A DNA stretch of 64,000 nucleotides from NCBI GenBank assembly GCA_047495785.1, contig JBLDXI010000003.1:2666001-2730000 (forward strand), in the 5' to 3' direction. The position numbers were made by a program, and so were the translations under genes. Every line of letters begins with the position of its first letter. The stretch's first letter is position 1. This stretch comes from Lepidodermella squamata (Eukaryota > Animalia > Gastrotricha). Positions 1 through 64,000 of the stretch are shown here, piece by piece. The notes beneath the pieces are model-generated. The model saw only the letters and a list, made by a program, of their open reading frames with translations, had not been told where the DNA came from and ran no database searches.

Positions 1-3000
1 GTTCGAAATTTCCTCCTCAAAACGAATTTACCATCATCGCTGATTTTCGATGTGATCGCCTTCAATCCAGATCAACCCAGCTTAATTTCGAAAATGAGTG
101 TAATCGTCGCAATTTCACCCTCGGAAGAAAAATCGAACGTATCGTCGCCCTGGGGTGAAAAAGATGAGCTGGAAATCCCGCTACCGGAAGATGTTCGGTC
201 TGCGATCGATTTGCCAGTCGAATCGATGAAAAATTCCGGATATTTCGCATTTTTCAACGAATCAGCCCAAAATTCTTTCTTAATCGACCACAAAACCGGT
301 CGATTATCGGCGAAAATCGATAAATTGGTCGAAAATACCGAACAAGGCGTTGAAACTCAGCTGGTTTATTTTTCACTTCCGAAACACCGATATTCGATGA
401 AAAAGCCGAAATTAGTCAAAATTCGAGTGCGGAGGAACCCGGAACGATGGCCATTGGCTAAATGTGAACGTGACAACTACTCGGCTAATATCAGCGATTT
501 GCTATGGACTTACGGTTCGGCGAATGCTGTTTTCGATATCGTCGAAATTCGAGCGATTTTCGCGAGAAAACAGCGATTCAACATCGCATTCGAACTGGTT
601 GCCAAGGACGCTGAAACTGCTTCGATGTTCCATATCGACCCTAAGTCAGGGCTAGTCCGGGCTCGGGTACCCAACCAGGCCCTACTACCCGACCACCTTA
701 ATTTCACGGTGACACCCAGGGTGACTCAGCAATGGACGGCTCCGACTGTGAATTGCTCGCTTCAAATCGGCGTTGCTAGGCACGCTTCGCTATTCCGTCA
801 GATTCTGCTGGGATTACAGCGTGTTGTTTCATTCGCCGAACTCGAGCAGTTAGAAATCGATGTTATGAATTATCGGCTCGGTTTCAAACTGTCCTACGAT
901 TGCATCGCTGAACAATCGAATTGCCGCGTGACTTTGATCCATGTCCCGACTGGAATCAGCCGAGAAATCTCGCTGAGCCTAATTTCTCAGCCGATTTCAG
1001 CAGCCCTGGGTCGTCGGAAAATTGCTGATCAATCAACGGCTTGTTCTTCGTCGAGTTCAAACCAAATCGGGTTGAGTTTTCCGAGTGATTTGAAAGGCGC
1101 TGGTTACTTGACGTCAATTCAAGACTCGTTCATCGACTACAAATTGGACGTTGAAGTTGGGCTGAGTAGGAAAATTGAGGTCGCCGTTCAATTCTCGCTG
1201 CCTCACTCCGAATTCGATCAAAGTGTTATGGAGCTGACGATGGGTGGTCAACAGCGTGATTCTATCGTGCTTTTGACTGCTAGTCGCAGGTCGATTTCAG
1301 CAAGATTGGTCGTCCAGGGACAGGAGGACCAAGTTCTTTCAGTCAATTTGGAGAGCATTTTCGAGAAAACGGGCCTGAGTGTTGCTGACGTGATCATCAC
1401 TGCTACCGATTCGGTAAATTTCCTATTAAAAAGACTATATTTAGAAATTGCAAAAAAAATAAAAAATATGAGGAACTAAATTTTAAAATTTTAATGAAAA
1501 AAATATTTAAAAATATAAAAATTTTGAAAATTTCTCAAAGTGAAAATAAATTGGGAGTTGAAGCGAGAAACTCATATTAAAATTTAAAATTTGAAAGAAT
1601 TAAGGTATTTTGTAATTCTTGGGATTTCAGTTCTGGAATTTGTTTGAAAAATTTAAAAAATTTAAAATTTTCAAATTTCAACAATTTTTTACGTTTTTTC
1701 GGAATAACTTCAACTTCAATTTTTAATTCCTATTCAAAATTTCTAAAAATAAGCGAGTATCAAATTTCTATTTTCAAAATGATGAAATTTTAATTATAAA
1801 TCCCTGATTTATAATTATTTTATTTTTTTATTCTTTAGTTTTGGTCATTCGAACTCGCAAACTGTCGATCTGATGCGTTGGAAGACCAAGGCCAGCAATG
1901 TTGGTACTGGCTACCATTCCGTCATTCTGGAAGCTCAAATTTCACCATCTCCCGCCTCAGTCGCATCCTAATCGGCTCAACCCGAATTTCAACCCGAACA
2001 GAGCGCTTTACGGGCTGTGTTCAACGCGTTCTCATCAACGGCGAGCTCGACCTGTTCCAACTTGAGGCAGCTGCCAAGTCCGGCCAAGTCACGTGGTCAC
2101 GCGAATGCTCGTGCCAAAACCGGACTCAAGCCCACCTGTGCCGCCTCAACAGCCCCCACCACCCGCCTATCAAATTTGACCCGAAAGGCAGCGATTTTAC
2201 GGAAATGGACTGGATGCCACTGGCGTTAGGGACGATTTTTTCGTTCCTAATCCTAGTCGGGGTGTTGATTGGCGGATTTTTGCTGAGGAATCGAATCATG
2301 ACATCGCCGCTATGCCTACGTCGCTATAGCAAGGCGGATAGCCACCATGACTACAGGGGTCGGTCGGTCTCAACCGACTCGCCCACAAGTTCGAGCGGAG
2401 AATTCGCGTTACCGTCCCGATCTCGCACCCTGATCAGCGGATCAGCCTCAGCCTTCGCCATGCAGGTCGTTATCGGCTCGTCGAATGGCACCGTCATCGT
2501 ACCCAGCCCGCCTAATTCCTGCGGCGATTCCGGGTTCATCGAGCAGAAGCAAACTACAACGGCTTTTGTGACAAGCCCAGCCACCTTAACGCCGACGGAT
2601 GAGTCGCAACTCGTCACGGATAACGAGCAGATGAATTTGACAGCGCCGAGGTCGAATTCGCAGCAGGAGCACCACCGCCAGTTGTGGGCGCTGAAAAGAT
2701 CGACCCTAGGCTCGAGATCGGCGAATTTCCAGCACAAACGGCCGAAACAGAAAATGTCGAGTAAAAACCGCGAAAATTTCAGCCCGCCGGCTATTTCGCG
2801 CCCGTCCGGCTACCCGTACGATAACAGCCACCACCAGCAGCCGTGGCAGGCGAGTAGCGAGTGGCAGTACGTACCCGGCGAGCCGGCGTCGCCGTCGAAA
2901 AAACGCGCCCAGACGTCGGTGCGCGGGTCGCGGGTGGCTAAGGCAGCGCCGAATTTGCCGCAGAAATCATCGCGGCAAAGCCACGCCGCGACTGTCTCGC

Positions 3001-3314
3001 GGGCGGTGGGTGAGCGGTTGAAAAAAGCGGCGCCCATCGCGCCTGAGGATCAAAATTTGTGGCAGGCCCTGTTAGCGGCGTCAGAGCCGCAGACGCAGGC
3101 GTCGAGTGTGTGCGATGGCGATTTTTACGTTCAAAATCGGCCGAAAACCGCGGCGGTTCCGACGCCGGTTGCGAATGCTAGGGCTCGCACGAGTAATCGG
3201 CTGGTTGCGGCGCCGAAATCTGCGTCGCCCAGTAAACGCCCGGCGGTGCCCGTCCACCCTAATCACACGCAGAGTTCTTCTTTTGGCTTCGACTCACCTG
3301 GTGTCTATTTGTAG
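1..3314 (+). CDS. 3' part of a FAT-like atypical cadherin (cadherin repeats, laminin-G-like domain, single TM, low-complexity cytoplasmic tail); 5' end outside window
   Basis: Frame is open from base 1. Cadherin-type strands FLIDHKTGRLS and FHIDPKSGLVR are present. A phase-0 GT-AG intron at 1414-1838 joins the two large ORFs in frame. It carries a LamG C-terminal signature RFTGCVQRVLING and a TM segment WMPLALGTIFSFLILVGVLIGGFLL. Confidence 0.7.
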
Positions 3315-3703
3315 GTCAAGCGCCCGAAAAAAATCTCACATTTTTGTGCGTGTCTTATTTCGAATGAATTATTGTTGCTACTGCCATCGATTTATATCAC
3401 TGGATATGTACAGGATGAAAAAAATACCTATCATTTTATTATTATATTGTATAATTGTTATATTATTTGTCAATATACAATATTGTCATGCTGTAAATTC
3501 AAATGAAATTTTTGCATTTTTTTGATGAGCTGATATAACATGAAAAAGAAATCATGATGAGAAAAGAGTTTAAAATAAAAATGATAAAAAATTTGAAACT
3601 TCGCGTTTTTTATTTATTTCACGACGAAACAACTAAGATACAAAAGCGGGCAGTAATGAAAAGACTGATTGCTGGCGGTGGGTATAATACAATAGCTATA
3701 AAA

Positions 3704-4990
3704 TCAGAAAAAGCTGCTGAGGAAGTTGAACGAGTTACACCCCTGGAAGTAGCAGTACGACACGAATATTATGTTAATGAAAATTGCGGCTATTAGCAGG
3801 GCGCCGGTCAGCGATGAGAACTTCTGCGTGATCCAGTCTATAACAGCACTTCGCTTGTCCAGTCGATTATCTAAAAAATTCACAAATATTGGGAATCATG
3901 AAATGGGGAAAACTCGTAATTTTAGGCAAATTAGGCAAAAAAGATTCTGAATAATACTGCTTAAAAATGTGGTACCTAATTAGCATATTAATTGGTAATT
4001 CAAAATTTCAAAATATAGCATAAAATTTTGTCGAGACCCAAAAAGCGACTTTGAGCTCTCCTAAAATGAAGACCCGTAAAAAATAATGCCTATTTCCTAG
4101 AGAAAAAAATGACCCAAGAGCTATAACCCCAGCTAAAAATTGAAGTAGTAATTAAATTGCGAAGCATTTATTGAGCAAATTTTTAGCTGCTACGACACAT
4201 CAGATTTTATACTGGTTGATAGCTTTTACACCTCTTTCAATAATGAATAAGGTGGCATATTTGATTCAAATACCGTAAGAAGAATTTTTAATGTGAATTT
4301 TCAATGTTTTTGCTTCAAAGTTAGGTTAGGTTAGGTAAGCAGGTGGGTTAGCAGCTAAAATTTTGCTTAAAAATAGCTTCAAATTCTTGGCTTGAGTGAT
4401 ATCTCTGGTCATTTTTTCTGTGACCTATTCTTATTATCTCGATGGGAAAATTTTGGTACTGCGCCCTAAATGTCTTTTTAGGCTTATAAAATTTTAATTT
4501 AATTCATTTTCACTTCTATTTAATTTTTCCAATTTTTTGCGTAAGTATATTCTGATAGTGAAGCTAAATGGAATTCAAAATTTCGATCTTAGGAAAAGCA
4601 GGGTAAAAAAATACTTGGCGGTGTCGAGTCTCCATTGCCGCCAATTAGCGGGCTGGTTGCGTTGACCAAAAACGGCGATGATGAAATCAGCCAATTGAAT
4701 ATTTTGTTGATATCCAGCGGTTGCGCTTCCGGTACGTTATTGTTGCGATATTGCTCCTTGTTGCTGCTTAGCGCCGTTAGCGACTCGGTCGTGTTCAAAC
4801 TCGACGAGTTGACGATGACATTGCCGTTAACTATCGACACGGCATCATCGAGCGACAAATTAGCCGGTAATGAAAAAAACGAATGCGCAACTTTAGAATT
4901 ATAACTAGCGGTATTAGTCGGCCTTTGAAAACCTGTTAAAACTTCGACGTAGCCAATGGCCAGTACTAGTAGTACGTTGATAGCAGCCAT
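3704..4990 (-). CDS. Orphan single-pass type I membrane protein, 2 exons (4990-4615, 3870-3704)
   Basis: Signal-peptide-like start MAAINVLLVLAIGYVEVLTG and an Asn/Ser-rich ectodomain with several NxS/T sites. A phase-1 GT-AG intron (4614-3871) leads into NRLDKRSAVIDWITQKFSSLTGALLIAAIFINIIFVSYCYFQGCNSFNFLSSFF*, which contains a TM helix. Confidence 0.65.
4101..4419. mobile_element. MITE-like element with imperfect terminal inverted repeats inside an intron
   Basis: 4101-4192 (agaaaaaaatgacccaagagctataacc...gagcaaatttttagctgcta) matches the reverse complement of 4349-4419 (agaaaaaatgaccagagatatcactc...aagcaaaattttagctgcta), allowing one gap. (TTAGG)3 lies at 4321-4335. Confidence 0.5.
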
Positions 4991-5337
4991 AGTTTTCGCG
5001 GTTATGAGAGGTTTTGAGAAGAGGCGCGGCGGTACCAGCGAATTCCTGCTGTGCGATTATTGCCAGCGGCTAATCTATTTGAGGTATTCACAACCGGATT
5101 TCATGTACGAAATTCACCTGAAAGCGCGTACGCACTAAGCCGCCTCTTGACAACACACATTACGCGTCTATTGTCTATTACCAAGTCGCGTCTGGCGCCG
5201 CGCGTCTAGCCGACGCCGTCAATTAAAACCGCGCTAAATTCTCTCAACTCAAAATAATTAGCCATTGCGCAACACAAATAAAAAATCGAATATAAAATGA
5301 GCGATTTTTTCATTTTTTAACATCAATCAATCAATCG

Positions 5338-6318
5338 ATGGCATCAGTTCAACAGTCGAGCTATCCTTTCATGGGCTCCACGATGGGCTCGTGGAGCGGC
5401 CCGAATCCGATGGCTAATTACGGTCATCCTGGCGCCACCATGTTTGCGCCGTCGAAATTCCCCGTCACCCCTGGCACGTTTGGAGCTGAGCCTTGGGCTA
5501 ATTTCGGCCCCGAGCCATGGCCAGTCAATTACGGCAACACTTTCGGCCCGACCAACGTCTGGCCGACTGGTAATGTCCCGGTTTCGAACCCGATGATGAG
5601 CAGCCAAACGCTGTACAACGTCAATTTCCGCCCGACCAACTGGGTTGAATTCTACACGATGACTAACCCAATTCGCGTTCTTGACCGTGACGGCAATCGC
5701 ATGCTGTTTTTGGAGTTCGATATGCGCGGTAAAAAAATAGCGAAAAATTAGTTCGAATAGTTTACATAATATTTTCTCACAGGATTCAAGCCTGAAGAAA
5801 TCAATGTCACCCTGAACAAAACTGAGCGATCGATCATCGTCGAAGCCAACTACGATTACAAAGAAAAAGACCACCAGCTCACCCGTAAAATCTCCCGAAA
5901 ATTCGTCCTTCCCGATGTAAGTCTCAAAGCTCATTTTTTCGAGATATTCAAAATAAATTGATAATTTAAAAATATTGATCGATAATTTTTAAAAAATTAA
6001 TTGAAAATCAGAAAATAATTACCTATTAGGTAGTTTTATTTGCCTAAAATCCTTAATTATTAATTTTATTAATTTTTATTTCAGTACTTGAAGACGGTTG
6101 ATCTGAGCAAGGTTGATGTTTTCTCGACCCTGAATGTCAACGGCACCCTGATCGTTGAGGCCACCCTGCCGCGTATGACCCCAGAAGAGCTTGCAAAATG
6201 GCCCGCTGGCGCAGGTTCTCACATCCACAGCGCCATGTGCGGCCCTAATATGATGGCCTGTGGTTCAGTTGGAGGAGGATCGACTGTTCCGATCTTGGTC
6301 CGTTCGGTCAGCGCCTGA
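5338..6318 (+). CDS. Small heat-shock protein (HSP20/alpha-crystallin domain), 3 exons (5338-5728, 5783-5916, 6085-6318)
   Basis: The spliced product reads FDMRGFKPEEINV...TRKISRKFVLPD...STLNVNGTLIVEA, matching the alpha-crystallin consensus (FxPEEIxV, RxFxLP, LxxxGxLxxxA). Both introns are GT-AG and keep frame. Confidence 0.9.
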
Positions 6319-7188
6319 AAAGCCACGTCAAAAAAAGAAGCACTAATGCCGGCCCAGCATGCGTTCACTGTTTACTCAATGCCTGATGAAGTAGCTTGTA
6401 CCGTGTATAATTTATTCCCCGACTCAAAGCTGAGATAATTTATTTTTTTTGTCTTCTATTGCCGCGCACCGGTTATATTTAAATTGTAAAATAACTATAA
6501 TAATTTATTTACAACGGGAAGCCATAACTTATATTTTGTCCAAATGTGTATGATATGTACAGAATAATATGCCTAGAAATAAATGCAATGAATATGATTT
6601 TGGCTTTTTTGTTTTCAAAACTTCTTGAGTTATTTCAGTAATTTGAATAAGTTTTGGTAATTGATTATTCCGTATCTAACCAATATTTGAGGTTCAAGCC
6701 CTAAATTTAAGCTTTCTAGCAATAATTTGCGTTGACCTATCGATCTTGATCGATTCAGACCCTGGGAAACTGAACGCGGAGTTACGGCAAATTACAGGCA
6801 ATATTGATTGGGCAAGATAATAAAAACAATTAGGGAAGACTATAAAAAACTAAACACTAAAAAAAACATATTTTGAGTAAATCTATTAGGTAGTGCTGGA
6901 ACCCTAAATTGAGGGTGATCACTTGGCACATCACCAATTTTTTTCATGGGCATTTTTTCCTCAACAAGCCCAATCGATAATAATAGCTATTTTATTATTT
7001 TAGGAATCTAATATTATCGACAAAGACAATGAAGAGCAATGTAAATTATACAAATTACACATTCAAATGTAAAACGATAATTGTATTGTGCATAAAAGCC
7101 ATAACTAGTGCTTCAAAATTCGATAAATAGTAATGGTTAGAACTTGGATAGAAGAGAGTCTGATTTCGCGCGAGATAATGCTGTAAGT

Positions 7189-9793
7189 TCAGGCTGTCGA
7201 TGAAACAACGCTCCAAGCATCGCCGTAGTTATCAGCCATATTCGTTGACCACTCAGCCCAGTAAGCCTCAATCTGGTCCTTCGGTCCAATTCCAGGGATA
7301 AGTCCACGATACGTCAAATCAATATCATCCGTATGGTTGTGCAACCGGTTGTAAGCGGCCTTGGAAACTTGAACTTTCATAGCTGTATAATAATTTGCAG
7401 ACGAAATCACTAAAACTATAAGATAGTGAAAAAATGTTTACGCAGGCTTGTCGAATGGACCAGTGAAGCCTCGGGAATCAAAGGGCCAACTAACAGCATC
7501 CGAGGAATTTGCAAATAAACCAGCTTGGCGGCGCATGCTCCGACGTGAATGCCAAATCGAACGTGAATGTCGCCTTCAATGTCTTCTGTTTCGTTATTGC
7601 TGATTTCGAAGATTTCCTTCAGTTCCAGGGCCAGTGAGACCATTTCAAGGACGTGGTTAGTAATAACGCGATGCTCGCCCAACCCATTTGCGAAAATCAT
7701 CCCTCCACCTTACAGATTTAGTCAAATTTTCATCGACGAATCTGAGTAACTCCAAATACCTGTAACTTCGATTTTAACGCATGATCGAGAATGAAGATTT
7801 TCCTCGATAACTTCGAACGTCTTATTGAGAATCGTCGAGAAAGTATCAGCATCGTACTCAGTTTGAAGAGCATCGATGTTGAAAATGTCCATAACGGCAA
7901 CGCAGGTATCTTCATGCAGCAAAACATATCACTTTTACATGAATCAAGGACTTGTTTTTACCTGAGAAGAACTTCGGGGACATTGATTGGCCCAGTTTAG
8001 CAGGCGTTGCTAGTTCATAGGGCAGGTAATCGTAGAGCAAAGTCAGGGCATCAGTTAGTTGATCGAGGTTCTTGTAGTAAGTTGTCACAACGTTCTGCAT
8101 GCGGCGCGTGGCAAGGATATGAAGAAAATACGTGATTACAACGAAAAATGCAGCGGTAGCATACATTCCCACGACTGTGAAAACAAGGATGTGATTTGTT
8201 GGTTGTGGTTTGGCTTACATCACTTACAGAACACGTCATTAGAAGGCCAGAGTCCGACATTTGCAGCTAGGGCTTCGTCAGATACTCGCCGCACTTCAGC
8301 TAGGACGTACAGTATGTTAGTTTCATGCCTAGCAGTTTTCTCCCCGAAGTCATTGCCGTCGATTCTGTCGAAAGCCTGCTGAAGGGCTATAGCTTGCAAT
8401 GTTTCAACTTCCTTGTTCGAGTCCAGCGAGGTCAAGTTGTCCACCTTCAGCGCAGTGAAGTCTGAAGTGATACCAGCAACTTTCTGTAGCTCTTGGTACT
8501 GGTTGTAAAACGCAAGCATTTTGCCGTAGACTCGATCATTTATAGCCACAGTTCGGTCTGAAAACAACGATTCGAAGCATCTGTAGGTTAAGCTTAAAGC
8601 AAACTCACTTTCTGAAGCAAGTTTCTTGCCGACGATTGAGTATTGCTTAAAACTCATCCACTGAAAGTAATAACGTAAATGATATAAAAGTGCGATTGGG
8701 CTTAGAGAACCATTTGAAAAACAGGCGTCAGCGCAAGAAACTCCTTGTAGCCGATGTAAGGCGGTGCATTGACAATCAAAATGCCTCCAACTGCAATGAG
8801 CTGCTCAATAATTGTCGAGTAGAACTGCAACACCTGCGCCTCTGAGGTATCAAAACATAAGCCGAGTTTACCGCGTTTCAGGTTATGTCTCTAACCTTCA
8901 GTTCCATTAACCGCCTTGCGCAACTCCCTCTGCCCCTTTACTGCCGTTCTAAGGGCGGCCAGGGAAGTTATGTTGACCTGCAGTTCTGTCGGGACCACAT
9001 CAAAATCGCTGCCTTGGGGCCACGAGTCGCTCCAGATGAGAAGCTGAATTGAGGATTGAGTTTCTTTTGCTGCAATGCTAACGCACTGTAACTTACGCCA
9101 TCGACGACTTTGAAGATTTCTCTCGACTTGAGCTGAAAGTTGTCGTAAGTGCCCGTATTGAATCTAGAAGACTTTTTAACGGCAAGCAAATAATTTTTGG
9201 GAAATTCACTCATAAGAGACGCCCATTTCATCTGCCAACGCCTGCACCATGTCGAACACTGTAGGAATGAAGATCAAAGTTCGAATTCCAATTCAAGCTC
9301 TAACGTATACTCACCAGAGTTTGCCAAAGTTCGCGTATCCTGGAAAACGGTCGAGCGGATAATATTGAGGTCCACATCATCTTACTGTAATAACTCACCG
9401 TGATTACTTCATCCATAGCATCTCTCGCGTTTGAAGCATCGATGTCAGAGTAAATTTGGACGAGAATACCAGCAGTGGCGATAATTGCGAAGGCTGAAAC
9501 CTGTAGATAGCACAGGGTTCAAAAGGAACCACACTCAATCGCATTTAACGCACCCATAACAGCATAACAGTACGGCCTGAGCTGTTTTTCAGCTGAGGAT
9601 CGAAACACGATGTGAGGCAACAACCGAAAAAGCTTTGATTGCCCAATCCCAACCGGCCGTCTTGACCCTTAAGTGTAACGCGAGTTCTACCGCTTGGCGA
9701 GGGCAGAGCCAGTGGGTCCATGTTGTCAGAGTCTGCGAAGCTCTCCGTGGGACTCGCCCGGCGACGCTGGTTAGAAGGGTTAGTACGTTGCAT
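7189..9793 (-). CDS. NIT-like 2-TM receptor with degenerate guanylate-cyclase-like domain, copy 1
   Basis: Exons encode FDPQLKNSSGRTVMLLW (pre-TM1), RTAVKGQRELRKAVNGT, TM2, LLYDYLP, VMDIFN, KIEVTGGGM, VRFGIHVG, PRMLLVGPLIPEASLVHS, MKVQVS and EAYWAEW. Confidence 0.85.
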
Positions 9794-10313
9794 GCTCTGA
9801 TTAAAACAAAAAATAAATGCCCTCCTTTGATCAGATACATGCTATATATATAGAGATGAACTCGGACGGTTAAATCACAGTCATGTGCTCGGGCCATCTT
9901 ATAATTAATTGAAGATACGTCATTTACGCACGTCATCGAAACTGATTGCCTTGGATGTACTCGACAGTAATTAAACAAGTAACAATTTTTAATCGCTGTA
10001 TTTTTCTGCAATATTATACTGCGGTCATAATCCGTTTTTAATCCGACTTCGCCTCTAAGAAGCAGCCGAAATATGTCAAATGAACCCAGTATACCTATCT
10101 GTGAAATGCACCTTACATGATTAAGCCGAATGTCGATGTTGCTTTCCCCTTTTTGCAAACATTGTTAAATCCTGTTACGGTTACTGTTAGTCATTTTCAT
10201 CTGGCAGAACTGGAAAATCGTAAAAAAATTCAATCACTAAGCTGCACGGGCACAACTGAAACGTACAAAGACGAAAATATTTATTTAAACCGTTGGGACA
10301 TAATTTTCCAAAA

Positions 10314-10565
10314 TCAGTTTTTGATTAATTGATAAATATCAACATTTCCTGATAAAGATGCTCTTGCGATCGTTCTAGCAAAGGCAGCGTCGTCGATAGT
10401 ATCGGCAGTAACGCTGTGACTAGTCAGTTTTCCGGTCGGTTTAGTAGGGACCTTGGAGATTGTCGTCGTGCTTTTTGAGTGCTTCATCGAAGATGTTCGA
10501 GTTGGAACAGCGTCATTCTTTTTGTAATGATACTCCGCAGAAACAGGCCGATTGGATTTGTCCAT
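10314..10565 (-). CDS. Possible small Ser/Thr/Lys-rich protein of unknown function (83 aa)
   Basis: ATG-initiated ORF with protein-like composition in the gap between copies 1 and 2. No recognisable domain. Confidence 0.3.
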   Translation of the reverse strand: MDKSNRPVSAEYHYKKNDAVPTRTSSMKHSKSTTTISKVPTKPTGKLTSHSVTADTIDDAAFARTIARASLSGNVDIYQLIKN

Positions 10566-11706
10566 GGATTTGAGTCAAACGAAGGTCATCTGGATGCATA
10601 GGGTTATGAATGCATTGCAGTATTGCACCTTACTAGTTAGAGAGACATTTCTATCGCGCAATAGCCATGACATTCAGTAGGAAAAAAACAATAGGCGAAT
10701 AAGTGCGAAATGTTTGGCAGCGGAAGCAGCCTGGTCTTGTGCTCAGCCATGCGTGCCATGCGATGTTTGCCATCCTTCTCTAAAAAAAGACTCATGAAAT
10801 AGTTTGTTTTATGTACACAAAACTGCTTTAACACATTCAGCCGCAGCAACATGCGTGTGAGGATCCATGAAGAATTCTTCAAGTGCCAGCATGCATCCCT
10901 TTACAACCAAAAAACTACTGATGCTCTACCTATGAACAGAAAATTAGGCAGGAAAAGCAACAGCGTAGAGTTTCACAGGTTATCATCCCGTACGTTATCA
11001 GGCGGTTCAGTGGATATTAGGGATTTTAGGGGTTGGGCACAGCTACTTGTGCTCATTTGTTTTAACATCTCAATCGCAGAGAAGCGCGCCGGTATAATTT
11101 TGACAAGCCCAAAAACTGAAGCTTATCGATTGGTGATGAAATGCGCTTACCCGAACCCGACTGCAATTAGCTGAATAAAACTCAAAACCAAGTCGTGGTT
11201 GAAGGTGCAAATTTAATCAGCGATCTCTCCTCTACAGAATAAGGATCATGTGCCATGTTACAAAGATGCAGACATAAACTCAAAGACAACCATTCATTTG
11301 ACTTTTCTCTGAGTATTAGACACTCATATTATCAGCGGTGCCATTTCAACAAATTCTAAAAATATAGTCGATTTCCCAAAGTAACATTCAACTTTCAGTG
11401 AGGCAGTGAATACTGTAGGTATACTTGAATGCAAATAGACCACTGAACAAGTGACGGGCTACCTGTGAGCAAAACCCTTATACATAGAGGCACACAAACA
11501 CCAACAATTTAGTTAGTAAATGAAAAGAAGTTTCAAGAATCATTTAAAGCACGATACAGAAATATTATATAATTATCGTTAGGACTTCCGAAATTCTCAT
11601 GGGTTTATATTCCAGATCTAACTAATTCTCATCAATTTTCCAATCCTGATGCTGTGTTCTGTGAGATTGAACAATTCATTTGTAGTTTGTAGTTGCAATT
11701 TGCGAC

Positions 11707-14269
11707 TTATCCATTATTTGAAGTTGCCACACTTGATCTTTCATAGTCAAAGTTCGACTTGCCAGCCCAATCAGCCCAATAAGTTTCAATCATCTCATGG
11801 GCATTGATACCCGACATTTTCCCGCGATAGTTGAATTCAACATCATCCGTTTGGCTGTGGACACGGTTATGAACGGCCTTAGATATAAGTATTTTCATTG
11901 CTAAGAAACAAATTCCAAGTTGTGAGCAGTCTGAGTACATTCGATTGTTACTTACGCAGACAGGCCGAATGCACCAAAGCGACCTCTTGCGTTATGGCCC
12001 CAACGATAGCGAATCGAGGAACTTGAAGCTGGATGATTTTAGCTGCGCAAGGCCCAATATGAATACCAGTGCGAACGTAGATTTTGGCATCAGCATCCTC
12101 CGATTCATCGTTGGCAGTTTCAAGCAGCTCCTTTATCTCTAGAGAAGCGTGAACCATGGCTAGTGCGTGATTGATTATAAGATGTCTTTCCCCCAGGCCA
12201 GTGGCGTAAACGAAGGAGCAGCCTTAAAAACATCGGAAAGGCGTGCGAAATTGGTATCAAAAAGTTGTGAAAACCTGAAACTTCAACTTTAAAGCAAGAA
12301 TGTTTGTGAAGACAATCCTCGACCAATTCGTAAGTTTTACTGATAATCTCAGCAAACTTATCCGGATTAAGTTCAAGCTGCAGAGAATCAATGTTGTAAA
12401 CGTCCATTATACCCATGCATGTATCTGCGGATAAACAAAAAATAGGTAGCTCTAAGCAGAATGGTAATATCTTCACCTGAGAAGTATTTGATCGGCGTGT
12501 GCTGCCCCATGCGAATCACGTGAGCAAGCTCAAGAGGTATGTAATCGTAAAGTAGATTGAGCGCCTCAGTCAATTCGTCGAGGTTTTTGTAGAAACCGAT
12601 AATGGTATGCTCGAGTCTAATAGTTCCGATGATGTGCGAGACGAAGGACAACAAACCGAACAAAACCGCAATGATGAAAATAATGACAACTTAAGGAAAA
12701 TAAAGTTAAGGAACAAAGGGTAGTGAAAGGCTAGCTCATACAAAATAGGTCGTTATCTGGCCACAGCCCAACAGCTTCTTGCAGGGATTTGTCGCTGACA
12801 ATTCGAAGTTGCGTTAATACGTACTGCACATTGACATCATGCCTCAGCACTATTTCCTCGAAGGTAGCACCATCGATTATGTTGAAATCCCGGCCGTAGA
12901 CCAGAGTAATTTGTGATTCAACATCCTTATTTGAGTCAAGGGAGGTGAGGTTGTCTAGCTGAGCGACGGCAAAATCTGAAGTGAGGCCAGCGATGCTGAT
13001 GAATTCTTGATAAGCGAAGTAGTACGATAGCAGATTTGTGAAGACTGGGTCGTCAAATTGCATGGTCCGATCTATATATTTTGGCCTCAGCTTTTACTGA
13101 AATCATAGCTCAGAAATTCAAACTTACTCTCGTAGGCAAGTTTCCGCCCTACCGTCGCGAACTGCTTGAAATTAATCCACTAGTGAATAAGCATAAATCT
13201 GGCGAGGAGCAGAAGTTATTTAGCCTGGCATACCATTTGAAAAACGGGAGTCACAGCCAAAAAGTCATGGTATCCGTCGTATATTGGCGCCGCGAATATC
13301 AAGTAACCTCCGACAGTCGCGAATTGATCGATTATGGTCGAATAGAATTCGAGAACTTGCGGTTCTGCAACCGTGAAAAGCATGGGAAGTTATTCTTATG
13401 ATATTATTATGCTCACCGGAAGTTCCATTTACAGCTTTTCGAAGGTCTCGCTGTGCCTTCAATGCAGTCCTGAGAACGGCCGGGGATGTGATGTTGACTC
13501 TCAGATGGCTCGGAATAATATCCAGAATGGCTCCCGACGGCCAGGCCTCATTCCATAGTAATTTCTATTACATAAATCCGAAAACATTCTCGCATTTCTG
13601 ACAAGCAAAGGTTCCTCACTGCATCAACTTCCTTTATAGCTTCCTTGGATCTGTCCTGGTAAATGTCATATGGTCCAGAATTGTACCTGAGAGCAACATT
13701 ATTTATGCCGCGGATAATTTTCTAGAAAGAATGATTATACTGATAGGAAACAGCCAATTCGTCCGCGAGTAGTTCAACCATGTCAAAAACTGCATGATTC
13801 CACGAATTGATTTAAAACCAGTTGTTAGCTCAATTTTTACCTGCGTTTGACAGAGATCTCGTGTTCTATGAACATCAAATTATTCAGTTAAAAGTGATGG
13901 CCGTCAAAGAATTGTTACGCTAATAGTATCATCGAAGTCATTCCTTGCATTAGACAGGTCGATGTCAGAATAAATTTGGACAATTATGGCGGATGCAGCA
14001 ATTAAGGCAAGAATTACGACCTGTAATCGAAGAAATTAGACAGAAACGGTTCTACGAAATATTCGAACCCATATCAGCATGACGGCTCTGCCAGAACGAA
14101 GCTGGACCTGGGGATTGAACCAATAACCGCAGATACCTGCGAGGCCATTGTTGACTGAATTGGCGAATCTGACTGACTTGCCGTATTCTTTTGACTTAGA
14201 TCCAACTCCAAATGAATATTCAGAGCCATGATAGCTGTCTGTCCCGCTTGGTTGCTCGCGCTTGAGCAT
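11707..14269 (-). CDS. NIT-like 2-TM receptor with degenerate guanylate-cyclase-like domain, copy 2
   Basis: FNPQVQLRSGRAVMLIW, KAQRDLRKAVNGT, LLYDYIP, IMDVYN, KVEVSGCSF, VRTGIHIG, PRFAIVGAITQEVALVHS and ETYWADW. Most similar to copy 1. Confidence 0.85.
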
Positions 14270-14895
14270 TTCGGATCGTAAATCTCAGCTGTAGAAAATG
14301 GCGAGAGAATGGTTTATTAGAATGCACATATCAGCACATGGATTAGCAAAGATTACCAATTTGACTGCGAGCAGGAGGGTTTAATTTTTCTGACTGAAGC
14401 TTAATTTCACGAGATTTGCAATCAAAAAAGCTGAGTTTTCCCTACATGCATGATGTCGAATCAACTTCAAAGGATTAAACGTCAGCAATTATTCCCTCGA
14501 TTGTTCCGTTAAAATTGTCTTTGGATGGCTTATCCAAGTTAGACAATCAGGCGCCACAAGTAATTGCAGAATTTGCGCTTTCATAGCGCGAAGCTCTTCT
14601 TTACCAAGTCATGAGACGTAATATAGGACGCCGCTGCTTCAAAGCTCCGATTACATTCGCTGAAAAAAATGATGAGCTAAAAGTTGTTGTATAGCAACGC
14701 ATCAGACAACTGATTAATTTATTTATAGAAATACGCAGCTGAAATAATGAATTCGATGTGACACCACAAAGGAAAATTTCAAACGTATATAGTATTTTTT
14801 GTGTCCTTCTTCTTGACCGAGAGTTACCTAGATAAATAAATTTCCATTAGTCTACAGTACATGAGCCTACAGTTAACGATGCTACAGTTGCGACC

Positions 14896-17609
14896 TTAAG
14901 TGTGCATATTTTCAGATAACTGGTATGAACCAGTAGATTCAGATTGTACTTTCGATTTTTCAGAGATGAGGCTCTTTGTTTCATCGCCGTCGTCATCAGG
15001 CCTTTCCCAATCAGCCCAATAAGCTTTTATCTTGTGTCCATCTCTTATTCCATCAATTTCCCCGCGGGAAATGAACTCCACCTCGTCACTTGACTTGCGC
15101 AGGCGAGCTCGAACAGCATCAGAGACTTGAACCTTCATTGCTGAAAAATTAACACAAGATGTACAGCCATGTAAGAACTAGATATCATTCCCTTACGTAG
15201 GCAAGTCGAGTGAATGAGCGAAACTACTTGAACCGATTCGCCAACTACGGCAATGCGCGGAAACTGGAGATACGCAGCTCTCGCGTAACAGGTACCAACG
15301 TGAATTCCAAACCGCATCGATACGTCCTGCTCTATACCCTCAATAGAATCGTTTACTTCAGCCATTTTGTCCCGTAGCTCCAGCGCGATGAAAAGCATCT
15401 CAATGATATGCTGGGTCATGATATGATGCTCTCCGAATCCAGTTCCGATCATGAAGCATTCACCTTATAATACGCATAGTCATATAACTATATAGTAACA
15501 TATTCTCGAATCTACCTGTAACTTCGATTTTGAAGCAGCTATGCTTACGCAGGCAATCTTCAATAATCTCATAGGTTGTATACATGGTTTTGGCAAAGTC
15601 GCCGATGGTGGATTCGTTCATCAGAAAGGCGCAGTTCACATCAAATACCATTAAGCATGCATCTGAAATAGATAAAATCATGAGTGCCATCCTCGAGGAC
15701 AGAAATTCTCACCTGTGTGCTTGGTTACGGGTACATTCTCACTTACGCCTCTCGAGAGCAAATGCGGAAGGGATGCACGAATTTCAGCGGAATCTGGTAA
15801 ATAGTCGCGGATGAGGTCGAACGATTTCCTCAAAAGATCCAGGTTAGCGTTAAGATCGAGAAAAGTGTTATGTAGACGCTGAGTCGCGGCTACATGAACA
15901 GGAACCAGAGATAGGGCAAATATGACAGCAACGCAAATGAAAGCAAGAGCTAAAACATTTTCGTCTCGAGGCATACCGATGATTGAATATTTACCAAACT
16001 TACAAAATACGTCCACGTTTTTCCAGTGGCTTGCAGCATATTGCATAGCTTCGGCAGTTCGTCGGTTGAGTTGGCGCAGAAGCCAGTTCAAATTTTCATT
16101 TTGCTTGCTTGACGGCTCTGCTATCATTTCAGGCATAAGATTATCAAAATCTTGCTTTCCGACCTAATCAAAGAATTCGTGCTAATTTCTGATACACATA
16201 CAACATGATTACATATTGATTTTGTATTTTCTCAAGTTGTTGGTACCAATCTTGCTCCTCTGTTATGTTCCTGATCTGATCAGCTGTATATGGCGAGTCT
16301 AGCCGCGCTATCGCGATGAACTCAGAATATCGAATGTAATAATTAACGATTGAGGTGAAAACTGGGTCTCTGTAGCTGGACACCGTTCTGTCTGGTAGCG
16401 ATTGCAAGAAAAATGTGAACATGTTTCGATCAAAATGACAAATCGCCCTTACTTTCTTGCGCTAGTTTCGTCAAAACAACTGTGTATCTTTTCAAGTTGA
16501 CAATCTATGGACAGAAATGACATTAATATAGCGTAAAAATTATGGGTCTTAGCGTACGGCCTGAAAAACCCGACTTATGGCAAGCAACTCTGACCATCCA
16601 TCGAAGCGTTTTAAATTGACAGTTGCCGTACGAGCGACAAGAGCCAAGTTGTCGCCGATTTTAGCGTAAAAGTTCAAGACATCCGCCTCTGTGATTTCAA
16701 CTGAGGGTGAACAATTCGATTCTTATTATCGAAGTAAACCTGATGATCCATTCGGTGATTTTCTAGTATCTCGCTGTAACCTTAACGCCAAGCGAAGCGC
16801 TAGAGATGACGACATATTTCCACGCTCGTTCTCAGGTATGACAATCAAGTCCTCATCGGTGGGCCAGGTATCACTGAACGTCAGTTTCTTAAAAAAGAGT
16901 GCGAATAATTTGATCATTCAAGCGAAAGGAGGGGATTATACTGTATCGACAGCTCGCATTACGTCCTTGGCTTTTTCTTGAAATTCCTTTTCAAAAGCAA
17001 AAGGTTTTTTTGCGATTCACAAAGGTATTGAAGTCATACTTCATAGGGTCCGTTATTGTACCTGAAAAATTAAAATTAGCTATTTCTAGAAGACAGTATT
17101 TCACCCGACATACATGTAGAATGGTTCCGATTCCAAGGCCAGCAGCATCGAAACATCATTCCTGCATTTCGTAGGTTTGAGTCAGAACTCGAGAAATTAA
17201 AACATAATACACTTACATTTCTGCTATAAGCAAGCTGTTTTTCTGAATTAAATCAAATAATTAGGGATCAAGCGTTTTATGTGAGATCTCACCTTAATAG
17301 CTCCGCTGTAAGCCTGTCGCGCTTGTGCCAAGTCAACATCGGTGTATACTTGCACAACAATGCCAGCGATAGACAGAATCGTAAAGAATACAATCTTTAA
17401 TGTAGCAGAATTGCATTGTTGTCAAACGTAAGTTTCAAAAATTATACCAGAACCATGAACTCAATCCGTCCTCCTCGGCTTGAAACCTGCGGGGTGAAGA
17501 CGGATCTCCAGCATTGATAGTTTGCCATAGTTCCACTTAGTGACGCTGCATATTTATGAAGTACTGACGACGGCCGTTCGACGGAATTTGACGGAATAAC
17601 TGTAGCCAT
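14896..17609 (-). CDS. NIT-like 2-TM receptor with degenerate guanylate-cyclase-like domain, copy 3
   Basis: ATG at 17609 (MATVIPSNS...FTPQVSSRGGRIEF), SSSLALRLALRLQRDTRKSPNG, LIRDYLP, VFDVNC, KIEVTGECF, MRFGIHVG, PRIAVVGESVQVVSLIHS and an acidic tail. Confidence 0.85.
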
Positions 17610-18281
17610 CTTTATTTAAATATTTCAATCACTGACCGGTCAGTATGATGTTCGCTATTACTCGGAAATTAGGCACTGACTACATCCTAATTAGTATTTG
17701 ATTGCAAGGGATCAGACTGATTCAATTGCCAAGTACATGGTAGGTCTATTCGGCTGATCTTTCAATTATCCTGATTCCCAAAGAACCAATGGTCAGAAGT
17801 CGGCGCATATCAGTGATTTAATGATCTCGAAGTTAATCTGAGTGACCTGGAAACAAAACGATGAGGCCATTACAATGCGGCACAGAGTAATATATATATT
17901 AGGCAATTATGCACTATCGCGGGATCTATGATTTCAAGGAATCTTAAGTCATCAGACAGAGTGATACAAGATTAATACAAATCGTCCGTACCGCGGTGCA
18001 GATCCGATCGGTGCGATTCGTACAACGGCACTGATATGATTCGCCGATTTGCCGATTTCGCTCGGCGCACCATTTCAGGACAACTTCCTCAAAAGTCACT
18101 ATGGGCAAAGTTTGCGATTTTAAGTAGGTATCGACCCGCGAACAAATTATTGAAATTTATTAACGAAATAACTCTTGTTAATTCTTCAAATTATGTAGCT
18201 TAATCCGTCGAACACGCTATCATGAAGGCATCTTGGAGTTCACAAGATAGAGCAATTCAGCGATTCAGATGACTTGAAAGC

Positions 18282-19544
18282 TCACATCATTAATCCGATA
18301 AAAATAGAAATAACAACGCAACTGATGAGTATGATCGAGCCAAAGAACAAAAAGTCGAGCAGACGAATCTTCGTGACTTCCCAGCCGTCTACACCCATGA
18401 CCAAAACGCTTGATTTAAACGATTGTCGATGGGCTAATTCACACGAAATGCAAGTGTAAACTGTTATCACCATTCCGATAAAGATTTGAGATGAAATCAA
18501 CATCGCGGCGTAAGGAATTTGAGATGATTTTGGTATAGTTTCGTCAATTACTGATTGCAGAATAAAAAAAGCTAGCAACACGGTGATGCTGTAGCAGGGT
18601 CGATCGGGAGCTTTGGGTGGCAAAAACCAAGAAGCGAGTTGGAGGAGCATCAGGCATAAGCAGGGCAAAAACAGGTTGTTGACGTAGAAGGAAGCTTTCC
18701 GCTTAAATGAGAACGTGAAGTAGACGCGGTCGTAGTTGCCCTCCCAATTCGCATATGTCTGCTTCCTAATTGAAGAGCTAACGTTCGCCAGTGTCCAAAT
18801 CTCGCCGTCGTCTACAAAATCAATCAACGCTTGTTCCATTTCGACCCCAGCGCCATCCAATTGAAGTGCTACTATATATGACTCAACATAGCTTTCGAAA
18901 ACCATAGAGCAATCTTGCGAATCAAACGGGAATTTCGCCAGCCTATTACACGATTTTGAATATTTTTCTTTTCATGATGTAAGACTTACTTCATCTTGCA
19001 TTTCGAATTGAGCGTAGCGACGATTTGCCATAACATATTGCCGTTTTTGTAGATGTACATCGGAGTATACTGCGCCACGCTATAACAGAAACGTTCATAT
19101 TTTGCAAAGCCCTTCTCATTCTCATTTTCTCGCTTACGATGCGAAAAAATTTGCATCTGTAACAGCATTGTTATGCATCAGTTGAACTCGCCAGAACTTG
19201 GAAGCAGTATCTTGAATGCGATCGATTCTAGCGAACTCTGCCGTTTCGTTATAGCCCCATGAAATGCAGGGATGCTTCCAAGTGAAATCGATTTCAGTCA
19301 GAATAGAGAAGGTTTGCTCTTGATCTGCGATGTCTCGAAAGCCGTAAGGTACAATTTTCGACTTAACTACCAGTGGGTTCGAGTAGTTATCCACCGGTCT
19401 AGTATTGGTTTCCAGGCTGCATTTATCGTAAAGCCATTCTTTTAACATCTGTTCCTGAGCTTTGAAGGGATCATCCTCACTCCAATCAGCTGACAAGATA
19501 ACAATCAAATTACAAAGCTCGAAACAAAATATGTTGAACTTCAT
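18282..19544 (-). CDS. Cys-loop (pentameric) ligand-gated ion channel subunit, nAChR-like non-alpha, copy A
   Basis: Signal peptide, TRPV motif, spliced Cys-loop CKMKLAKFPFDSQDC, pre-M1 FKRKASFYVNNLFLPC, M2 DRPCYSITVLLAF, IPKSS, M3 and M4. Three exons. Confidence 0.9.
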
Positions 19545-20147
19545 TTTATACTAAAATAGAAAGATAATGTCGAAATGGCTCCCTGCGTATCTGGGTATAT
19601 CATAATGATTAGCTAACTACAAAAGCAAATAGCGCTTGCCTATTTGAACTGGGGAATTTTAGCAAATCGATTTGCACGTTTTGCGTCATGAGTATTCGAA
19701 ATTATCGCCTTCAAAGCGCATGATTGGCATCGATAAAAGAAATGAAATGACGTCAAAGTAGGAGTTGATGGTTTGCTTTGTTCTCCTGGATATCGCCACA
19801 TACGTCAGCAAAATTCACGGCAACTTCGCAGCAGAAAATGGAACCATAGTTCTTTGAGTTACCTTGAGAGTTGAGTGTTTACAATGAATGAAATAAAAAA
19901 TGCCCGAAAATTGCTTTCCAAAGCCGATCGTCCGATCGTCTTCCTACAACATAATGTTTACTGAGTTTGATTTACAACATTGATTTACAACGGCAGACTA
20001 CAAATTTACTTGTGGAGCGCGATTAATTAGATCCATAAATCCATGGACAATCAAATACAAACACAAAGGACTAGACTGCATAAACTATCATCTAAGCCGG
20101 TGAAATCGCTTAGTCCATCAAATTTCATTAAGAATTGGCTGTAGCTC

Positions 20148-22765
20148 TTATCTTGCCCGGAGCTCGATCAAAGAAGAAGCTACACTGATTCCATCATCAC
20201 TTTCATCTCCAAACACTTTGCTCCCAGCCCATTCGATCCAAAAAGTTTCAATGCTGTCATCGCCATTCTACGTAATAAAATTCAATATCAGGATGATTGA
20301 AAACTATATCGCACTCACGTTATTGCCCATGTCGACAAAACCACGGCGGAAAAATTTGAAATCGGTCTCGAACGATGCCAATCGTCGTTGAATGGCTGCA
20401 GTTACCAATATTCGATGCGGGAAACTCTTGGCATGAGCTATTGACGTTATTGGCAAAAGTTTTCCTATGATCATAACTCGTGGAAAATGCAGGTTCAGCA
20501 AGCAGGAATGGCACGGTCCGCAGTGCACGCCGAATCGAAGCTGAACTTCGATGTTATCTTCGCGCTCTTCATTCGTTTTGTCAGTCAGATCCCGCAGCTC
20601 CAAGCAAGCCAGGCAAATTTCCAAAACATGATCCTGAAAAATATTCAATAATGTTTGTTCATGGCCTCATGGTTTTTTTACCAGAGCGTGATGCTCCCCG
20701 ACGCCAGAGCCAATTGTTACAAAGCTACCGAAAACGTTCATCTTGAAGCAGCTGAATTTCGGCAGAGTTGTTTCGACGTTGAAGAAAAACTCCTCCAGTG
20801 TCTCTGCCAACTTAGGCGCATCCAACTGCTCTCTCAGGATCTCAAAATTTGAGACATCAAAAATCGCGGCAGCCGAGTCTTGAGTTTAAATATATTAGAG
20901 AAATCCAAGGCAAGGTGTAATTTCACCCACCATTGTGGCGCTTTACAGGCATGCATGCCCCTGTTTTAGCCATATTCACGAATTTCGCTGGCATGTAGTC
21001 ATAAAGCAAGTAGAGGCACTAGAAAACAGGTCATATCTTTTCGGAAAATTCACGATTCCACTTACTCCCGTGAGAACATCAAGACTTTCGTGTAAGTTGA
21101 CTACTTGCGCCTGGATTCTGATCGTTCCGAGCACATGGGAGACAAGAGCGATCAGCGTTATGCCTCCAGCAATGCCCATGAATATGACGGCTGAATGATC
21201 AAATCTCAGCGGGAGGAAAGAAGTGGCTTGGAAACCTTACATAACAAGTCATCCTTCGCCCAAGCGCCCGCAGCTAACGTCATTTCGATGACGATACGCT
21301 TTCGCATTTCACTAACGATCCAAGCTATGTTCTTGTCGTGGGCGTCAGCGGCAGCTGCAAAAATATCACCATCGACTTGATCGAAAAAACCCGTTAAAAC
21401 CTTGATTTCACAAACATTTCAAACAGCCAATATATCTAACTCTGATTTCTCACCGAAGTGTACAAGAGTTCTATGTTCCTGTAGGAATCTAGTCCTGTTA
21501 GATTCGTGATTTTCTCATTGCCGTAGGAAGAGTACAATGACGCGAGCGATGAGAATTGTATGTAACGTTGATAGTAGAGAAGTAGCGAGCGGAAAAGTGG
21601 GCTCCCATCGACAGTTACAGTCCGATCTAACTCAATTATGCGAATACATTAAAATATATTGCTTTGGGTGGCCAACTTTCTTTTGCCAGTCGCTTCCCCA
21701 CCAGGGCGTACTGTTTGAAGTTCATCCACTGATGTTGGGTTAAAAGAAGCTAAAACAACAGTTTCATGGATGAAAAAACTAACGCTTTGAAAGGAGGGAG
21801 TCAATCCAAAGAAATCTTGCCAGCCATCAAAGCGAGATGATTTAGCTATAACGGTTCTTGCCACCAGTGTCAAATAATCGATAATTTGTGAGTAGAATGC
21901 CATTACTGCCGCCTCTGAAAAAAGCAGTGTCATCAGCGAAAATAAATATATGGCAACCCATTCTTAATACCATCAGTCCCATTCGCAGCTCGACGAGTAT
22001 CTCGTTGGGCTTTCACGGCAGCTTTCAGCACCAGTGGTGATGTTATGTTTATCCTGTTCGCAGTAGCGATAACCGTCAAATCGTCGGCATTTGGCCATTT
22101 ATTGTTGAATATCAGTTTCTTCCCGATGTAAAAATGTGACCCATGGGCAAAATATTAACTTCTGCGAACTTACTGAATCAGTATTTTGCATTGAGATTTT
22201 TGCCTTCAAAAATGTGTTATCGCTTCAATTATAAAAAGGCTGCTTTTACCTGAGCAAGGAAGTCTTCGTATGGCCCTGTATTAAATCTAAAGGAAAATAA
22301 TATGCACAAAGGTGTGTAAGCAGGTCGAGAAACTACTCGTAGGCCGGTTCCATTTCCTCGGCAAGCACTTGAATGATGTCGAATAATTCCATAACCAAAT
22401 CCATTCGGCCCTGTGATAAACTTGATATTGAATTAAAATTGATTGGTTTATAAACACACAGAAATGTCTTTGGCCATCATTTCTCTCTCCTCGGCCATTT
22501 GAATGTCAGTTATGATCTGCACAGCTATGGACGCAGTGAAAATGGACGCCATAAATATTATCTGCGAATAATCAAAAGTTATTCTTGGCGTAATTTCGAG
22601 AGAAACGTATCATACCCATGTTAATTGCAAAGCCCTGCCGACTTTTGTTTTAGCCTGAGGGTTGAATAACAAGCTACATAACTCCTTGCTAGCTTCCATA
22701 AAGTAAGCTTTTTTCTCAACTACACTTTCTGAGTAAAGCGACATTTCCCTTGAACGAATTTGCAT
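20148..22765 (-). CDS. NIT-like 2-TM receptor with degenerate guanylate-cyclase-like domain, copy 4 (most divergent)
   Basis: FNPQAKTKVGRALQLTW, KAQRDTRRAANGT, IFDVSN, KMNVFGSFV, LRFGVHCG, PRVMIIGKLLPITSIAHA and ETFWIEW. Stop at 20148-20150. Start uncertain (22744, 22765 or 22834). Confidence 0.8.
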
Positions 22766-23073
22766 AGCAAGAATAAATTCGTGTGAATGTACTAAATTCT
22801 CAAGAAATTCTCTATTATAGCAATCTTGGAGCATTCATCCAGTCTCTTCAAAAATTAGTTTCACATAATCCTAGCAAAATTTACTGGGGCGCGCCCCTGG
22901 CTGTGCAATCAGCTTTAAGCCGGCCACGGGTTTTCGAGGATTCAATTTAACCCGCTTTCTAAACTGGACCCGGTGCAAAGGCGTGGGTGTCTTTATTCTC
23001 TCAGTCAAACAATTTAGTTCAGATGCGCATGTTTTACCAGTCTGCTTCTGCGCTGAAATTTTAGCACAGAAAT

Positions 23074-23904
<831 letters not shown>

Positions 23905-24792
23905 TGTTAGAAACGTTTATTATACGAACGGCAAAGAAATAAATAGGTGAACTTTTCTGTTCCAGACTTAGCGAAAGCTTTCGTCTATGATTATGACTCA
24001 TTCCTAGCAGCGGGCGATGTACCTCATTACTCATTTATAGACTTGTGTTCGAATCGATTTTGAGTGGCTAGTTGAGTCAACGTGTTTCAACCTGATGGGA
24101 TTCGCCGATGTGCAATCGATTTGTTAGAACAGCATGGCTATTGAATACACCAAAGCTAGAGAATCGCTAATAAACCAAAGGCATGCCGTGAGAATTACAT
24201 ACTACGGCAAGCTCTTTCCATTTTCGTGCAAACAAAATACATTTTTGGCGCACAGCTAGCATAGCTGTAGGAAACCGATCCAAGTGGTCAATAGCCGATC
24301 TCAGCACAATCAAATAATGCCCAATATGAGCTCTGAATGAGTGAATTCTCCGATCTTGCTGAGGACAGGATGATAACAAAGAAACTACGGAAAATTTTAT
24401 TAGGGCTTTTATCATAGGCTAATTTCCCCTTTCATTAAGCTTTTACAAAGGTTTTTCTAAGCCGTATTTCTCAGGTTGGCGTAGGAACTTCACAAGTCCG
24501 CATTCATCTTGTCATCTTTCGCTTTTAGCTGCATTGAACTTCAAAAGTTTATTAAGGAGAGAAACAAACCGCACGACAGTGACGTATGGACTGTTGCGAT
24601 TAGATTAAGCATTTCAGCTAAAACTAGTTCGCATTAAATTTAGCATCCACGCAAAACATATAATATTAGCCTCTATTTTATATCGATTTAGCAACATTTA
24701 CGAACCTAAAACCGTCGATTGACGAATAAAATAAGTAAGTGATAAGTAAACATAATTTTGGTGCGCAATATGCGCATTCAACAATTACACAT

Positions 24793-27532
24793 TCAAGTAT
24801 GCATATCTTCAGATAACTGGTAAGATCCTGTAGAATCCGAAACTACTTTGGATTTCTCAGAGATCAGGCTCTTCGTCTCATCGTCATCGTCGTCAGGCCT
24901 ATCCCAGTCAGCCCAATAAGTTTTGATTTTTTTACCCTTATTAATGCCATCGATTTCTCCACGGGAGATGAAATCCAGCTCGTCAGTTGACCTGCGTAGA
25001 CGCGAGCGGATAGCATCAGAAACTTGAACTTTCATAGCTGAAATCAGATTTGAAATTTTATGAAATTTATAAAATTATCCCACTCTCATACGTAAGCTGG
25101 TTGAATGCAAGAGGGAAACAATTTGAACCGACTCGCCAACTACATAAATGCGTGGAAACTGGAGATACGCAGCTCTCGCGTAACAGGTACCAACGTGAAT
25201 TCCGAATCGCATCGACACGTCGTGTTCAACACCGTCGAGATTATTGTTAACTTCGATCATTTTATCACGCAGTTCAAGAGCAATGAACAGCATCTCGATT
25301 ATATGCTGAGTCATGATATGATGCTCTCCGAATCCAGTTCCAATCATGAAACAATCACCTGATATGAGGAAAAGATCAAGCAGGGAAGAATGGTAGATAT
25401 GATACCTACCTGTAATGTCAATTTTAAAGCAGCTATGCTTACGAAGACAATCTTCAATGATCTCATAGGTTGTATACATGGTTTTGGCAAAATCGTCGAT
25501 GCTGGATTCGTTCATTAATGTGGCACAGTTTACGTCGAATATCATCAAACAAGCATCTGAATTATAAAACTTTGCTAACTAAAAAGAAGATCTCAGTGAA
25601 ATATCGCACCAGGGTGTTTCGTAACAGGTAGAGTATCCCCCTCTCTTACGCCTCGTGAAAGCAGATATGGTAAAGAGGCTTGCATTTCAGCGGAGTTTGG
25701 CAGATAGTCGTGGATGAGATCAAAAGCTTTCCTCAAAAGTTCCAGATTAGCCTGAAGGTCGAGAATAGTTTTTTGCAATCGTAAGGTCCCGATAATATGC
25801 ACAGGAATTAGGGATACAGCAACCAATGCAGCAGCGCATATAAATGCAAGACCTGAAACAATTTCAAGTTTTTACCATTGACCAATGTTAGGTAATGGGT
25901 AATATTCCGAACTTACAAAATACTTCAAGGTCACTCCAATGACCTGCTGCGTATTCCATAGCTTTTGTAGTTCGTTGGCGGAGTTGCTTCAAAAGCCAGT
26001 TCAAACTTTGATCTTGCTTTTCAGCCGGCTCCGTTACCATTTCGGGAAAAAGATTCTCAAAGTCTTGCTTTCCAACCTGCGAAATAAAATCTATGGTCCC
26101 GGAACTTTTTTGAGCCAAATAAATTTTACATATTGACGTTCTATTCTCTCAAGCTGCTGATACCAATCTTGATCCTCTGTTATATTCCTGACTTGGTCAG
26201 CTGTATACGGCGAGTCCAATCGCGCTATCGCGATGAACTCGGTATAGCGAATGTAATAATTCACAATTGACGTGAAAACTGGGTCTCTGTAGCTAGATAC
26301 AGTCCTGTCTAATAGAAAATAGAAAATGCAACTCAAAACCAGGCTTATTTCAAGTGAAAACTGATTTCTTACTTTCTCGAGCTAGTTTCGTCAAAACAAC
26401 GGTGTATCGTTTCAAATTCACAATCTATGCGGGACGGCATTCCAGTTAGGAAAATATACTGCATTCCTTTGACTTACGGCCTGAAAAACCCGACTAATAG
26501 CTAGTAATTCTGCCCATCCAGCGAACCGTTTCATGTTGATAGTTGCCGTGCGAGCAATGATAGCTAAGTTGTCTCCGATTTTGGAATAAAAATTCAGAAT
26601 ATCCGCCTCTGAATATGTAAGGCAAAATTAAAAGAAAAATTTCCGCTTATTATAGACATCAACCTAACGATCCATTCTGTGCTTTCCGAGTATCCCGCTG
26701 CGTCCTGACAGCCAAACGAAGCGCCAGGGCTGAAGAGATGTTCTGCCTCTCCTTCTCAGGTATAACCACTAAGTCTTCTACATTAGGCCAAATATCGCTG
26801 AACGTCAGTTTCTGGAAAACAAGTGTTAGCCGATGTAATTGATACAGAATGGCATAGGGCTTACTGTATCAACAGCTCGCATTACATCCTTAGCTTTTTC
26901 TTGAAATTCCTTTCTCACAACAAGGTAACATTTCAAACTTTGCAATACGTTTAAGAATCATACTTCATAAGGTCCTGCGTTATACCTAGAAACATGACAT
27001 TAGGTATTTCGCAGATCAATAAAGCCACCTCTCTTTACATGTAGAATGGTTCCATTTCCAAAGCCAGGAGCATTGCGACATCATTCCTTATATAGAGTTT
27101 TCAAGTTCACGATATACTATATATAGCGGAAAATTCTTACATTTCCGCAGTGAGCAGCTTGGTTCTCTGAACGGTTAAAATATTAGGCATTAACTTTTTG
27201 TACAATTATGCATTAGCCTTGCCTGAATTATCCTACTATCCGCTTCCCTCTCGTTCGCCAAGTCTACGTCGGTATAAACTTGAACAAGAATTCCAGCGAT
27301 TGACACGATCGAGAAGAATATTATCTGGAAAATAGACCAAAATCACTAAATTTCCAAGATTAGTAAGACACAATACCAAAATCAAGAGCTCGATGCTTCC
27401 TCCTCTGTTTGACACCTGTGGATTCAAGACGTCGCGCCAGATGTTCCAACAACGGCCACCGAACTTGTCTAAATGTTTGCTGAGAGCAAACTTGGGCCTT
27501 TTTGCTGAGGTAAAAGGAAAAACAGAAGTCAT
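24793..27532 (-). CDS. NIT-like 2-TM receptor with degenerate guanylate-cyclase-like domain, copy 5
   Basis: Close paralog of copy 3 (DRTVSSYRDPVFTSIVNYYIRY is identical). IFDVNC, KIDITGDCF, MRFGIHVG and PRIYVVGESVQIVSLLHS. Confidence 0.85.
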
Positions 27533-28285
27533 ATTTCTTTTATTCGTCTGGACACTGACCAGCCAGGGAGCTGAAATCTCTCATTAAGTAGCCACGTGCT
27601 GACAAAACTTGCATAAATATTTTGTTTTTCAGTCAATCAGTGCCGGACTTAAATGGCGGATTAACTCAGGCAATGCCTGGCCTGGTTATTTAAATGAGAA
27701 CGCGACAGCTTAACTGTCCGGGGAAACAATGTTATCTTATCTGGTTCATGCGGCATGCGATCGATTTGACTGTCGAGACACATGTTTAGAATATTGAAAA
27801 CAACAGAGATACAGTACAAAGAATTCTACTTGGGAGCTAATTGCTATAGGCAAATCGCACTGAGAAAAGTTGCTTTCGTGCTTAGCAAAACAAGTTTTCC
27901 CATGAGGGCGAAGCAAGACAGGTGCCTCTCTGCCTTTGCTTAGTCGTAAGATCAGAGTCTTACATTATTCAATTTCAGGATTACTTGTAAGATCCGCAGG
28001 GTAGTAACAAATTACAAACATTGCTTTCGTGGACGTAATGGGCAGACCTTATTCTGCATTATCAACATTGAAAAAGTAAAAGTGTTGAAAATAGGCTATG
28101 ACATTACTAGTTTATTTTGCACTTCAAATATATCTCTGCCAGCCCAATGATGTATTTACTGAAGATAGAATCAAACGAATGCAGGCCAAACTCCAAAAAG
28201 ATGCTTCTAAGGTTAGCTAACAATGGTACTTGAAATAACATTAACACATCAATTAAGTTGAGTTTTCCCGGAATTTTTCCGTTCC

Positions 28286-31100
28286 TCATTTTCCTTTATG
28301 CCCCAAGGCCTTCTTTCTGTGGGCGGGCCCACGCGATTCGGTACTGCTACTGCTGCTTGAATCACTCGAAGTTCCAGAACTAGAACTCGAGCTAGACTGC
28401 CGTGCCCTGCGATGCCTGACCTTGCGACGCCTCATAGCGTCCAGAGCAGCAACAGAATTAGTACTGACAGTATCATTGCTTCTGTCGTCTTCCTCGTATT
28501 CTTCGTTCCAGATTACCCAGAAAGTTTCAACGCGACCTTTAGCATCGCTCTGAATCAAGAAAAGTAGGGACAAATAATTTAGGGGGGAAGAAAGTTTCAT
28601 ACATCATCGAAGTCAATAATCCCTCGGTGGCTGAAGTGAAGTTCGTAGTACTCAGATAGGTGCTTTGCAACACGGGCCGATACCAGAACGTTGAGAGGCA
28701 AGCTAAAGATGTGAACCAGCGATGTTGTTTGCAAAACTTCCCCGAAGATGCAAACGCGTGGTATTTGCAGGTGAACTATTCGAGAGAAGGCCGGACCAGA
28801 GTGAACCCCGATACGAACACAAATGTCTATATCATTCTCAGCATTATTTTCATTGTACTCGGCAAATCGATCACGAAGCTCCAGGCCGAGAAATACTAAC
28901 TCAGCGACTTGATCAAGCGACCGGCGCTCGCCAACACCCGCACATACACTAAGCGCATCGCCGTGAACATCGAGCTTAAAGCAGTTGAAACGCGACAAAG
29001 TTTCCTCGATAATAGCGTAGTAATTCTCCAGGAAATCAGCTAAAGCATTACCGTCTAGGGCTAAAATGACATTTTGCACGTTAGTCATGTCCATCATAAG
29101 TAGTGCTGTATCGCGGTAGTAGCGAATTTTCGGAATACGCATAGGATCTTTTGCGGTTTTAACCATTTGAGCAGGGACGTAGTCATATAACAGCTGGAAG
29201 GCTTCATTTAAACTTTCGAAATTGCGGTGAAATTCCAAAATTTGTCTGTGCAAACGAACGGTTCCAATAACATGAATCACCATATTTAGCAAGACAAAAA
29301 AGCATGCAACGACGAGAATGGCCAAAGCTAGAAACAATGAAAGCTTTGCTGAAATAGCGGGAATGGAAACTCACATATAACTCACATAAAACTTCAACTT
29401 CAGACCAAGAAGAAGCGTAATAATCCATAGAGGCTTTGACGTGACTTCGAAGTCGCGATAAAAACCAATTGACATTGCCGACTTGTGTTTGACAAGCGGA
29501 TGCAAATTCATCCGCATCGACTGAGACAAAGTCCAACTTATTGATCTAATAAAGGGAATGAAAGTTCAAACACTTTTGATTCTAAATACTAAATAGAAAC
29601 CTACGTATCTCCTTTGAATGTTTTCGATTTGTTTTTCAGATTCCTGATCGTCCGTAAGGTTTCGAACTTGATCATTTGAATACTCCGAGTCCAACGCAGC
29701 GATGGACATGTACTCGGTGTATCGCATGTAATAGAGTAAAATCGAGCGATAAACGGAGTCTTCAAATGTGACCGTACGGTCTATTATACGAAAAATTGTG
29801 TTACAAATTAATTATTTGACTTTGTCTCACTTTCAGCAGCCAGCTTTCTCGCAACTACGGCATATCGTTTCAGATTAAGAAGCTAGAATTGTTCGAAATA
29901 TTAAAAAATGCTTAGGAGTTTCATTGAGCTTACAGCTTGGAAAGTGTGAGTGGTTGCCAAATATTCTTGCCAGCCGAGAAACCTGGGGGCATCCAGCGTC
30001 AAAGAACGGCTGGCAAAAGCTAGGTTGTCAACCACTCGTGAATAAAAGGCGATCACACTAGCCTCGGTTGTACCATTAGGCGCCTTCCGTAAATCCCGCT
30101 GTGCGCGTATTGCCGTTCTTAAGGCTAGCGATGATGATACATTTACCCTATCATCAGGGGGCAAGAGCGCCAGTTCTTCTTCGTTCAGCCAAACGTCGAT
30201 CCAAATTAGCTTCTAAAATGGAGATGGGGACGATGGACTTATATTAAAATAACCTTTCAAACCGTATCAACCGCCTTTGTAATTGTTTGAGCCTTTTGCT
30301 GAAATTCCTATTAAAATACGTAATATGTAAAACCATTAAAAACTGGAAGACTTTACGTCGTAGGGCCCAATGTTGAATCTGAAATAATGTGTTAACTTTT
30401 AGCGCCATAATTATATCAAAACCTTACTCGTAGAAAGGGTCCATCTCTTGAGCCAGTAGCAAAGCCACATCGTATCTTCAAAAAAACATTAACAAAGTCA
30501 GCATTTGAAATAATAAAAAACGTACATTTCGAATGTCTTTTTATTCCTGGCCTGAAAAAATGAGTAAGGAAACTTGAATGTATTCCAGCTTGTTACAAAA
30601 AAGGCTTCACGTTGAGATCGTCGCTGCGGATGATTCTCAGACTGCTGAGCTCCACGTCAGTATAAAGTTGGACACCAATGCCAGCAATTGACAATGCTCC
30701 GAAAAATATTATCTGCAACGGACATTTCTCAATAGAAACCCCTAGATCGGGAAGCCATTAGTCTTACCACGATGACCAAAACAACTCGCCCTGTTGGATC
30801 AGCGACTTTTGGATTCAGGACTTCTAGAAAGTTGTTCATACAGCGATAACCGAAACCGAAGCGTTTCGCAAATTCGCTGCTGTCATCAGAAGAACTCGAC
30901 ACAGAACTCAACTGGTTGCTGTAGACATAGCCGTGCGCAGTTTTCACTGGAATGGCAACCGAGATAACGTCATCAGCAACTTTCGGCCTTGTATTTTCGT
31001 TTGGTTTGAACAAGCCATCGACTGGTAGCATCACGGCATCAGCTGATCTGGCTCGGCGAACAGTTTCGGAAACAACGTCAGCAAAGTTTGGCATTGCCAT
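28286..31100 (-). CDS. NIT-like 2-TM receptor with degenerate guanylate-cyclase-like domain, copy 6
   Basis: LNPKVADPTGRVVLVIV, SSSLALRTAIRAQRDLRKAPNGT, TM2, LLYDYVP, MMDMTN, KLDVHGDAL, VRIGVHSG, PRVCIFGEVLQTTSLVH, ETFWV and a Ser-rich basic tail. Confidence 0.88.
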
Positions 31101-31486
31101 TCTAAAAATTTCTGCTCGATGTTTGTATGTTTTCAGACTGTTAAGGAATACATTCAAATAGCAACTAGCACGGACGTCACCTAGAATTGCTTTATTCTCG
31201 AAACTGGGATAATCCAACAGGCACGCTAAAAGGAAGGCTACTTAGCAGGATTATTAGAGTAATTAATGATTAAAGATTGGACCCATCCGAATTCTGGAGC
31301 AGCAAATAATTAAGGCAACGAGAGCTTTCACAAATAGGTCACTGATTAAACTAGAAAACGTAAATAATTCGAAATTAGGCCTAAACTATACTTTGCTTTG
31401 AGAGATATTCAATTTTTGTAAACAAACAGATGGAAAACTGGGTTAGCGTGGTTAAGTCAATTCATTGAGCTGTGGATTTTCATTTC

Positions 31487-32268
31487 TTATCTGTTTACAG
31501 GCGGTAGACCCCATGTTTTTCGTATCATCAACTCGAAGTGAGAGTCATCTTTGATGCCGGCAGAAACTGCGGAGTAGTAAAGCTCAAATTCATCTCGTGT
31601 AATCTATTAAATGTTTGCGTCAGAAAAGTAGATGACAGCTAAGCGTTAATGGAGCTTACTTTTCCGTCTTTTTCTGTTATGTCGAACTTTCTCAAAAATT
31701 CACTGTAGATTTGCTCATCGGTGGATTCGTCGATGATGTTTTGGGCATGAGATTTGATGCCTGCGTTCCCAGCAATGTCGACAACTTCAATTACGCCATT
31801 CTTATTCTTGTCCAACTGTTCGAACGTAGATGCTATGAATTCCTTACGTCTAGTCGAGAGGGGCGGCTATAATACGATTATAAAAGCCAAACTTATTCTT
31901 GATTATCATCGGAAATGAGGTCATTAGCCTTACCTTAAGTTTTTCTAAAAATTCTTCATATTCGATTCTTCCATCGCCATTAGCATCTAGCATCTTCATG
32001 AGCTCATCTGAAATTTAATAATAATAATTTTGGAGAAAATCTTTGGAGAATCAATAAACTAACCTATCTGTGATATACTTAATTGCAAGCCGTAGTCGCG
32101 CATACCTTTTGCTACCTCGCTAATGTCGAGCTTTCCATTTTTATCTTCATCGTAAATGCGAAATAGGCGACCGAGACCTTGAATGCCCGCAGTTCCTCGA
32201 GCCAAGCATTGACGCCGCAGCTGTACGAGTGGATTTTCAGCTTTTCGTGCTTGCTTTTTGAAAGACAT
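31487..32268 (-). CDS. Calcyphosine-like EF-hand protein, copy B (divergent)
   Basis: LRRQCLARGTAGIQGLGRLFRIYDEDKNGKLD and DEFELYYSAVSAGIKDDSHFELMIRKTWGL, with the same four-exon layout as copy A. Confidence 0.9.
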
Positions 32269-32614
32269 TTCTAAAAGTGGTATGCCTCAATTTCTAAGAT
32301 TCGCATTGCGTTAAGAATTTCAAAGTCTTTTTCAAAATGTCATTCAGCTCTTATGTTTTCTGAAAGGATTTGAACTGTTTTAGCTAAATCTGATTGTCTG
32401 CTTATTCGTGGGAGTGTACTTTTCAATTTTAAAATAAGGGTTTTAGCAATAAATTTCAGCCAGACTTCTACATTGCGCTCTGAGATGCCGTTATTCTTCC
32501 GAATTATTTATTCTAGACGGCTCAATTTCCGCCCGGTTGAAACTTAGAAAGGCTCAGAGAAAGAATCGTACTATCGCTCCTTTTACTTTCTTTATTTCGA
32601 GGACCAAAATATAA

Positions 32615-33112
32615 TCAATCCGAGAAAAGACGTCGGAAAACTAGCTGCATGATTGCCGGCAAAATCCACAAATGCCCAGTCGACGAGGTCAGCATATTTG
32701 GGCTGCTGTTGCAAAGGTTTGTGTTGCAGCAAAACGTTTCGGTGCAAGTATCCTTCGAATCGCAAACTTTACCCTCAGTGCAACTCAAGGAGCATGATTT
32801 GCCGATCCTCGCCTTTTTCTTGCCAATTTTGCCTTCTTTTGGGGTCACCACAGTTTTCTGTAAATTAAGATTAACGCACCGTTGACTGTTTATAGAAATT
32901 CAACCTTGCAAAATAGTGTTGTTGTGCAGGTTTGGTACCTGGCAGGAGCTGTGTCATTCGCTCTTCCTTTTCCTGAGTAGCATTGAATCGCACCTAATAA
33001 GGATATAGGATATAGTTTGTGAGGAAAAATGAAACTATTTGTTCTAACTTGTCGAGGATATCAGCAATTCGAAAATCAGAAGAGTAGCTACCAAGCCTAA
33101 AAGCTTATTCAT
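32615..33112 (-). CDS. Ly6/uPAR (three-finger) family protein, probably GPI-anchored, 3 exons
   Basis: Signal peptide MNKLLGLVATLLIFELLISST, then IQCY, ten Cys in the mature part, terminal CCNTNLCN motif and a hydrophobic tail. Confidence 0.85.
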
Positions 33113-33678
33113 TATATCCGTTTTTCGCAGAATTTTCGCATAAAACGACTAACATCAAATGGTTGAGCTGCAAAGACACCGGCTCTTGCGTGACTTGCAC
33201 TCCGGAGATGCACCGTGCCAGATGGTGCAGGCTCCAGAGCATAAATGAGACCATCAAACTGGAAAAAAATCGCAAAATTGAAGCTAATCCATTTTTCAGG
33301 TTAATTTTCTCGATTCAAGGAATTTAACAAGAAACAGTCATTTCGGGCGCCAAAATTTTACCCATCGGCAAAAAGGAGACGTATTATGTCAAAGCAATGA
33401 ATAATGATTATTCAACTCTGTTGAAAACCGGGCATGAGTCATCGTCTGTCAGCTCCCTTACCTGACAAAAGAAGCGCTCAGTCGACTTGTTGGCATGTGA
33501 TCATGTTTCCTACGCTTCATTGTAATCCACACGTTAAAAGCTCCAGGGTTATTTGCCGTGTGAAGTTTTTTGTCAATTATTTCAACCGCCGCCGCAACGC
33601 CTAATCCTTCAAAACAACATAGACTTTTTGATGGCAGATTGAAAACAACACTTCATTTTTCTCGTGAATGCAAATATT

Positions 33679-34149
33679 ATGGTGGTTAGCATTGATCAAG
33701 CTTGTTTTCGCACGTTCAAACGGCTGAAATCTGGCGAGTACAACTATTTTACAGTAAAGCTATCGGATGATAAGGAACGATTCGTTCCCGACAAGTACAG
33801 CAAATTTCACTCTGAATCAACCGAAGAAACCAGTTTCAATGAGTTACGAGAATTTATTGGCGCTTTCCCGTTTCGAGCTTGTCGCTTTGGCTTCATGACT
33901 TTCAAACTTCGATATGAAGATACGCGAATTTCTGGAATTCTGATGATACACTACGCTCCAAGTTCTGCACCTGTGCCAGAGAGAATCAAATTCCGGCACG
34001 CGAAGAAAGCTCTCTTATCGCAATTCACCTATGCCGCTGGGAGCACAATGCTTATAGAGATGAAAATTGACCACATGGGTGATTTAAGTCTCACTTCAGT
34101 CCGCGACCTATTGGAAGCGCAATGGCATGCCCATGGCAATGCAATCTAA
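33679..34149 (+). CDS. ADF/cofilin-family (ADF-H domain) protein, intronless
   Basis: VSIDQAC..TFKRLK...YNYFTVKL, CRFGFMTF and LMIHYAPSSAPVPERIKF...KKAL resemble the cofilin motifs CRY and FIxWxPxxAxxKxKMxYxSSK. First ATG at 33679. Confidence 0.75.
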   Translation: MVVSIDQACFRTFKRLKSGEYNYFTVKLSDDKERFVPDKYSKFHSESTEETSFNELREFIGAFPFRACRFGFMTFKLRYEDTRISGILMIHYAPSSAPVPERIKFRHAKKALLSQFTYAAGSTMLIEMKIDHMGDLSLTSVRDLLEAQWHAHGNAI

Positions 34150-34935
34150 CCATTACAAATGTCACCATTGAATTATAACGGCGGTTACACCCATGAAAGC
34201 GAAACCGTCAACAGTGAACTCAGCAATATCGATTTTCCCTTCTTTGTGTTCACGCACTCATTTTCTTTGTCTATGAGCGCTTTCCGTCAACGTTAATAAA
34301 TAAATTTCGCTTTCAGGATTTTCAGACTTTTGTTGCAGCCACGGAAACTGGCCATCGTGTGTTACTATTGTTACTTGGCCGAGTAATCAATCAAGGAGTG
34401 CGCCCTTATGATTGTAGACAAGCGGAAGGTCGCAGACTTCATAGTAATATATAATACTTTCATCCTAAATTTTCAAAAAGACGTCCACATTTTTGCTTAC
34501 CTGTCACAGTAAATAATTAATTAGCGATCAGCCCATTGGTGCGATTTTTAATGCCATTAAGATGGCAGACAAAGATGCCGCCTATTTGTGTCAAGTGTCG
34601 AATTTTCTGCGCTAAGCCGCTTTGTATTGAGAACAATTTTATTCGCAAGATTGTGCGTGTGTGTAATAAAAGTGCATTTCAGAGTTTAATGCGACGAAAT
34701 GGCGACGCGCGCTTTTAGCAACAATGCGCGCAGGCTTTGAGAACAATGAATGGCGTCTCTTTATCACTGCTTCTCTTCAATATCTGTGAACACACAAAAC
34801 ACTCATCAGCCATTGCTCTAGCTATTCTGTGTTGTTAAAAGCAGATTATTTATCCACCTGAAAAACTTGATGCATGCTGACTTTTTCTAGGATTTTTATA
34901 CGTGCGGTATCCTTACATTGCCGTGATGATGTGAG

Positions 34936-36769
34936 ATGATAGTTGCGCTATCAAAACTTACAACCAGGCGTCCTCTGGTTTGGTTTTTGGTGCTGACCGG
35001 TGCTGCAATCGTTTCCTATACATCAATCGTTTGGTCAGTATGTAGTCAGAAATCATGCCTCGAAATCCCTGGATTTTTCGGCCTTCAATCAAAATCTCTG
35101 CATGTATTTCAAGAAGATTTCGATGGCGGACTGGCAGATTACGTCATTAAAGACGATACAATCTCATCGATGATAAATGGCTTACAGCAAGTAATCGAAA
35201 ATCCTTATGCCCTTCAACACAAACAATATCACCGAGGCGCGCTGCAAGTCTACGGCAGCCAAAAGCGGATTCACAATGCGATTATGAAAGTGATCGCACC
35301 TGGGAAGCAGCGGCGGAAGCGAGAGTTTCGAATTGCACTAATAGGAGGATCATCTTCTGTGCCTCATGGAGTTGCTGTAATTTTTCATCCTTATTTTTGG
35401 ATTTTGTCAAACATTTTTAATTCTTTTAGCCTCATAAAAGCTACTACGCCCTCTTTTGCGGATGGCTCATGTACGCGTTCGGTACTGTTGAAGTCCAAGT
35501 CTACTGTGATAATTTCGCATTGGGTGCCACTGGCAGGTAAATCCAGCTTAATAATCTTAAATTTCTGAAATATTGATATTCCAACATAGCAATTATTACG
35601 CCCTGTGTCTCAACGAATTCATCAATGTTTCGAATTACGACATGCTGATAACTGAATTTGCGTTGAATGACGAGCATTTTATCAACACGAAGGCCAACAA
35701 TTACATACCCGACGGTGGACGGCCTTATGAAGAACTTGTCCGGTTAGCTCTGCATAAAAATCCTCATCTCCACATCGTCCCTGTTATTTTCACCCCGCTA
35801 CGCCATATGTTACTCCTGGACTACCCCGCCAAGTGCATGGATGTGAAAATCGATGATATTTACGCGGAAATATCGAAATATTACCAACTAACCTCCATTT
35901 ACTACAAGAATTTTTTCTGCGGACCTGACCGTAATATATCGACTCTAACGAAGTTGGAACAGGCGAAACTGGCCCAGCTCTACTTGTCAGAAATGGATGG
36001 AATGCACGCTGGCTTTAGAATTCATGCCATGCTAGCTGAATATCTTGTTTCCTACATCCGAACCACCCTGAGACAATTAGTTCAAAAGCTTCGCTTGGTC
36101 GACAGAAGCACGTTTTCTCCCGATATTGAAAAGCTCATTGATAACGAGAGAAGTGTTGTTACCCAGCAAACTGTTGAAACCTTAGAAAAGCCTCTCTATC
36201 CATCAACAAGGAGAAATTATGACTCGGAATGTCTAGTGAATTACATTAAGAAGGTTCGGAAGAACACCCGGCTATCGGACGGATTTCTCTGGTCGTCGAA
36301 GGATTTCAGTTTCGCGAGGAACGTATCTCTCGATTTTTTGAGAATCGTGAGATTGGCTGAACCGACATCTTTCGCTGACTTTAGCTTCAAAGGGATTTTC
36401 AAAAAGTCAATTTCAAACTGTGTCAATGGTTATATACCTCGAATAGGAATAGCCCATCACTTATGCAACTGCACTTCGGTTGGAAATCTCACGATACAAG
36501 CGAGATTTACGTTTTCGGATGGATCTGTGATTGAGAGGGATTTTTACATCCCCTTGGCGGTTACTGGATTCAAACCTAACTTCGTCCAATACGCAGACGC
36601 TGTTGAGAAGATGCCGGCATTCATAGCAGAGGACCCTTTCCCGACTGACAGGTTCTGCCGGCCTGATGCGCCAACGATTGATTCGCTGAGATTACGCCTC
36701 GAACAGCACAGTAAAGAGTTTTACCCAATGCGCATGAGCACAATAATCATTTATTACAATTGCTGCTGA
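34936..36769 (+). CDS. Type II membrane SGNH/GDSL-like hydrolase, 3 exons
   Basis: N-terminal TM. Block I IALIGGSSS, block II NFALGATGS (exon starting 35430), block III EFALND and block V DGMH are all present. Confidence 0.75.
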
Positions 36770-37065
36770 TTCTTTTTTGAACTCAGTAGCTCAGCATCAA
36801 AAGCCTTTTTCGTGATCTCTATTTTATTTGGTGGTAAAACCACGACACGCCTAACTTATAGTATCAGTTCGAATTATTTTGATTCTCTGTTGCTAATAAT
36901 AAAAAGTGCATCGATCATACCGCCAGAAGTTTCAAGTGACCTATACATTGCGATTCAAGTAACAGGTGATCTACCATCAATTGTCACAACAGATGACGAT
37001 GAGCAGGACAAAATACAGAATTTCTGATAGGAGTTTCAGGTCTCTAAAATGTGTATTCCAAGTGA

Positions 37066-40019
37066 TTACTGCCGTTTTGGACTCTTGTTTTTCCGAGCAC
37101 GGCGTGGCTTTCGTGATGAGCTGCTGCTGCTACTGCTGCTACTGCTACTGCTACTGCTATTGCTGCTAGAGCTGCTTGAATTGCTAGAACTGCTCGAGCT
37201 TGAACTGGAACGCTGAACGACGTGGCGTCTCGGCTTGCGCTGCCTTAACGCATCCATCGCAGCGACAGAATTCACACTGACAGAGTCATTACTTCCATCC
37301 TCTTCTAGCATATTCTCATCAGACCAGACAACCCAATACGTCTCTACCCGTCCCTTAGCGTCGGACTGAAAGAAAAGTCTTCCTGATAGAATCAAAGAAA
37401 GAGACTCATTTCGTACCTCGTCGAAATCGATCACTCCACGATGAGTAAAATGAAGTTCCCCGTAGTCGGCTAAACGTCGGGCGACATTCGCCGTTACCAG
37501 TACATTCAAGGGCAAACAGAACATGTGAACCAAAGATGCTGTCTGCAGAACTTCTCCAGCCAGGCAGACTCTCGGAATTTGCAGGTGAACTATTCGAGAA
37601 TACGCAGGGCCAAAATGAACACCCATTCTTACGCAGATGTCTATTTCGTTCTCCTGATTATCTTCGTTGTATTCAGCAATTCGATCGCGGATCTCTAGAG
37701 CTAAGAAGACTAATTCAGCGACTTGATCCAACGATCTTCGTTCACCGACCCCAGCGCCAATACTAAAAAAGTCGCCGTGAACATCCAGTTTGAAGCAGTT
37801 AAATCGCGACATCGCTCTCTCCACCATTTGATAGTAAGTCTCAAGGAATTCGGTCAGTTCATTACCCTCAAGGGTAAGGATAACGCTTTGAATATTAGCC
37901 ATGTCCAGCATGAGCACAGCTGTGTCGCTGTAGTAGCGAATTTTTGGTATGCGCATGGGGTCTTTCGCGACTTTGGCCATTTGAGGTGGAAGGTAATCGT
38001 AGAGTAACTTGAAAGCCTCATTCAACGTCTGGAAATTCTTGTGAAATTCTATTATTTGATTTTGAAGGCGGACGGTTCCGACAACGTGGATGGCCACATT
38101 CATCAAAACAAAAAAGCAGGCTACGACAAGCATGGCCAAGGCTGAAATATAGTCTTTATTTATGGGCTATGAATTTGGTTTAAAAAAGTGCTTACAGAAG
38201 ACCGATTCTTCCGACCATGTGGAGGCGTAATAATCCATAGAAGCTTTCACTCGCCGTCGGAGTTGCGCGAGAAACCAGTTTATATTCACCTCCTGGGGCC
38301 TACATGCTGATTCGACCGTTTCCCCGCTAATCGAAGTGAAATCCAAAACATTGACCTATGAGTTGCTGTTGAATTATATCGTTCTGTAGGAAAGTTTTCC
38401 TTACGTATTTACGCTGCAGGATTTCAACCTGTTTATGAGCATCTTGGTCCTCTGTCAGGTTTCGAACCTGAGCTTCCGAGTAGTCAGAATCCAACGCGGC
38501 TATAGAAAGGAACTCTTCGTAGCGAATGAAATAAATGACGATTGCTTTGAAAATTGCATCGTCATAGCTAGTTACAGTTCGGTCTGAAAATCCGTCAAGC
38601 GTTAATTGGAAGAATTTGAGGCAGAATCTTACTTTCAGCAGCCAATTTCTTTAGAACAACAGTGTATCGTTTCAAATTTAACAGCTGTTTCGAGAATAAT
38701 AAATTGCGAGTTTCAATAAAGGAAAACTCTTATACCGCTTGAAATGTATGAAGAATAGCAAGAAATTCTTGCCAACCAGGAAAACGAGGTGCGTCCAAGG
38801 TAAGCGTTCGACTAGCATAGACAATGTTATCAGAGACCGTTGAGTAAAAATCTATGACGTTTTTTTCTACGGCAGTAGAGTTTAGTATAGCCATGATTGA
38901 AATTGATGATTCAAATCCATACCTGAAGTCCCATTTGGTGCCTTTCGAGTATCTCTCTGGGCCCGAAGTGCTGTTCTCAAAGCTAGGGATGATGAGATAT
39001 TCGCGCGAGCACCTGCAGGGAGCACGGATAAATCGTCCTCGTCCAGCCAAATGTCGATCCAAATCAATTTCTAAAAGTAAAATTACACACCAAACTACAT
39101 GAATTATCCAGTATTTACCGTATCAACCGCCTTGGTGTAAGTTTGCGCTTTTTGCAGAAAATCCTATCACGGAAAATTTGATAAATGTCTTAATTAAATT
39201 GGATCCGCTCCTATGGCATACGTCATATGGCCCTACGTTGAACCTGAAAAGGATAAATTTGAGACAATTTGATAATCGATGGTTTCAGATATTTTGATAG
39301 ACTCACTCGTAGAACGGATCCATTTCCTGAGCTAACAACAGAGCGACGTCATACCTAAACAGCAAATTTGATAATATATGCTAATACATCTGAAGTTTCA
39401 GCAACGCACATTTCCGATGTTTTCCTGTTCCTTAACTGCAATTAGGAAATGATAGTAAAATGCTATGAAATGCAATTAGGAAAGGAAGTAAACTAACATT
39501 GAGATCTTTACTGCGCAAAATTCGCAGGTTGCTAAGCTCAACATCGGTGTAGAGTTGGACTCCGATCCCAGCGACAGATAAGATTGCGGAGAAAGTGATC
39601 TATATGAGGGAGCTGTCTTCAATGTAGTCTTGGAATGAGGAAAAACTTACAACAAAAATCAGCACAGATCGTCCTGTGTCGCTGGAAACCTTTGGATTGA
39701 AGACATCCCAACACATGGCTAAGCAGCGTCGTGCGAATCTTGCTTTTAGGGCATAGTCACTGCTACTATCCGACGAGCTGGTCACCGCGCTGATTTGATT
39801 AACGTACCTATACCCTTCGAAGGTCTTCATTGGCACTGCGACCGAGATAACTTCGTCGTAATCTAAGGAACTGGTCTTCTTCTTTTTCTCCGTTGATTTC
39901 CCGGGCATTTCCAACCCAGATTCTGTAGTTTTCAGTACGGCATCAGCCGACTTGGCTCGTCGAACTGTCTCAGCAACGACGTCAGCAAAACCAGGCTTTT
40001 CAGGTTGAACTTTTGCCAT
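37066..40019 (-). CDS. NIT-like 2-TM receptor with degenerate guanylate-cyclase-like domain, copy 7
   Basis: Close paralog of copy 6 (FADVVAETVRRAKSADAV; AKDPMRIPKIRYY). MLDMAN, KLDVHGDFF, VRMGVHFG, PRVCLAGEVLQTASLVH and a poly-Ser tail. Confidence 0.88.
37118..37208 (-). repeat. Coding low-complexity repeat encoding poly-Ser in the copy 7 tail
   Basis: (ctg/cta)n tract on the + strand, equal to AGC/AGT codons on the - strand. Confidence 0.85.
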
Positions 40020-40241
40020 TTAAAAACAAAGCGACTTCTTCTACTGATCTGAATAATGAATAATTTATTGTCCAACAATTCAATTTGCATGTCCACGCAT
40101 TAATTAATCAGGTTAGCCTCTTTTAAGTTAAGATGGTAATTAATCAAACAGAGTAATTATCCTCTTTGCTTTTACTTGAATCAAATTGATAGCCACGCAT
40201 CACTAAATATAGTCAAGCCTTGAATCACTAAATATAGGACC

Positions 40242-41492
40242 TCACATCATTAATCCAACCAAAACGGCAATCACAATGAAACATACAAAAGAAATAGAAC
40301 TGAAGAAAAGAACATCCAGCAAGCGAATTTTAGTTATTTCGAGACTCTCTACACCCATAACCAAAACGGTTTGTTTATAGCTCTTCCTTTGAGCTAATTC
40401 GCAAGAAATCCCTGTATAGACTGTGATGACCATGCCAATAAATATTTGAGAGGAAACTAAAATCGCTGCGTAAGGAGTTACAGACGATTTGGGAATGGTA
40501 TCATCAATCACAGACTGAAGAATGAAAAAAGCCAGAAGGACTGTTATACTATAGCACGGCCGATCAGCCGCTTTTGGCGGTAAAAAGCACGAAGAAAGCT
40601 GGAGGATCATGAGACAGCAACACGGCAGAAAGAAACCATTCACATAAAATGACGATTTTCGTTTGAAAGAGAACGTAAAGTAGATGCGGTCGTAATTACC
40701 ATCCCAGCTGGGGTAGGTTTGCTTCTTCGTCAAACAGCTGACATTGACAAGCGTCCAAATTTCTCCATCGTCAATGAAATCAACCAAAGCTCCTTCCATT
40801 TCAATGCCTTTGCCATCTATTATCAGGGCGATTATGTAAGATTCGAAATAGCTCTCGAAAACAATGGAGCAGTCTTGCGTGTCAAACGGAAACTTTGAGA
40901 GCCTGGCAAATCAACTCAGGTTTTTGAAATATCAGGATAATTCTGAAAACATACTTCATTTTACATTTCGACTCAACTGTTGCTACAATTTGCCACAGCA
41001 TGTTGCCATTCTTGTAAATGTACATGGGCGTAAATTCAGCAACACTAGATTGAAATTTCCTGTAAACAAGAATTAGAAGAGCATGAAAACTTACCGAGCG
41101 AGAAAATTAGCATCTTCTACGGCATTATTGTGCATTAGCTGAACTCGCCAAAATTTATTGGCGGTATCTTGAATTCGATCGATTCTAGAATAAGTTGCAG
41201 TATCATTCGACCCCCATGAGATGCACGGGTGGTTCCATGTGAAGTCGATCTCAGTCAAAATGGAGAAGCTTTGTTCCTGATCTTTTATCTCTCGAAAGCC
41301 GTAGGGAAGCACCTTTGCTTTGACTTGCAATGGCTGCGAGTAATTGTTAACTGGTCGGGTGTTCACATCGAGGCTGCATTTGGTGTAGAGCCATTCTTTC
41401 AGCTCCTGTTCTTGTGATTTAAATGGATCATTTTCACTCCAATCAGCTGAGATTCGGGGGACGAAGGCAAGAAGGACCAGAGGAACAATCAT
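40242..41492 (-). CDS. Cys-loop ligand-gated ion channel subunit, nAChR-like non-alpha, copy B
   Basis: Clear paralog of 18282-19544 with the same intron positions. Cys-loop CKMKLSKFPFDTQDC and M2 DRPCYSITVLLAFFILQSVIDD. Confidence 0.9.
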
Positions 41493-42220
41493 AGCTCCAA
41501 TGGCCGGGTCAAAACTTCAGCAGTACCTAGGACGTCTAGCTATTTGTGACAATGTTACGTCGAAATTTCTGTCTCATAGAATATGTATTTTTGAAGCGAT
41601 AAAGTTAATTAAAACAGTGAAAATCAAACAGCATAGATTGGATTTGCGTCATTCTACACGAGATGTTTGCCATCAAGCATCGCTTGTTATCGATTGAAAG
41701 ACAGAGCGATAGAGTTATTTCTTCCAATCAGAAATACTTTCTTTTTCGGACAATCCCTCTATGTCATCTTTGTTGTTTCAAAGCGAATTCAGACTTTGCT
41801 TATCATTAAAAGCCGATACCTATTTCAATATATGTAGCGCTTGTTGAATATTTTCGAGAAACGTCTTGTTCTCCATATATTCAAGCTAATCATGGTTTTC
41901 CAACCTAGTGAAGCTTTCACAAATCAAGAAAACATTGATTCACAGAGTTATTTAAAAGAGCAAGGAAAATTGTGGGCCCCCTTAAAAAAATGGTTGATCT
42001 CAAAAGACCCGTGAGCTTCTATTACTCCTCTATTACATGGTGAACACGATATATTTATTGCCAAATCAAAAGGTTTCAGGGGTAGATTGTTTTCTTTGAT
42101 GAGTGACACACCAAGAGCAGCGCATATGAGTGGGGAGTGGCGAGTTCATAATAAATAATAAAGATTGGCTATTTACGATCTCATCTAATTTTTCTGTCTT
42201 TGTCCCTTCAAACCGCAGCG

Positions 42221-44941
42221 TTAATGCATCTTTTCGGACAGCTGGAAGGAAGCTGTTGATTCCGATGATAGCTTCGTTTTCTCTGAGATGAGGCTCTTGA
42301 TTTCATCATCGTCGTCATCGGGGATCTCCCAGTCAGCCCAGTAGGCACGAATCGGTTTGTCTTCAGTTATTCCATCGACTTCTCCTCGGAAAGTGAACTC
42401 GATCTCCTCAATCTTTTTCCGCAGCAGATTTCGAACTGAGTCAGAAACTTGAACTTTCATCGCTGGAAGAACGAGAAATGTATAGCATTAAATTAAAAAA
42501 ACTGGTTGTGAATTACGCAAGCATGTCGAGTGAATAATTGAAACTACTTGGACTGCCGAGCCAATAGCGACAAAGCGAGGAAACTGGAGGTAGGCAGCAC
42601 GAGCACTACAAGTTCCTACATGAACTCCGAAACGCATAGAAACATCCTGATCGATTCCCTCGAGGCCGTCGTTTAATTCTTTCATTTTGTCTCTCATTTC
42701 CAGGGCGATGAACAGCTAAAAGCTAAGGTTAATAAGCCTTAAAAGATGAGCAATATTAATACCATCTCGGCAATATGCTGATTCATGAACTGATGTTCGC
42801 CGAAGCCAGTACCGATCATGAAACAGCCTCCTAATACGAAATCAAGATTTTGTGAACTGTGATAAATTAAATGTACCTGTGACTTCGATTTTGAAGCAGC
42901 TGTGCTTTCGCAGGCACTCTTCAATCATTTCGTAAGTTGTGTACATTGTCCGAGCGAAATCTTCCAAGCTCAGATCGTTCATCAAACTTCCAGCGCTCAC
43001 GTCAAATATCATTAGACAAGCATCTTAATAAAATTAAATAAGCTAAAAATCCTTGATATCAGATGTTTACCTTCATACTGATGAACAGGTATGGGTTCAC
43101 CGTCCCTCATACTTTTCGATAATAAGTAAGGAATATTTGCCTTCATATCCGGTGAATCAGGCAGGTAGTTGTAAATCAACTCGAATGCCTCTTTCAGCAT
43201 ATCGAGATTGGCCTGTAGATCAAGAATTGTGCCTTGTAGCCGGTATGTTGCAACCACGTGAACAGGAATTGCGACAATGACGAAGAATGCCGAGATGCAA
43301 GTGATAATCATCGCTAAATTAATAGGAAAAAATACTTTGCTTCTATTCTTAGGCAAATATTTTACAAAATTGTTCAATGCTGCTCCACTTGCCAGCAGCA
43401 TATGCCATTGCATCTGCTGTTCTGCGACGCAATTGAGAGAGAACCCAGTTGAGGTTTTTGTCTTGCTTGTCAGCCGGTTCTTGTACCATTTCCGGCGACA
43501 ATGATGTGAAGTCTAGTTTCCCTACCTGCAAAATAATATGTTTGCCTGCGATTTCTAAGAAATTTGAACCTACGTATTGACTTTGCAAACGCTCAAGTTG
43601 CTTATACTGGTCTTGATCGTCAGTGATGTTGCGCATTTGCGCTGCTGAAAATTCTGAGTCAAGCCTTGCGATGGATATGAATTCGGCGTAGCGAGTGTAG
43701 TACAGCATGATAGCTTTAAAGACCGGGTCATCATAGCTGCTAACAGTACGATCTGCATTTAATATAAAAAAAAGTAGGTTATCTTGCAACGAGATATGGA
43801 AGTCGATCTTACTTTCCCCGGCTAATTTAGACAACACTATGTTGTAGCGTTTCAAATTAACAACCTACGAAATGAGATATGCAGTCTATTCTTGTTATTG
43901 CGAAAGGGGTTTCATACTGCTTGAAAGATCCGAGATATTGAGAGCAATTCTCCCCATCCCGGAAAACGTTTCGCAGCTGTAGTCGTCGTTCTTGCAATAA
44001 TGGCTAGATTATCGCCGATTTTCGAATAGAAGCTCAAAACATCCGCCTCTGGTGTAAAATTATAAGCTTGTCATTTGCACAGAATCTATTGTTAAAGCTT
44101 ACCGACTGATCCGTTAACAGCTTTACGAGTATCCCTCTGAGCTCTGAGGGCCAGTCTTAATGCAAGGGATGAGGTTATGTTCGCTCGCTCGTTAGAAGGA
44201 ACAACAAGAAGATCGTTTGGCGAAGGCCAAACATCGCTGAAAGTCAATTTCTGAAATGATATTTTGAACTCGGAATGTAATCATATGATGAATCTCTTAA
44301 TCTCATATACCGTATCAACTGCTCGCATGACATCCTTAGCTTTTTCTTGAAACACATCATACGGACCTTTGTTGTACCTGGAAATCAAAATTAATAATTT
44401 CTACTCAGCTTGATTGGCAATTAATTTTACATGTAAAATGGTTCCGCTTCAAGAGATAGCAGCATTGCTACGTCCATCCTTTAATAATTATTCTTCAAGC
44501 GTTTACGAAGCATTGTTCTTGTTCAAGTTTACATTTCTGAGGTAAGAAGACTGACAGACTGGACAATGGGAAAAAATTGACACGATAAAACGTTTTACTT
44601 GGTTCGCCTCACCTTCAAATCTCGGGCTTCTTTTGCTCTATCATCGGATAGCTCACTATCAGTGTAGAATTGGACTAATATTCCAGCAACGGCAATGAGC
44701 GCAAATGAAGTTATCTGAGAATTCGACTCAGCTAAATAGAATTAGATCAGGATTCTGATATTACCGCAATATAGAGAACCACACGGCCAAGAAGAGTCGA
44801 AACTTTCGGGCTAAGCAATGACAGCCAGAACTGAGTGCATTGGTACTCGAGAACGTTGAAACGCTGAGAAAAATATTTCGGCCGAGGATAGCCGTCATCG
44901 GTTACGATTGACGGCTTCTTCAGAGGGGCTATCGAAGTCAT
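42221..44941 (-). CDS. NIT-like 2-TM receptor with degenerate guanylate-cyclase-like domain, copy 8
   Basis: LSPKVSTLLGRVVLYIA, LIYNYLP, IFDVSA, KIEVTGGCF, MRFGVHVG, PRFVAIGSAVQVVSIIHS and an acidic tail. Confidence 0.85.
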
Positions 44942-45355
44942 AGGTATGCGCTTACCTTGAACTTGGAAATTCGCAAAATACTTCGAGATAAATTACTATG
45001 ACGCTCTTCAACGCATGCACCTGATTGACCACAACTAGTAAAGTTAATTACGATCGTTTGATTACAATCAAAACACGAATTAGGCGAATGAAACAATTAA
45101 TTTTACTGGGCAAAAACTGATTTAGCAAGCTTAAAAAGCTTTTTACCTTGATTAGTCACCCAACCAGACACAATAAAGCTGTTATACTTAATCAGAAAAT
45201 ATTTACGCGCCAGTGCTAATCTATATCGAAAGCAATCGAACATCTAGGTAATATTAGACCATAATACTATTATTTAGGACGATTTAATCGCATGTTTCTT
45301 TGTAAATGCTCAGAGCATTTTTAGACTTGAGTTCAGCGACAACAACAAAGTTGGA

Positions 45356-48102
45356 TTACGTGTGCATGTCTTCGGACAGTTGGAAAGATGCCGTTGATTC
45401 GGATGAGATCTTTGTCTTTGCGGAAATAAGACTTTTGATCTCGTCATCGTCATCGTCCGGAACTTCCCAGTCGGCCCAGTATGCACGAATCTTCTTACCT
45501 TCTGTGATTCCATCGACTTCGCCACGGAATGTAAATTCGACTTCTTCAATCTTTTTACGTAAACGATTGCGAACAGAATCAGAGACCTGAATTTTCATAG
45601 CTAAAAGATTCAAAATTTGGTATACAATTCGGAAGGAAAGAATATCTCTCACGTAAGCATGTTGAATGGATAATTGAAGTAATTTGCAAGGCCTCCCCGC
45701 CAACGGCCAGGCGTGGGAACTGGAGATAGGCTGCCCGAGAAAAGCAAGTTCCGACATGAATTCCAAATCGAAGAGATACGTCAAGCTCGATGCCGTCCGA
45801 TGTCTTATTCAATTCCGCCATTTTGTCACGCATTTCAAGGGCAATAAAAATCTGGGGAATAAAGTTATCCACATTTGAAAGATATGTCAACCGAGTCAGA
45901 CCATTTCTGCAATGTGTTGCTGAGTCATTCGAGGTTCTCCGAATCCAGTTCCAATCAGGAAAGACCCGCCCGTGATTTCAATCTTAACACAACTGTGCTT
46001 TCTCATGCAGTCTTCAAAGAGCTCGTAGGTTGTGTAAAGAGTTTGGGCGAACTCCTCAAGGTTCGAATCACTTATCAGGCTCCCTAAATTGTTGATGTCA
46101 ATGATCATGAGACATGCATCTGTACAAGGAAAAATTGAGAGAAAACGGTGGAATTTTTCCTTAAAAGACCTTGATGGCTTTGCATTTGGGGCACATCGAT
46201 CGATCTGGTTAGGAGAGCTTTTGCTTCATCCCCCTTCCCATTAGGGAGATAACCATAAATGAGATCAAAGGCTTTTGTTAAGGTGTCTAAGTTGCTTTGC
46301 AAATCCAGGGTTGTGTTGTAGAGGCGATACGTTCCGATGATGTGGACAGGAATCGTTAGTAGGACGACAGCAGCGGAGATACATAGTAAAGCCAAAGCTT
46401 TTAAGAAGGAGTTGGACAACATTAATAGCTAGGATTAAATCTTACAGAAAATCTCGTTGCTAGTCCATCGTCCAGCAGTAAATTCAATTGATTTTTCCAC
46501 GCGGTGTCTTAACTGTGATAACACCCAATTCAAGTCCTGATCTTGCTTTCTTGCCGGCTCTTGAACCATTTCAGGTTCCAAGTTCGCAAAATCCAATTTG
46601 GCAACCTAATATCTGAAAAAATGAAATTTCGCCAGGAAAACTGAAAGTATTACATAGGTATTCTGTAGGCGCTCCAACATTCGATAAGGATCCTGATCTT
46701 CAGTGATGTTTTGCATCTTCTCGAAGGAGAATGGCGAGTCCAGCTTTGCTGTAGCTATGAACTCAGAGTACCTAGTGTAGTACAGCACAACGCTTCGATA
46801 TACCGGATCGCTGAAATCCGTAATCGTTCGATCTAAATAGGGTTTGACTTGAAATCAAGGATTCTACGTTCAAAGAAGGGAACTCACTGTCTTCCGCTAT
46901 TTTGGACAGCACAAGGGCATATCTCTTCAAATTGATTATCTGAGGAAGAGTCGAAAGGAAAGTTGTAGAGAAGGTACTCATAAGGATTTACCGCTTGGAA
47001 AACTCGAGTTGTAGATAGGAACTCGCCCCAGCCTGGAAATCGCTTAGCATCGACAGTAGCAGTGCGGGCTATGATAGCAAGATTGTCGCCAACAGTTGAA
47101 TAGAAATTGATAACTTCGGCCTCTGTTTAACATTTCGAATTAGGTGGATTCCGAGAGGGGAATAATGTATTACCAGAAGACCCGTTAGGCGACTTTCTTT
47201 TGTCTCGTTGTAGCCTCAGAGCCGAACGAAGTGCGAGAGTCGATGAGATATTCTGACGCTGGCTTGACGGGATTACCTCCAAATCAGTTGGAGACGGCCA
47301 TATGTCGCTGAAAGTTAATTTCTGTTTAAGAAAATTGTCTTATAACGCAATTGTTATAGTCAAATTTGACAGTACCGTATCAACCGCTCGCATGACATCC
47401 TTGGCTTTTTCCTGGAACATCTGTAACCGTAAGAAAATGAAGTACATCAGATTATGATTGATTATTGATTGGCAACTTACTTCATATGGACCTGTGTTGT
47501 AGCTGGAGGAAATAAGAGCTGTTATCACAAATAAGGTTGTGAATCAAGCTGAAAGTTACGTGTAAAAAGGTTCAGCCTCCAATGCGAGAAGCATTGCTAC
47601 GTCCATCCTAACAATAGAGGTAAGACTAGTTTATCCCACCAAAATCAAAGTGATTCTTCTTACAGTTCAGATGTCAAATATTTAACATGCTGTGAAAGGA
47701 AAACATTTGAAAATCTTGAGTTGGATAGTCCGGAGTCCGGAACTTACGTGTAAAGTCTTGCTAGCTTCTTCCCTTTCTTTTGCCAGGTCAGCATCCGTAT
47801 AAATTTGTACTCCTATTCCAGCGACCGATAAGATCACAAAAAACGCAATCTGAAAATAATATCAAATTTGAGAATAGTTAGTTTTTTGGTCGAAGTAAGA
47901 ATGAAATCACCGCCGTGACTAGTGTATTTGTGCCCAGAGTTGTTGTAACTTGAGGTCGCAAGATCTTCAAACCCACGGCGCTGATTTTGCTGATGAGAGA
48001 CGGCCTCTTATACCAAATTGAGGATGGTTTCCGTGAAACTTCAGTCGCTTCTGATTTCGGCAACTCATTGTTAACAGCAATCGCAGGAGTTACTGCGGCC
48101 AT
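45356..48102 (-). CDS. NIT-like 2-TM receptor with degenerate guanylate-cyclase-like domain, copy 9
   Basis: LRPQVTTTLGTNTLVTA, FQEKAKDVMRAVDT, LIYGYLP, IIDINN, KIEITGGSF, LRFGIHVG and PRLAVGGEALQITSIIHS. Confidence 0.85.
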
Positions 48103-49051
48103 TTTGTCAATTACAAAACAGTTTGAGACGAGAAACTGAACAGTGAAAATGTTTAGTTTTATTTTTTTTGTTATGTATATAAATGATTGTACGCGGAAAC
48201 AATAAGGTGATTAACCTTAGGACGTATCTATATTCGATTTAGTACGGCTGATATTGTTGTTTTAACCTGTAGATACAAGTAAACAACTTCAGTTGTTTTC
48301 AGTAAACAATCTTTATGTATTATACCTAGTTATTTACGTTCCGTATAAAGCGCCGAACGAGGTTTGACCTTAAAACTGTTTGTCCACACTGATCTTCCGC
48401 ATAGGGTGCATTATGAGTCTGGGTCAAGTGCAAAATCAAGTTTCGCAGATTCAAAAGTTGTCATTCTAGTTTCCCGGAAAAAGTTTAGAGTAAGTGACGG
48501 TAAGTTCGAAGATACCTATGGATCTTTGGTTTTAGTCACCCTGGTGACACCTGAAAATGACTAAGAACCCTAGGCACTGGCCCTTGCAAATCTGGCCCGC
48601 GCGGTGGTTAGTTATCTGAGGTGTGGAACCTTTCATCGGGCCCCAACGCAACTGCCTTGCTTGCCTAATGGATGATCCGGACCTGATTGTTACACCGGAT
48701 CTCTTTGCTGATTTCAATAGCATTAGGAATGAGACCGCATAAGGATTTTGCAGGGAATTTGAATATGTGTAATGCGAGTGATTCAAAGTCATCTAAAAAC
48801 CTGGCTCGTTGGTTTCGCCATATGGGCGGCAGCTGACATTCTAAGCAACTGATGGCTTCCAAACGTCAAGGAGTGAAAAGTCAATAAAATCTAGCTTCCG
48901 AATTGACTGTTTTGCGTGTTAGCTAGAACTAGCAACTTCAAATTATTTTTTATCCAAAATTATCAAAACTGCTTTGATTGGCTAATAATATAGGTCACGA
49001 GAGTCAATATCCTTTGTCTCATTCCTTTGTTGATTTTTTGTCTATTACTTC

Positions 49052-51268
49052 ATGTTTGAATTTATTAGATTTTCCGAAGAAATGAAGAGAAGTTTAGAGG
49101 CATCTAATCTCGATAATGTGGTTGATTTAGCTAGCGATGATGATGACGAAATCACGAACTTCAAGAACAGCGCCGATAGTAATGCCGCTGGCGGTATTGT
49201 CACCAAGGTTCGGACACGATGGCTAAAAAATGGCAAGAACGAATGCGCCCTTTTGACCCTGAACCTGCGGGAACTACGCGACGAAGCTAAGCGATTAGGT
49301 TGGGAGGCGAATCTCAACAAATCTGATACCAAGGGTAATTTTTAATAACTCCTTGTGATGATTATTGATTTATTTTTATTTTTAGAGAAATATGCATCTT
49401 TTTTGCATGGGAAATACTCGGCCGTTGATTCCAGCGATGATGCGAATCAAGAGAATTTCTATCAAATCCTTGGCTCGCCAAATAGGCCGAGAATTTTCTG
49501 CAACGAAAATTTCTCGGACATGACGCCGTCGCGAGGTATTCCTAATGCAATTTTTTCACACATCTTTTCACAAATAATTTAATTTTTTAGAGCAATTTCA
49601 CACACCCGGCCGCACGCCGTCACACGAGCCGTCAGCGAAAAAACCTAAAACTTACCCAGCAATTTTAGCTTCAATTGCCGCCTCGACCCTAGCCTCAGTT
49701 ATTACCTCGAAAAGCGGCCCAGCTGCCGGGGTTCGAAGCAACCCTGGTACACCTAGAACGGCCAGGCCTTTACCCCCACCCAAAGAAGTTCAGTGCAAGG
49801 AAGAAAAAGAGGCTCTGGACAAACTTGAGGCATTTTTCGGCGCAAAATCAACTGCTGACTTGAGCTGGCCCGAAAATGACTGGTCAACGTCTATCAACAT
49901 CGATTTTCTACCAATTATCAAAATTGGCGATTCAATTATTCGATTTCCATGTGACGAGAAAATGTTCCAAGGTGCCGAATCCAATTTACAGAAGGATGAA
50001 TTTTCGGCGGAAAATTTCGAAATCGCCAGCCATTCTTGGCTGAAAATGTTCGATAACTGCATGACCAGTTCGATAATCGAAAATATCCGGCAAAAGTTGG
50101 TGCCTGATTGCAAATCAATTTCGGCTAAATTCAGCAAGATCCAAATTTCCAAAGCCGGTTATGGCGCGAAATCGTTAAAACAAAATCCGGATTTGTTGGA
50201 AAACCAGTTTGGTCACCTTGTCGTATTTTTGCCCAGCTTTTATTCAGATGGCGAGCTCTGTGTTCGACATGGCGAGTGTGAACGTTCGTATTCATTTTCC
50301 TACCTAGCTGAAGGTCGGAAGCACGAATTCCTAAGGCGAGTCTTTCTTTAAAACAATTCACTTAATTTGACTTTTTAATTTTGCCATGTGAAAAACTTAT
50401 TTTTTTTTCAATTTTTCGACAATTTTCGAATCATAATTAATTTAATTTAATTTTTTATAATAAGGTAATTTTTGCTATAATCCAGCTTTTGATTTGAATA
50501 TTTAAATTAATCCATGTTTTTTACCTTAATAGGTGTTACGCTGTTGCATTATTTGCTGACTGTCCCAACGATTTCAAGCCAGTTACATCCGGAGTTCGAG
50601 TCGCGTTAATTTACAAGCTCTTTCACGATGGTAGCACGATGCCTTCATTACCTGTCCCGATTAGAAAAGCCGAAGACGAGCTCATCGCTCTCGTCAGCAA
50701 ATTTTTCTCCGTCCCCAGCGTGATCACAAAGAGCAAAAATATCGGCCTTGTTTTGCGCAATGATTACAACATTGCTACGCTGAATCCGGAAATTCTCAGC
50801 GATTATGATAAATCGATTTACCAGGCTCTTGTTCGCGATGGAACTTACGAGATTGAACTTTGCCACATTTTGGTTGACGCGAACGGATCAAGCCAGGCTG
50901 AGTTTTACTCAGCGAAACCCGCCAAGGCTTACTTTGAGAAATGTCTCAAAATCGGGTCGGAAATTCGCTTTAAAATTCACCGTTTGAATTGGCTGGAACC
51001 AAAAATTACGAAAGATTCAGACAACGAATCCGGAGACGATTTTACCGAAGAATGTGAAGGCGATTTGCTGTGTGATTTTACCTGGAACCCAGAATCCGAT
51101 GAAAATTCAGCCGCTACCAAAGGAAGCGTTCATTTCGTCACCAACTGGCGCAAAATCAACGTTGGGAAAATTACGAATGCTGAAATCAATCGATTCGGAA
51201 ATGTTGGCACGGAATTCGAACTTCAATTTCACGCTGCTGCATTTTTATTGAAGCTCAAAAAATGTTGA
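49052..51268 (+). CDS. Protein with SAP/HeH-like N-terminal motif and degenerate 2OG-Fe(II) oxygenase-like domain, 4 exons
   Basis: Exons join in frame. QFGHLVVFLPSFYSDGELCVRHG and ALFADCPNDFKPVTSGVRVALIYKL match the pattern FGTLVxxLPSxHxGGxLxVxH...AFYADxxHEVxPVTSGYRxxLxYNL. Confidence 0.7.
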
Positions 51269-51364
51269 CAATTTTCGAAAAAGCGTGTTTTTGTTGCTTG
51301 TTTTTTTGTAATAATAAAAATAAAAATTCCTCCTTAATTTGTTCTGCAATTTATTTTTTTAGCG

Positions 51365-53101
51365 ATGCCTTTGGGGAAAATGGGAGGAACGCTGATTTTA
51401 TTTTTAGCCTTATCCACAATTTTTATGGTTCGGTGTGAGTTCTTGCATCGTTTCGGTAAAATCGCCCTACCATCGGTACCGACAGGTCGGAAAAAAGTGT
51501 TAGCAGTAAGTGCTGTTTCCGTACCTAGCCGAGTGCATGAAATCAACGTAAGTTCCATCGCGTTCATCTACGAAACCACGCTCGACGAAAAGTTCAACAT
51601 AACCGTCCACATCGAGGGGCGATCTTTGATTTCAACAAGCACTTGGGACAACATTAAGGAAGCATTCACATTCAAAATCTCTTACGAAATTACCGAATCG
51701 ACTGTTACAGTGCGTTACGATAGGTCGCTGTTACATTCATTGGCAATCAGCCAGAATTGCTTTGAATCCTCACTTTACAAATGGAAGACAATGGATTCAG
51801 CGAAAAACACGAGGCATGCCTTGATTTTAGACCTGCCATCTAGGCGTAACCCGGAATTTTTCAGACCATTCCTTTACTTGTACGAGTCAAACGACAAAGT
51901 CGCTAGGCTTCATCGGCCTAATGTCCCTAAATCATTGTGTTCATGTCCTGTTATCGATTCCGCGTCCATTGTCACTCAAATCGATAGTCTCGTTATAGAA
52001 TTCGACAATTGGTACTCTAACGTTTCTGTTTACGTTGATTACTGGCGAGCTTACGAGTTAGTTAACGCCTTAGGATCGGCTGATTTGAACTATTCTAAAA
52101 TAGAGGACCATTACTATCAATCTTCTGGCGGATGTTCGATGAACTGCCAGCCATATGTCATGACTTACAAATCACCATTGGATACTACTAATGCAGTGAC
52201 AACTTACATGTCTTACGAATGCCGAGAGCCGGGGAAGCTTCATTCTTGGTGGTTATGCGCTAATCAAGGTTTCCAACTCGAAGAGAAGAATCGGTACTCA
52301 AGGAGTCGGATTGGAGTTGCAACGTCTTGGCGGCATTACTATTTAGTAAGCTGCTTAGACTATTGGCCCAATGCCAAAGAAGGCGATGAATTTCGATGGT
52401 TGTGGTTTGATGAAAGATTCGGAGCTTACAGGCCATTCCCTGTGGTTTCGTTCAACGAAGTTATCGGCGACTTTGACCTCAAAAATGGGACGCTGGAACT
52501 GCCAGTTGCTACGACGGAATTCGACCAAGTTCCGCCAGAGGCCTATACGACCTATAGATGCGAGTTGTTCCCGGATGGAAATCTCACAAAAATTATCGTG
52601 CAGGACCTTCGCTACGAAGATTTCAGTGATTATGTCCATTCATGCGAATGGTCGGATCCTGAAAACCGTGAAACTATCTATATCACATGTGTTGCCGATA
52701 TTAAGATTCTTAATAGCACCGTCTCTCTGAGGAGATACGTCAAACTCCTTGAGTACATCGATCTTGGTGCGAGAGATTGGGTAGCTCTGATACCTGAATT
52801 GAAAGTGCAACCAGAAGGAGCGAGTGAAGGCCAAATTTGGCTCCTGTTCAGTGTCACGACACAGTCAGTTGACGAGTCGATAACATCTTACCCACCATCC
52901 AGGGCTGTATACCGAGTCGGGTTGTATGTAATTGATGACGATGGCGAAATCCTATTGCTGATCAACGATTTCACAATAACAAGTAGTAAAAAGCAACCTG
53001 TATTAGCTGCTGAATTGTCTAACAACTCATCTTTGAATTACTTCAATTTATGTTTGATTACTACAACTTTGTTTGCGCCACTAATAAAGCTTTATTATTG
53101 A
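51365..53101 (+). CDS. Orphan intronless secreted or GPI-anchored surface protein (578 aa)
   Basis: Long uninterrupted ORF with a hydrophobic signal sequence, multiple Cys and NxS/T sites, and a hydrophobic C-terminus after SNNSS. No domain recognised. Confidence 0.7.
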   Translation: MPLGKMGGTLILFLALSTIFMVRCEFLHRFGKIALPSVPTGRKKVLAVSAVSVPSRVHEINVSSIAFIYETTLDEKFNITVHIEGRSLISTSTWDNIKEAFTFKISYEITESTVTVRYDRSLLHSLAISQNCFESSLYKWKTMDSAKNTRHALILDLPSRRNPEFFRPFLYLYESNDKVARLHRPNVPKSLCSCPVIDSASIVTQIDSLVIEFDNWYSNVSVYVDYWRAYELVNALGSADLNYSKIEDHYYQSSGGCSMNCQPYVMTYKSPLDTTNAVTTYMSYECREPGKLHSWWLCANQGFQLEEKNRYSRSRIGVATSWRHYYLVSCLDYWPNAKEGDEFRWLWFDERFGAYRPFPVVSFNEVIGDFDLKNGTLELPVATTEFDQVPPEAYTTYRCELFPDGNLTKIIVQDLRYEDFSDYVHSCEWSDPENRETIYITCVADIKILNSTVSLRRYVKLLEYIDLGARDWVALIPELKVQPEGASEGQIWLLFSVTTQSVDESITSYPPSRAVYRVGLYVIDDDGEILLLINDFTITSSKKQPVLAAELSNNSSLNYFNLCLITTTLFAPLIKLYY

Positions 53102-53228
53102 CTCCTATTCGGCTTATGCCTAGCGCTCACCAGGCTGACCATAGGCAGGTGAACAAATAAGAATAAGATGCATTAGAGTGATGAGCTTTGCACATGACTG
53201 AAATTTATTCCATTGTTTTGTAATAAAG

Positions 53229-54584
53229 ATGTTTTTTAGATGGCCTCCCTTCAGGATGGTCATCTGGCTAGCTCTAAGCCTCGTGATAGCATCTGTGATC
53301 ATTGCTCTGAAGAGGCATTTAGTTAGAAATGTCAGATCTGTCCATGATTACACCAGTTTTGAAGAGACCTGCGAAAATGAACGATCGACCTATGCATGCA
53401 ATAACCTTTTATTGTCAAAAATCGGCTCAAACCTCCCGCCATTACGTCAGTTCAACAAGGAGAATTTAATAGATCTGAGGAAGGTGTTACTAGTCGTCTA
53501 CTTCAAAGAAGCTCACTACTCATCAGCCGGCAAAATATACGCGCTTTACAGCAAAGTCTTCTCGGATGTTGTGTTCTGCGGACCTAGCGGTTACTTATTC
53601 TGGCCTAGGACGAATGAGGCTCTCAAATCGATCCCTATGTACAGCGTACCTCAATACACTCGTTTTGTTACATACTCTCCGCCTGCGACTTACAAGTGTC
53701 TTGACGCTAGTCTATCAGCTTTTCCTAAGCATGAATACTTTAAAGGAGTTCTGGTGATGGCGGATGATGTCTTGTTAAATTACTGGAATTGGAAGAGTGA
53801 CTTCAACCTCAAGAAACCATGGATTGTTAACGTATCGCCCTACCGTTCAGCTTTCAATGTCGAAAACGCAAGTCTCAATCTTCAAATGATTGATTCAGAT
53901 TTTATTTTGTTTTTATTAGGGTACGTTTTGTATTCAGCCCTATATGTATCCATTCGATGAAAAAACAAAGTGCGCCGAAAATTTTTGGCTAGGTGGATGG
54001 AGTGAATATGAGAAGAATAAGGCTTATTTCAGCTCGTTTTATTCCGACCTGGAACGTCTCGTTTCTTGGAAAAGAGCTTTCAAAAACCTCACTTTAGTCT
54101 CAGGTGGGGAAGGAAGGTTATTTCGAGGACCCAGTGAGATTTACTACATTCCAAGCAAATACTTGGATGGTATCCGGCGATTATTCCGACTGATGGAAAA
54201 GTAAGTGATGTCAGCTTTCGAAATGAACTACAAAAATATAAATTTTTCAGGCATGGTATGATTTCTGAAGTTGCAGTATCCACAGCTATCCATATCGTTG
54301 TTAAATTCGGAGAAATTCAGTACTTTCATGATAATGACGAAAGTTCTCGTGACTCAAAGCTTCCATTCATTGAGGCTTATCAGAAACGCTACCACCACTT
54401 TCATCCGCTTGAGATGGCTAATGTGTTCCCCGATCTGGAGAGACAAATAGACGCAGCCCTTTTCAGTAAATCTCGAAAAGCAACTGTCGCTGACAACACC
54501 GTTACTTGCGTGTATTGCTACCTGCTTCAACTTTCTCAAAGTTATCATGGCGCTTTTAGCGCTAGCCACAACATTAAACATTAG
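53229..54584 (+). CDS. STELLO/DUF288-like type II membrane putative glycosyltransferase, copy A, 3 exons
   Basis: N-terminal TM. LLVVYF...LYSKVFSDVVFCG, YKCL, GVLVMADDVLLNYWN, SEIYYIP, SEVAVST and HHFHPL. Confidence 0.7.
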
Positions 54585-54622
54585 TTTTTGGTGAAAGTTT
54601 CAAGAAATAAAGGCGCGATGTA

Positions 54623-57217
54623 TTAATGCATCTTTTCCGAGAGTTGAAACGATTCAGTTGAAGCTGTTCCAACTGACGAAGCTTTTCCTGAAAGCAGACC
54701 GATCTGCTCGTCGTCTTCATCTGTCAAATCCCACTCTGCCCAATAAGCTCGGATAGGCCGTTCATTTGGCCCGGGTATATCGCCACGAATGACAAATTCG
54801 ATTTCATCGCTTTTCTTGCGCATGGCGTTGCGAACTGCACCGGAAACCTGAACCTTCATCGCTGCAAAAAGGGACTGTTAGATTACATAATGATTTTCAG
54901 ATTTCAGATCTTACGCATGCTGGTTGCATTTATCAGTGACGCAATTAGCAGAAGGTCTCCGGTCAGAGCGATTCGGGGAAATTGAAGGTTTACCAGCCGA
55001 GAATGGCACTGCCCAACATGGATGCCGAATCTCAGCATAGCATCCACATCGTTCGTGCTTTCTTCATTGATTCTTTTAAAGAAGTCTCGAAACTCAAGAG
55101 CAGTGTAAACCTTCGAAATAGTTGTAAATAATGATTCAGTCTAAGATATACTAACAAACCATATCAAGCACAGGGCTTCGCAAAAGATGGTGCTCTCCAA
55201 GGCCCGCGCCAATCATCATCGAGCTTCCTGTAACGTCGATTTTGAAGCAGCTGTGTTTCCTCAGAGCTTCCTCCAGGTGCTCATAAGTCTTTTGTAAAAT
55301 CACGCTCAATTCATCCGCTTGCAGGTCTGCTACCAGATTTCCAATGTTCCAAATGTCAATGGCTATGACACATACCTCTGAAGTTTGAGAAATATATTGG
55401 AAAATCAATCCATTTATCAATTCGAACTATTAACCTGGGCAGTGGATGACTGGTAACCGATCTTCCACTCCAGACATCAGCTTCGGTATGTCGTTGGCCA
55501 TTTCTCTCGTGTCGGGGATGTAATCGTAAATCAGGCTAAATGCTTCTTCAAGCAATTCGAGATTATCCTGCAGAGCGTTGATCGTAGTTCCGAGTCGAAT
55601 CGTGCATATTATGTGCAGAGGGAAAGCAATGAAAGTGATCGCTATCGAAATCGCAAGCATAACAACAGCTGATTGAAAGACATTTTAATAGAGGATTCAG
55701 ATTGAAATTTCCGAAAATTACAGAAGATTTCTAGCTGCGACCATGCACCAGAAAACTTGGTGACTTCAGCTCTGATTTGTTTCCGCATTTGATTCGTGAT
55801 CCAAACCAAGCTAGCATCCAGTGGTATGGCGACATCATCAACCATTTCGCGCGATAGTGAAGCGAAATTCTGAACCTCAACCTTGAAAAATGGGAGAACT
55901 TCGAAATATAATCATTCATATGGGCATTACATAGTTTTTCTGGATCTTGATAGCATTTCCATGGTTGTCCTGATTTTCGGTGACATTGTTTACTTGAATT
56001 GCGGCGTAAGGCGATGAGAAAACGCTTATCTTCAACCATTCTTCGTACTTGATGAAATAGTTGTGCAGATTTTTATACACCGGGTCACTGTAATTAGCGA
56101 CGGTCCTGTCTGAAAAAAGTTCAAGATAAAATAACTCAGATTGAGAAGCCAGCTCGTACTTTCTTCGGCCAATTTTCCGACGATGAAGCTCCAAGTCTTG
56201 AGATTCAATCTCTGTAAGAAAAAAACTCAAGTGATAATATAACTGTTAGCATTTTGGAGCAAACTGAGTTCATGATGCGTGTCATTGAGAATAGATCACC
56301 CCAACCAGGAAAACTATCCGTTTGAATCATGATACGACCAGGCAATGACTGCATGTTATTTATGATGCCATCGTAGAAAGCAATCACTGCGCTTTCTGTG
56401 ATAGAAAATATTTTAGGGCTCTTAAAACTCGCGTGATGTTTTCAATACCTGTAGTCCCATTCGGAGCTTTCCGCGTGTCTCGCTGAGCTCTCAATGCGGC
56501 TCTTAGGTTGGATGGCGAAGAAACATTAGGCCTATTACCTTCACTCAATCCAATCAAGTTAATAGGCCTTGGCCAGACATCGCTGTAAATCAGTTTCTAC
56601 TTCAAAATAATGAATTATTCGGTCGTTAAAACATGTTTGCATACTCACCGTATCTACAGCTTTAATCGCGTCTCTAGATTTTTCTTGAAAGACCTATAGA
56701 GTATTTGATTTTTTGTATGATATTTTGCTACGGAAAGCTAAACATTATACTTCGTATGATCCAGTATTGTAGCGATAGAATATATCTAATTCTCCAGAGA
56801 GCAGAGATAGAACATCAGCCCTGTATTGAGTTTAAAATCAACGCCTTGCACCAGGAAAACGTTAGTCAACTCACAGCTCTATGATGACATGGAAAGCGAA
56901 CTGCGGGGAAAATTTGAATAAAAACCCGGGGGAGAAGAATCAAGCCGACTTACATTAACTTGGGATGTTAGATTCGACCGGATGGTTGTGAAGTCTGCCT
57001 CGGTGTAAACTTGTACTGTAATGCCGGCCAAGCATAATATCGCCAGAAACGAAATCTGAAGGATAGAGAATTCAAACAAATTGTGAAAAATTGCCTGCTC
57101 TGTTACGGAGAAAAAGAACACTGCTCGGCCCGAAGTCGATGTCAAATCTAAAAATGTAGTTGCGATTGGTTGGTGATGGTCGCTTGGTGTGATCTTCGAT
57201 TTCGAAAGAAAATGCAT
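54623..57217 (-). CDS. NIT-like 2-TM receptor with degenerate guanylate-cyclase-like domain, copy 10
   Basis: TSTSGRAVFFF, LAILCLAGITVQVYTEAD (TM1), RAQRDTRKAPNGT, LIYDYIP, AIDIWN, KIDVTGSSM, LRFGIHVG and PRIALTGDLLLIASLINA. Confidence 0.85.
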
Positions 57218-58440
57218 TACTTGGGACAGTGGTTTCAAGTTTTGTCTGAAATGACCTTTATTCAGAACAATTCTGTTTACTGCGTTTGCAATAAGACAGT
57301 CTCACGTCGATTTGATCGTTCTGAATTAAATCTAATTAGAATATTTGTATTCACCAAGTTCGACCTAAGATTTGTTTCATAAATATACTGTTTTGTTGAC
57401 AGCGATCAGGAGTGCTAAAAATAGCCGACCTAATCTTAGAGAAAACAAATTGTTTTGAAGCGTCATAGTGCAACGTCGCATTCGGGCAGAATTTATCCTC
57501 TTACGTTGTCGTATCGATTTATTTTATTTGCTGGAAAAGTAATTGAGGCACAATGTGTATAGTCAGAGCTAGAATGTACTTCTTGTTGACTATTATTATT
57601 TTCCAGGACTCTTATTCAGAAATGGACAGAGAATTCAGCGCCATAGAGCGGTTCGTTCAATTTTTCACAGCCTCACATCTCACGTCTGAGTTAAAAACAT
57701 GAAAAAGAGTTAAAAAATGACTCCGGAGTCAAATTTTGGACCCCATCAGCATTCAGCATTTCAATATAGAAATAAATAAATCGCATTCAAGGTCGATTTC
57801 TTTGAGTTCGTGAATGACCGAATAGTCTTTCGTTGACTTTCGAAGTGACTTTAGTCTTTAGTTGGGGCATTGACGACGCATGACTTTACAGCAAGATGAG
57901 TCCCAATGACGTAAACAGCTGCGTATGCTGCGACGCTTAGATCGCCAATATTAGCTAGAACTCTAAAGAACACGATCTACTTTATCTCTCCGACAACACA
58001 GCAAGGCAATCACTGCTTGACATAGTCAGACATCAGACAACATTTCATTCACAATTGCTTGATGGTTGATGGTTAGTTGGTTTGTACCGCAAACGCATGG
58101 TCAAATAAAGATATCTCTCATGGATTTTCTATGCGGTATCATCAGCGTCTTTTTCATAATACATAACAGAAGATTCATTAATTGATATCGATTAGACGTC
58201 CCAGATAACAGTCTTGATGGGAGGATGATACAATCCAATGCAGTATCATAAGCATATCAAATCGTCTCTGCAGGCTGCTGGTGAAATTCGAGAATTTTCC
58301 AAATACGTTCCGTGGAGCAGCTGAAGTGAGTCAACAGTAATAGGCAATATACCTATGCGGTATGCGGCCAATTAAATGACTAGACAAATGTCCACGTAGT
58401 ATTGCAGCATCTAGATGTGATCTTGTGATTTGGAAAGAGC

Positions 58441-60744
58441 ATGTTGCTAATAATGCGACTTTCAGGTTTTCTCTGTTTGAATTTGATCTTACTCAAAGCT
58501 TCAGCGATTACAATCCTACTACCATTTATGCTTCCTTTAACTGGAGACGATCCACGAAATGGCGAGGCATGTCACGCTGGCGCCCAAGTCGCTGTGTCGT
58601 TGTTCAATCGAAATCCGAACTTGACCACTGCATTCACAATAGAGCCCGTATTTCTCAACGAAGGCGTCGGTGCCTCTCTCGCTCCAAAGCAGCTCGTTGA
58701 ATTTTCACGGCAAGTTTTGACATCTGAAGATCGAATCCTCGCACCAATCGCAGCTGGTCCGTTTTTCGCGAATGGATGCAAAGCAGCTGCTTCACTCGCT
58801 CACCATTTGAACATGGTCTTGCTGGGTATCGGTTGTGGCCCGCCTGGCATGACAGCAAGACGTCAACTTTATCCGAATTTTTACCGCCTGAGATCAGCCG
58901 GAGACGTCTCGATATTCACAATCGTTCAATTCATAACGAAAGTAGGAAACTGGCAAAAACTGGCGATATTAACTTGGGCTGGAAATTTCTACAACTTTGA
59001 GTTATCGCTCGTGCTACAAAAAGAGTCGAAAAAAGCTAACGTATCCGTGCCGTACTACGACGTTGTTGCTGATGTTGATGAACAAGCTGTTCAGCACCTG
59101 AAAGACAGCGATTATCGAATAATTGCATTCGTAGTGGCAGAAAATGCGCTCATCAATAGATTCCTTTGTTTAACCTACAAACTTGGAATGACAGGGTACA
59201 GATATGTCTTCATTCTAACATACAACGGTTATGCCGACCCAGAAAGCCTTCCAGAAACCATGGCAGATAACTGCACGAGAGATATGATAAAAACCCAATA
59301 CTTGTACACGAAATGGGTTGGAGCTCAATTAGAAGTTGATGACGCTTCATTGGTGTCTTCACTCGGGATTAACTTGACGTCATTTGATTCCATGTATCTT
59401 CAAATAACTAACTGGAGAAAGCCGGCGGATCATATCAAGAGAAGTGTATGTTATGATGCAGCTATGAATGCTATGCTGATCTTGAACGAAGCTGACTATC
59501 AACTAGGTCTCATGAACATGAGCTTGAAAGACTACGCCTTGAAACCTGACGTGATAGCCGACGTGGTTAATACTACAACAGCCAAATCCAATTACGTGAC
59601 GCTAAGGGCCGGGCGAATGAGTTATTCTAAGCGGCTGGAACTCGACCATGATCCTCAGGTGATCGTTCAATGGAGCCCGGAATTAGGGACTGTAATCGAA
59701 TACAAAAGCCTACTCTCCGAAAGCGGAAACCCAAATCGTTATGAAGATTACAATTTTTCTGTAATGCGGACTCAAACATGGAGAACTCCACATGGCAAAC
59801 CGCCGAAGGAGATTAGGAGTATTAGAATAATAAGGAAAGATGTGCCGCCAGAAGCTTTCCAATCAGCAGTTGCTCTCACTGTTACATTAAGCTTGATGCA
59901 GATTCTCGGTGCGATCAGAATTTTCTACGCTCGGACCTTGAAAAAGATAGATTGGTCGCTGTTACTCAGCTGTTTGATGCTTAATACTAGCAGTGTTTTG
60001 TTCTCTGCTTCAAAGCCTAATGATACTCTCCGTCTATGCATCGTCCGAATGGTCACGCCAATTATCGGCTTTGCTTCTCTAAATTTCTTTATTTGGGCAA
60101 ATATTATCGTGATCTTGTTCCCACGTACGAAACGGCGAAGAATACCAGCAAATCACAAGTCATTGCATGCCATTGCGAGTTTGATATCTCGATCACAGCA
60201 TACGACTTCAATCATCTGGGCAGCTTATTTCAAGAGGAATGCATTGATGCAGAGGCGCTATTTCAAAGCGCTTTGTTCTGCTCTTGGGACTGAGGCGGTT
60301 TTAACAATATTTTGGCTAGTTTTCGCAACGCCAAGTTATTTAGAAACAAACGAAATCCAACCCTACGACCCTGTAAGAGATGAAGTCGTGATCAATCGAG
60401 TAATCAAGTGCTTTACTGGTTCCGATATTACTTGGATACTTTTCTTCGTCATAGTTAATATGCTGGCATTATGTTCCGTTGTGTGCGTGATTTTTTTGAT
60501 AGGACGTGAATCCAAACGTGATCCTGACTACGCACCTGTTAAATTGCTTACTGTCAACACAGCGTCTCTATATATCGCCTCTATTTTCGTAATTATGGTT
60601 CTTCCCTCGTTTTCGTCACAACTTGCTGCTCTTTCGTTCAGTTCACTATTAATTTCAGCGGTTGCGTCGATAGTTGTCGGCTACTTTCGACTTCGCAAGA
60701 TTCGACCAGTAAGACCACAATCGAAAGGACTCAGGAAACCCTAA
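58441..60744 (+). CDS. Class C GPCR, GABA-B-receptor-like (Venus flytrap domain plus 7TM), intronless, divergent
   Basis: Signal peptide. VFT motifs GEACHAGAQVAV, GPFF, LYPNFYRL, NWQKLAIL, LKDSDYRII, GMTGYRYVFIL and YDAA. Seven hydrophobic segments, with no Cys-rich domain between VFT and TM1. Confidence 0.85.
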   Translation: MLLIMRLSGFLCLNLILLKASAITILLPFMLPLTGDDPRNGEACHAGAQVAVSLFNRNPNLTTAFTIEPVFLNEGVGASLAPKQLVEFSRQVLTSEDRILAPIAAGPFFANGCKAAASLAHHLNMVLLGIGCGPPGMTARRQLYPNFYRLRSAGDVSIFTIVQFITKVGNWQKLAILTWAGNFYNFELSLVLQKESKKANVSVPYYDVVADVDEQAVQHLKDSDYRIIAFVVAENALINRFLCLTYKLGMTGYRYVFILTYNGYADPESLPETMADNCTRDMIKTQYLYTKWVGAQLEVDDASLVSSLGINLTSFDSMYLQITNWRKPADHIKRSVCYDAAMNAMLILNEADYQLGLMNMSLKDYALKPDVIADVVNTTTAKSNYVTLRAGRMSYSKRLELDHDPQVIVQWSPELGTVIEYKSLLSESGNPNRYEDYNFSVMRTQTWRTPHGKPPKEIRSIRIIRKDVPPEAFQSAVALTVTLSLMQILGAIRIFYARTLKKIDWSLLLSCLMLNTSSVLFSASKPNDTLRLCIVRMVTPIIGFASLNFFIWANIIVILFPRTKRRRIPANHKSLHAIASLISRSQHTTSIIWAAYFKRNALMQRRYFKALCSALGTEAVLTIFWLVFATPSYLETNEIQPYDPVRDEVVINRVIKCFTGSDITWILFFVIVNMLALCSVVCVIFLIGRESKRDPDYAPVKLLTVNTASLYIASIFVIMVLPSFSSQLAALSFSSLLISAVASIVVGYFRLRKIRPVRPQSKGLRKP

Positions 60745-61584
60745 TCCATTTTTTTCAACCAAGACAAAAGTGTGGATACTTGTACAAAAATGATCGCAGT
60801 TGTATAGTCAAAATAAATATGGAAAAATCAACCCTAGATACGAAATAAGCCATTCATGTTCCGGCGTAAGGGATTGCACTATGGTTAGCCATGGAGAAAT
60901 GTAATTTCCCCACTCTCTGAAACCCCTCGATTCGTTTGGCTGCGCCAAACTCACTCGGGGTTCTAAAGAGGGGGAAATTGTATTGCAATAAATTTTATTT
61001 ATTATTTATTTATTTAGAAGCTATTACACCCAAAGAGGGAAGCTTGACAAAGTGTAAGGAAAACAACATATAATTGCAGGACAGGATCACATTTAGGACG
61101 GGAAAGGTGTTGTAGAAGAAACAAATTGTGAATATTGGAATAAAATGTCTTTCATATATCGGTGGATTTTCAAATTCAGTTGTTAAAAATGATCACAAAT
61201 CTTTGTGTATGCAAGCCGGTTGAGCATTTCATCGCGATATTTAGCAATGTTTACACAAATTCGCAGACAGCTCACTTATAATGCATGCGTTGTTTGCTTT
61301 AGCATTCCGATTCCTTAAGCTGAGCTCATTTCAGTTATTCACCACTAAGGGAATACTCAATGGCTTTCCATGGAGAGATTGGATTTCTTTATTGAAAGCC
61401 ATAGAGTAATTCTATTCCTACATGCGCACTATCTGGAGCTACTTTTAAGGGTGTTTAAGGGGCATACCCTTGTGAAATTAGCATAAAAAATTGGGATGAA
61501 AATTCCACCTTAATTCAGCCATAGAGAAATTCACTTTTCCAATAGCTAAATTTTACCATGCGAATCTAGGAATACTAATTACAA

Positions 61585-63015
61585 ATGTGTTTTCATAAAC
61601 TATTATGTTTTAAATGGATGTTCGCGTTCGTATTGCTCGTATCGATTCTTGTATTATGGTTTCACTTGGAAGTTTCAAAGAGAGCCTTATGTAACGTTAA
61701 ATTGACAGTTTTTCCGGAAAGCTACAGCAACTTCAAGAATGAATGTAAGGTAGAACGAGATTCTCGTGTTTGCAGCGGTATGCTCAACATTCGAAAGAAA
61801 CAATGGCATGATGGCTCGTCATTCAAGCGAGAAGAATTGTTCGATTTGAGGAACGTGCTGCTAGTTATCCAGTTTGGCGAACCTACTTATGTTGCCGCCT
61901 CAAAACTTCTGTCGCTCTATAGTGGAATTTTCGCTGACGTTGTCTTCTGTGGGTCTAACAATGATTTCTGGCCAAAACATCCGGGGACTAACCTTACCGA
62001 CAAGCTACTAACCGTTCCAGTGGATACAAGATTTGTGTCATACGGAATGCCGACGAAACACTTTGGAGAAAACGCTTATATCTGCTTGGACTTGGCTTTG
62101 GAAGACGATAAACGAGCTACAGATTACGATGGAATCCTCGTAGCGGCAGATGATGTAATTCTAAATGTTTGGACTTGGAGAGATGCTAATCTTAGCCTGA
62201 ACAAAAACTGGCTAATCAAAGTTACAGATTACTTACGAGTTTTCAAGCTTGAAAATGTTAGAACTACCATTTATATTTCAGTGAAAGTCGTATAACTATC
62301 ACAATTTTAGGGTCACTTTTGCAATGGAACGACGTCAAACAACGATAAAGACTGCCTGGCAGAGGTTTGGCCAGAGACGTGGCGTTGGTGCAAGACCTAC
62401 AAAAATGAGATGAGAAGTTTCTACGATCAATTGAAGCAGCTTGCCAGCAAAAATAAAGCTGACAGTTTCTGGCCTCAGACCTTCAATGAACTTACAAAAT
62501 CTGCCCATGGGGAAAATCGTCTCTTCAGAGGTTTGGCTGATGTTTTCTACGTCTCGAACAAATATCTAACCCAAATTCGACCCATACTGAGACTTCTCAG
62601 CAAGTTGTTACTACCCTTTACCTATTCCAAGTGTTTTAGGTTTGCGTTTAACAGAAACAGAGTTTGGCTTGAAGCCGGGGTTGAAACAGCAGTAAGGATT
62701 GTCTCTCCTCCAGAAGACATTCAACTGCTTCAACTTGACGGTAACGATTACGGCCATGGTCATACTGTTCGAAGGAATTACATGATCAACGGCTATGCAT
62801 CGTACTACCAATACATTCATCCATTCAAAATGAGCCAGGTCTTCAAAGAACGCATCAAAAGTGCCCGATTTCGATACGATGAGTCACGTCTCCATCTTCA
62901 TAGCATAAACCGCAATCATTTCAAGCAAGGGGATTGGACGATCTCTTGTGTCTATTGTTACTTGTTGAAGCTGTTTTCGTCCTACAAAACTGCTATAGAT
63001 TCTTTGAATACGTAG
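61585..63015 (+). CDS. STELLO/DUF288-like type II membrane putative glycosyltransferase, copy B
   Basis: Paralog of 53229-54584: DLRNVLLVI, LYSGIFADVVFCG, YICL, GILVAADDVILNVW, RLFRG, YIHPFK and CVYCYLL. Confidence 0.7.
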
Positions 63016-63179
63016 CGCAAATAATTGAACATTTTACTTGATATACTTGACATTATTGCACTCTAATAAGTACATGAATATTACGTTAGTTGATACAATT
63101 TTTCAAACTAACAGCATTCGTGGATGAGAAATGATAGTAAGATAACTTGATAATCGCGCTCTCCGTCTTTAGATTGCTC

Positions 63180-64000
63180 TCAATGCATGTCTTCCGATAA
63201 CTGGAAAGATCCAGTTGAATCCGATGTGACCTTTGATTTCTCCGAGATGAGACTCTTAATTTCGTCATCATCGTCATCCGGTATCTCCCAATCAGCCCAG
63301 TAGGCGCGAATAGGTTTGTCCTCGGTGATTCCGTCGACTTCGCCCCGCGACGTGAACTCGATTTCTTCAACCTTCTTGCGTAAAAGATTTCGCACAGTGT
63401 CAGAAACCTGAATTTTCATTGCTGAAATGGTACAAATGTTAATACTGTTTTTAATTATTTTAGCAAGCTAATTACGTAAGCATGTCGAGTGGATTATTGA
63501 GACGACTTGAACCGCCGAACCAATTGCGACGAATCTCGGGAATTGCAGGTAGGCCGCTCGGGCATGGCATGTACCGACGTGAATGCCGAATCGCATGGAC
63601 ACATCCTCCTCGACTCCCTCAAGGCTGTCGTTCAATTCCTTTATTTTATCCCTTAATTCCAGAGCAATGAAAACCTGATGACAAGAAATTGATAGGGATA
63701 TCCATAGGGAGTTATAACTTACCATCTCGGCAATGTGTTGATTCATAATATGATGCTCGCCGAAACCAGTCCCAATCATGATGCAGCTCCCTGAGCAAAA
63801 CGGCAGTGAAACGATGAATACGGAGACTATGAAATTACCTGTAACTTCAATTTTGAGACAGCTATGTTTTCGAAGGCAGTCTTCAATCATTTCATAAGCC
63901 GTGTACATTGTTCGGGCGAAATCTTCCAAACTCAGGTCGTTCATCAAGCTACCAACATTGCTTACATCAAATATCATCAAACAAGCATCTTAAATGAAAA
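63180..64000 (-). CDS. NIT-like 2-TM receptor with degenerate guanylate-cyclase-like domain, copy 11 (only the cyclase exons are in the window)
   Basis: IFDVSN, KIEVTGSCI, MRFGIHVG, PRFVAIGSAVQVVSIIHS and an acidic tail. Closest to copy 8. Confidence 0.85.

Follow-up and report, generated by a model that had tools for sequence, protein, structure and literature searches.

An old, maintained array of far-diverged NIT guanylyl cyclase paralogs, probably pseudo-cyclases, in Lepidodermella squamata

In the gastrotrich Lepidodermella squamata, a stretch of 64,000 nucleotides (hereafter the window) carries eleven paralogous genes for two-TM proteins with a class III cyclase fold. We consider it probable that they belong to a lineage-specific, diverged branch of the NIT-domain guanylyl cyclases (NIT-GCs) made up of ligand-sensing pseudo-cyclases or regulatory partners of guanylyl cyclases (GCs), and that the genes were duplicated anciently and have all been kept by selection. 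That catalytic residues have been lost while selection has stayed strong suggests that the proteins probably sense ligands without the usual cGMP synthesis.

Results

Spliced models were produced for all copies with a purpose-written protein-to-genome aligner, validated on a hand-built model of one paralog (g7). They bear out the eleven minus-strand paralogs proposed in an earlier note made from the sequence alone, and the gene ends agree with the coordinates given there. All eleven genes have open reading frames, spread over 11-16 exons with GT..AG introns of ~50 nt; in the neighbouring gene, two introns with RNA support are 50 and 52 nt long, which fits this size. The search with PF00211 that the earlier note had suggested, run as part of a Pfam search of the six-frame genome translation, detected ten of the eleven genes with scores of 25-73 bits; the remaining one, g8, fell below threshold yet could be aligned throughout.

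Numbered by position in the window, and all on the minus strand, the genes are g1 (7189..9793; 13 exons, 652 aa; PF00211 44 bits), g2 (11707..14269; 13 exons, 642 aa; 27.6 bits), g3 (14896..17609; 16 exons, 648 aa), g4 (20304..22765; 14 exons, 598 aa; 46 bits), g5 (24793..27532; 15 exons, 644 aa), g6 (28286..31100; 12 exons, 743 aa; 72 bits), g7 (37066..40019; 11 exons, 785 aa with a poly-Ser/basic tail; 63 bits), g8 (42221..44941; 15 exons, 652 aa), g9 (45356..48102; 15 exons, 664 aa), g10 (54623..57217; 14 exons, 624 aa) and the 3' part of g11 (63180..64000; cyclase domain and tail). The last continues past the window end and, when joined to the next 4 kb, forms a complete 651-aa gene whose other end lies at window+2138. 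The C-terminal end of g4 is uncertain, a further exon being possible to ~20148, where the first reading had placed the end, and g7, whose predicted splice junctions include 39651/39599 and 38196/38141, may contain an extra in-frame intron of 51 nt at 37366-37416. The array is not contiguous: two minus-strand Cys-loop channel genes and several plus-strand genes are interleaved with it. Its transcription is weakly indicated by low-depth contigs of one probable RNA run (X1), which lie over exons of g7 and g8.

The subfamilies proposed in the earlier note hold up in the spliced models. Identity is 49% between g1 and g2, which form one subfamily, 75% between g3 and g5, 67% between g6 and g7 and 88% between g8 and g11; among g3, g5, g8, g9 and g11 it is 59-74%, and g4 and g10 each stand apart at 30-48%.

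These duplicates are old, stably kept and under purifying selection. Synonymous sites are near saturation in the closest pairs (dS ~0.9-1.3), dN/dS is 0.163 for g3/g5 and 0.075 for g8/g11, and constraint is strongest in the cyclase domain (0.02-0.09, with 0.085 and 0.023 in these two pairs). There are no pseudogenes among the 11. Birth-and-death, the mode of evolution that had been proposed for the array, is not supported, in particular not as a recent process, because the duplicates are old and constrained, with dN/dS of 0.08-0.16 in the closest pairs. It is also exceedingly improbable that the genes are decaying relics, pseudogenised once catalysis was lost. Such a history would suit the loss of catalytic residues in all copies (described below) and the weak evidence for transcription, but the eleven frames are open over 11-16 exons with intact GT..AG sites, dN/dS is 0.075-0.16 at near-saturated synonymous sites, and relatives found on metagenome contigs have kept the same substitutions.

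Every copy follows the order that had been described for the array: TM1, a helical ectodomain, TM2, an LLY..LP helix and a class III cyclase fold. A short N-terminal tail precedes TM1, and the helix ends in LLYDYLP. The ectodomain comprises ~285 aa, is helical and has four N-glycosylation sequons at conserved positions. Only ~50 residues lie between TM2 and the cyclase domain, which leaves no space for a kinase-homology or H-NOX domain, in line with the absence of both from the first reading. In g6 (minus strand), TM1 is a hydrophobic stretch that spans an intron (30662..30782; aa 107-128). It is followed by the ectodomain, which we interpret below as a divergent NIT domain and which contains the 4 conserved N-x-S/T sequons (29387..30661, exons only; aa 129-414), by TM2 (29260..29386; aa 415-437), by a signalling helix (29173..29259; aa 438-466) and by the cyclase-homology domain (28612..29112; aa 487-653). 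The signalling helix ends in LLYDYVP, which in the alignment corresponds to LLYQMLP in canonical GCs, and a single exon (29327-28603) carries TM2, helix and cyclase domain.

By sequence, the cyclase domain finds its best PDB matches in GC-C and GC-A. When the g6 exon was modelled with AF2, the model could be matched to sGC alpha, GC-A and AC C1 with a probability of 1.00 and an rmsd of 2.8-3.7 A over ~140 residues. Catalytic residues were tabulated for 20 family members and 37 canonical GCs. The first metal Asp (Asp1) is kept in all 20 family members. The second (Asp2) is kept in 9 of 20 and, within the window, only in g5, g6 and g7; the other 8 of the 11 window genes have Gly, Ser or Cys in its place. 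None of the 20 keeps the transition-state Asn, which has been replaced by Gln, Pro or Leu. A single one keeps the transition-state Arg, which is absent from all window copies and has become Leu or Ile; g6 shows Asn to Gln and Arg to Leu, both visible in its alignment with GC-C and GC-A. All copies have also lost the KGKG Lys and the phosphate loop GFT. Retained residues include the RxGxHxG Arg (18/20), the FG-loop Gly (18/20), the Ser (15/20) and, in g6 and g7, the GC-type Cys. Two conserved residues are specific to the family, a new Asn (19/20) and a new His (18/20), the latter two positions after the lost Arg, and eleven further family loci show the same catalytic-residue pattern. The proposal that the catalytic centre has been rebuilt is upheld by the loss of Asn and Arg together with the conservation of the new Asn and His.

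A canonical site is impossible in homodimers and in heterodimers within the family because no member supplies the Asn together with the Arg. Judged by these residues, the array proteins are probably pseudo-cyclases. We regard it as unlikely that they are instead working guanylyl or other nucleotidyl cyclases in which Gln has taken over from the ribose-contacting Asn and the new His from the Arg, so that the array would consist of ordinary ligand-gated receptors producing cGMP. In favour of activity, the pocket is not decaying (Asp1, the RxGxHxG Arg, the new Asn and the new His are conserved in 20, 18, 19 and 18 of 20 members), the cyclase domain is the part under the strongest constraint (dN/dS 0.02-0.09), the conservative change of Asn to Gln preserves the amide group, and both metal Asp occur in g5, g6 and g7, joined by the GC-type Cys in g6 and g7. 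However, 8 of the 11 window genes lack Asp2, which is needed for two-metal catalysis, the GFT loop and KGKG Lys are absent, and the missing residues are not available in trans from any other member of the family. In class III cyclases, moreover, changing this Arg to Ala or Leu cuts activity by orders of magnitude, which likewise counts against active enzymes here.

By profile comparison, the array ectodomain is probably a very distant NIT domain. Using hhalign, a 20-member family ectodomain profile was matched to the NIT region of 23 animal NIT-GCs with 94% probability (E 1.3e-7, 245 columns); the match is collinear and nearly full-length, and reversed and block-shuffled controls gave 0.4-3.6% probability. 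A custom NIT HMM built from animal NIT-GCs also matches family members collinearly, with up to 36 bits for the C42 paralog, and E, W, R and Y residues that are invariant in the family fall at four of the most conserved NIT-GC positions. Identity between the family ectodomain and the NIT regions of NIT-GCs is only ~11-17%. Pfam NIT (PF08376), which the earlier note had recommended as a check, matched nothing in the window, whether exon by exon or on single exons, and NIT ancestry therefore rests on the profile-profile evidence and on a moderately supported tree node (see below). The sole PF08376 match genome-wide, at C38:520584, is spurious: when modelled, the locus encodes a coiled-coil protein and not a NIT-GC.

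ESM Atlas feature searches with two ectodomain exons returned sub-threshold noise only. The second half of the ectodomain, folded from a 122-aa exon of the metagenome homologue L012 with the family alignment, gave a helical model (pLDDT 73) that found no informative match, and no NIT structure, by Foldseek against the PDB or by Atlas shape search; the best weak structural row was the KinB helical sensor (TM 0.48). These null results, the missing PF08376 match and the ~11-17% identity are what could be expected if the ectodomain were a helical sensor of separate origin that had been fused to a divergent cyclase and had come to resemble NIT-GCs by convergence. We consider such an origin very unlikely, given the collinear, nearly full-length profile match whose controls fail, the coincidence of the invariant E, W, R and Y with the best-conserved NIT-GC columns, the 36 bits of the bridging paralog against the NIT-GC profile, and the independent position of NIT-GCs as sister in the cyclase tree.

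Arginines at the NIT bundle interface are conserved and thought to bind nitrate or nitrite (PMC7400543). The helix-1 'E-R' Arg occurs in 20 of 23 NIT-GCs but in no family member, while the Glu is kept (20/20); a second invariant NIT Arg (21 of 23 NIT-GCs) is kept in all 20 family members. The idea of a rebuilt ligand pocket is supported only in part, the first of these arginines being lost and the second retained. Because a signature Arg is lost, the array proteins need not have nitrate or nitrite as their ligand.

When 1.84 billion proteins were searched with the single g6 exon as query, 33 of the 150 nearest cyclases were NIT-GCs. The terminal exon of g7, used as query in a protein search, gave no match at E<=0.001, probably owing to the length window and the poly-Ser tail. 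In a cyclase-domain ML tree the family forms a clade (100/100) on a stem of 2.99 substitutions per site. Its weakly supported sister group in the careful ML tree is the nematode NIT-GCs of Mesorhabditis and Plectus (86/82), at a node that is not starred and with a very long stem; a quick tree did not settle the position of the family. Together with the ectodomain profile match and the shared E, W, R and Y, this tentative sister relationship supports the derivation from NIT-GCs that had been proposed from the layout.

Genome-wide there are ~32 family loci, of which the 11 in the window are the largest array, and two canonical NIT-GCs of the same genome, one of them at C20:1.54 Mb, have the catalytic set complete. 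Two long open frames with cyclase matches, C20:318978 and C32:2004956, proved to be unrelated adenylyl-cyclase-like genes rather than intron-poor family members. An intronless HSP70 from this genome has its best named matches, at 75-78% identity, scattered among molluscs, arthropods and tardigrades; the intron style and the sister NIT-GCs hint at ecdysozoan, possibly nematode-like, affinities. Beyond this genome the family was found only as fragments on metagenome contigs, where related genes have the same substitutions and also lie in tandem. A 480-aa ORF upstream of L012 is a Cys-rich cytosolic N-terminal extension and not an intronless ectodomain.

Discussion

The layout leads us to propose that each gene product would be a two-pass membrane protein with both termini inside (N-in, C-in), beginning with a variable cytosolic tail. 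A glycosylated, all-helical ectodomain, presumably descended from the NIT double helical-bundle sensor, would be followed by TM2, a signalling helix of ~30 aa ending in LLYDYLP, the cyclase-homology domain and an acidic C-terminal tail. Receptor GCs and NIT-GCs suggest by analogy that the proteins act as dimers, in which a small extracellular ligand would bind to the helical sensor and the signal would reach the cyclase-homology domain by way of TM2 and the helix. We would expect no cGMP from homodimers or from dimers among family members. The protein could be a ligand-sensing pseudo-cyclase with a nucleotide-binding or scaffolding output, or else a regulatory partner of catalytically complete GC subunits, which would resemble the dependence of the sGC alpha and AC C1 half-sites on a complementary partner. 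A tentative extension is that strong selection has turned the cyclase fold of some 30 (~30) receptor pseudo-cyclases into a non-canonical output module, with a conserved and remodelled pocket of Asp1, Arg, new Asn and new His. Such a module may be a nucleotide-binding switch, an obligate partner of an active GC or a catalyst of a different reaction.

NIT-GCs were not recognised until 2020. They are described from placozoans, with 12 in Trichoplax (Moroz et al. 2020, PMC7400543), and 15 are reported from Platynereis in the study of NIT-GC1/2 by Jokura et al., in which NIT-GC1 makes cGMP in an NO-dependent manner (bioRxiv 10.1101/2023.08.02.551600). Like the array proteins with their probable NIT ectodomain, they consist of a NIT-type helical ectodomain between two TMs, a short helix and a class III cyclase without a kinase-homology domain, and they form multi-gene, lineage-specific expansions. 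In published NIT-GCs the cyclase domain is described as 'highly conserved' (PMC7400543; bioRxiv 10.1101/2023.08.02.551600), whereas in the array the Asn/Arg pair is absent, Asp2 is mostly absent, the Pfam NIT model finds no match, helix 1 is without its 'ER' Arg and the stem amounts to ~3 substitutions per site. To speak of a new sensory receptor family, as the earlier note did, is nevertheless too strong; the array is better described as a far-diverged branch of a family already known (PMC7400543; bioRxiv 10.1101/2023.08.02.551600). As far as the account of Shu et al. 2003 cited in PMC7400543 goes, NasR (PDB 4AKK) and the bacterial NIT chemoreceptors and kinases likewise place a two-bundle helical sensor, periplasmic or extracellular, between two TMs and relay its signal by a helix to a cytoplasmic module. 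They have no direct sequence match to the array and are related to it only via animal NIT-GCs.

The catalytic centre invites comparison with sGC alpha1 and mammalian AC C1, which also lack the Asn/Arg pair and keep the metal Asp, like g5, g6 and g7; sGC alpha and AC C1 gave the best Foldseek chains for the g6 model. Their partners are known and supply Asn, Arg and Lys, whereas no member of the array family could do so, and 8 of the 11 copies are unfit even as an alpha/C1-type half because Asp2 is absent. The gcy genes of C. elegans, thought to be chemoreceptors, are tandem, lineage-expanded membrane cyclases. They resemble the array in this genomic arrangement, but their products have an ectodomain of the ANF-receptor type, cross the membrane with a single TM, carry a kinase-homology domain and keep the catalytic set intact.

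To our knowledge, only one NIT-GC has a tested function, the NO-dependent cGMP synthesis of the Platynereis protein, and we know of no characterised class III cyclase that does not need the residues lost here. This genome shows how far NIT-GCs can diverge, having a large, old and maintained family whose sensor can hardly still be recognised as NIT. Should the proteins prove truly non-catalytic, they would offer a clear-cut natural case of receptor pseudo-enzymes in cyclic-nucleotide signalling, with the canonical NIT-GCs of the same genome as built-in controls; if they are active, they would represent an alternative catalytic solution. A non-canonical output module, if that is what selection has made of the cyclase fold, would amount to a mode of signalling as yet undescribed among animal membrane cyclases. 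Whether or not the proteins are active, the array, with its interspersed Cys-loop channel genes, is a candidate chemosensory repertoire in a poorly sampled animal lineage.

Results

The array consists of intact genes with short introns

The window (contig C3, 2666001-2730000) belongs to a eukaryotic genome assembly of 121 Mb in 151 contigs; overall GC is ~41%. In contigs of X1, a probable RNA run that maps to the window, two splice junctions, spanning 50 and 52 nt, fall within the gene at 40168-41492 and read CT..AC on the plus strand, hence GT..AG on the minus strand, indicating that genes of the window contain very short canonical introns. A six-frame search with Pfam PF00211 detected cyclase domains (25-73 bits) in 10 of the 11 intervals that an earlier note had assigned to minus-strand paralogs (g1-g11, numbered by window position); in g6 and g7 the domain lies on a single exon (72 and 63 bits, respectively). 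A hand-built model of g7 contains 11 exons; its introns, 48-117 nt long, uniformly have GT..AG ends. A protein-to-genome spliced aligner written for the task reproduced this model exactly and was then run on the other copies. All eleven genes have open reading frames (598-785 aa, 11-16 exons), and their ATG and stop positions agree with the earlier coordinates except at the 3' end of g4, where the model stops at 20304. With the 4 kb beyond the window added, g11 is a complete gene of 651 aa. The identity matrix reproduced the proposed subfamilies: g1/g2 (49%), g3/g5 (75%), g8/g11 (88%, with g9 at 63-72%) and g6/g7 (67%), with g4 and g10 standing alone. The last exon of g7 includes a possible in-frame 51-nt intron (37366-37416, minus strand, GTA...CAG) where g6 also has an intron (28550-28602); if spliced, g7 would be 17 aa shorter than the model.

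Nei-Gojobori estimates for the closest pairs gave a dS of 0.97 for g3/g5 (dN/dS 0.16 overall, 0.16 in the ectodomain and 0.085 in the cyclase domain) and of 1.33 for g8/g11 (0.075, 0.068 and 0.023, respectively), while all other pairs were saturated. The duplicates are therefore old, and within the protein constraint is strongest in the degenerate cyclase domain. There are also no pseudogenes among the window copies. Both decay of the array and recent turnover of the birth-and-death kind, the mode of evolution inferred in the earlier note, are contradicted.

Genes of other kinds, on both strands, break up the array. Two minus-strand genes, at 18282-19544 and 40168-41492, encode Cys-loop ligand-gated ion channels (Pfam Neur_chan_LBD and Neur_chan_memb). 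On the plus strand, an intronless 767-aa ORF at 58441-60744 carries, as its sole Pfam domain, a periplasmic-binding-type ligand domain (ANF_receptor, 65 bits), and is possibly a further receptor gene within the cluster. Other plus-strand ORFs are cofilin/ADF-like (33664-34149, 46 bits) or, in two paralogous cases (53229-53960 and 61585-62295), weakly similar to STELLO glycosyltransferases; Pfam matched none of the large ORFs at 52-3314, 34936-36769 and 50639-53101. The X1 contigs are RNA-like, being spliced and very uneven. The channel gene at 40168-41492 is well covered and spliced in X1, at a depth of 11-38, compared with 0.5-10 over exons of g7 (37400-37999 and 38600-39199) and g8 (42200-42799); transcription of the array is weakly indicated.

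The ectodomain probably descends from the NIT domain

Alignment of the family (the diverged array genes and their relatives) gives the order along the protein as a variable N-terminal tail, TM1 (VLIFVITFSAILSVAGIGVQLY in g7), a segment of ~285 aa, TM2, a 29-aa helix ending in LLYDYLP and, ~20 aa further on, the cyclase domain. This layout leaves no space for a kinase-homology or H-NOX domain, in agreement with the earlier note, which saw neither. The middle segment has strongly conserved motifs (W-P; N-I-S/T-S..ALR.A.R.QRD.RK..NG-S/T; FYS; N-R-T-V; N-L/I-T). Four N-x-S/T sequons occupy conserved positions within it in all eleven proteins (0-5 in the rest of each), consistent with an extracellular or luminal ectodomain. 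Most copies have an acidic C-terminal tail with the terminal motif QLSE-D/K-MH(T). In subfamilies other than g6/g7 the conserved end following the acidic stretch is S-F/Y-QLSE-D/K-MH(T), a possible signal for sorting or docking. The 3' ends of g6 (28286-28400) and g7 (37066-37230), both on the minus strand, instead encode a long poly-Ser tract and then a basic tail, through an imperfect trinucleotide repeat.

The suggested NIT ancestry found no echo in Pfam, as PF08376 has no match in the window or on single exons, but it was recovered by profile-profile comparison. Using hhalign, the 20-member family profile aligned with a profile built from the NIT regions of 23 animal NIT-domain guanylyl cyclases (NIT-GCs) at 94% probability (E 1.3e-7, 245 of 285 columns), while the reversed template gave 0.4% and five block-shuffled templates 1.2-3.6%. 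As an HMM, the NIT-GC profile was collinear with the family over nearly the whole domain, scoring 36 bits (E 6e-12) for a paralog on contig C42, 21 for an environmental member and 5-16 for the window genes; the family ectodomain HMM weakly matched two NIT-GCs, one nemertean and one nematode. Among the nine NIT-GC columns with the highest conservation, four (E, W, R, Y) do not vary across the 20 members, and the Arg of the helix-1 'ER' has no counterpart. The ectodomain is contiguously encoded in no family member; the predicted model of its second half is helical (pLDDT 73), and structural comparison was uninformative. Taken together, NIT ancestry is well supported at the level of sequence profiles. 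The single six-frame PF08376 match in the genome (C38:520584-520829, 26.8 bits, just above cut-off) was rejected as a false positive, since the protein there is a coiled coil in which the motif KADRSDL recurs.

The cyclase domain keeps its fold and has lost canonical catalytic residues

In the AlphaFold2 prediction for the g6 exon the cyclase fold is intact, matching sGC alpha, GC-A and adenylyl cyclase C1 with a probability of 1.00 at 2.8-3.7 Å; the sequence aligns unambiguously with human GC-C and GC-A. Residues of 20 family members were compared with those of 37 canonical GCs, including two canonical GCs and two canonical NIT-GCs of the same genome. The first metal Asp is kept in 20/20, and the Arg of RxGxHxG and the Gly of the FG loop in 18/20 each. 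The second metal Asp survives in nine (within the window only in g5, g6 and g7, with Glu in g3), the transition-state Arg in one (Leu in 11, Ile in seven) and the transition-state Asn in none (Gln in eight, Pro in four, Lys in three, others in five); the GFT loop and KGKG Lys are lost, and the GC-type Cys remains in just three members, two of them g6 and g7. The catalytic centre has thus changed, as the earlier note had claimed, with a new Asn at the Gly of GFT (19/20) and a new His two residues past the lost Arg (18/20). The same pattern holds at eleven further loci, with Asn kept in two and Arg in one. Because no member has both together, no pairing of family members, whether homo- or heterodimeric, could form the canonical site.

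We infer that canonical cyclase activity has been lost, and the output of the receptors is probably non-catalytic or dependent on a partner. The conserved Gln and His, together with the very low dN/dS, would also fit a catalytic site that has been rebuilt and is active, which we consider less likely; the minor rival readings are less likely still.

Relatives and phylogenetic placement

An exhaustive phmmer search of 1.84 billion representative proteins with the g6 TM2-cyclase exon found no match better than 1e-23. The best five family-like matches, all from ENA metagenome assemblies, are fragments of 133-231 aa, 23-38% identical, with the same unusual motifs. The contigs of these matches contain complete multi-exon family genes, sometimes in tandem, adjoining animal genes. 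Three such loci from related animals, L012, L013 and L014 (ERZ23486787, ERZ27333047), carry the divergent family, with three or more cyclase-bearing genes inside a 12-kb stretch of L014 and, in L012 (2231-3673), a member with a 480-aa Cys-rich N-terminal extension. The remaining listed matches are generic cyclases (20-25% identity), with a Pfam NIT domain in 24 of the 58 scanned; using jackhmmer, 33 NIT-GCs were among the best 150 matches listed.

An ectodomain-exon search located ~32 family loci on ten contigs of the genome; beyond the window, six were modelled in full and the cyclase exons of eleven more inspected. Two neighbouring canonical NIT-GC genes (C20:1538000-1547999) have the complete catalytic set (FNDV..., ETVSDTYM, RYCLFGDTVNTASRMES, KGKG), making them candidate partners and natural positive controls for the divergent family. 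A separate tandem array (C1:1282562-1308813) gives at least nine canonical cyclase-domain matches (142-150 bits); since neither NIT-GC nor family ectodomain profiles match there, these genes are another kind of guanylyl cyclase.

A careful maximum-likelihood tree built from 102 cyclase domains recovered the family as a single clade (100/100), whose stem measures 2.99 substitutions/site and which falls within the metazoan GC clade (98/93). NIT-GCs from two nematodes, Mesorhabditis spiculigera and Plectus sambesii, form its sister pair (86/82); tardigrade and nematomorph GCs come next. A quick tree left the attachment unresolved, and the sister placement is therefore suggestive.

Discussion

The paralog array set out in the earlier note is confirmed, and its interpretation holds in part. 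NIT-GCs have been described in placozoans, cnidarians, lophotrochozoans, some ecdysozoans, echinoderms and hemichordates (PMC7400543; bioRxiv 10.1101/2023.08.02.551600), and full-text literature searches returned no report of relatives with a degenerate catalytic set. In Platynereis NIT-GC1, cGMP synthesis depends on an NO donor and requires the NIT domain (bioRxiv 10.1101/2023.08.02.551600). Alongside the observed architecture, topology markers, fold, residue losses and constraint, we propose that the receptor would, like receptor GCs and Platynereis NIT-GC1, sense ligand as a dimer by way of its NIT-derived bundle and signalling helix. The earlier note put forward a candidate new family; the array is instead a variant of a known receptor type that has diverged far and become catalytically degenerate, and its main point of interest is the conserved pseudo-cyclase module.

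Follow-up and report, generated by a model that had tools for sequence, protein, structure and literature searches.

Introduction

Receptor guanylyl cyclases are assumed to signal through cGMP. In Platynereis NIT-GC1, a receptor of this type, the cyclase domain is conserved and the protein produces cGMP (bioRxiv 10.1101/2023.08.02.551600). The chains sGC alpha and AC C1 carry both metal Asp residues and a phosphate Arg, lack the transition-state pair (ribose Asn and a second phosphate Arg), and need a complementary subunit to function (PMC6005667, Table 1). The non-metal subunits, sGC beta and AC C2, lack the first metal Asp (PMC6005667, Table 1). A receptor-type precedent for a divided site is Caenorhabditis elegans DAF-11/ODR-1, an obligate heterodimeric receptor guanylyl cyclase (PMC5225109).

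Here we describe an eleven-gene sub-family that has given up the catalytic Asn/Arg pair. The genes (c1 to c11) lie in a 64,000-nt stretch of the gastrotrich Lepidodermella squamata (contig JBLDXI010000003.1, positions 2,666,001 to 2,730,000 of the forward strand), called the window below.

Gene array

A tblastn search found 11 cyclase loci in the window and none further. Coordinates are positions in the window.

c1, 7189..10565, minus strand: gene, 5' end tentative; cyclase exons 7909-7760, 7708-7442, 7382-7189; first metal Asp kept, second metal Gly, Asn to Pro, Arg to Leu, His present
c2, 11707..14269, minus strand: gene; cyclase exons 12424-12275, 12222-11956, 11900-11707; second metal Cys, Asn to Gln, Arg to Leu
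c3, 14896..17609, minus strand: gene; cyclase exons 15662-15516, 15463-15197, 15140-14896; second metal Glu; 54-nt in-frame intron at the TM2 exon
c4, 20148..22834, minus strand: gene; cyclase exons 21018-20148; second metal Ser, Asn to Pro, Arg to Ile
c5, 24793..27783, minus strand: gene; cyclase exons 25578-25410, 25358-25092, 25037-24793; both metal Asp kept; 51-nt in-frame intron immediately ahead of the second Asp
c6, 28286..31100, minus strand: gene; single exon 29327-28603 holding TM2, linker and cyclase, last exon 28549-28286; both metal Asp and base Cys kept; poly-Ser tail
c7, 37066..40019, minus strand: gene; cyclase exon 38141-37417, then a 51-nt in-frame intron, last exon 37365-37066; both metal Asp kept
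c8, 42221..45243, minus strand: gene; cyclase exons 43023-42221; second metal Gly; C-terminus SFQLSEKMH
c9, 45356..48102, minus strand: gene; cyclase exons 46119-45356; second metal Gly
c10, 54623..57217, minus strand: gene; cyclase exons 55377-54623; second metal Ser, Asn to Leu, and Asn where the family has His
c11, 63180..64000, minus strand: 3' part of gene; cyclase exons 63986-63839, 63790-63723, 63674-63476, 63421-63180; second metal Ser

The window end clips c11, whose cyclase domain is nonetheless complete. Introns are about 50 nt long (mostly 46-64 nt) with GT-AG borders, and their positions are conserved across the paralogs and the relatives described below; five of them are in frame. 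None of the eleven copies has a stop or frameshift in the cyclase domain or in the carefully modelled part of the gene, which reaches from roughly mid-ectodomain to the stop codon. Conserved exons extend upstream of this part; the 5' gene models are approximate, and parts of the ectodomain models are less secure (c1, c7).

In each encoded protein a cytoplasmic N-terminus leads into TM1 and a helical ectodomain; TM2 follows, then a short helical linker, a class III cyclase-homology domain and an acidic tail. The ectodomain spans about 300 residues between the two hydrophobic segments. The cyclase domain follows TM2 and the linker directly, with about 70 residues from TM2 to the cyclase core and no kinase-homology domain. 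In six copies the tail has a conserved end, S-F/Y-QLSE-x-MH. The eleven genes are intact, were duplicated anciently and are predicted to encode two-pass membrane receptors.

Contigs of RNA type give thin cover, at c7 (37512-37818 and 38822-39030) and at c8, all from one run. Searches of sequencing runs returned none recorded as RNA, and the nature of this run was guessed from spliced joints on a neighbouring ion-channel gene; it holds no spliced joints on c7 or c8.

Fold and active-site residues

The ORFs of c5, c6, c7 and c11 match Pfam PF00211 at 32.5-72.1 bits (E 8e-8 to 6e-20; gathering cut-off 21.9). The Pfam scan covered these four ORFs, and the remaining copies align with them throughout. 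An AF2 model of the c6 domain has pLDDT 90.2 and pTM 0.86. Its best Foldseek matches are GC-A, sGC alpha-1 and AC C1, with TM scores of 0.80-0.84 to GC-A and sGC. As modelled, the c6 domain is a confident class III cyclase fold.

The original prediction listed a degenerate catalytic motif for each copy. The ten distinct strings, one of them common to c8 and c11, match the minus strand exactly, with starts at 7505, 12019, 15260, 20483, 25155, 28761, 37575, 42580, 45716, 54978 and 63539 for c1 to c11. A HMMER alignment of c6 to GC-C (8fx4) and GC-A (9bcv) has no gaps across PRYCLFGDTVNTASRMES and shows N replaced by Q, R by L and E by H. In a spliced alignment of all eleven copies, the catalytic Asn/Arg pair is absent from every one, as had been claimed. 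Reading from c1 to c11, the Asn is replaced by P,Q,Q,P,Q,Q,Q,Q,Q,L,Q and the Arg by L,L,L,I,L,L,L,I,I,L,I. The residue after the Arg position is His in ten copies and Asn in c10. The metal positions were also read correctly: the first Asp is kept in 11 of 11, and the second position is G,C,E,S,D,D,D,G,G,S,S, with Asp only in c5, c6 and c7.

What the copies retain of the site is the metal half at most. All 15 sequences (the eleven copies and four relatives) have the first metal Asp and a phosphate Arg, and none of them has the transition-state pair of ribose Asn and phosphate Arg. In c5, c6, c7 and all four relatives, which lack that pair, the two metal Asp residues occur together with the retained phosphate Arg; this half-site pattern is absent from the other eight copies. 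At base position 2 there is Glu in six copies, Asp in four and Asn in one; base position 5 is Cys in c6 and c7 only and L/A/M/Y/V elsewhere. As a set, the copies do not keep the pair that specifies the base (Glu/Cys for GTP, Lys/Asp for ATP), and these positions are largely changed. At the terminal phosphate Lys of the KGKG loop the aligned column is variable; c6 and c7 have a Lys two residues along, in a loop whose alignment is ambiguous. The pocket positions (both base positions, ribose and second metal) differ freely among paralogs, and the core is fixed: RxGxHxG is retained, and a family-specific GxGE motif is invariant alongside the family His.

Relatives and family placement

Four relatives were found on metagenome contigs of another small-intron animal. 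They have undergone the same losses, carry the family His and all keep the second metal Asp. Relatives and window copies form a 100/100 clade in which the relatives are not placed outside the window copies. Because relatives from another species share the losses and the His, the change predates the species split. The predicted ancestral state of the family resembles sGC alpha or AC C1, which supply the metal half only.

An exhaustive HMMER search gave no match below 1e-30; of the family itself it recovered only five fragments, from three metagenome assemblies. The ESM Atlas gave generic cyclase clusters only. A homologous-protein search with the c7 ORF gave no match, under a length filter that left out full-length kin. 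Among the best matches to the TM2-linker-cyclase part of c6, all ten of the scanned proteins of about 530-630 aa combine PF08376 with PF00211 in Pfam. Judged from sequence, the closest full-length relatives are probably animal NIT-domain guanylyl cyclases, and the window family is a very divergent branch: identity to these relatives is only about 22-25%, and the cyclase-domain tree places the family on a long separate 100/100 branch.

The ectodomain is harder to place. Pfam NIT gave no match on the ectodomain exon pieces, and hhalign aligned the ectodomain to true NIT domains weakly over 105 collinear columns (probability 32%, E 5e-4; reversed control E 0.44). The putative link between the ectodomain and NIT is weak.

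Selection and age

Purifying selection had been proposed from synonymous differences between close paralogs. Codon-based tests, confined to the cleanly aligning blocks (second ectodomain half, TM2-linker and cyclase), bear this out: omega is about 0.02-0.16 and omega = 1 is rejected. For the c3-c5 cyclase block omega is 0.09 (bootstrap 0.05-0.15), and for c8-c11, both of which lack the second Asp, it is 0.02-0.05. A maximum likelihood codon model puts omega of the cyclase block at 0.12-0.16, of the linker at 0.17 and of the ectodomain block at 0.15, with lnL -5666.3 at omega fixed to 1 versus -5328.2 when free. Most pairs are saturated at synonymous sites; YN00 and many NG86 estimates fail for this reason, and omega therefore rests mainly on two close pairs and the maximum likelihood model.

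The synonymous pattern itself holds in both close pairs. There are 55 synonymous-only versus 28 amino-acid-changing codon differences for c3-c5, and 78 versus 21 for c8-c11. Differences are concentrated at third positions (20/9/71 and 18/3/87 by codon position). The copies are old, because dS is near or beyond saturation; homologous introns are 55-67% alike versus 80-82% for exons. The cyclase domain is the best-conserved part of the protein, even in copies that lack both site halves. In c3-c5 and c8-c9 the cyclase block has the lowest dN of the blocks, and in c6-c7 the linker block lies slightly below it.

Interpretation

With intact genes, a missing Asn/Arg pair and purifying selection, the original reading of these proteins as pseudo-cyclases when they act as homodimers is sound. 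We infer that homodimers cannot form the canonical catalytic site. Strong purifying selection on the domain, which is the best-conserved part, means that it has a working role, probably in concert with a partner subunit or by some means other than cGMP synthesis.

The explanation towards which we lean, taken as a whole, is that the domain serves as a transducing module, with c5-c7 as half-sites and the eight other copies as non-catalytic partners. Within the cell, the cyclase-homology domain would most likely serve to dimerise the receptors and to transduce their signal. By analogy with sGC alpha/beta, AC C1/C2 and nematode DAF-11/ODR-1, c5-c7 could complement a subunit that provides the Asn, the Arg and the base residues, giving one site. 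The proposal that the copies complete a site as heterodimer subunits can hold only for c5, c6 and c7, which have both metal Asp residues. Because the other eight also lack the second Asp, heterodimer rescue is possible for at most three copies, and the eight are predicted to be unable to complete a canonical site with any partner. They may be sensor or regulatory partners, which is a guess. The window holds no gene for a complementary partner subunit.

A clearly less probable reading, though one we take seriously, is that none of the eleven ever joins in cyclic-nucleotide synthesis. Eight of 11 copies lack both site halves, yet the lowest omega is found among them (c8-c11), and the free variation of the pocket around a fixed core, the family's own invariant GxGE motif and His, and the tail end conserved in six copies all fit a role of this kind. 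The domain could then act through dimer rearrangement, through nucleotide or metal binding without turnover, or through the conserved C-terminal tail. The invariance of the first metal Asp and phosphate Arg in all 15 sequences, and the second Asp kept in c5-c7 and all four relatives, speak against it and fit continued use of a metal/phosphate site. If it were right, the family would parallel, among cyclases, the pseudokinase receptors: the genes would belong to a large and ancient group of animal receptors whose cyclase-homology domain is fully non-catalytic and which signal without a cyclic nucleotide, an outcome that we regard as possible but doubtful. Such receptors may use ligand-driven dimer rearrangement that is read by the tail, or binding at the Asp/Arg half-site.

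The suggestion of a shared new chemistry involving the His is not borne out: the pocket positions vary between paralogs, which argues against any such chemistry, and the His is not among the eight positions listed as catalytic in class III cyclases (PMC6005667). Active homodimers, with Gln, His or the GxGE Glu replacing the Asn/Arg pair, are improbable. The fold, first Asp, phosphate Arg and RxGxHxG core are all kept, and Gln, chemically near Asn, is present in 8 of 11 copies; however, the Arg is Leu or Ile in every copy and nine have no basic residue in the helix of the lost Arg. Seven copies have Gly, Ser or Cys in place of the second metal Asp. At the ribose position three copies carry Pro or Leu, and three of four relatives carry Glu, Lys or Pro; no substitute residue is common to the copies. 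Least credible of all, to the point that we reject it, is that the copies are decaying pseudogenes or relics whose conservation reflects recent duplication or gene conversion. Their tandem order would permit conversion, but the reading frames are intact in all eleven, the paralogs are old, differences fall mostly at third positions, and omega is far below 1.

Most copies also lack a metal ligand, yet their cyclase domain is more protected by selection than the sensor domain. If the proteins pair with complete subunits, they would show how many sensor subunits could share a single catalytic partner. Should they signal on their own, the cyclase fold would have a non-catalytic output in animals.

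Comparison with known systems

The window proteins share with animal NIT-GCs (PMC7400543; Platynereis NIT-GC1/2, bioRxiv 10.1101/2023.08.02.551600) the order of TM, ectodomain, TM, short linker and cyclase, and the lack of a kinase-homology domain. Unlike NIT-GC1, all window copies lack the Asn and Arg, and eight lack the second Asp. DAF-11/ODR-1 resembles our preferred explanation, in which copies act as parts of receptor dimers: it is of receptor type, each monomer gives part of a single site, and it lies within a lineage-specific expansion of receptor cyclases (PMC5225109). Doubly defective members under selection are not described for that system (PMC5225109). The nematode proteins also differ in having an ANF-type ectodomain and a kinase-homology domain.

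Bacterial degenerate GGDEF domains have a nucleotide cyclase fold that has lost catalysis and is kept as a binding or regulatory module. They are bacterial and belong to another cyclase family, so the likeness is one of analogy only. With sGC alpha and AC C1, c5-c7 and the four relatives share the metal-half pattern, and these chains rank high in the fold search. In contrast to the window copies, sGC alpha and AC C1 belong to proteins that are soluble or cross the membrane twelve times, and their partners are known; the window copies are two-pass receptors, eight of which have lost the second Asp.

Gene array and gene models

Each of the ten distinct motif strings in the original prediction matched the window exactly, every one on the minus strand (motif starts 7505, 12019, 15260, 20483, 25155, 28761, 37575, 42580, 45716, 54978 and 63539). 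A tblastn search of c7 pieces against the window found eleven collinear paralogs, the receptor genes c1–c11, and no twelfth. All four ORFs tested against Pfam had a PF00211 match above the gathering score. A small dynamic-programming splice finder supplied the gene models, which were then corrected against the paralog alignment. The copies are eukaryotic genes with short GT-AG introns, mostly 46–64 nt, at positions common to the paralogs. Ten copies lack internal stops and reach a stop codon; c11 is truncated at the window end, with its cyclase domain complete. Breaks in the first models of c1 and c7 were model errors, the conserved frame being open at both places.

The encoded proteins have a cytoplasmic N-terminus, TM1, an ectodomain of ~300 residues, TM2, a linker of ~70 residues, the cyclase-homology domain and an acidic tail. 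In c3, c5 and c8–c11 the C-terminus reads S-F/Y-QLSE-x-MH(T); there, an acidic DDDDDE run precedes S-x-S-T-x-S-F/Y-Q-L-S-E-x-M-H(T) right before the stop codon (for example 14896–14940 and 42221–42260, minus strand). The c6 and c7 tail is instead long, poly-Ser and basic.

Five copies contain introns of 48–54 nt that are a multiple of three and stop-free, so a retained intron would preserve the reading frame:
about 16003–15950, minus strand, c3
25409–25359, minus strand, c5
37416–37366, minus strand, c7
about 43573–43526, minus strand, c8
63838–63791 and 63722–63675, minus strand, c11
One such intron immediately precedes the second-metal position in c5 and in c11.

Catalytic residues

The eight catalytic class III positions were taken from Table 1 of PMC6005667 and scored in an alignment that combined the 11 copies with four metagenomic relatives (see below) and six canonical receptor cyclases. 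With HMMER, c6 aligns to the solved cyclases GC-C (8fx4) and GC-A (9bcv) without gaps from RIGVHSGP to PRYCLFGDTVNTASRMES.

Table. Catalytic positions in the 11 copies and four relatives
Metal Asp 1: retained in 15/15
Phosphate Arg (RxGxH): retained in 15/15
Metal Asp 3 (second metal Asp): retained in the four relatives but in only three copies, c5–c7; c1–c4 have G, C, E, S and c8–c11 have G, G, S, S
Base position 2: the copies have E, D or N
Base position 5: Cys restricted to c6 and c7
Ribose Asn: 0/15; Q, P or L in the copies, E, K, P or Q in the relatives
Phosphate Arg 7: 0/15; L or I in the copies, L or A in the relatives
Glu two residues past Arg 7: His in 14/15

The alignment thus bears out the claim that all 11 cyclase domains lack the catalytic Asn/Arg pair (0/11, and 0/4 relatives), and the predicted substitutions and metal-Asp pattern hold in every detail. 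In nine of the 11 copies the helix expected to carry the Arg lacks basic residues, and pocket positions differ freely between paralogs. The AlphaFold2 model of the c6 domain (mean pLDDT 90.2, pTM 0.86) has the GC-A cyclase domain, the sGC alpha-1 chain and AC C1 as its top Foldseek matches (TM 0.80–0.84).

The second-metal codon differs within both closest pairs (GAA/GAT in c3/c5, GGC/AGC in c8/c11), and its flanks, KIEVTG-x-C..IGTGFGE, are almost fixed in these four copies. The site may be unusually fast-evolving. Past the second-metal strand, all copies and the relatives on contigs L001, L002, L004 and L005 have an invariant G-x-G-E in place of the canonical S-G-L-P; the same sequences share an invariant Asn where canonical cyclases carry Arg or Lys.

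Selection

Synonymous sites are saturated in most pairs of copies, which indicates that the duplications are old. Clean pairwise figures for the cyclase block come from the two closest pairs.

Table. Substitution in the cyclase block of the two closest pairs
c3–c5: dN 0.089, dS 0.98, omega (dN/dS) 0.09 (bootstrap 0.05–0.15); 55 synonymous-only and 28 amino acid-changing codons; by codon position 20/9/71
c8–c11: dN 0.058, dS 1.4–2.5, omega 0.02–0.05 (bootstrap 0.011–0.057); 78 synonymous-only and 21 amino acid-changing codons; by codon position 18/3/87

Close paralogs therefore differ largely at synonymous sites, as predicted. A codon model of all eleven copies gave omega of 0.12–0.16 for the cyclase block, 0.17 for the TM2-linker block and 0.15 for the second ectodomain block; fixing omega at 1 lost 338 log-likelihood units. 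The cyclase block has the lowest dN in c3–c5 and c8–c9; in c6–c7 the linker block falls slightly below it. Within close pairs, exons are 80–82% alike and homologous introns only 55–67%. Constraint is strongest in c8 and c11, both of which lack the second Asp, Asn and Arg. Purifying selection on the cyclase domains (omega 0.02–0.16) is thus upheld by the codon-based analysis. We rejected a pseudogene reading given this constraint, the likelihood cost of omega = 1 and the open frames.

Relatives

Scored against 1.84 billion representatives, c6 had no match below 1e-30, and 130 of its best 150 matches carry the canonical Asn...Arg motif. Five protein fragments belong to the family (P0001, P0002, P0003, P0008 and P0046), on contigs from three ENA metagenome assemblies, beside short-intron animal-type genes. 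The four relatives that could be modelled share the layout, the intron after H-x-x-x-L, the Asn/Arg loss and the His, and all retain the second Asp. In one (L002, 2231–3673), TM1 is preceded by a Cys-rich N-terminal exon of 480 aa that carries repeated CHC..C.C motifs; the window copies have no such exon.

Maximum-likelihood analysis groups the 15 sequences as a clade (100/100) separate from canonical cyclases, and the relatives are not positioned outside the window copies in this tree. The Asn/Arg loss therefore predates the split of the two animals. The ancestral state of the family is the metal-half pattern, as in sGC alpha and AC C1.

All ten of the ~530–630-aa top matches scanned with Pfam have PF08376 (NIT) plus PF00211, and the layout of our family agrees with the published NIT-GC layout (PMC7400543), but identity is only 22–25%. 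Pfam found no NIT domain on ectodomain exon pieces. Profile–profile comparison of approximate ectodomain models with true NIT domains gave a weak match (probability 32%, E 5e-4, 105 collinear columns; reversed control E 0.44). The family is probably a very divergent branch adjoining the NIT-GCs, with putative membership only.

Neighbouring genes and expression

Other genes lie among the copies:
18286–19550, minus strand, cys-loop ligand-gated ion channel gene (Neur_chan_LBD and Neur_chan_memb), between c4 and c3
about 22885–23904, minus strand, calcyphosin-like EF-hand gene just upstream of c4
about 31283–32268, minus strand, calcyphosin-like EF-hand gene just upstream of c6
33664–34149, plus strand, single-exon cofilin/ADF gene (PF00241, E 3.9e-12)
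40245–41516, minus strand, cys-loop ligand-gated ion channel gene (Neur_chan_LBD and Neur_chan_memb), between c8 and c7
58441–60744, plus strand, 767-aa ORF with an ANF_receptor ligand-binding region (PF01094, E 6.5e-18), between c10 and c11

The two channel genes are paralogs of each other, as are the two EF-hand genes; their repetition suggests that the array expanded through duplication of multi-gene blocks. Neither the PF01094 ORF nor the next ORFs yielded a cyclase or channel domain.

Searches of sequencing runs found none recorded as RNA that holds the c1–c11 genes. X2, a run guessed to be RNA, yields spliced contigs of the 40245–41516 channel gene (joints 40901/40954 and 41044/41095, with CT..AC ends). 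The stretches skipped, 52 and 50 nt, are bounded by GT..AG when read on the minus strand. Coverage by X2 of c7 (37512–37818, 38822–39030) and c8 (42222–42335, 42653–42793) is in thin, unspliced patches, compatible with low expression.

Function

In class III cyclases, the two subunits contribute different residues: two Asp and one Arg come from one, and the base pair together with Asn, Arg and Lys from the other (PMC6005667). Since none of the copies can supply the latter set, homodimers are predicted not to build a canonical site; the loss of Asn/Arg in 11/11 supports the proposal that the domains are pseudo-cyclases as homodimers. The original prediction also raised new chemistry involving the His. 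The pocket varies among paralogs and 9/11 Arg helices have no basic residue, so a shared His chemistry is unsupported.

Its suggestion of heterodimer subunits is restricted to c5, c6 and c7, which keep the second Asp. The other eight copies would complete neither half with any partner, so their strongly conserved domain would have to act without canonical catalysis, probably serving to dimerize, transduce or regulate. All 15 sequences retain the first Asp although canonical non-metal subunits lose it, which hints that a metal or phosphate contact may still be used in the family. Pairing, the role of the domain and the metal contact are all inferred. For c5–c7, which supply the two-Asp and Arg set, a complementary subunit could complete one site, a pairing that would resemble sGC alpha/beta, AC C1/C2 and the paired nematode receptors DAF-11/ODR-1 (PMC5225109).

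What the first reader, a model, noticed from the sequence alone, without database searches (positions are those of the whole stretch)
29820..30480. The NIT-like ectodomain keeps the scaffold but appears to have lost the nitrate-binding Arg motifs
Seen (copy 6 as example): VALLLAQEMDPFYE...KAVDTKLIWIDVW...SSSLALRTAIRAQRDLRKAPNGT...VIAFYSRV...GWQEYLA...FQALLNLKRYAVVARKLA. Recalled NIT pattern: LVHxLQxERG...TD...WP...LxxxR...FYT...W...KExxGxERA, with the ERG and ERA Arg residues binding the anion. Here the first Glu is kept but is followed by M/S/A/L instead of R, and the second motif becomes LKRY or FKQY. A new conserved block (QRD/ExRKxxNG) is shared by the complete copies. Inference: the ligand is probably not nitrate/nitrite.
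Basis: inference. Interest (0 to 1): 0.7.

Follow-up and report, generated by a model that had tools for sequence, protein, structure and literature searches.

The report
Diverged NIT sensor missing one arginine
The outer sensor of this animal membrane receptor is a very distant relative of the nitrate-sensing NIT domain that has lost one of the two arginines needed to hold nitrate and probably kept the other, so it most likely senses something other than nitrate or nitrite, which nobody has tested.

Summary
The peptides quoted are all present on the minus strand of 29820-30480. They belong to exons 3-7 of an apparently intact 11-exon gene (copy 6 of about 11 tandem paralogs; at least 25 copies in this 121-Mb genome).

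The ectodomain is homologous to the NIT domain of animal NIT guanylyl cyclases, but only profile-profile comparison shows it:
- largest ectodomain exon: E 5.6e-6 locally, 1.9e-5 with the remote tool;
- tiled alignment of unjoined exon translations: E 6.3e-8 over 238 colinear columns (reversed control 0.35);
- Pfam finds no NIT exon by exon.

The second motif's arginine position lies seven residues after the quoted LKRY. It is Arg in copy 6 and in 12 of 28 copies, with moderate alignment confidence. The "new" QRD block is centred on a helix-3 Arg that is invariant in canonical NIT cyclases.

Because R50A alone abolishes NasR's nitrate response, canonical nitrate binding is unlikely, but an anionic ligand is not excluded.

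The cyclase domain lacks the catalytic Asn/Arg pair.

The scan has met this family repeatedly elsewhere in this genome.

The parts
28289..31100 (-). Whole gene, copy 6 of the array. It has 11 exons: N-terminal cytoplasmic tail, TM1, an ectodomain of about 290 aa, TM2, a signalling helix, a cyclase-homology domain and a Ser-rich tail.
   Evidence: Exon ends, phases and GT-AG sites were read from the DNA. Paralog exon map. PF00211 on the cyclase exon.
30428..30475 (-). Exon 3, helix 1 of the sensor (YDVALLLAQEMDPFY). The Met codon at 30442-30444 sits where canonical NIT domains have the E-R-G arginine (NasR R50).
   Evidence: In the tiled hhalign, family E aligns with canonical E and the canonical 'RG' lies opposite a gap. 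An ungapped column scan places this block best of 244 positions on LVHxLQxERG, z 3.5. Residue table.
30357..30378 (-). Exon 4, a mini-exon (FNIGPYD). It is a family-specific conserved N-x-G-P-Y-D turn between helices 1 and 2.
30263..30307 (-). Exon 5, helix 2 (EFQQKAQTITKAVDT). Its VDT aligns with the canonical 'TD' motif.
29934..30212 (-). Exon 6 (93 aa). It holds the W(P) loop, helix 3 with a basic ladder (R32, R36, R39, R42, K43; the R39 codon is 30096-30098), the N-G-T sequon, helix 4 with FYS, and the start of helix 5 (GW).
   Evidence: hhalign against canonical NIT cyclase ectodomains: E 5.6e-6 and E 1.9e-5 with independent alignments. AlphaFold2 model of this exon: pLDDT 80.6, helices 28-43, 50-74 and 81-92. 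Column counts.
29831..29882 (-). Exon 7, continuation of helix 5 (LLNLKRYAVVARKLAAE). The Arg codon at 29847-29849 is the probable equivalent of the canonical E-R-A arginine (NasR R176). The Lys that follows is K or R in all 28 copies.
   Evidence: Tiled hhalign: K of NLK aligns with K of 'KE', and the variable R/K/S/T column aligns with the canonical Arg, with a 4-residue family insertion upstream. Residue table. The block alone is not significant.
29386..29780 (-). Exons 8 and 9 (29780-29605 and 29536-29386): the second four-helix bundle of the sensor, with a conserved N-L-T sequon.
   Evidence: hhalign of this block against canonical columns 148-251: E 2.3e-3, colinear, reversed control 0.27.
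28603..29348 (-). Exon 10: TM2, signalling helix and cyclase-homology domain. Both metal-binding Asp residues are kept. The transition-state Asn and Arg are replaced by Gln and Leu.
   Evidence: PF00211 at E 5.8e-20 but only 72 bits. Alignment to GC-C 8fx4 and NPR1. All 11 paralogs matched lack the Asn and the Arg.

Best explanation
The stretch encodes helices 1 to 5 of the extracellular sensor of a two-pass membrane receptor. The receptor belongs to a large, lineage-specific, very divergent branch of the animal NIT-domain guanylyl cyclases.

The NIT scaffold (two helical bundles between two membrane helices) is kept, but the ligand site at the helix 1 / helix 5 interface is rebuilt:
- The helix-1 arginine that NasR needs for nitrate (R50) is Met in this copy and non-Arg in 24 of 25 genomic copies.
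- The helix-5 arginine position (R176) is variable among paralogs (R, K, S, T, G, Q, H) and is probably still Arg in this copy.
- Helix 3 carries an invariant ladder of basic residues around the Arg that canonical NIT cyclases also conserve.

The most likely working model is that the sensor no longer binds nitrate or nitrite in the canonical two-arginine way and has diversified among paralogs towards other, still unknown and possibly anionic, ligands. Binding would be passed through TM2 and the signalling helix to a cyclase-homology domain. That domain keeps only the metal-binding half of the active site, so output needs a complementing cyclase partner or is non-catalytic.

Shown here: gene structure, homology, and residue identities at the aligned positions. 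Inferred: loss of nitrate binding, ligand diversification, and the partner requirement.
For: - **Architecture and gene model.**
- **Cyclase kinship.** The best full-length relatives of the cyclase exon among 1.84 billion proteins are NIT cyclases. All 10 tested carry PF08376 plus PF00211.
- **Ectodomain homology.** The exon-6 profile against the canonical NIT cyclase ectodomain gives E 5.6e-6 and 1.9e-5 with independent MAFFT alignments and the remote hhalign. Exons 8-9 give E 2.3e-3 at the colinear place. The tiled alignment of unjoined exon rows gives E 6.3e-8 locally and 1.4e-10 globally over 238-241 columns, end to end. Reversed-template controls give 0.27-0.53. A paralog exon gets a weak Pfam NIT hit at the right profile positions (13.5 bits, E 0.096).
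- **Link to the solved structure.** The canonical profile hits NasR 4AKK at E 9.7e-14, which ties ERG to R50 and ERA to R176.
- **Functional analogy.** R50A and R176A each abolish the nitrate response of a NasR-based sensor (PMC9581486). E175/R176 on helix 5 belong to the predicted pocket (PMC7496416).
- **Residue tables.**
- **Half-site cyclase.**
Against: - No single exon of copy 6 reaches any NIT model by HMM-to-sequence search.
- The two motif-bearing exons are not significant on their own.
- The register of helix 5 rests on a moderate-confidence part of one profile-profile alignment plus motif spacing. A crude ungapped column scan does not single it out.
- No whole-domain structure could be modelled, because the joined spliced protein was not to be used. 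It is therefore unknown where the Met, the helix-5 Arg and the helix-3 ladder sit in space.
- The single-exon model found no fold match.
- Intron 9 of copy 6 is only 37 nt, against about 50 nt for the others.
Confidence: 0.68

Rival explanations
1. The sensor still detects nitrate, nitrite or another NO-derived anion through a rebuilt basic site. The retained helix-5 Arg or Lys and the invariant helix-3 ladder (R36, R39, R42, K43) would replace the lost helix-1 Arg.
For: - Arg sits at the aligned R176 position in copy 6, and Arg or Lys in 17 of 28 copies. The next residue is always K or R.
- Helix-3 basic residues are invariant in 31 of 31 rows, and their central Arg is also invariant in canonical NIT cyclases.
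- In NasR a helix-7 Arg (R236), the pseudo-symmetry mate of helix 3, contributes to the response.
- Six of 15 Pfam-type NIT cyclases in the public set lack the second Arg, so the site tolerates change.
Against: - R50A alone makes the NasR sensor unresponsive.
- The helix-1 Arg is invariant in all 15 canonical NIT cyclases examined but is absent from 24 of 25 copies here.
- The location of the helix-3 ladder relative to the pocket could not be determined.
Confidence: 0.17
2. The ectodomain no longer binds a small ligand. It serves as a dimerisation or partner-selection scaffold for half-site cyclase subunits, or the array is a set of decaying receptor genes.
For: - The cyclase domain has lost its catalytic Asn and Arg in every copy examined.
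- Pocket positions vary among paralogs.
- Copy 6 has an unusually short 37-nt intron.
Against: - All 10 introns of copy 6 keep GT-AG and correct phase, with no stop in any exon.
- Many ectodomain columns are invariant across at least 28 copies and in a second species from metagenomes, including three glycosylation sequons.
- Variation concentrated at canonical ligand positions is what diversifying receptors show.
- Earlier scan notes report transcription of family members (not tested here).
Confidence: 0.1
3. The ectodomain is not NIT-derived. It would be an unrelated double helical-bundle sensor that resembles NIT by chance or by convergence.
For: - There is no Pfam NIT hit above threshold.
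- PF08376 scanned in six frames over the genome finds only a coiled-coil ORF.
- PDB sequence and fold searches with the exon-6 profile and model do not find NasR.
Against: - The profile-profile match is end to end and colinear at E 6.3e-8, with clean reversed controls.
- An independent tool and independent alignments reproduce it.
- The WP, LxxxR, FY and W landmarks align in order.
- The attached cyclase domain is closest to NIT cyclases.
Confidence: 0.05

Closest known systems
Animal NIT-domain guanylyl cyclases (placozoan NIT-GCs, Moroz et al. 2020, PMC7400543; Platynereis NIT-GC1/2, Jokura et al., doi 10.1101/2023.08.02.551600)
   Same: The architecture TM - helical sensor - TM - signalling helix - class III cyclase domain is the same, with no kinase-homology domain. 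These are the best full-length relatives of the cyclase exon. The ectodomain aligns colinearly, with WP, LxxxR, FY and W kept.
   Different: - The helix-1 Arg, invariant in 15 of 15 canonical members, is Met, Ala, Leu, Ser or Phe here.
- The Glu before the second Arg is lost, and there is a 4-residue insertion in helix 5.
- Pfam NIT is not detectable.
- The cyclase domain scores about 70 bits instead of 210-230 and lacks the catalytic Asn/Arg.
- Moroz et al. reported that placozoan NIT domains keep the bacterial critical residues. This family does not.
NasR NIT domain (PDB 4AKK)
   Same: It is the reference fold for the domain: two four-helix bundles with the ligand site between helix 1 (R50) and helix 5 (E175/R176). 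Canonical NIT cyclases match it at E 9.7e-14, and this family matches them.
   Different: NasR is a soluble bacterial protein coupled to an ANTAR RNA-binding domain. Both of its arginines are present and each is required. Here the R50 equivalent is Met.
Bacterial NIT domains that bind no nitrate or nitrite (Monteagudo-Cascales et al. 2023, Mol Microbiol 119:739, as cited in PMC12236503)
   Same: They are a precedent for a NIT scaffold that need not sense nitrate and whose ligand is unknown.
   Different: They are bacterial chemoreceptors. I could not read that paper, so I do not know which residues differ there.
Half-site class III cyclase subunits (adenylyl cyclase C1, soluble guanylyl cyclase alpha)
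   Same: The metal-binding Asp pair is kept, and the transition-state Asn/Arg is absent from the same chain.
   Different: Those subunits have known complementing partners. No partner was sought or found here.
NarX/NarQ and McpN nitrate sensors
   Same: They are helical-bundle sensors that hold nitrate with arginines.
   Different: They are different domain families. McpN's sensor is a PilJ domain (title of PMC6381276, seen), not a NIT domain as the finding implies.

Membership tests
NIT domain (Pfam PF08376) | A match to the family model above its gathering score (24.9 bits) | tested here: not met
   Exon by exon, copy 6 gives no NIT hit at E up to 1. The best hit in the family is a paralog exon at 13.5 bits, E 0.096, on profile positions 57-129. 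The joined protein was not scanned, by rule.
NIT domain (Pfam PF08376) | An all-helical domain of about 240 aa, colinear with known NIT domains, lying between two membrane helices in receptors | tested here: met
   The tiled exon profile against the canonical NIT cyclase ectodomain covers 238 columns, query 1-254 on template 8-252, at E 6.3e-8. Exon 6 folds as helices at pLDDT 80.6. TM1 and TM2 flank the domain.
NIT domain (Pfam PF08376) | Helix-1 E-R-G arginine (NasR R50) | tested here: not met
   It is Met in copy 6 and non-Arg in 24 of 25 genomic copies.
NIT domain (Pfam PF08376) | Helix-5 E-R-A arginine (NasR R176) | tested here: inconclusive
   Arg occupies the aligned column in copy 6, and R in 12 of 28 copies. 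The preceding Glu is lost, and the register has only moderate support.
NIT domain (Pfam PF08376) | Binds nitrate and/or nitrite | not testable with these tools
   This needs purified protein.
Animal NIT guanylyl cyclases | TM - NIT - TM - cyclase architecture without a kinase-homology domain | tested here: met
Animal NIT guanylyl cyclases | Cyclase domain most closely related to those of NIT cyclases | tested here: met
   Ten of ten of the best full-length hits tested carry NIT plus Guanylate_cyc. Identity is only 21-26%.
Animal NIT guanylyl cyclases | Complete catalytic residue set of a homodimeric guanylyl cyclase | tested here: not met
   Both Asp and the Cys are kept. Glu is replaced by Asp, Asn by Gln and Arg by Leu. 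The same loss is seen in all 11 paralogs matched.
Animal NIT guanylyl cyclases | Invariant ectodomain columns of the canonical set (Q14, E16, R17, T43, R76, Y93 of alignment A2) | tested here: not met
   E16, R76 and Y93 are kept. Q14, R17 and T43 are not.

The most novel reading that the evidence does not exclude
The family is a lineage-specific chemoreceptor repertoire built on the NIT fold. The nitrate pocket was opened by replacing the helix-1 Arg with a hydrophobic residue. The helix-5 position then diversified among dozens of paralogs to read different small ligands, possibly anionic ones held by the invariant helix-3 arginine ladder. Each receptor would signal by pairing its half-site cyclase domain with a complementing cyclase subunit.
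Probability: 0.2. Interest if true: 0.7.

Novelty: new variant of a known kind. Interest (0 to 1): 0.45.

Why it matters
NIT guanylyl cyclases are the only animal receptors proposed to read nitrate, nitrite or NO outside the haem-based soluble cyclases. The published view is that animal NIT domains keep the bacterial ligand-binding arginines.

This family is a large expanded branch in which the arginine invariant in every canonical member examined is gone, and the second is variable. That shows the fold has been re-used for something else in at least one animal lineage. It also warns against reading every NIT-like cyclase as an NO or nitrate sensor.

The family offers natural variants (one paralog keeps E-R, and many keep the second Arg) for testing which residues set ligand specificity. 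The result is sequence inference only, and the scan has already described the family several times in this genome.

Tried and rejected
- **Pfam, exon by exon.** No NIT hit for copy 6. A second round on longer natural exons of paralogs gave only one sub-threshold NIT hit.
- **Word-index protein search** with the 357-aa cyclase ORF of copy 7: blank (length window 196-625 aa).
- **Exhaustive search** with the cyclase exon: only fragments at 38% identity, and no full-length member of this family in the library.
- **HMM of canonical NIT cyclase ectodomains** against all open segments of the window: nothing significant.
- **PF08376 in six frames over the genome:** one hit, on a coiled-coil ORF, taken as spurious.
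- **ESM Atlas features on exon 6:** no score above 0.80.
- **hhalign of the helix-1 block and the helix-5 block alone:** not significant.
- **Crude ungapped column scan:** supports the helix-1 register but not uniquely the helix-5 register.
- **PDB sequence search with the exon-6 profile:** NasR not found.
- **Foldseek of the exon-6 model against the PDB:** no match at E 0.001 or better, as expected for a three-helix fragment.
- **MAFFT alignments for folding the second bundle** (A1, A3) put exon-8 rows under exon-7 columns, so I did not fold them.
- **Monteagudo-Cascales 2023** is not held in the library.
- **Rejected:** 'FCK', 'ESK' and similar exon-end conservation as protein motifs. They are splice-donor read-through.
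Full report
**What is there.** The window is eukaryotic DNA with very short introns (about 50 nt). A tblastn of the copy-6 exons against the window finds about eleven tandem paralogs on the minus strand. They start near 7443, 11969, 15156, 20331, 25081, 28289 (copy 6), 37228, 42530, 45666, 54916 and 63489.

The finding's coordinates cover five short exons of copy 6. I read exon ends, phases and splice sites from the DNA. The gene has 11 exons:
- 31100-30768 (cytoplasmic N-terminus)
- 30712-30597 (TM1)
- 30475-30428, 30378-30357, 30307-30263, 30212-29934, 29882-29831, 29780-29605 and 29536-29386 (ectodomain)
- 29348-28603 (TM2, signalling helix, cyclase domain)
- 28549-28289 (last cyclase strands and a Ser-rich tail)

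All ten introns are GT-AG with compatible phases, and no exon holds a stop.

**A caution on exon-end conservation.** Several residues that look conserved at exon ends are translated splice-donor consensus and are not in the protein: V after VDT, VS after FQA, SK after KLAxE, and CK after the final F.

**Family size and relatives.** The largest ectodomain exon has 48 six-frame matches in the 121-Mb assembly, on nine contigs. I fetched 20 further stretches and recovered 25 copies with a readable helix-1 exon and 28 with a readable helix-5 exon.

A related family occurs on AT-rich animal contigs of two metagenome assemblies, ERZ23486787 and ERZ27333047. Earlier notes of this scan describe the same family many times in this genome as divergent, transcribed, half-site NIT-type receptor cyclases. 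One note guesses that the animal is a gastrotrich. I did not test transcription or the animal's identity.

**Is the ectodomain NIT-like?** Direct searches say nothing:
- Pfam on each exon finds only Guanylate_cyc on the cyclase exon, at E 5.8e-20 and 72 bits.
- The word-index search is blank.
- The exhaustive search with the cyclase exon finds no full-length member of this family, only fragments at 38% identity.

The best full-length hits of that exhaustive search (21-26% identity) are NIT guanylyl cyclases. Many carry L-Q-x-E-R-G, and all ten that I scanned have PF08376 NIT plus PF00211 at 210-230 bits.

From 15 of these hits I built a canonical NIT cyclase ectodomain alignment. I compared it with alignments of the family's exon translations:
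- The 93-aa exon 6 profile matches canonical columns 46-129 at E 5.6e-6, probability 85.6%.
- The remote hhalign reproduces this on independently built alignments A4 and A2, at E 1.9e-5 and in the same register.
- The exon 8-9 profile matches columns 148-251 at E 2.3e-3.
- Reversed-template controls give E 0.27-0.53.

I then made a tiled alignment. Every row is one unjoined natural exon translation, placed in genomic order. A few paralog open segments that happen to span two blocks serve as bridging rows. This profile aligns with the canonical one end to end: 238 columns, query 1-254 on template 8-252, E 6.3e-8 locally and 1.4e-10 globally. The reversed control gives 0.35.

One paralog exon also gets a weak Pfam NIT hit at the right profile positions (13.5 bits, E 0.096).

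I conclude that the ectodomain descends from the NIT domain of NIT cyclases but lies beyond the reach of the Pfam model.

This is why there is no whole-domain structure here.

**The two arginines.** The canonical profile hits NasR (4AKK) at E 9.7e-14. The alignment puts L-Q-x-E-R-G on NasR L-Q-C-E-R-G (R50) and K-E-x-x-G-x-E-R-A on K-E-L-A-G-Q-E-R-A (R176). In a NasR-based nitrate sensor, R50A and R176A each abolish the response, while R49A and R236A weaken it (PMC9581486). E175/R176 on helix 5 are part of the predicted pocket (PMC7496416).

*Helix 1.* In the family the block reads [YF]-D-x-x-x-L-L-x-x-E-M-x-P-F-Y.
- In the tiled alignment the Glu pairs with the canonical Glu, and the canonical R-G lies opposite a gap.
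- A simple ungapped column scan places this block best of 244 positions on x-L-V-H-x-L-Q-x-E-R-G, with Met under Arg, z 3.5.
- The residue there is M, L, S, M, M, M, M, A, A, L, A in window copies 1-11.
- Over the 25 genomic copies it is M16, A4, L2, S1, F1 and R1. The single Arg is in the paralog on contig C23, which reads L-L-V-D-E-R-D.

In the tiled alignment the Lys of N-[LF]-K pairs with the Lys of canonical K-E. Seven residues on, the family column before an invariant K/R pairs with the canonical Arg. The flanking V, L and A pair with canonical I, L and G. The family has a 4-residue insertion just upstream.

That column is Arg in copy 6 (V-V-A-R-K-L-A). Over 28 copies it is R12, K5, S3, T3, G2, Q2 and H1. 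The S/T state is confined to one closely related subgroup (window copies 3, 5, 8, 9 and 11, plus one copy on contig C20). Arg occurs in copies on four contigs, so Arg is probably the ancestral state of the family (inference).

Support for this register is moderate:
- The block alone is not significant.
- A crude ungapped scan ranks the register 9th overall, although it scores about 10 units better than the no-gap alternative.

Six of the 15 canonical, Pfam-type NIT cyclases also lack the second Arg, whereas all 15 keep the first.

**The 'new' QRD block.** Helix 3 of the family reads L-A-L-R-x-A-L-R-A-Q-R-D-x-R-K-x-P-N-G-T. The counts in 31 rows are:

| Position | Residue | Rows |
|---|---|---|
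| 32 | R | 27 of 31 |
| 36 | R or K | 31 of 31 |
| 39 | R | 31 of 31 |
| 42 | R | 31 of 31 |
| 43 | K or R | 31 of 31 |

R39 aligns with the Arg of the canonical L-x-x-x-R motif, which is invariant in the 15 canonical sequences (R76 of A2) and aligns with an Arg of NasR. The centre of the block is therefore inherited. What is new is the extension into a ladder of basic residues spaced i, i+4, i+7, i+10/11 on one face of the helix.

N-G-T, N-[IVL]-[ST] and N-L-T are conserved sequons, which fits an extracellular location.

An AlphaFold2 model of exon 6 alone (alignment A4) is helical: pLDDT 80.6, helices at 28-43, 50-74 and 81-92. As a fragment it finds no fold match. The tools do not return coordinates, so I could not tell whether the ladder faces the ligand cleft.

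**Output domain.** Aligned to GC-C (8fx4) and NPR1, the cyclase domain keeps both metal-binding Asp residues and the guanylyl-type Cys. Gln and Leu stand in place of the transition-state Asn and Arg. In all 11 paralogs matched by pattern, the Asn position is P, Q, E, K or T and the Arg position is L, I, M or V. This is the C1/alpha-like half of a class III active site. These proteins are unlikely to make cGMP as homodimers.

**Reading.** The scaffold claim holds, and loss of the first Arg holds. Loss of the second does not hold for copy 6. The QRD Arg is not new.

By analogy with R50A, canonical nitrate or nitrite binding is unlikely. However, the remaining basic residues leave room for an anionic ligand.

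The variability of exactly the two canonical ligand positions among dozens of otherwise well-conserved paralogs fits a diversified receptor repertoire. NIT domains without nitrate binding are already known in bacteria (PMC12236503, citing Monteagudo-Cascales 2023).

I rate this a new variant of a known kind, of moderate interest, and already met by the scan elsewhere in this genome.

Noticed in passing
window 28603-29348 (-), and the same exon of all paralogs: The cyclase-homology domain keeps both metal-binding Asp residues but has Gln/Leu (P/Q/E/K/T and L/I/M/V in paralogs) in place of the catalytic Asn/Arg. It scores only about 70 bits on PF00211, against 210-230 for canonical NIT cyclases.
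   Followed up: partly
window 29349-29385 (-): Intron 9 of copy 6 is only 37 nt, while the other nine introns are 49-121 nt and the same intron is 54 nt in copies 3 and 7. Splicing could be impaired in this copy. No RNA check was possible.
   Followed up: no
window exon ends, e.g. 29383-29388, 29826-29831, 29928-29933: Apparently conserved 'FCK', 'ESK', 'AVS' and 'DTV' peptide ends across paralogs are the translated GTAAG/GTGAG donor consensus, not protein. In-frame stop-free introns make copies 1, 3 and 8 look intron-poor.
   Followed up: yes
L008 (G000:C23:197500-203000), minus strand 2910-3116: The one paralog found that still reads L-L-V-D-E-R-D in helix 1 (Arg kept) and has helices 1-2 in a single exon. 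It is a natural revertant-like comparator for ligand tests.
   Followed up: partly
window 18282-19544 (-) and 40242-41492 (-): Two Cys-loop ligand-gated channel genes (weak Neur_chan_LBD and Neur_chan_memb hits) lie inside the receptor array, each just downstream of a cyclase-receptor copy. EF-hand genes at 23632-23904 and 32059-32268 are similarly repeated. This suggests segmental duplication of a multi-gene block.
   Followed up: no
window 58441-60744 (+): A single-exon 767-aa ORF has an ANF_receptor ligand-binding region followed by hydrophobic helices, like a class C GPCR. It lies next to the array.
   Followed up: no
window 53229-54584 (+) and 61585-63015 (+): Two paralogous gene pairs have an N-terminal signal-anchor and no Pfam match. 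The large ORFs at 51365-53101, 35573-36769, 52-1479 and 1878-3314 also have no Pfam match.
   Followed up: no
L001 (G000:C38:519084-522329): The only six-frame PF08376 hit in the genome (26.8 bits) falls on a Gln/Glu-rich coiled-coil ORF and looks spurious. No canonical NIT exon was detected in this genome by that scan.
   Followed up: partly
L010, L011, L012 (ENA assemblies ERZ23486787 and ERZ27333047): AT-rich animal contigs in metagenome assemblies carry the same family (E-M in helix 1, same exon order). In L010 helices 5 to 8 lie in one natural exon.
   Followed up: partly
window 28289-28500 (-) and 37066-37230 (-): Copies 6 and 7 end in long Ser-rich, basic low-complexity tails that the other copies examined do not obviously share.
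   Followed up: no
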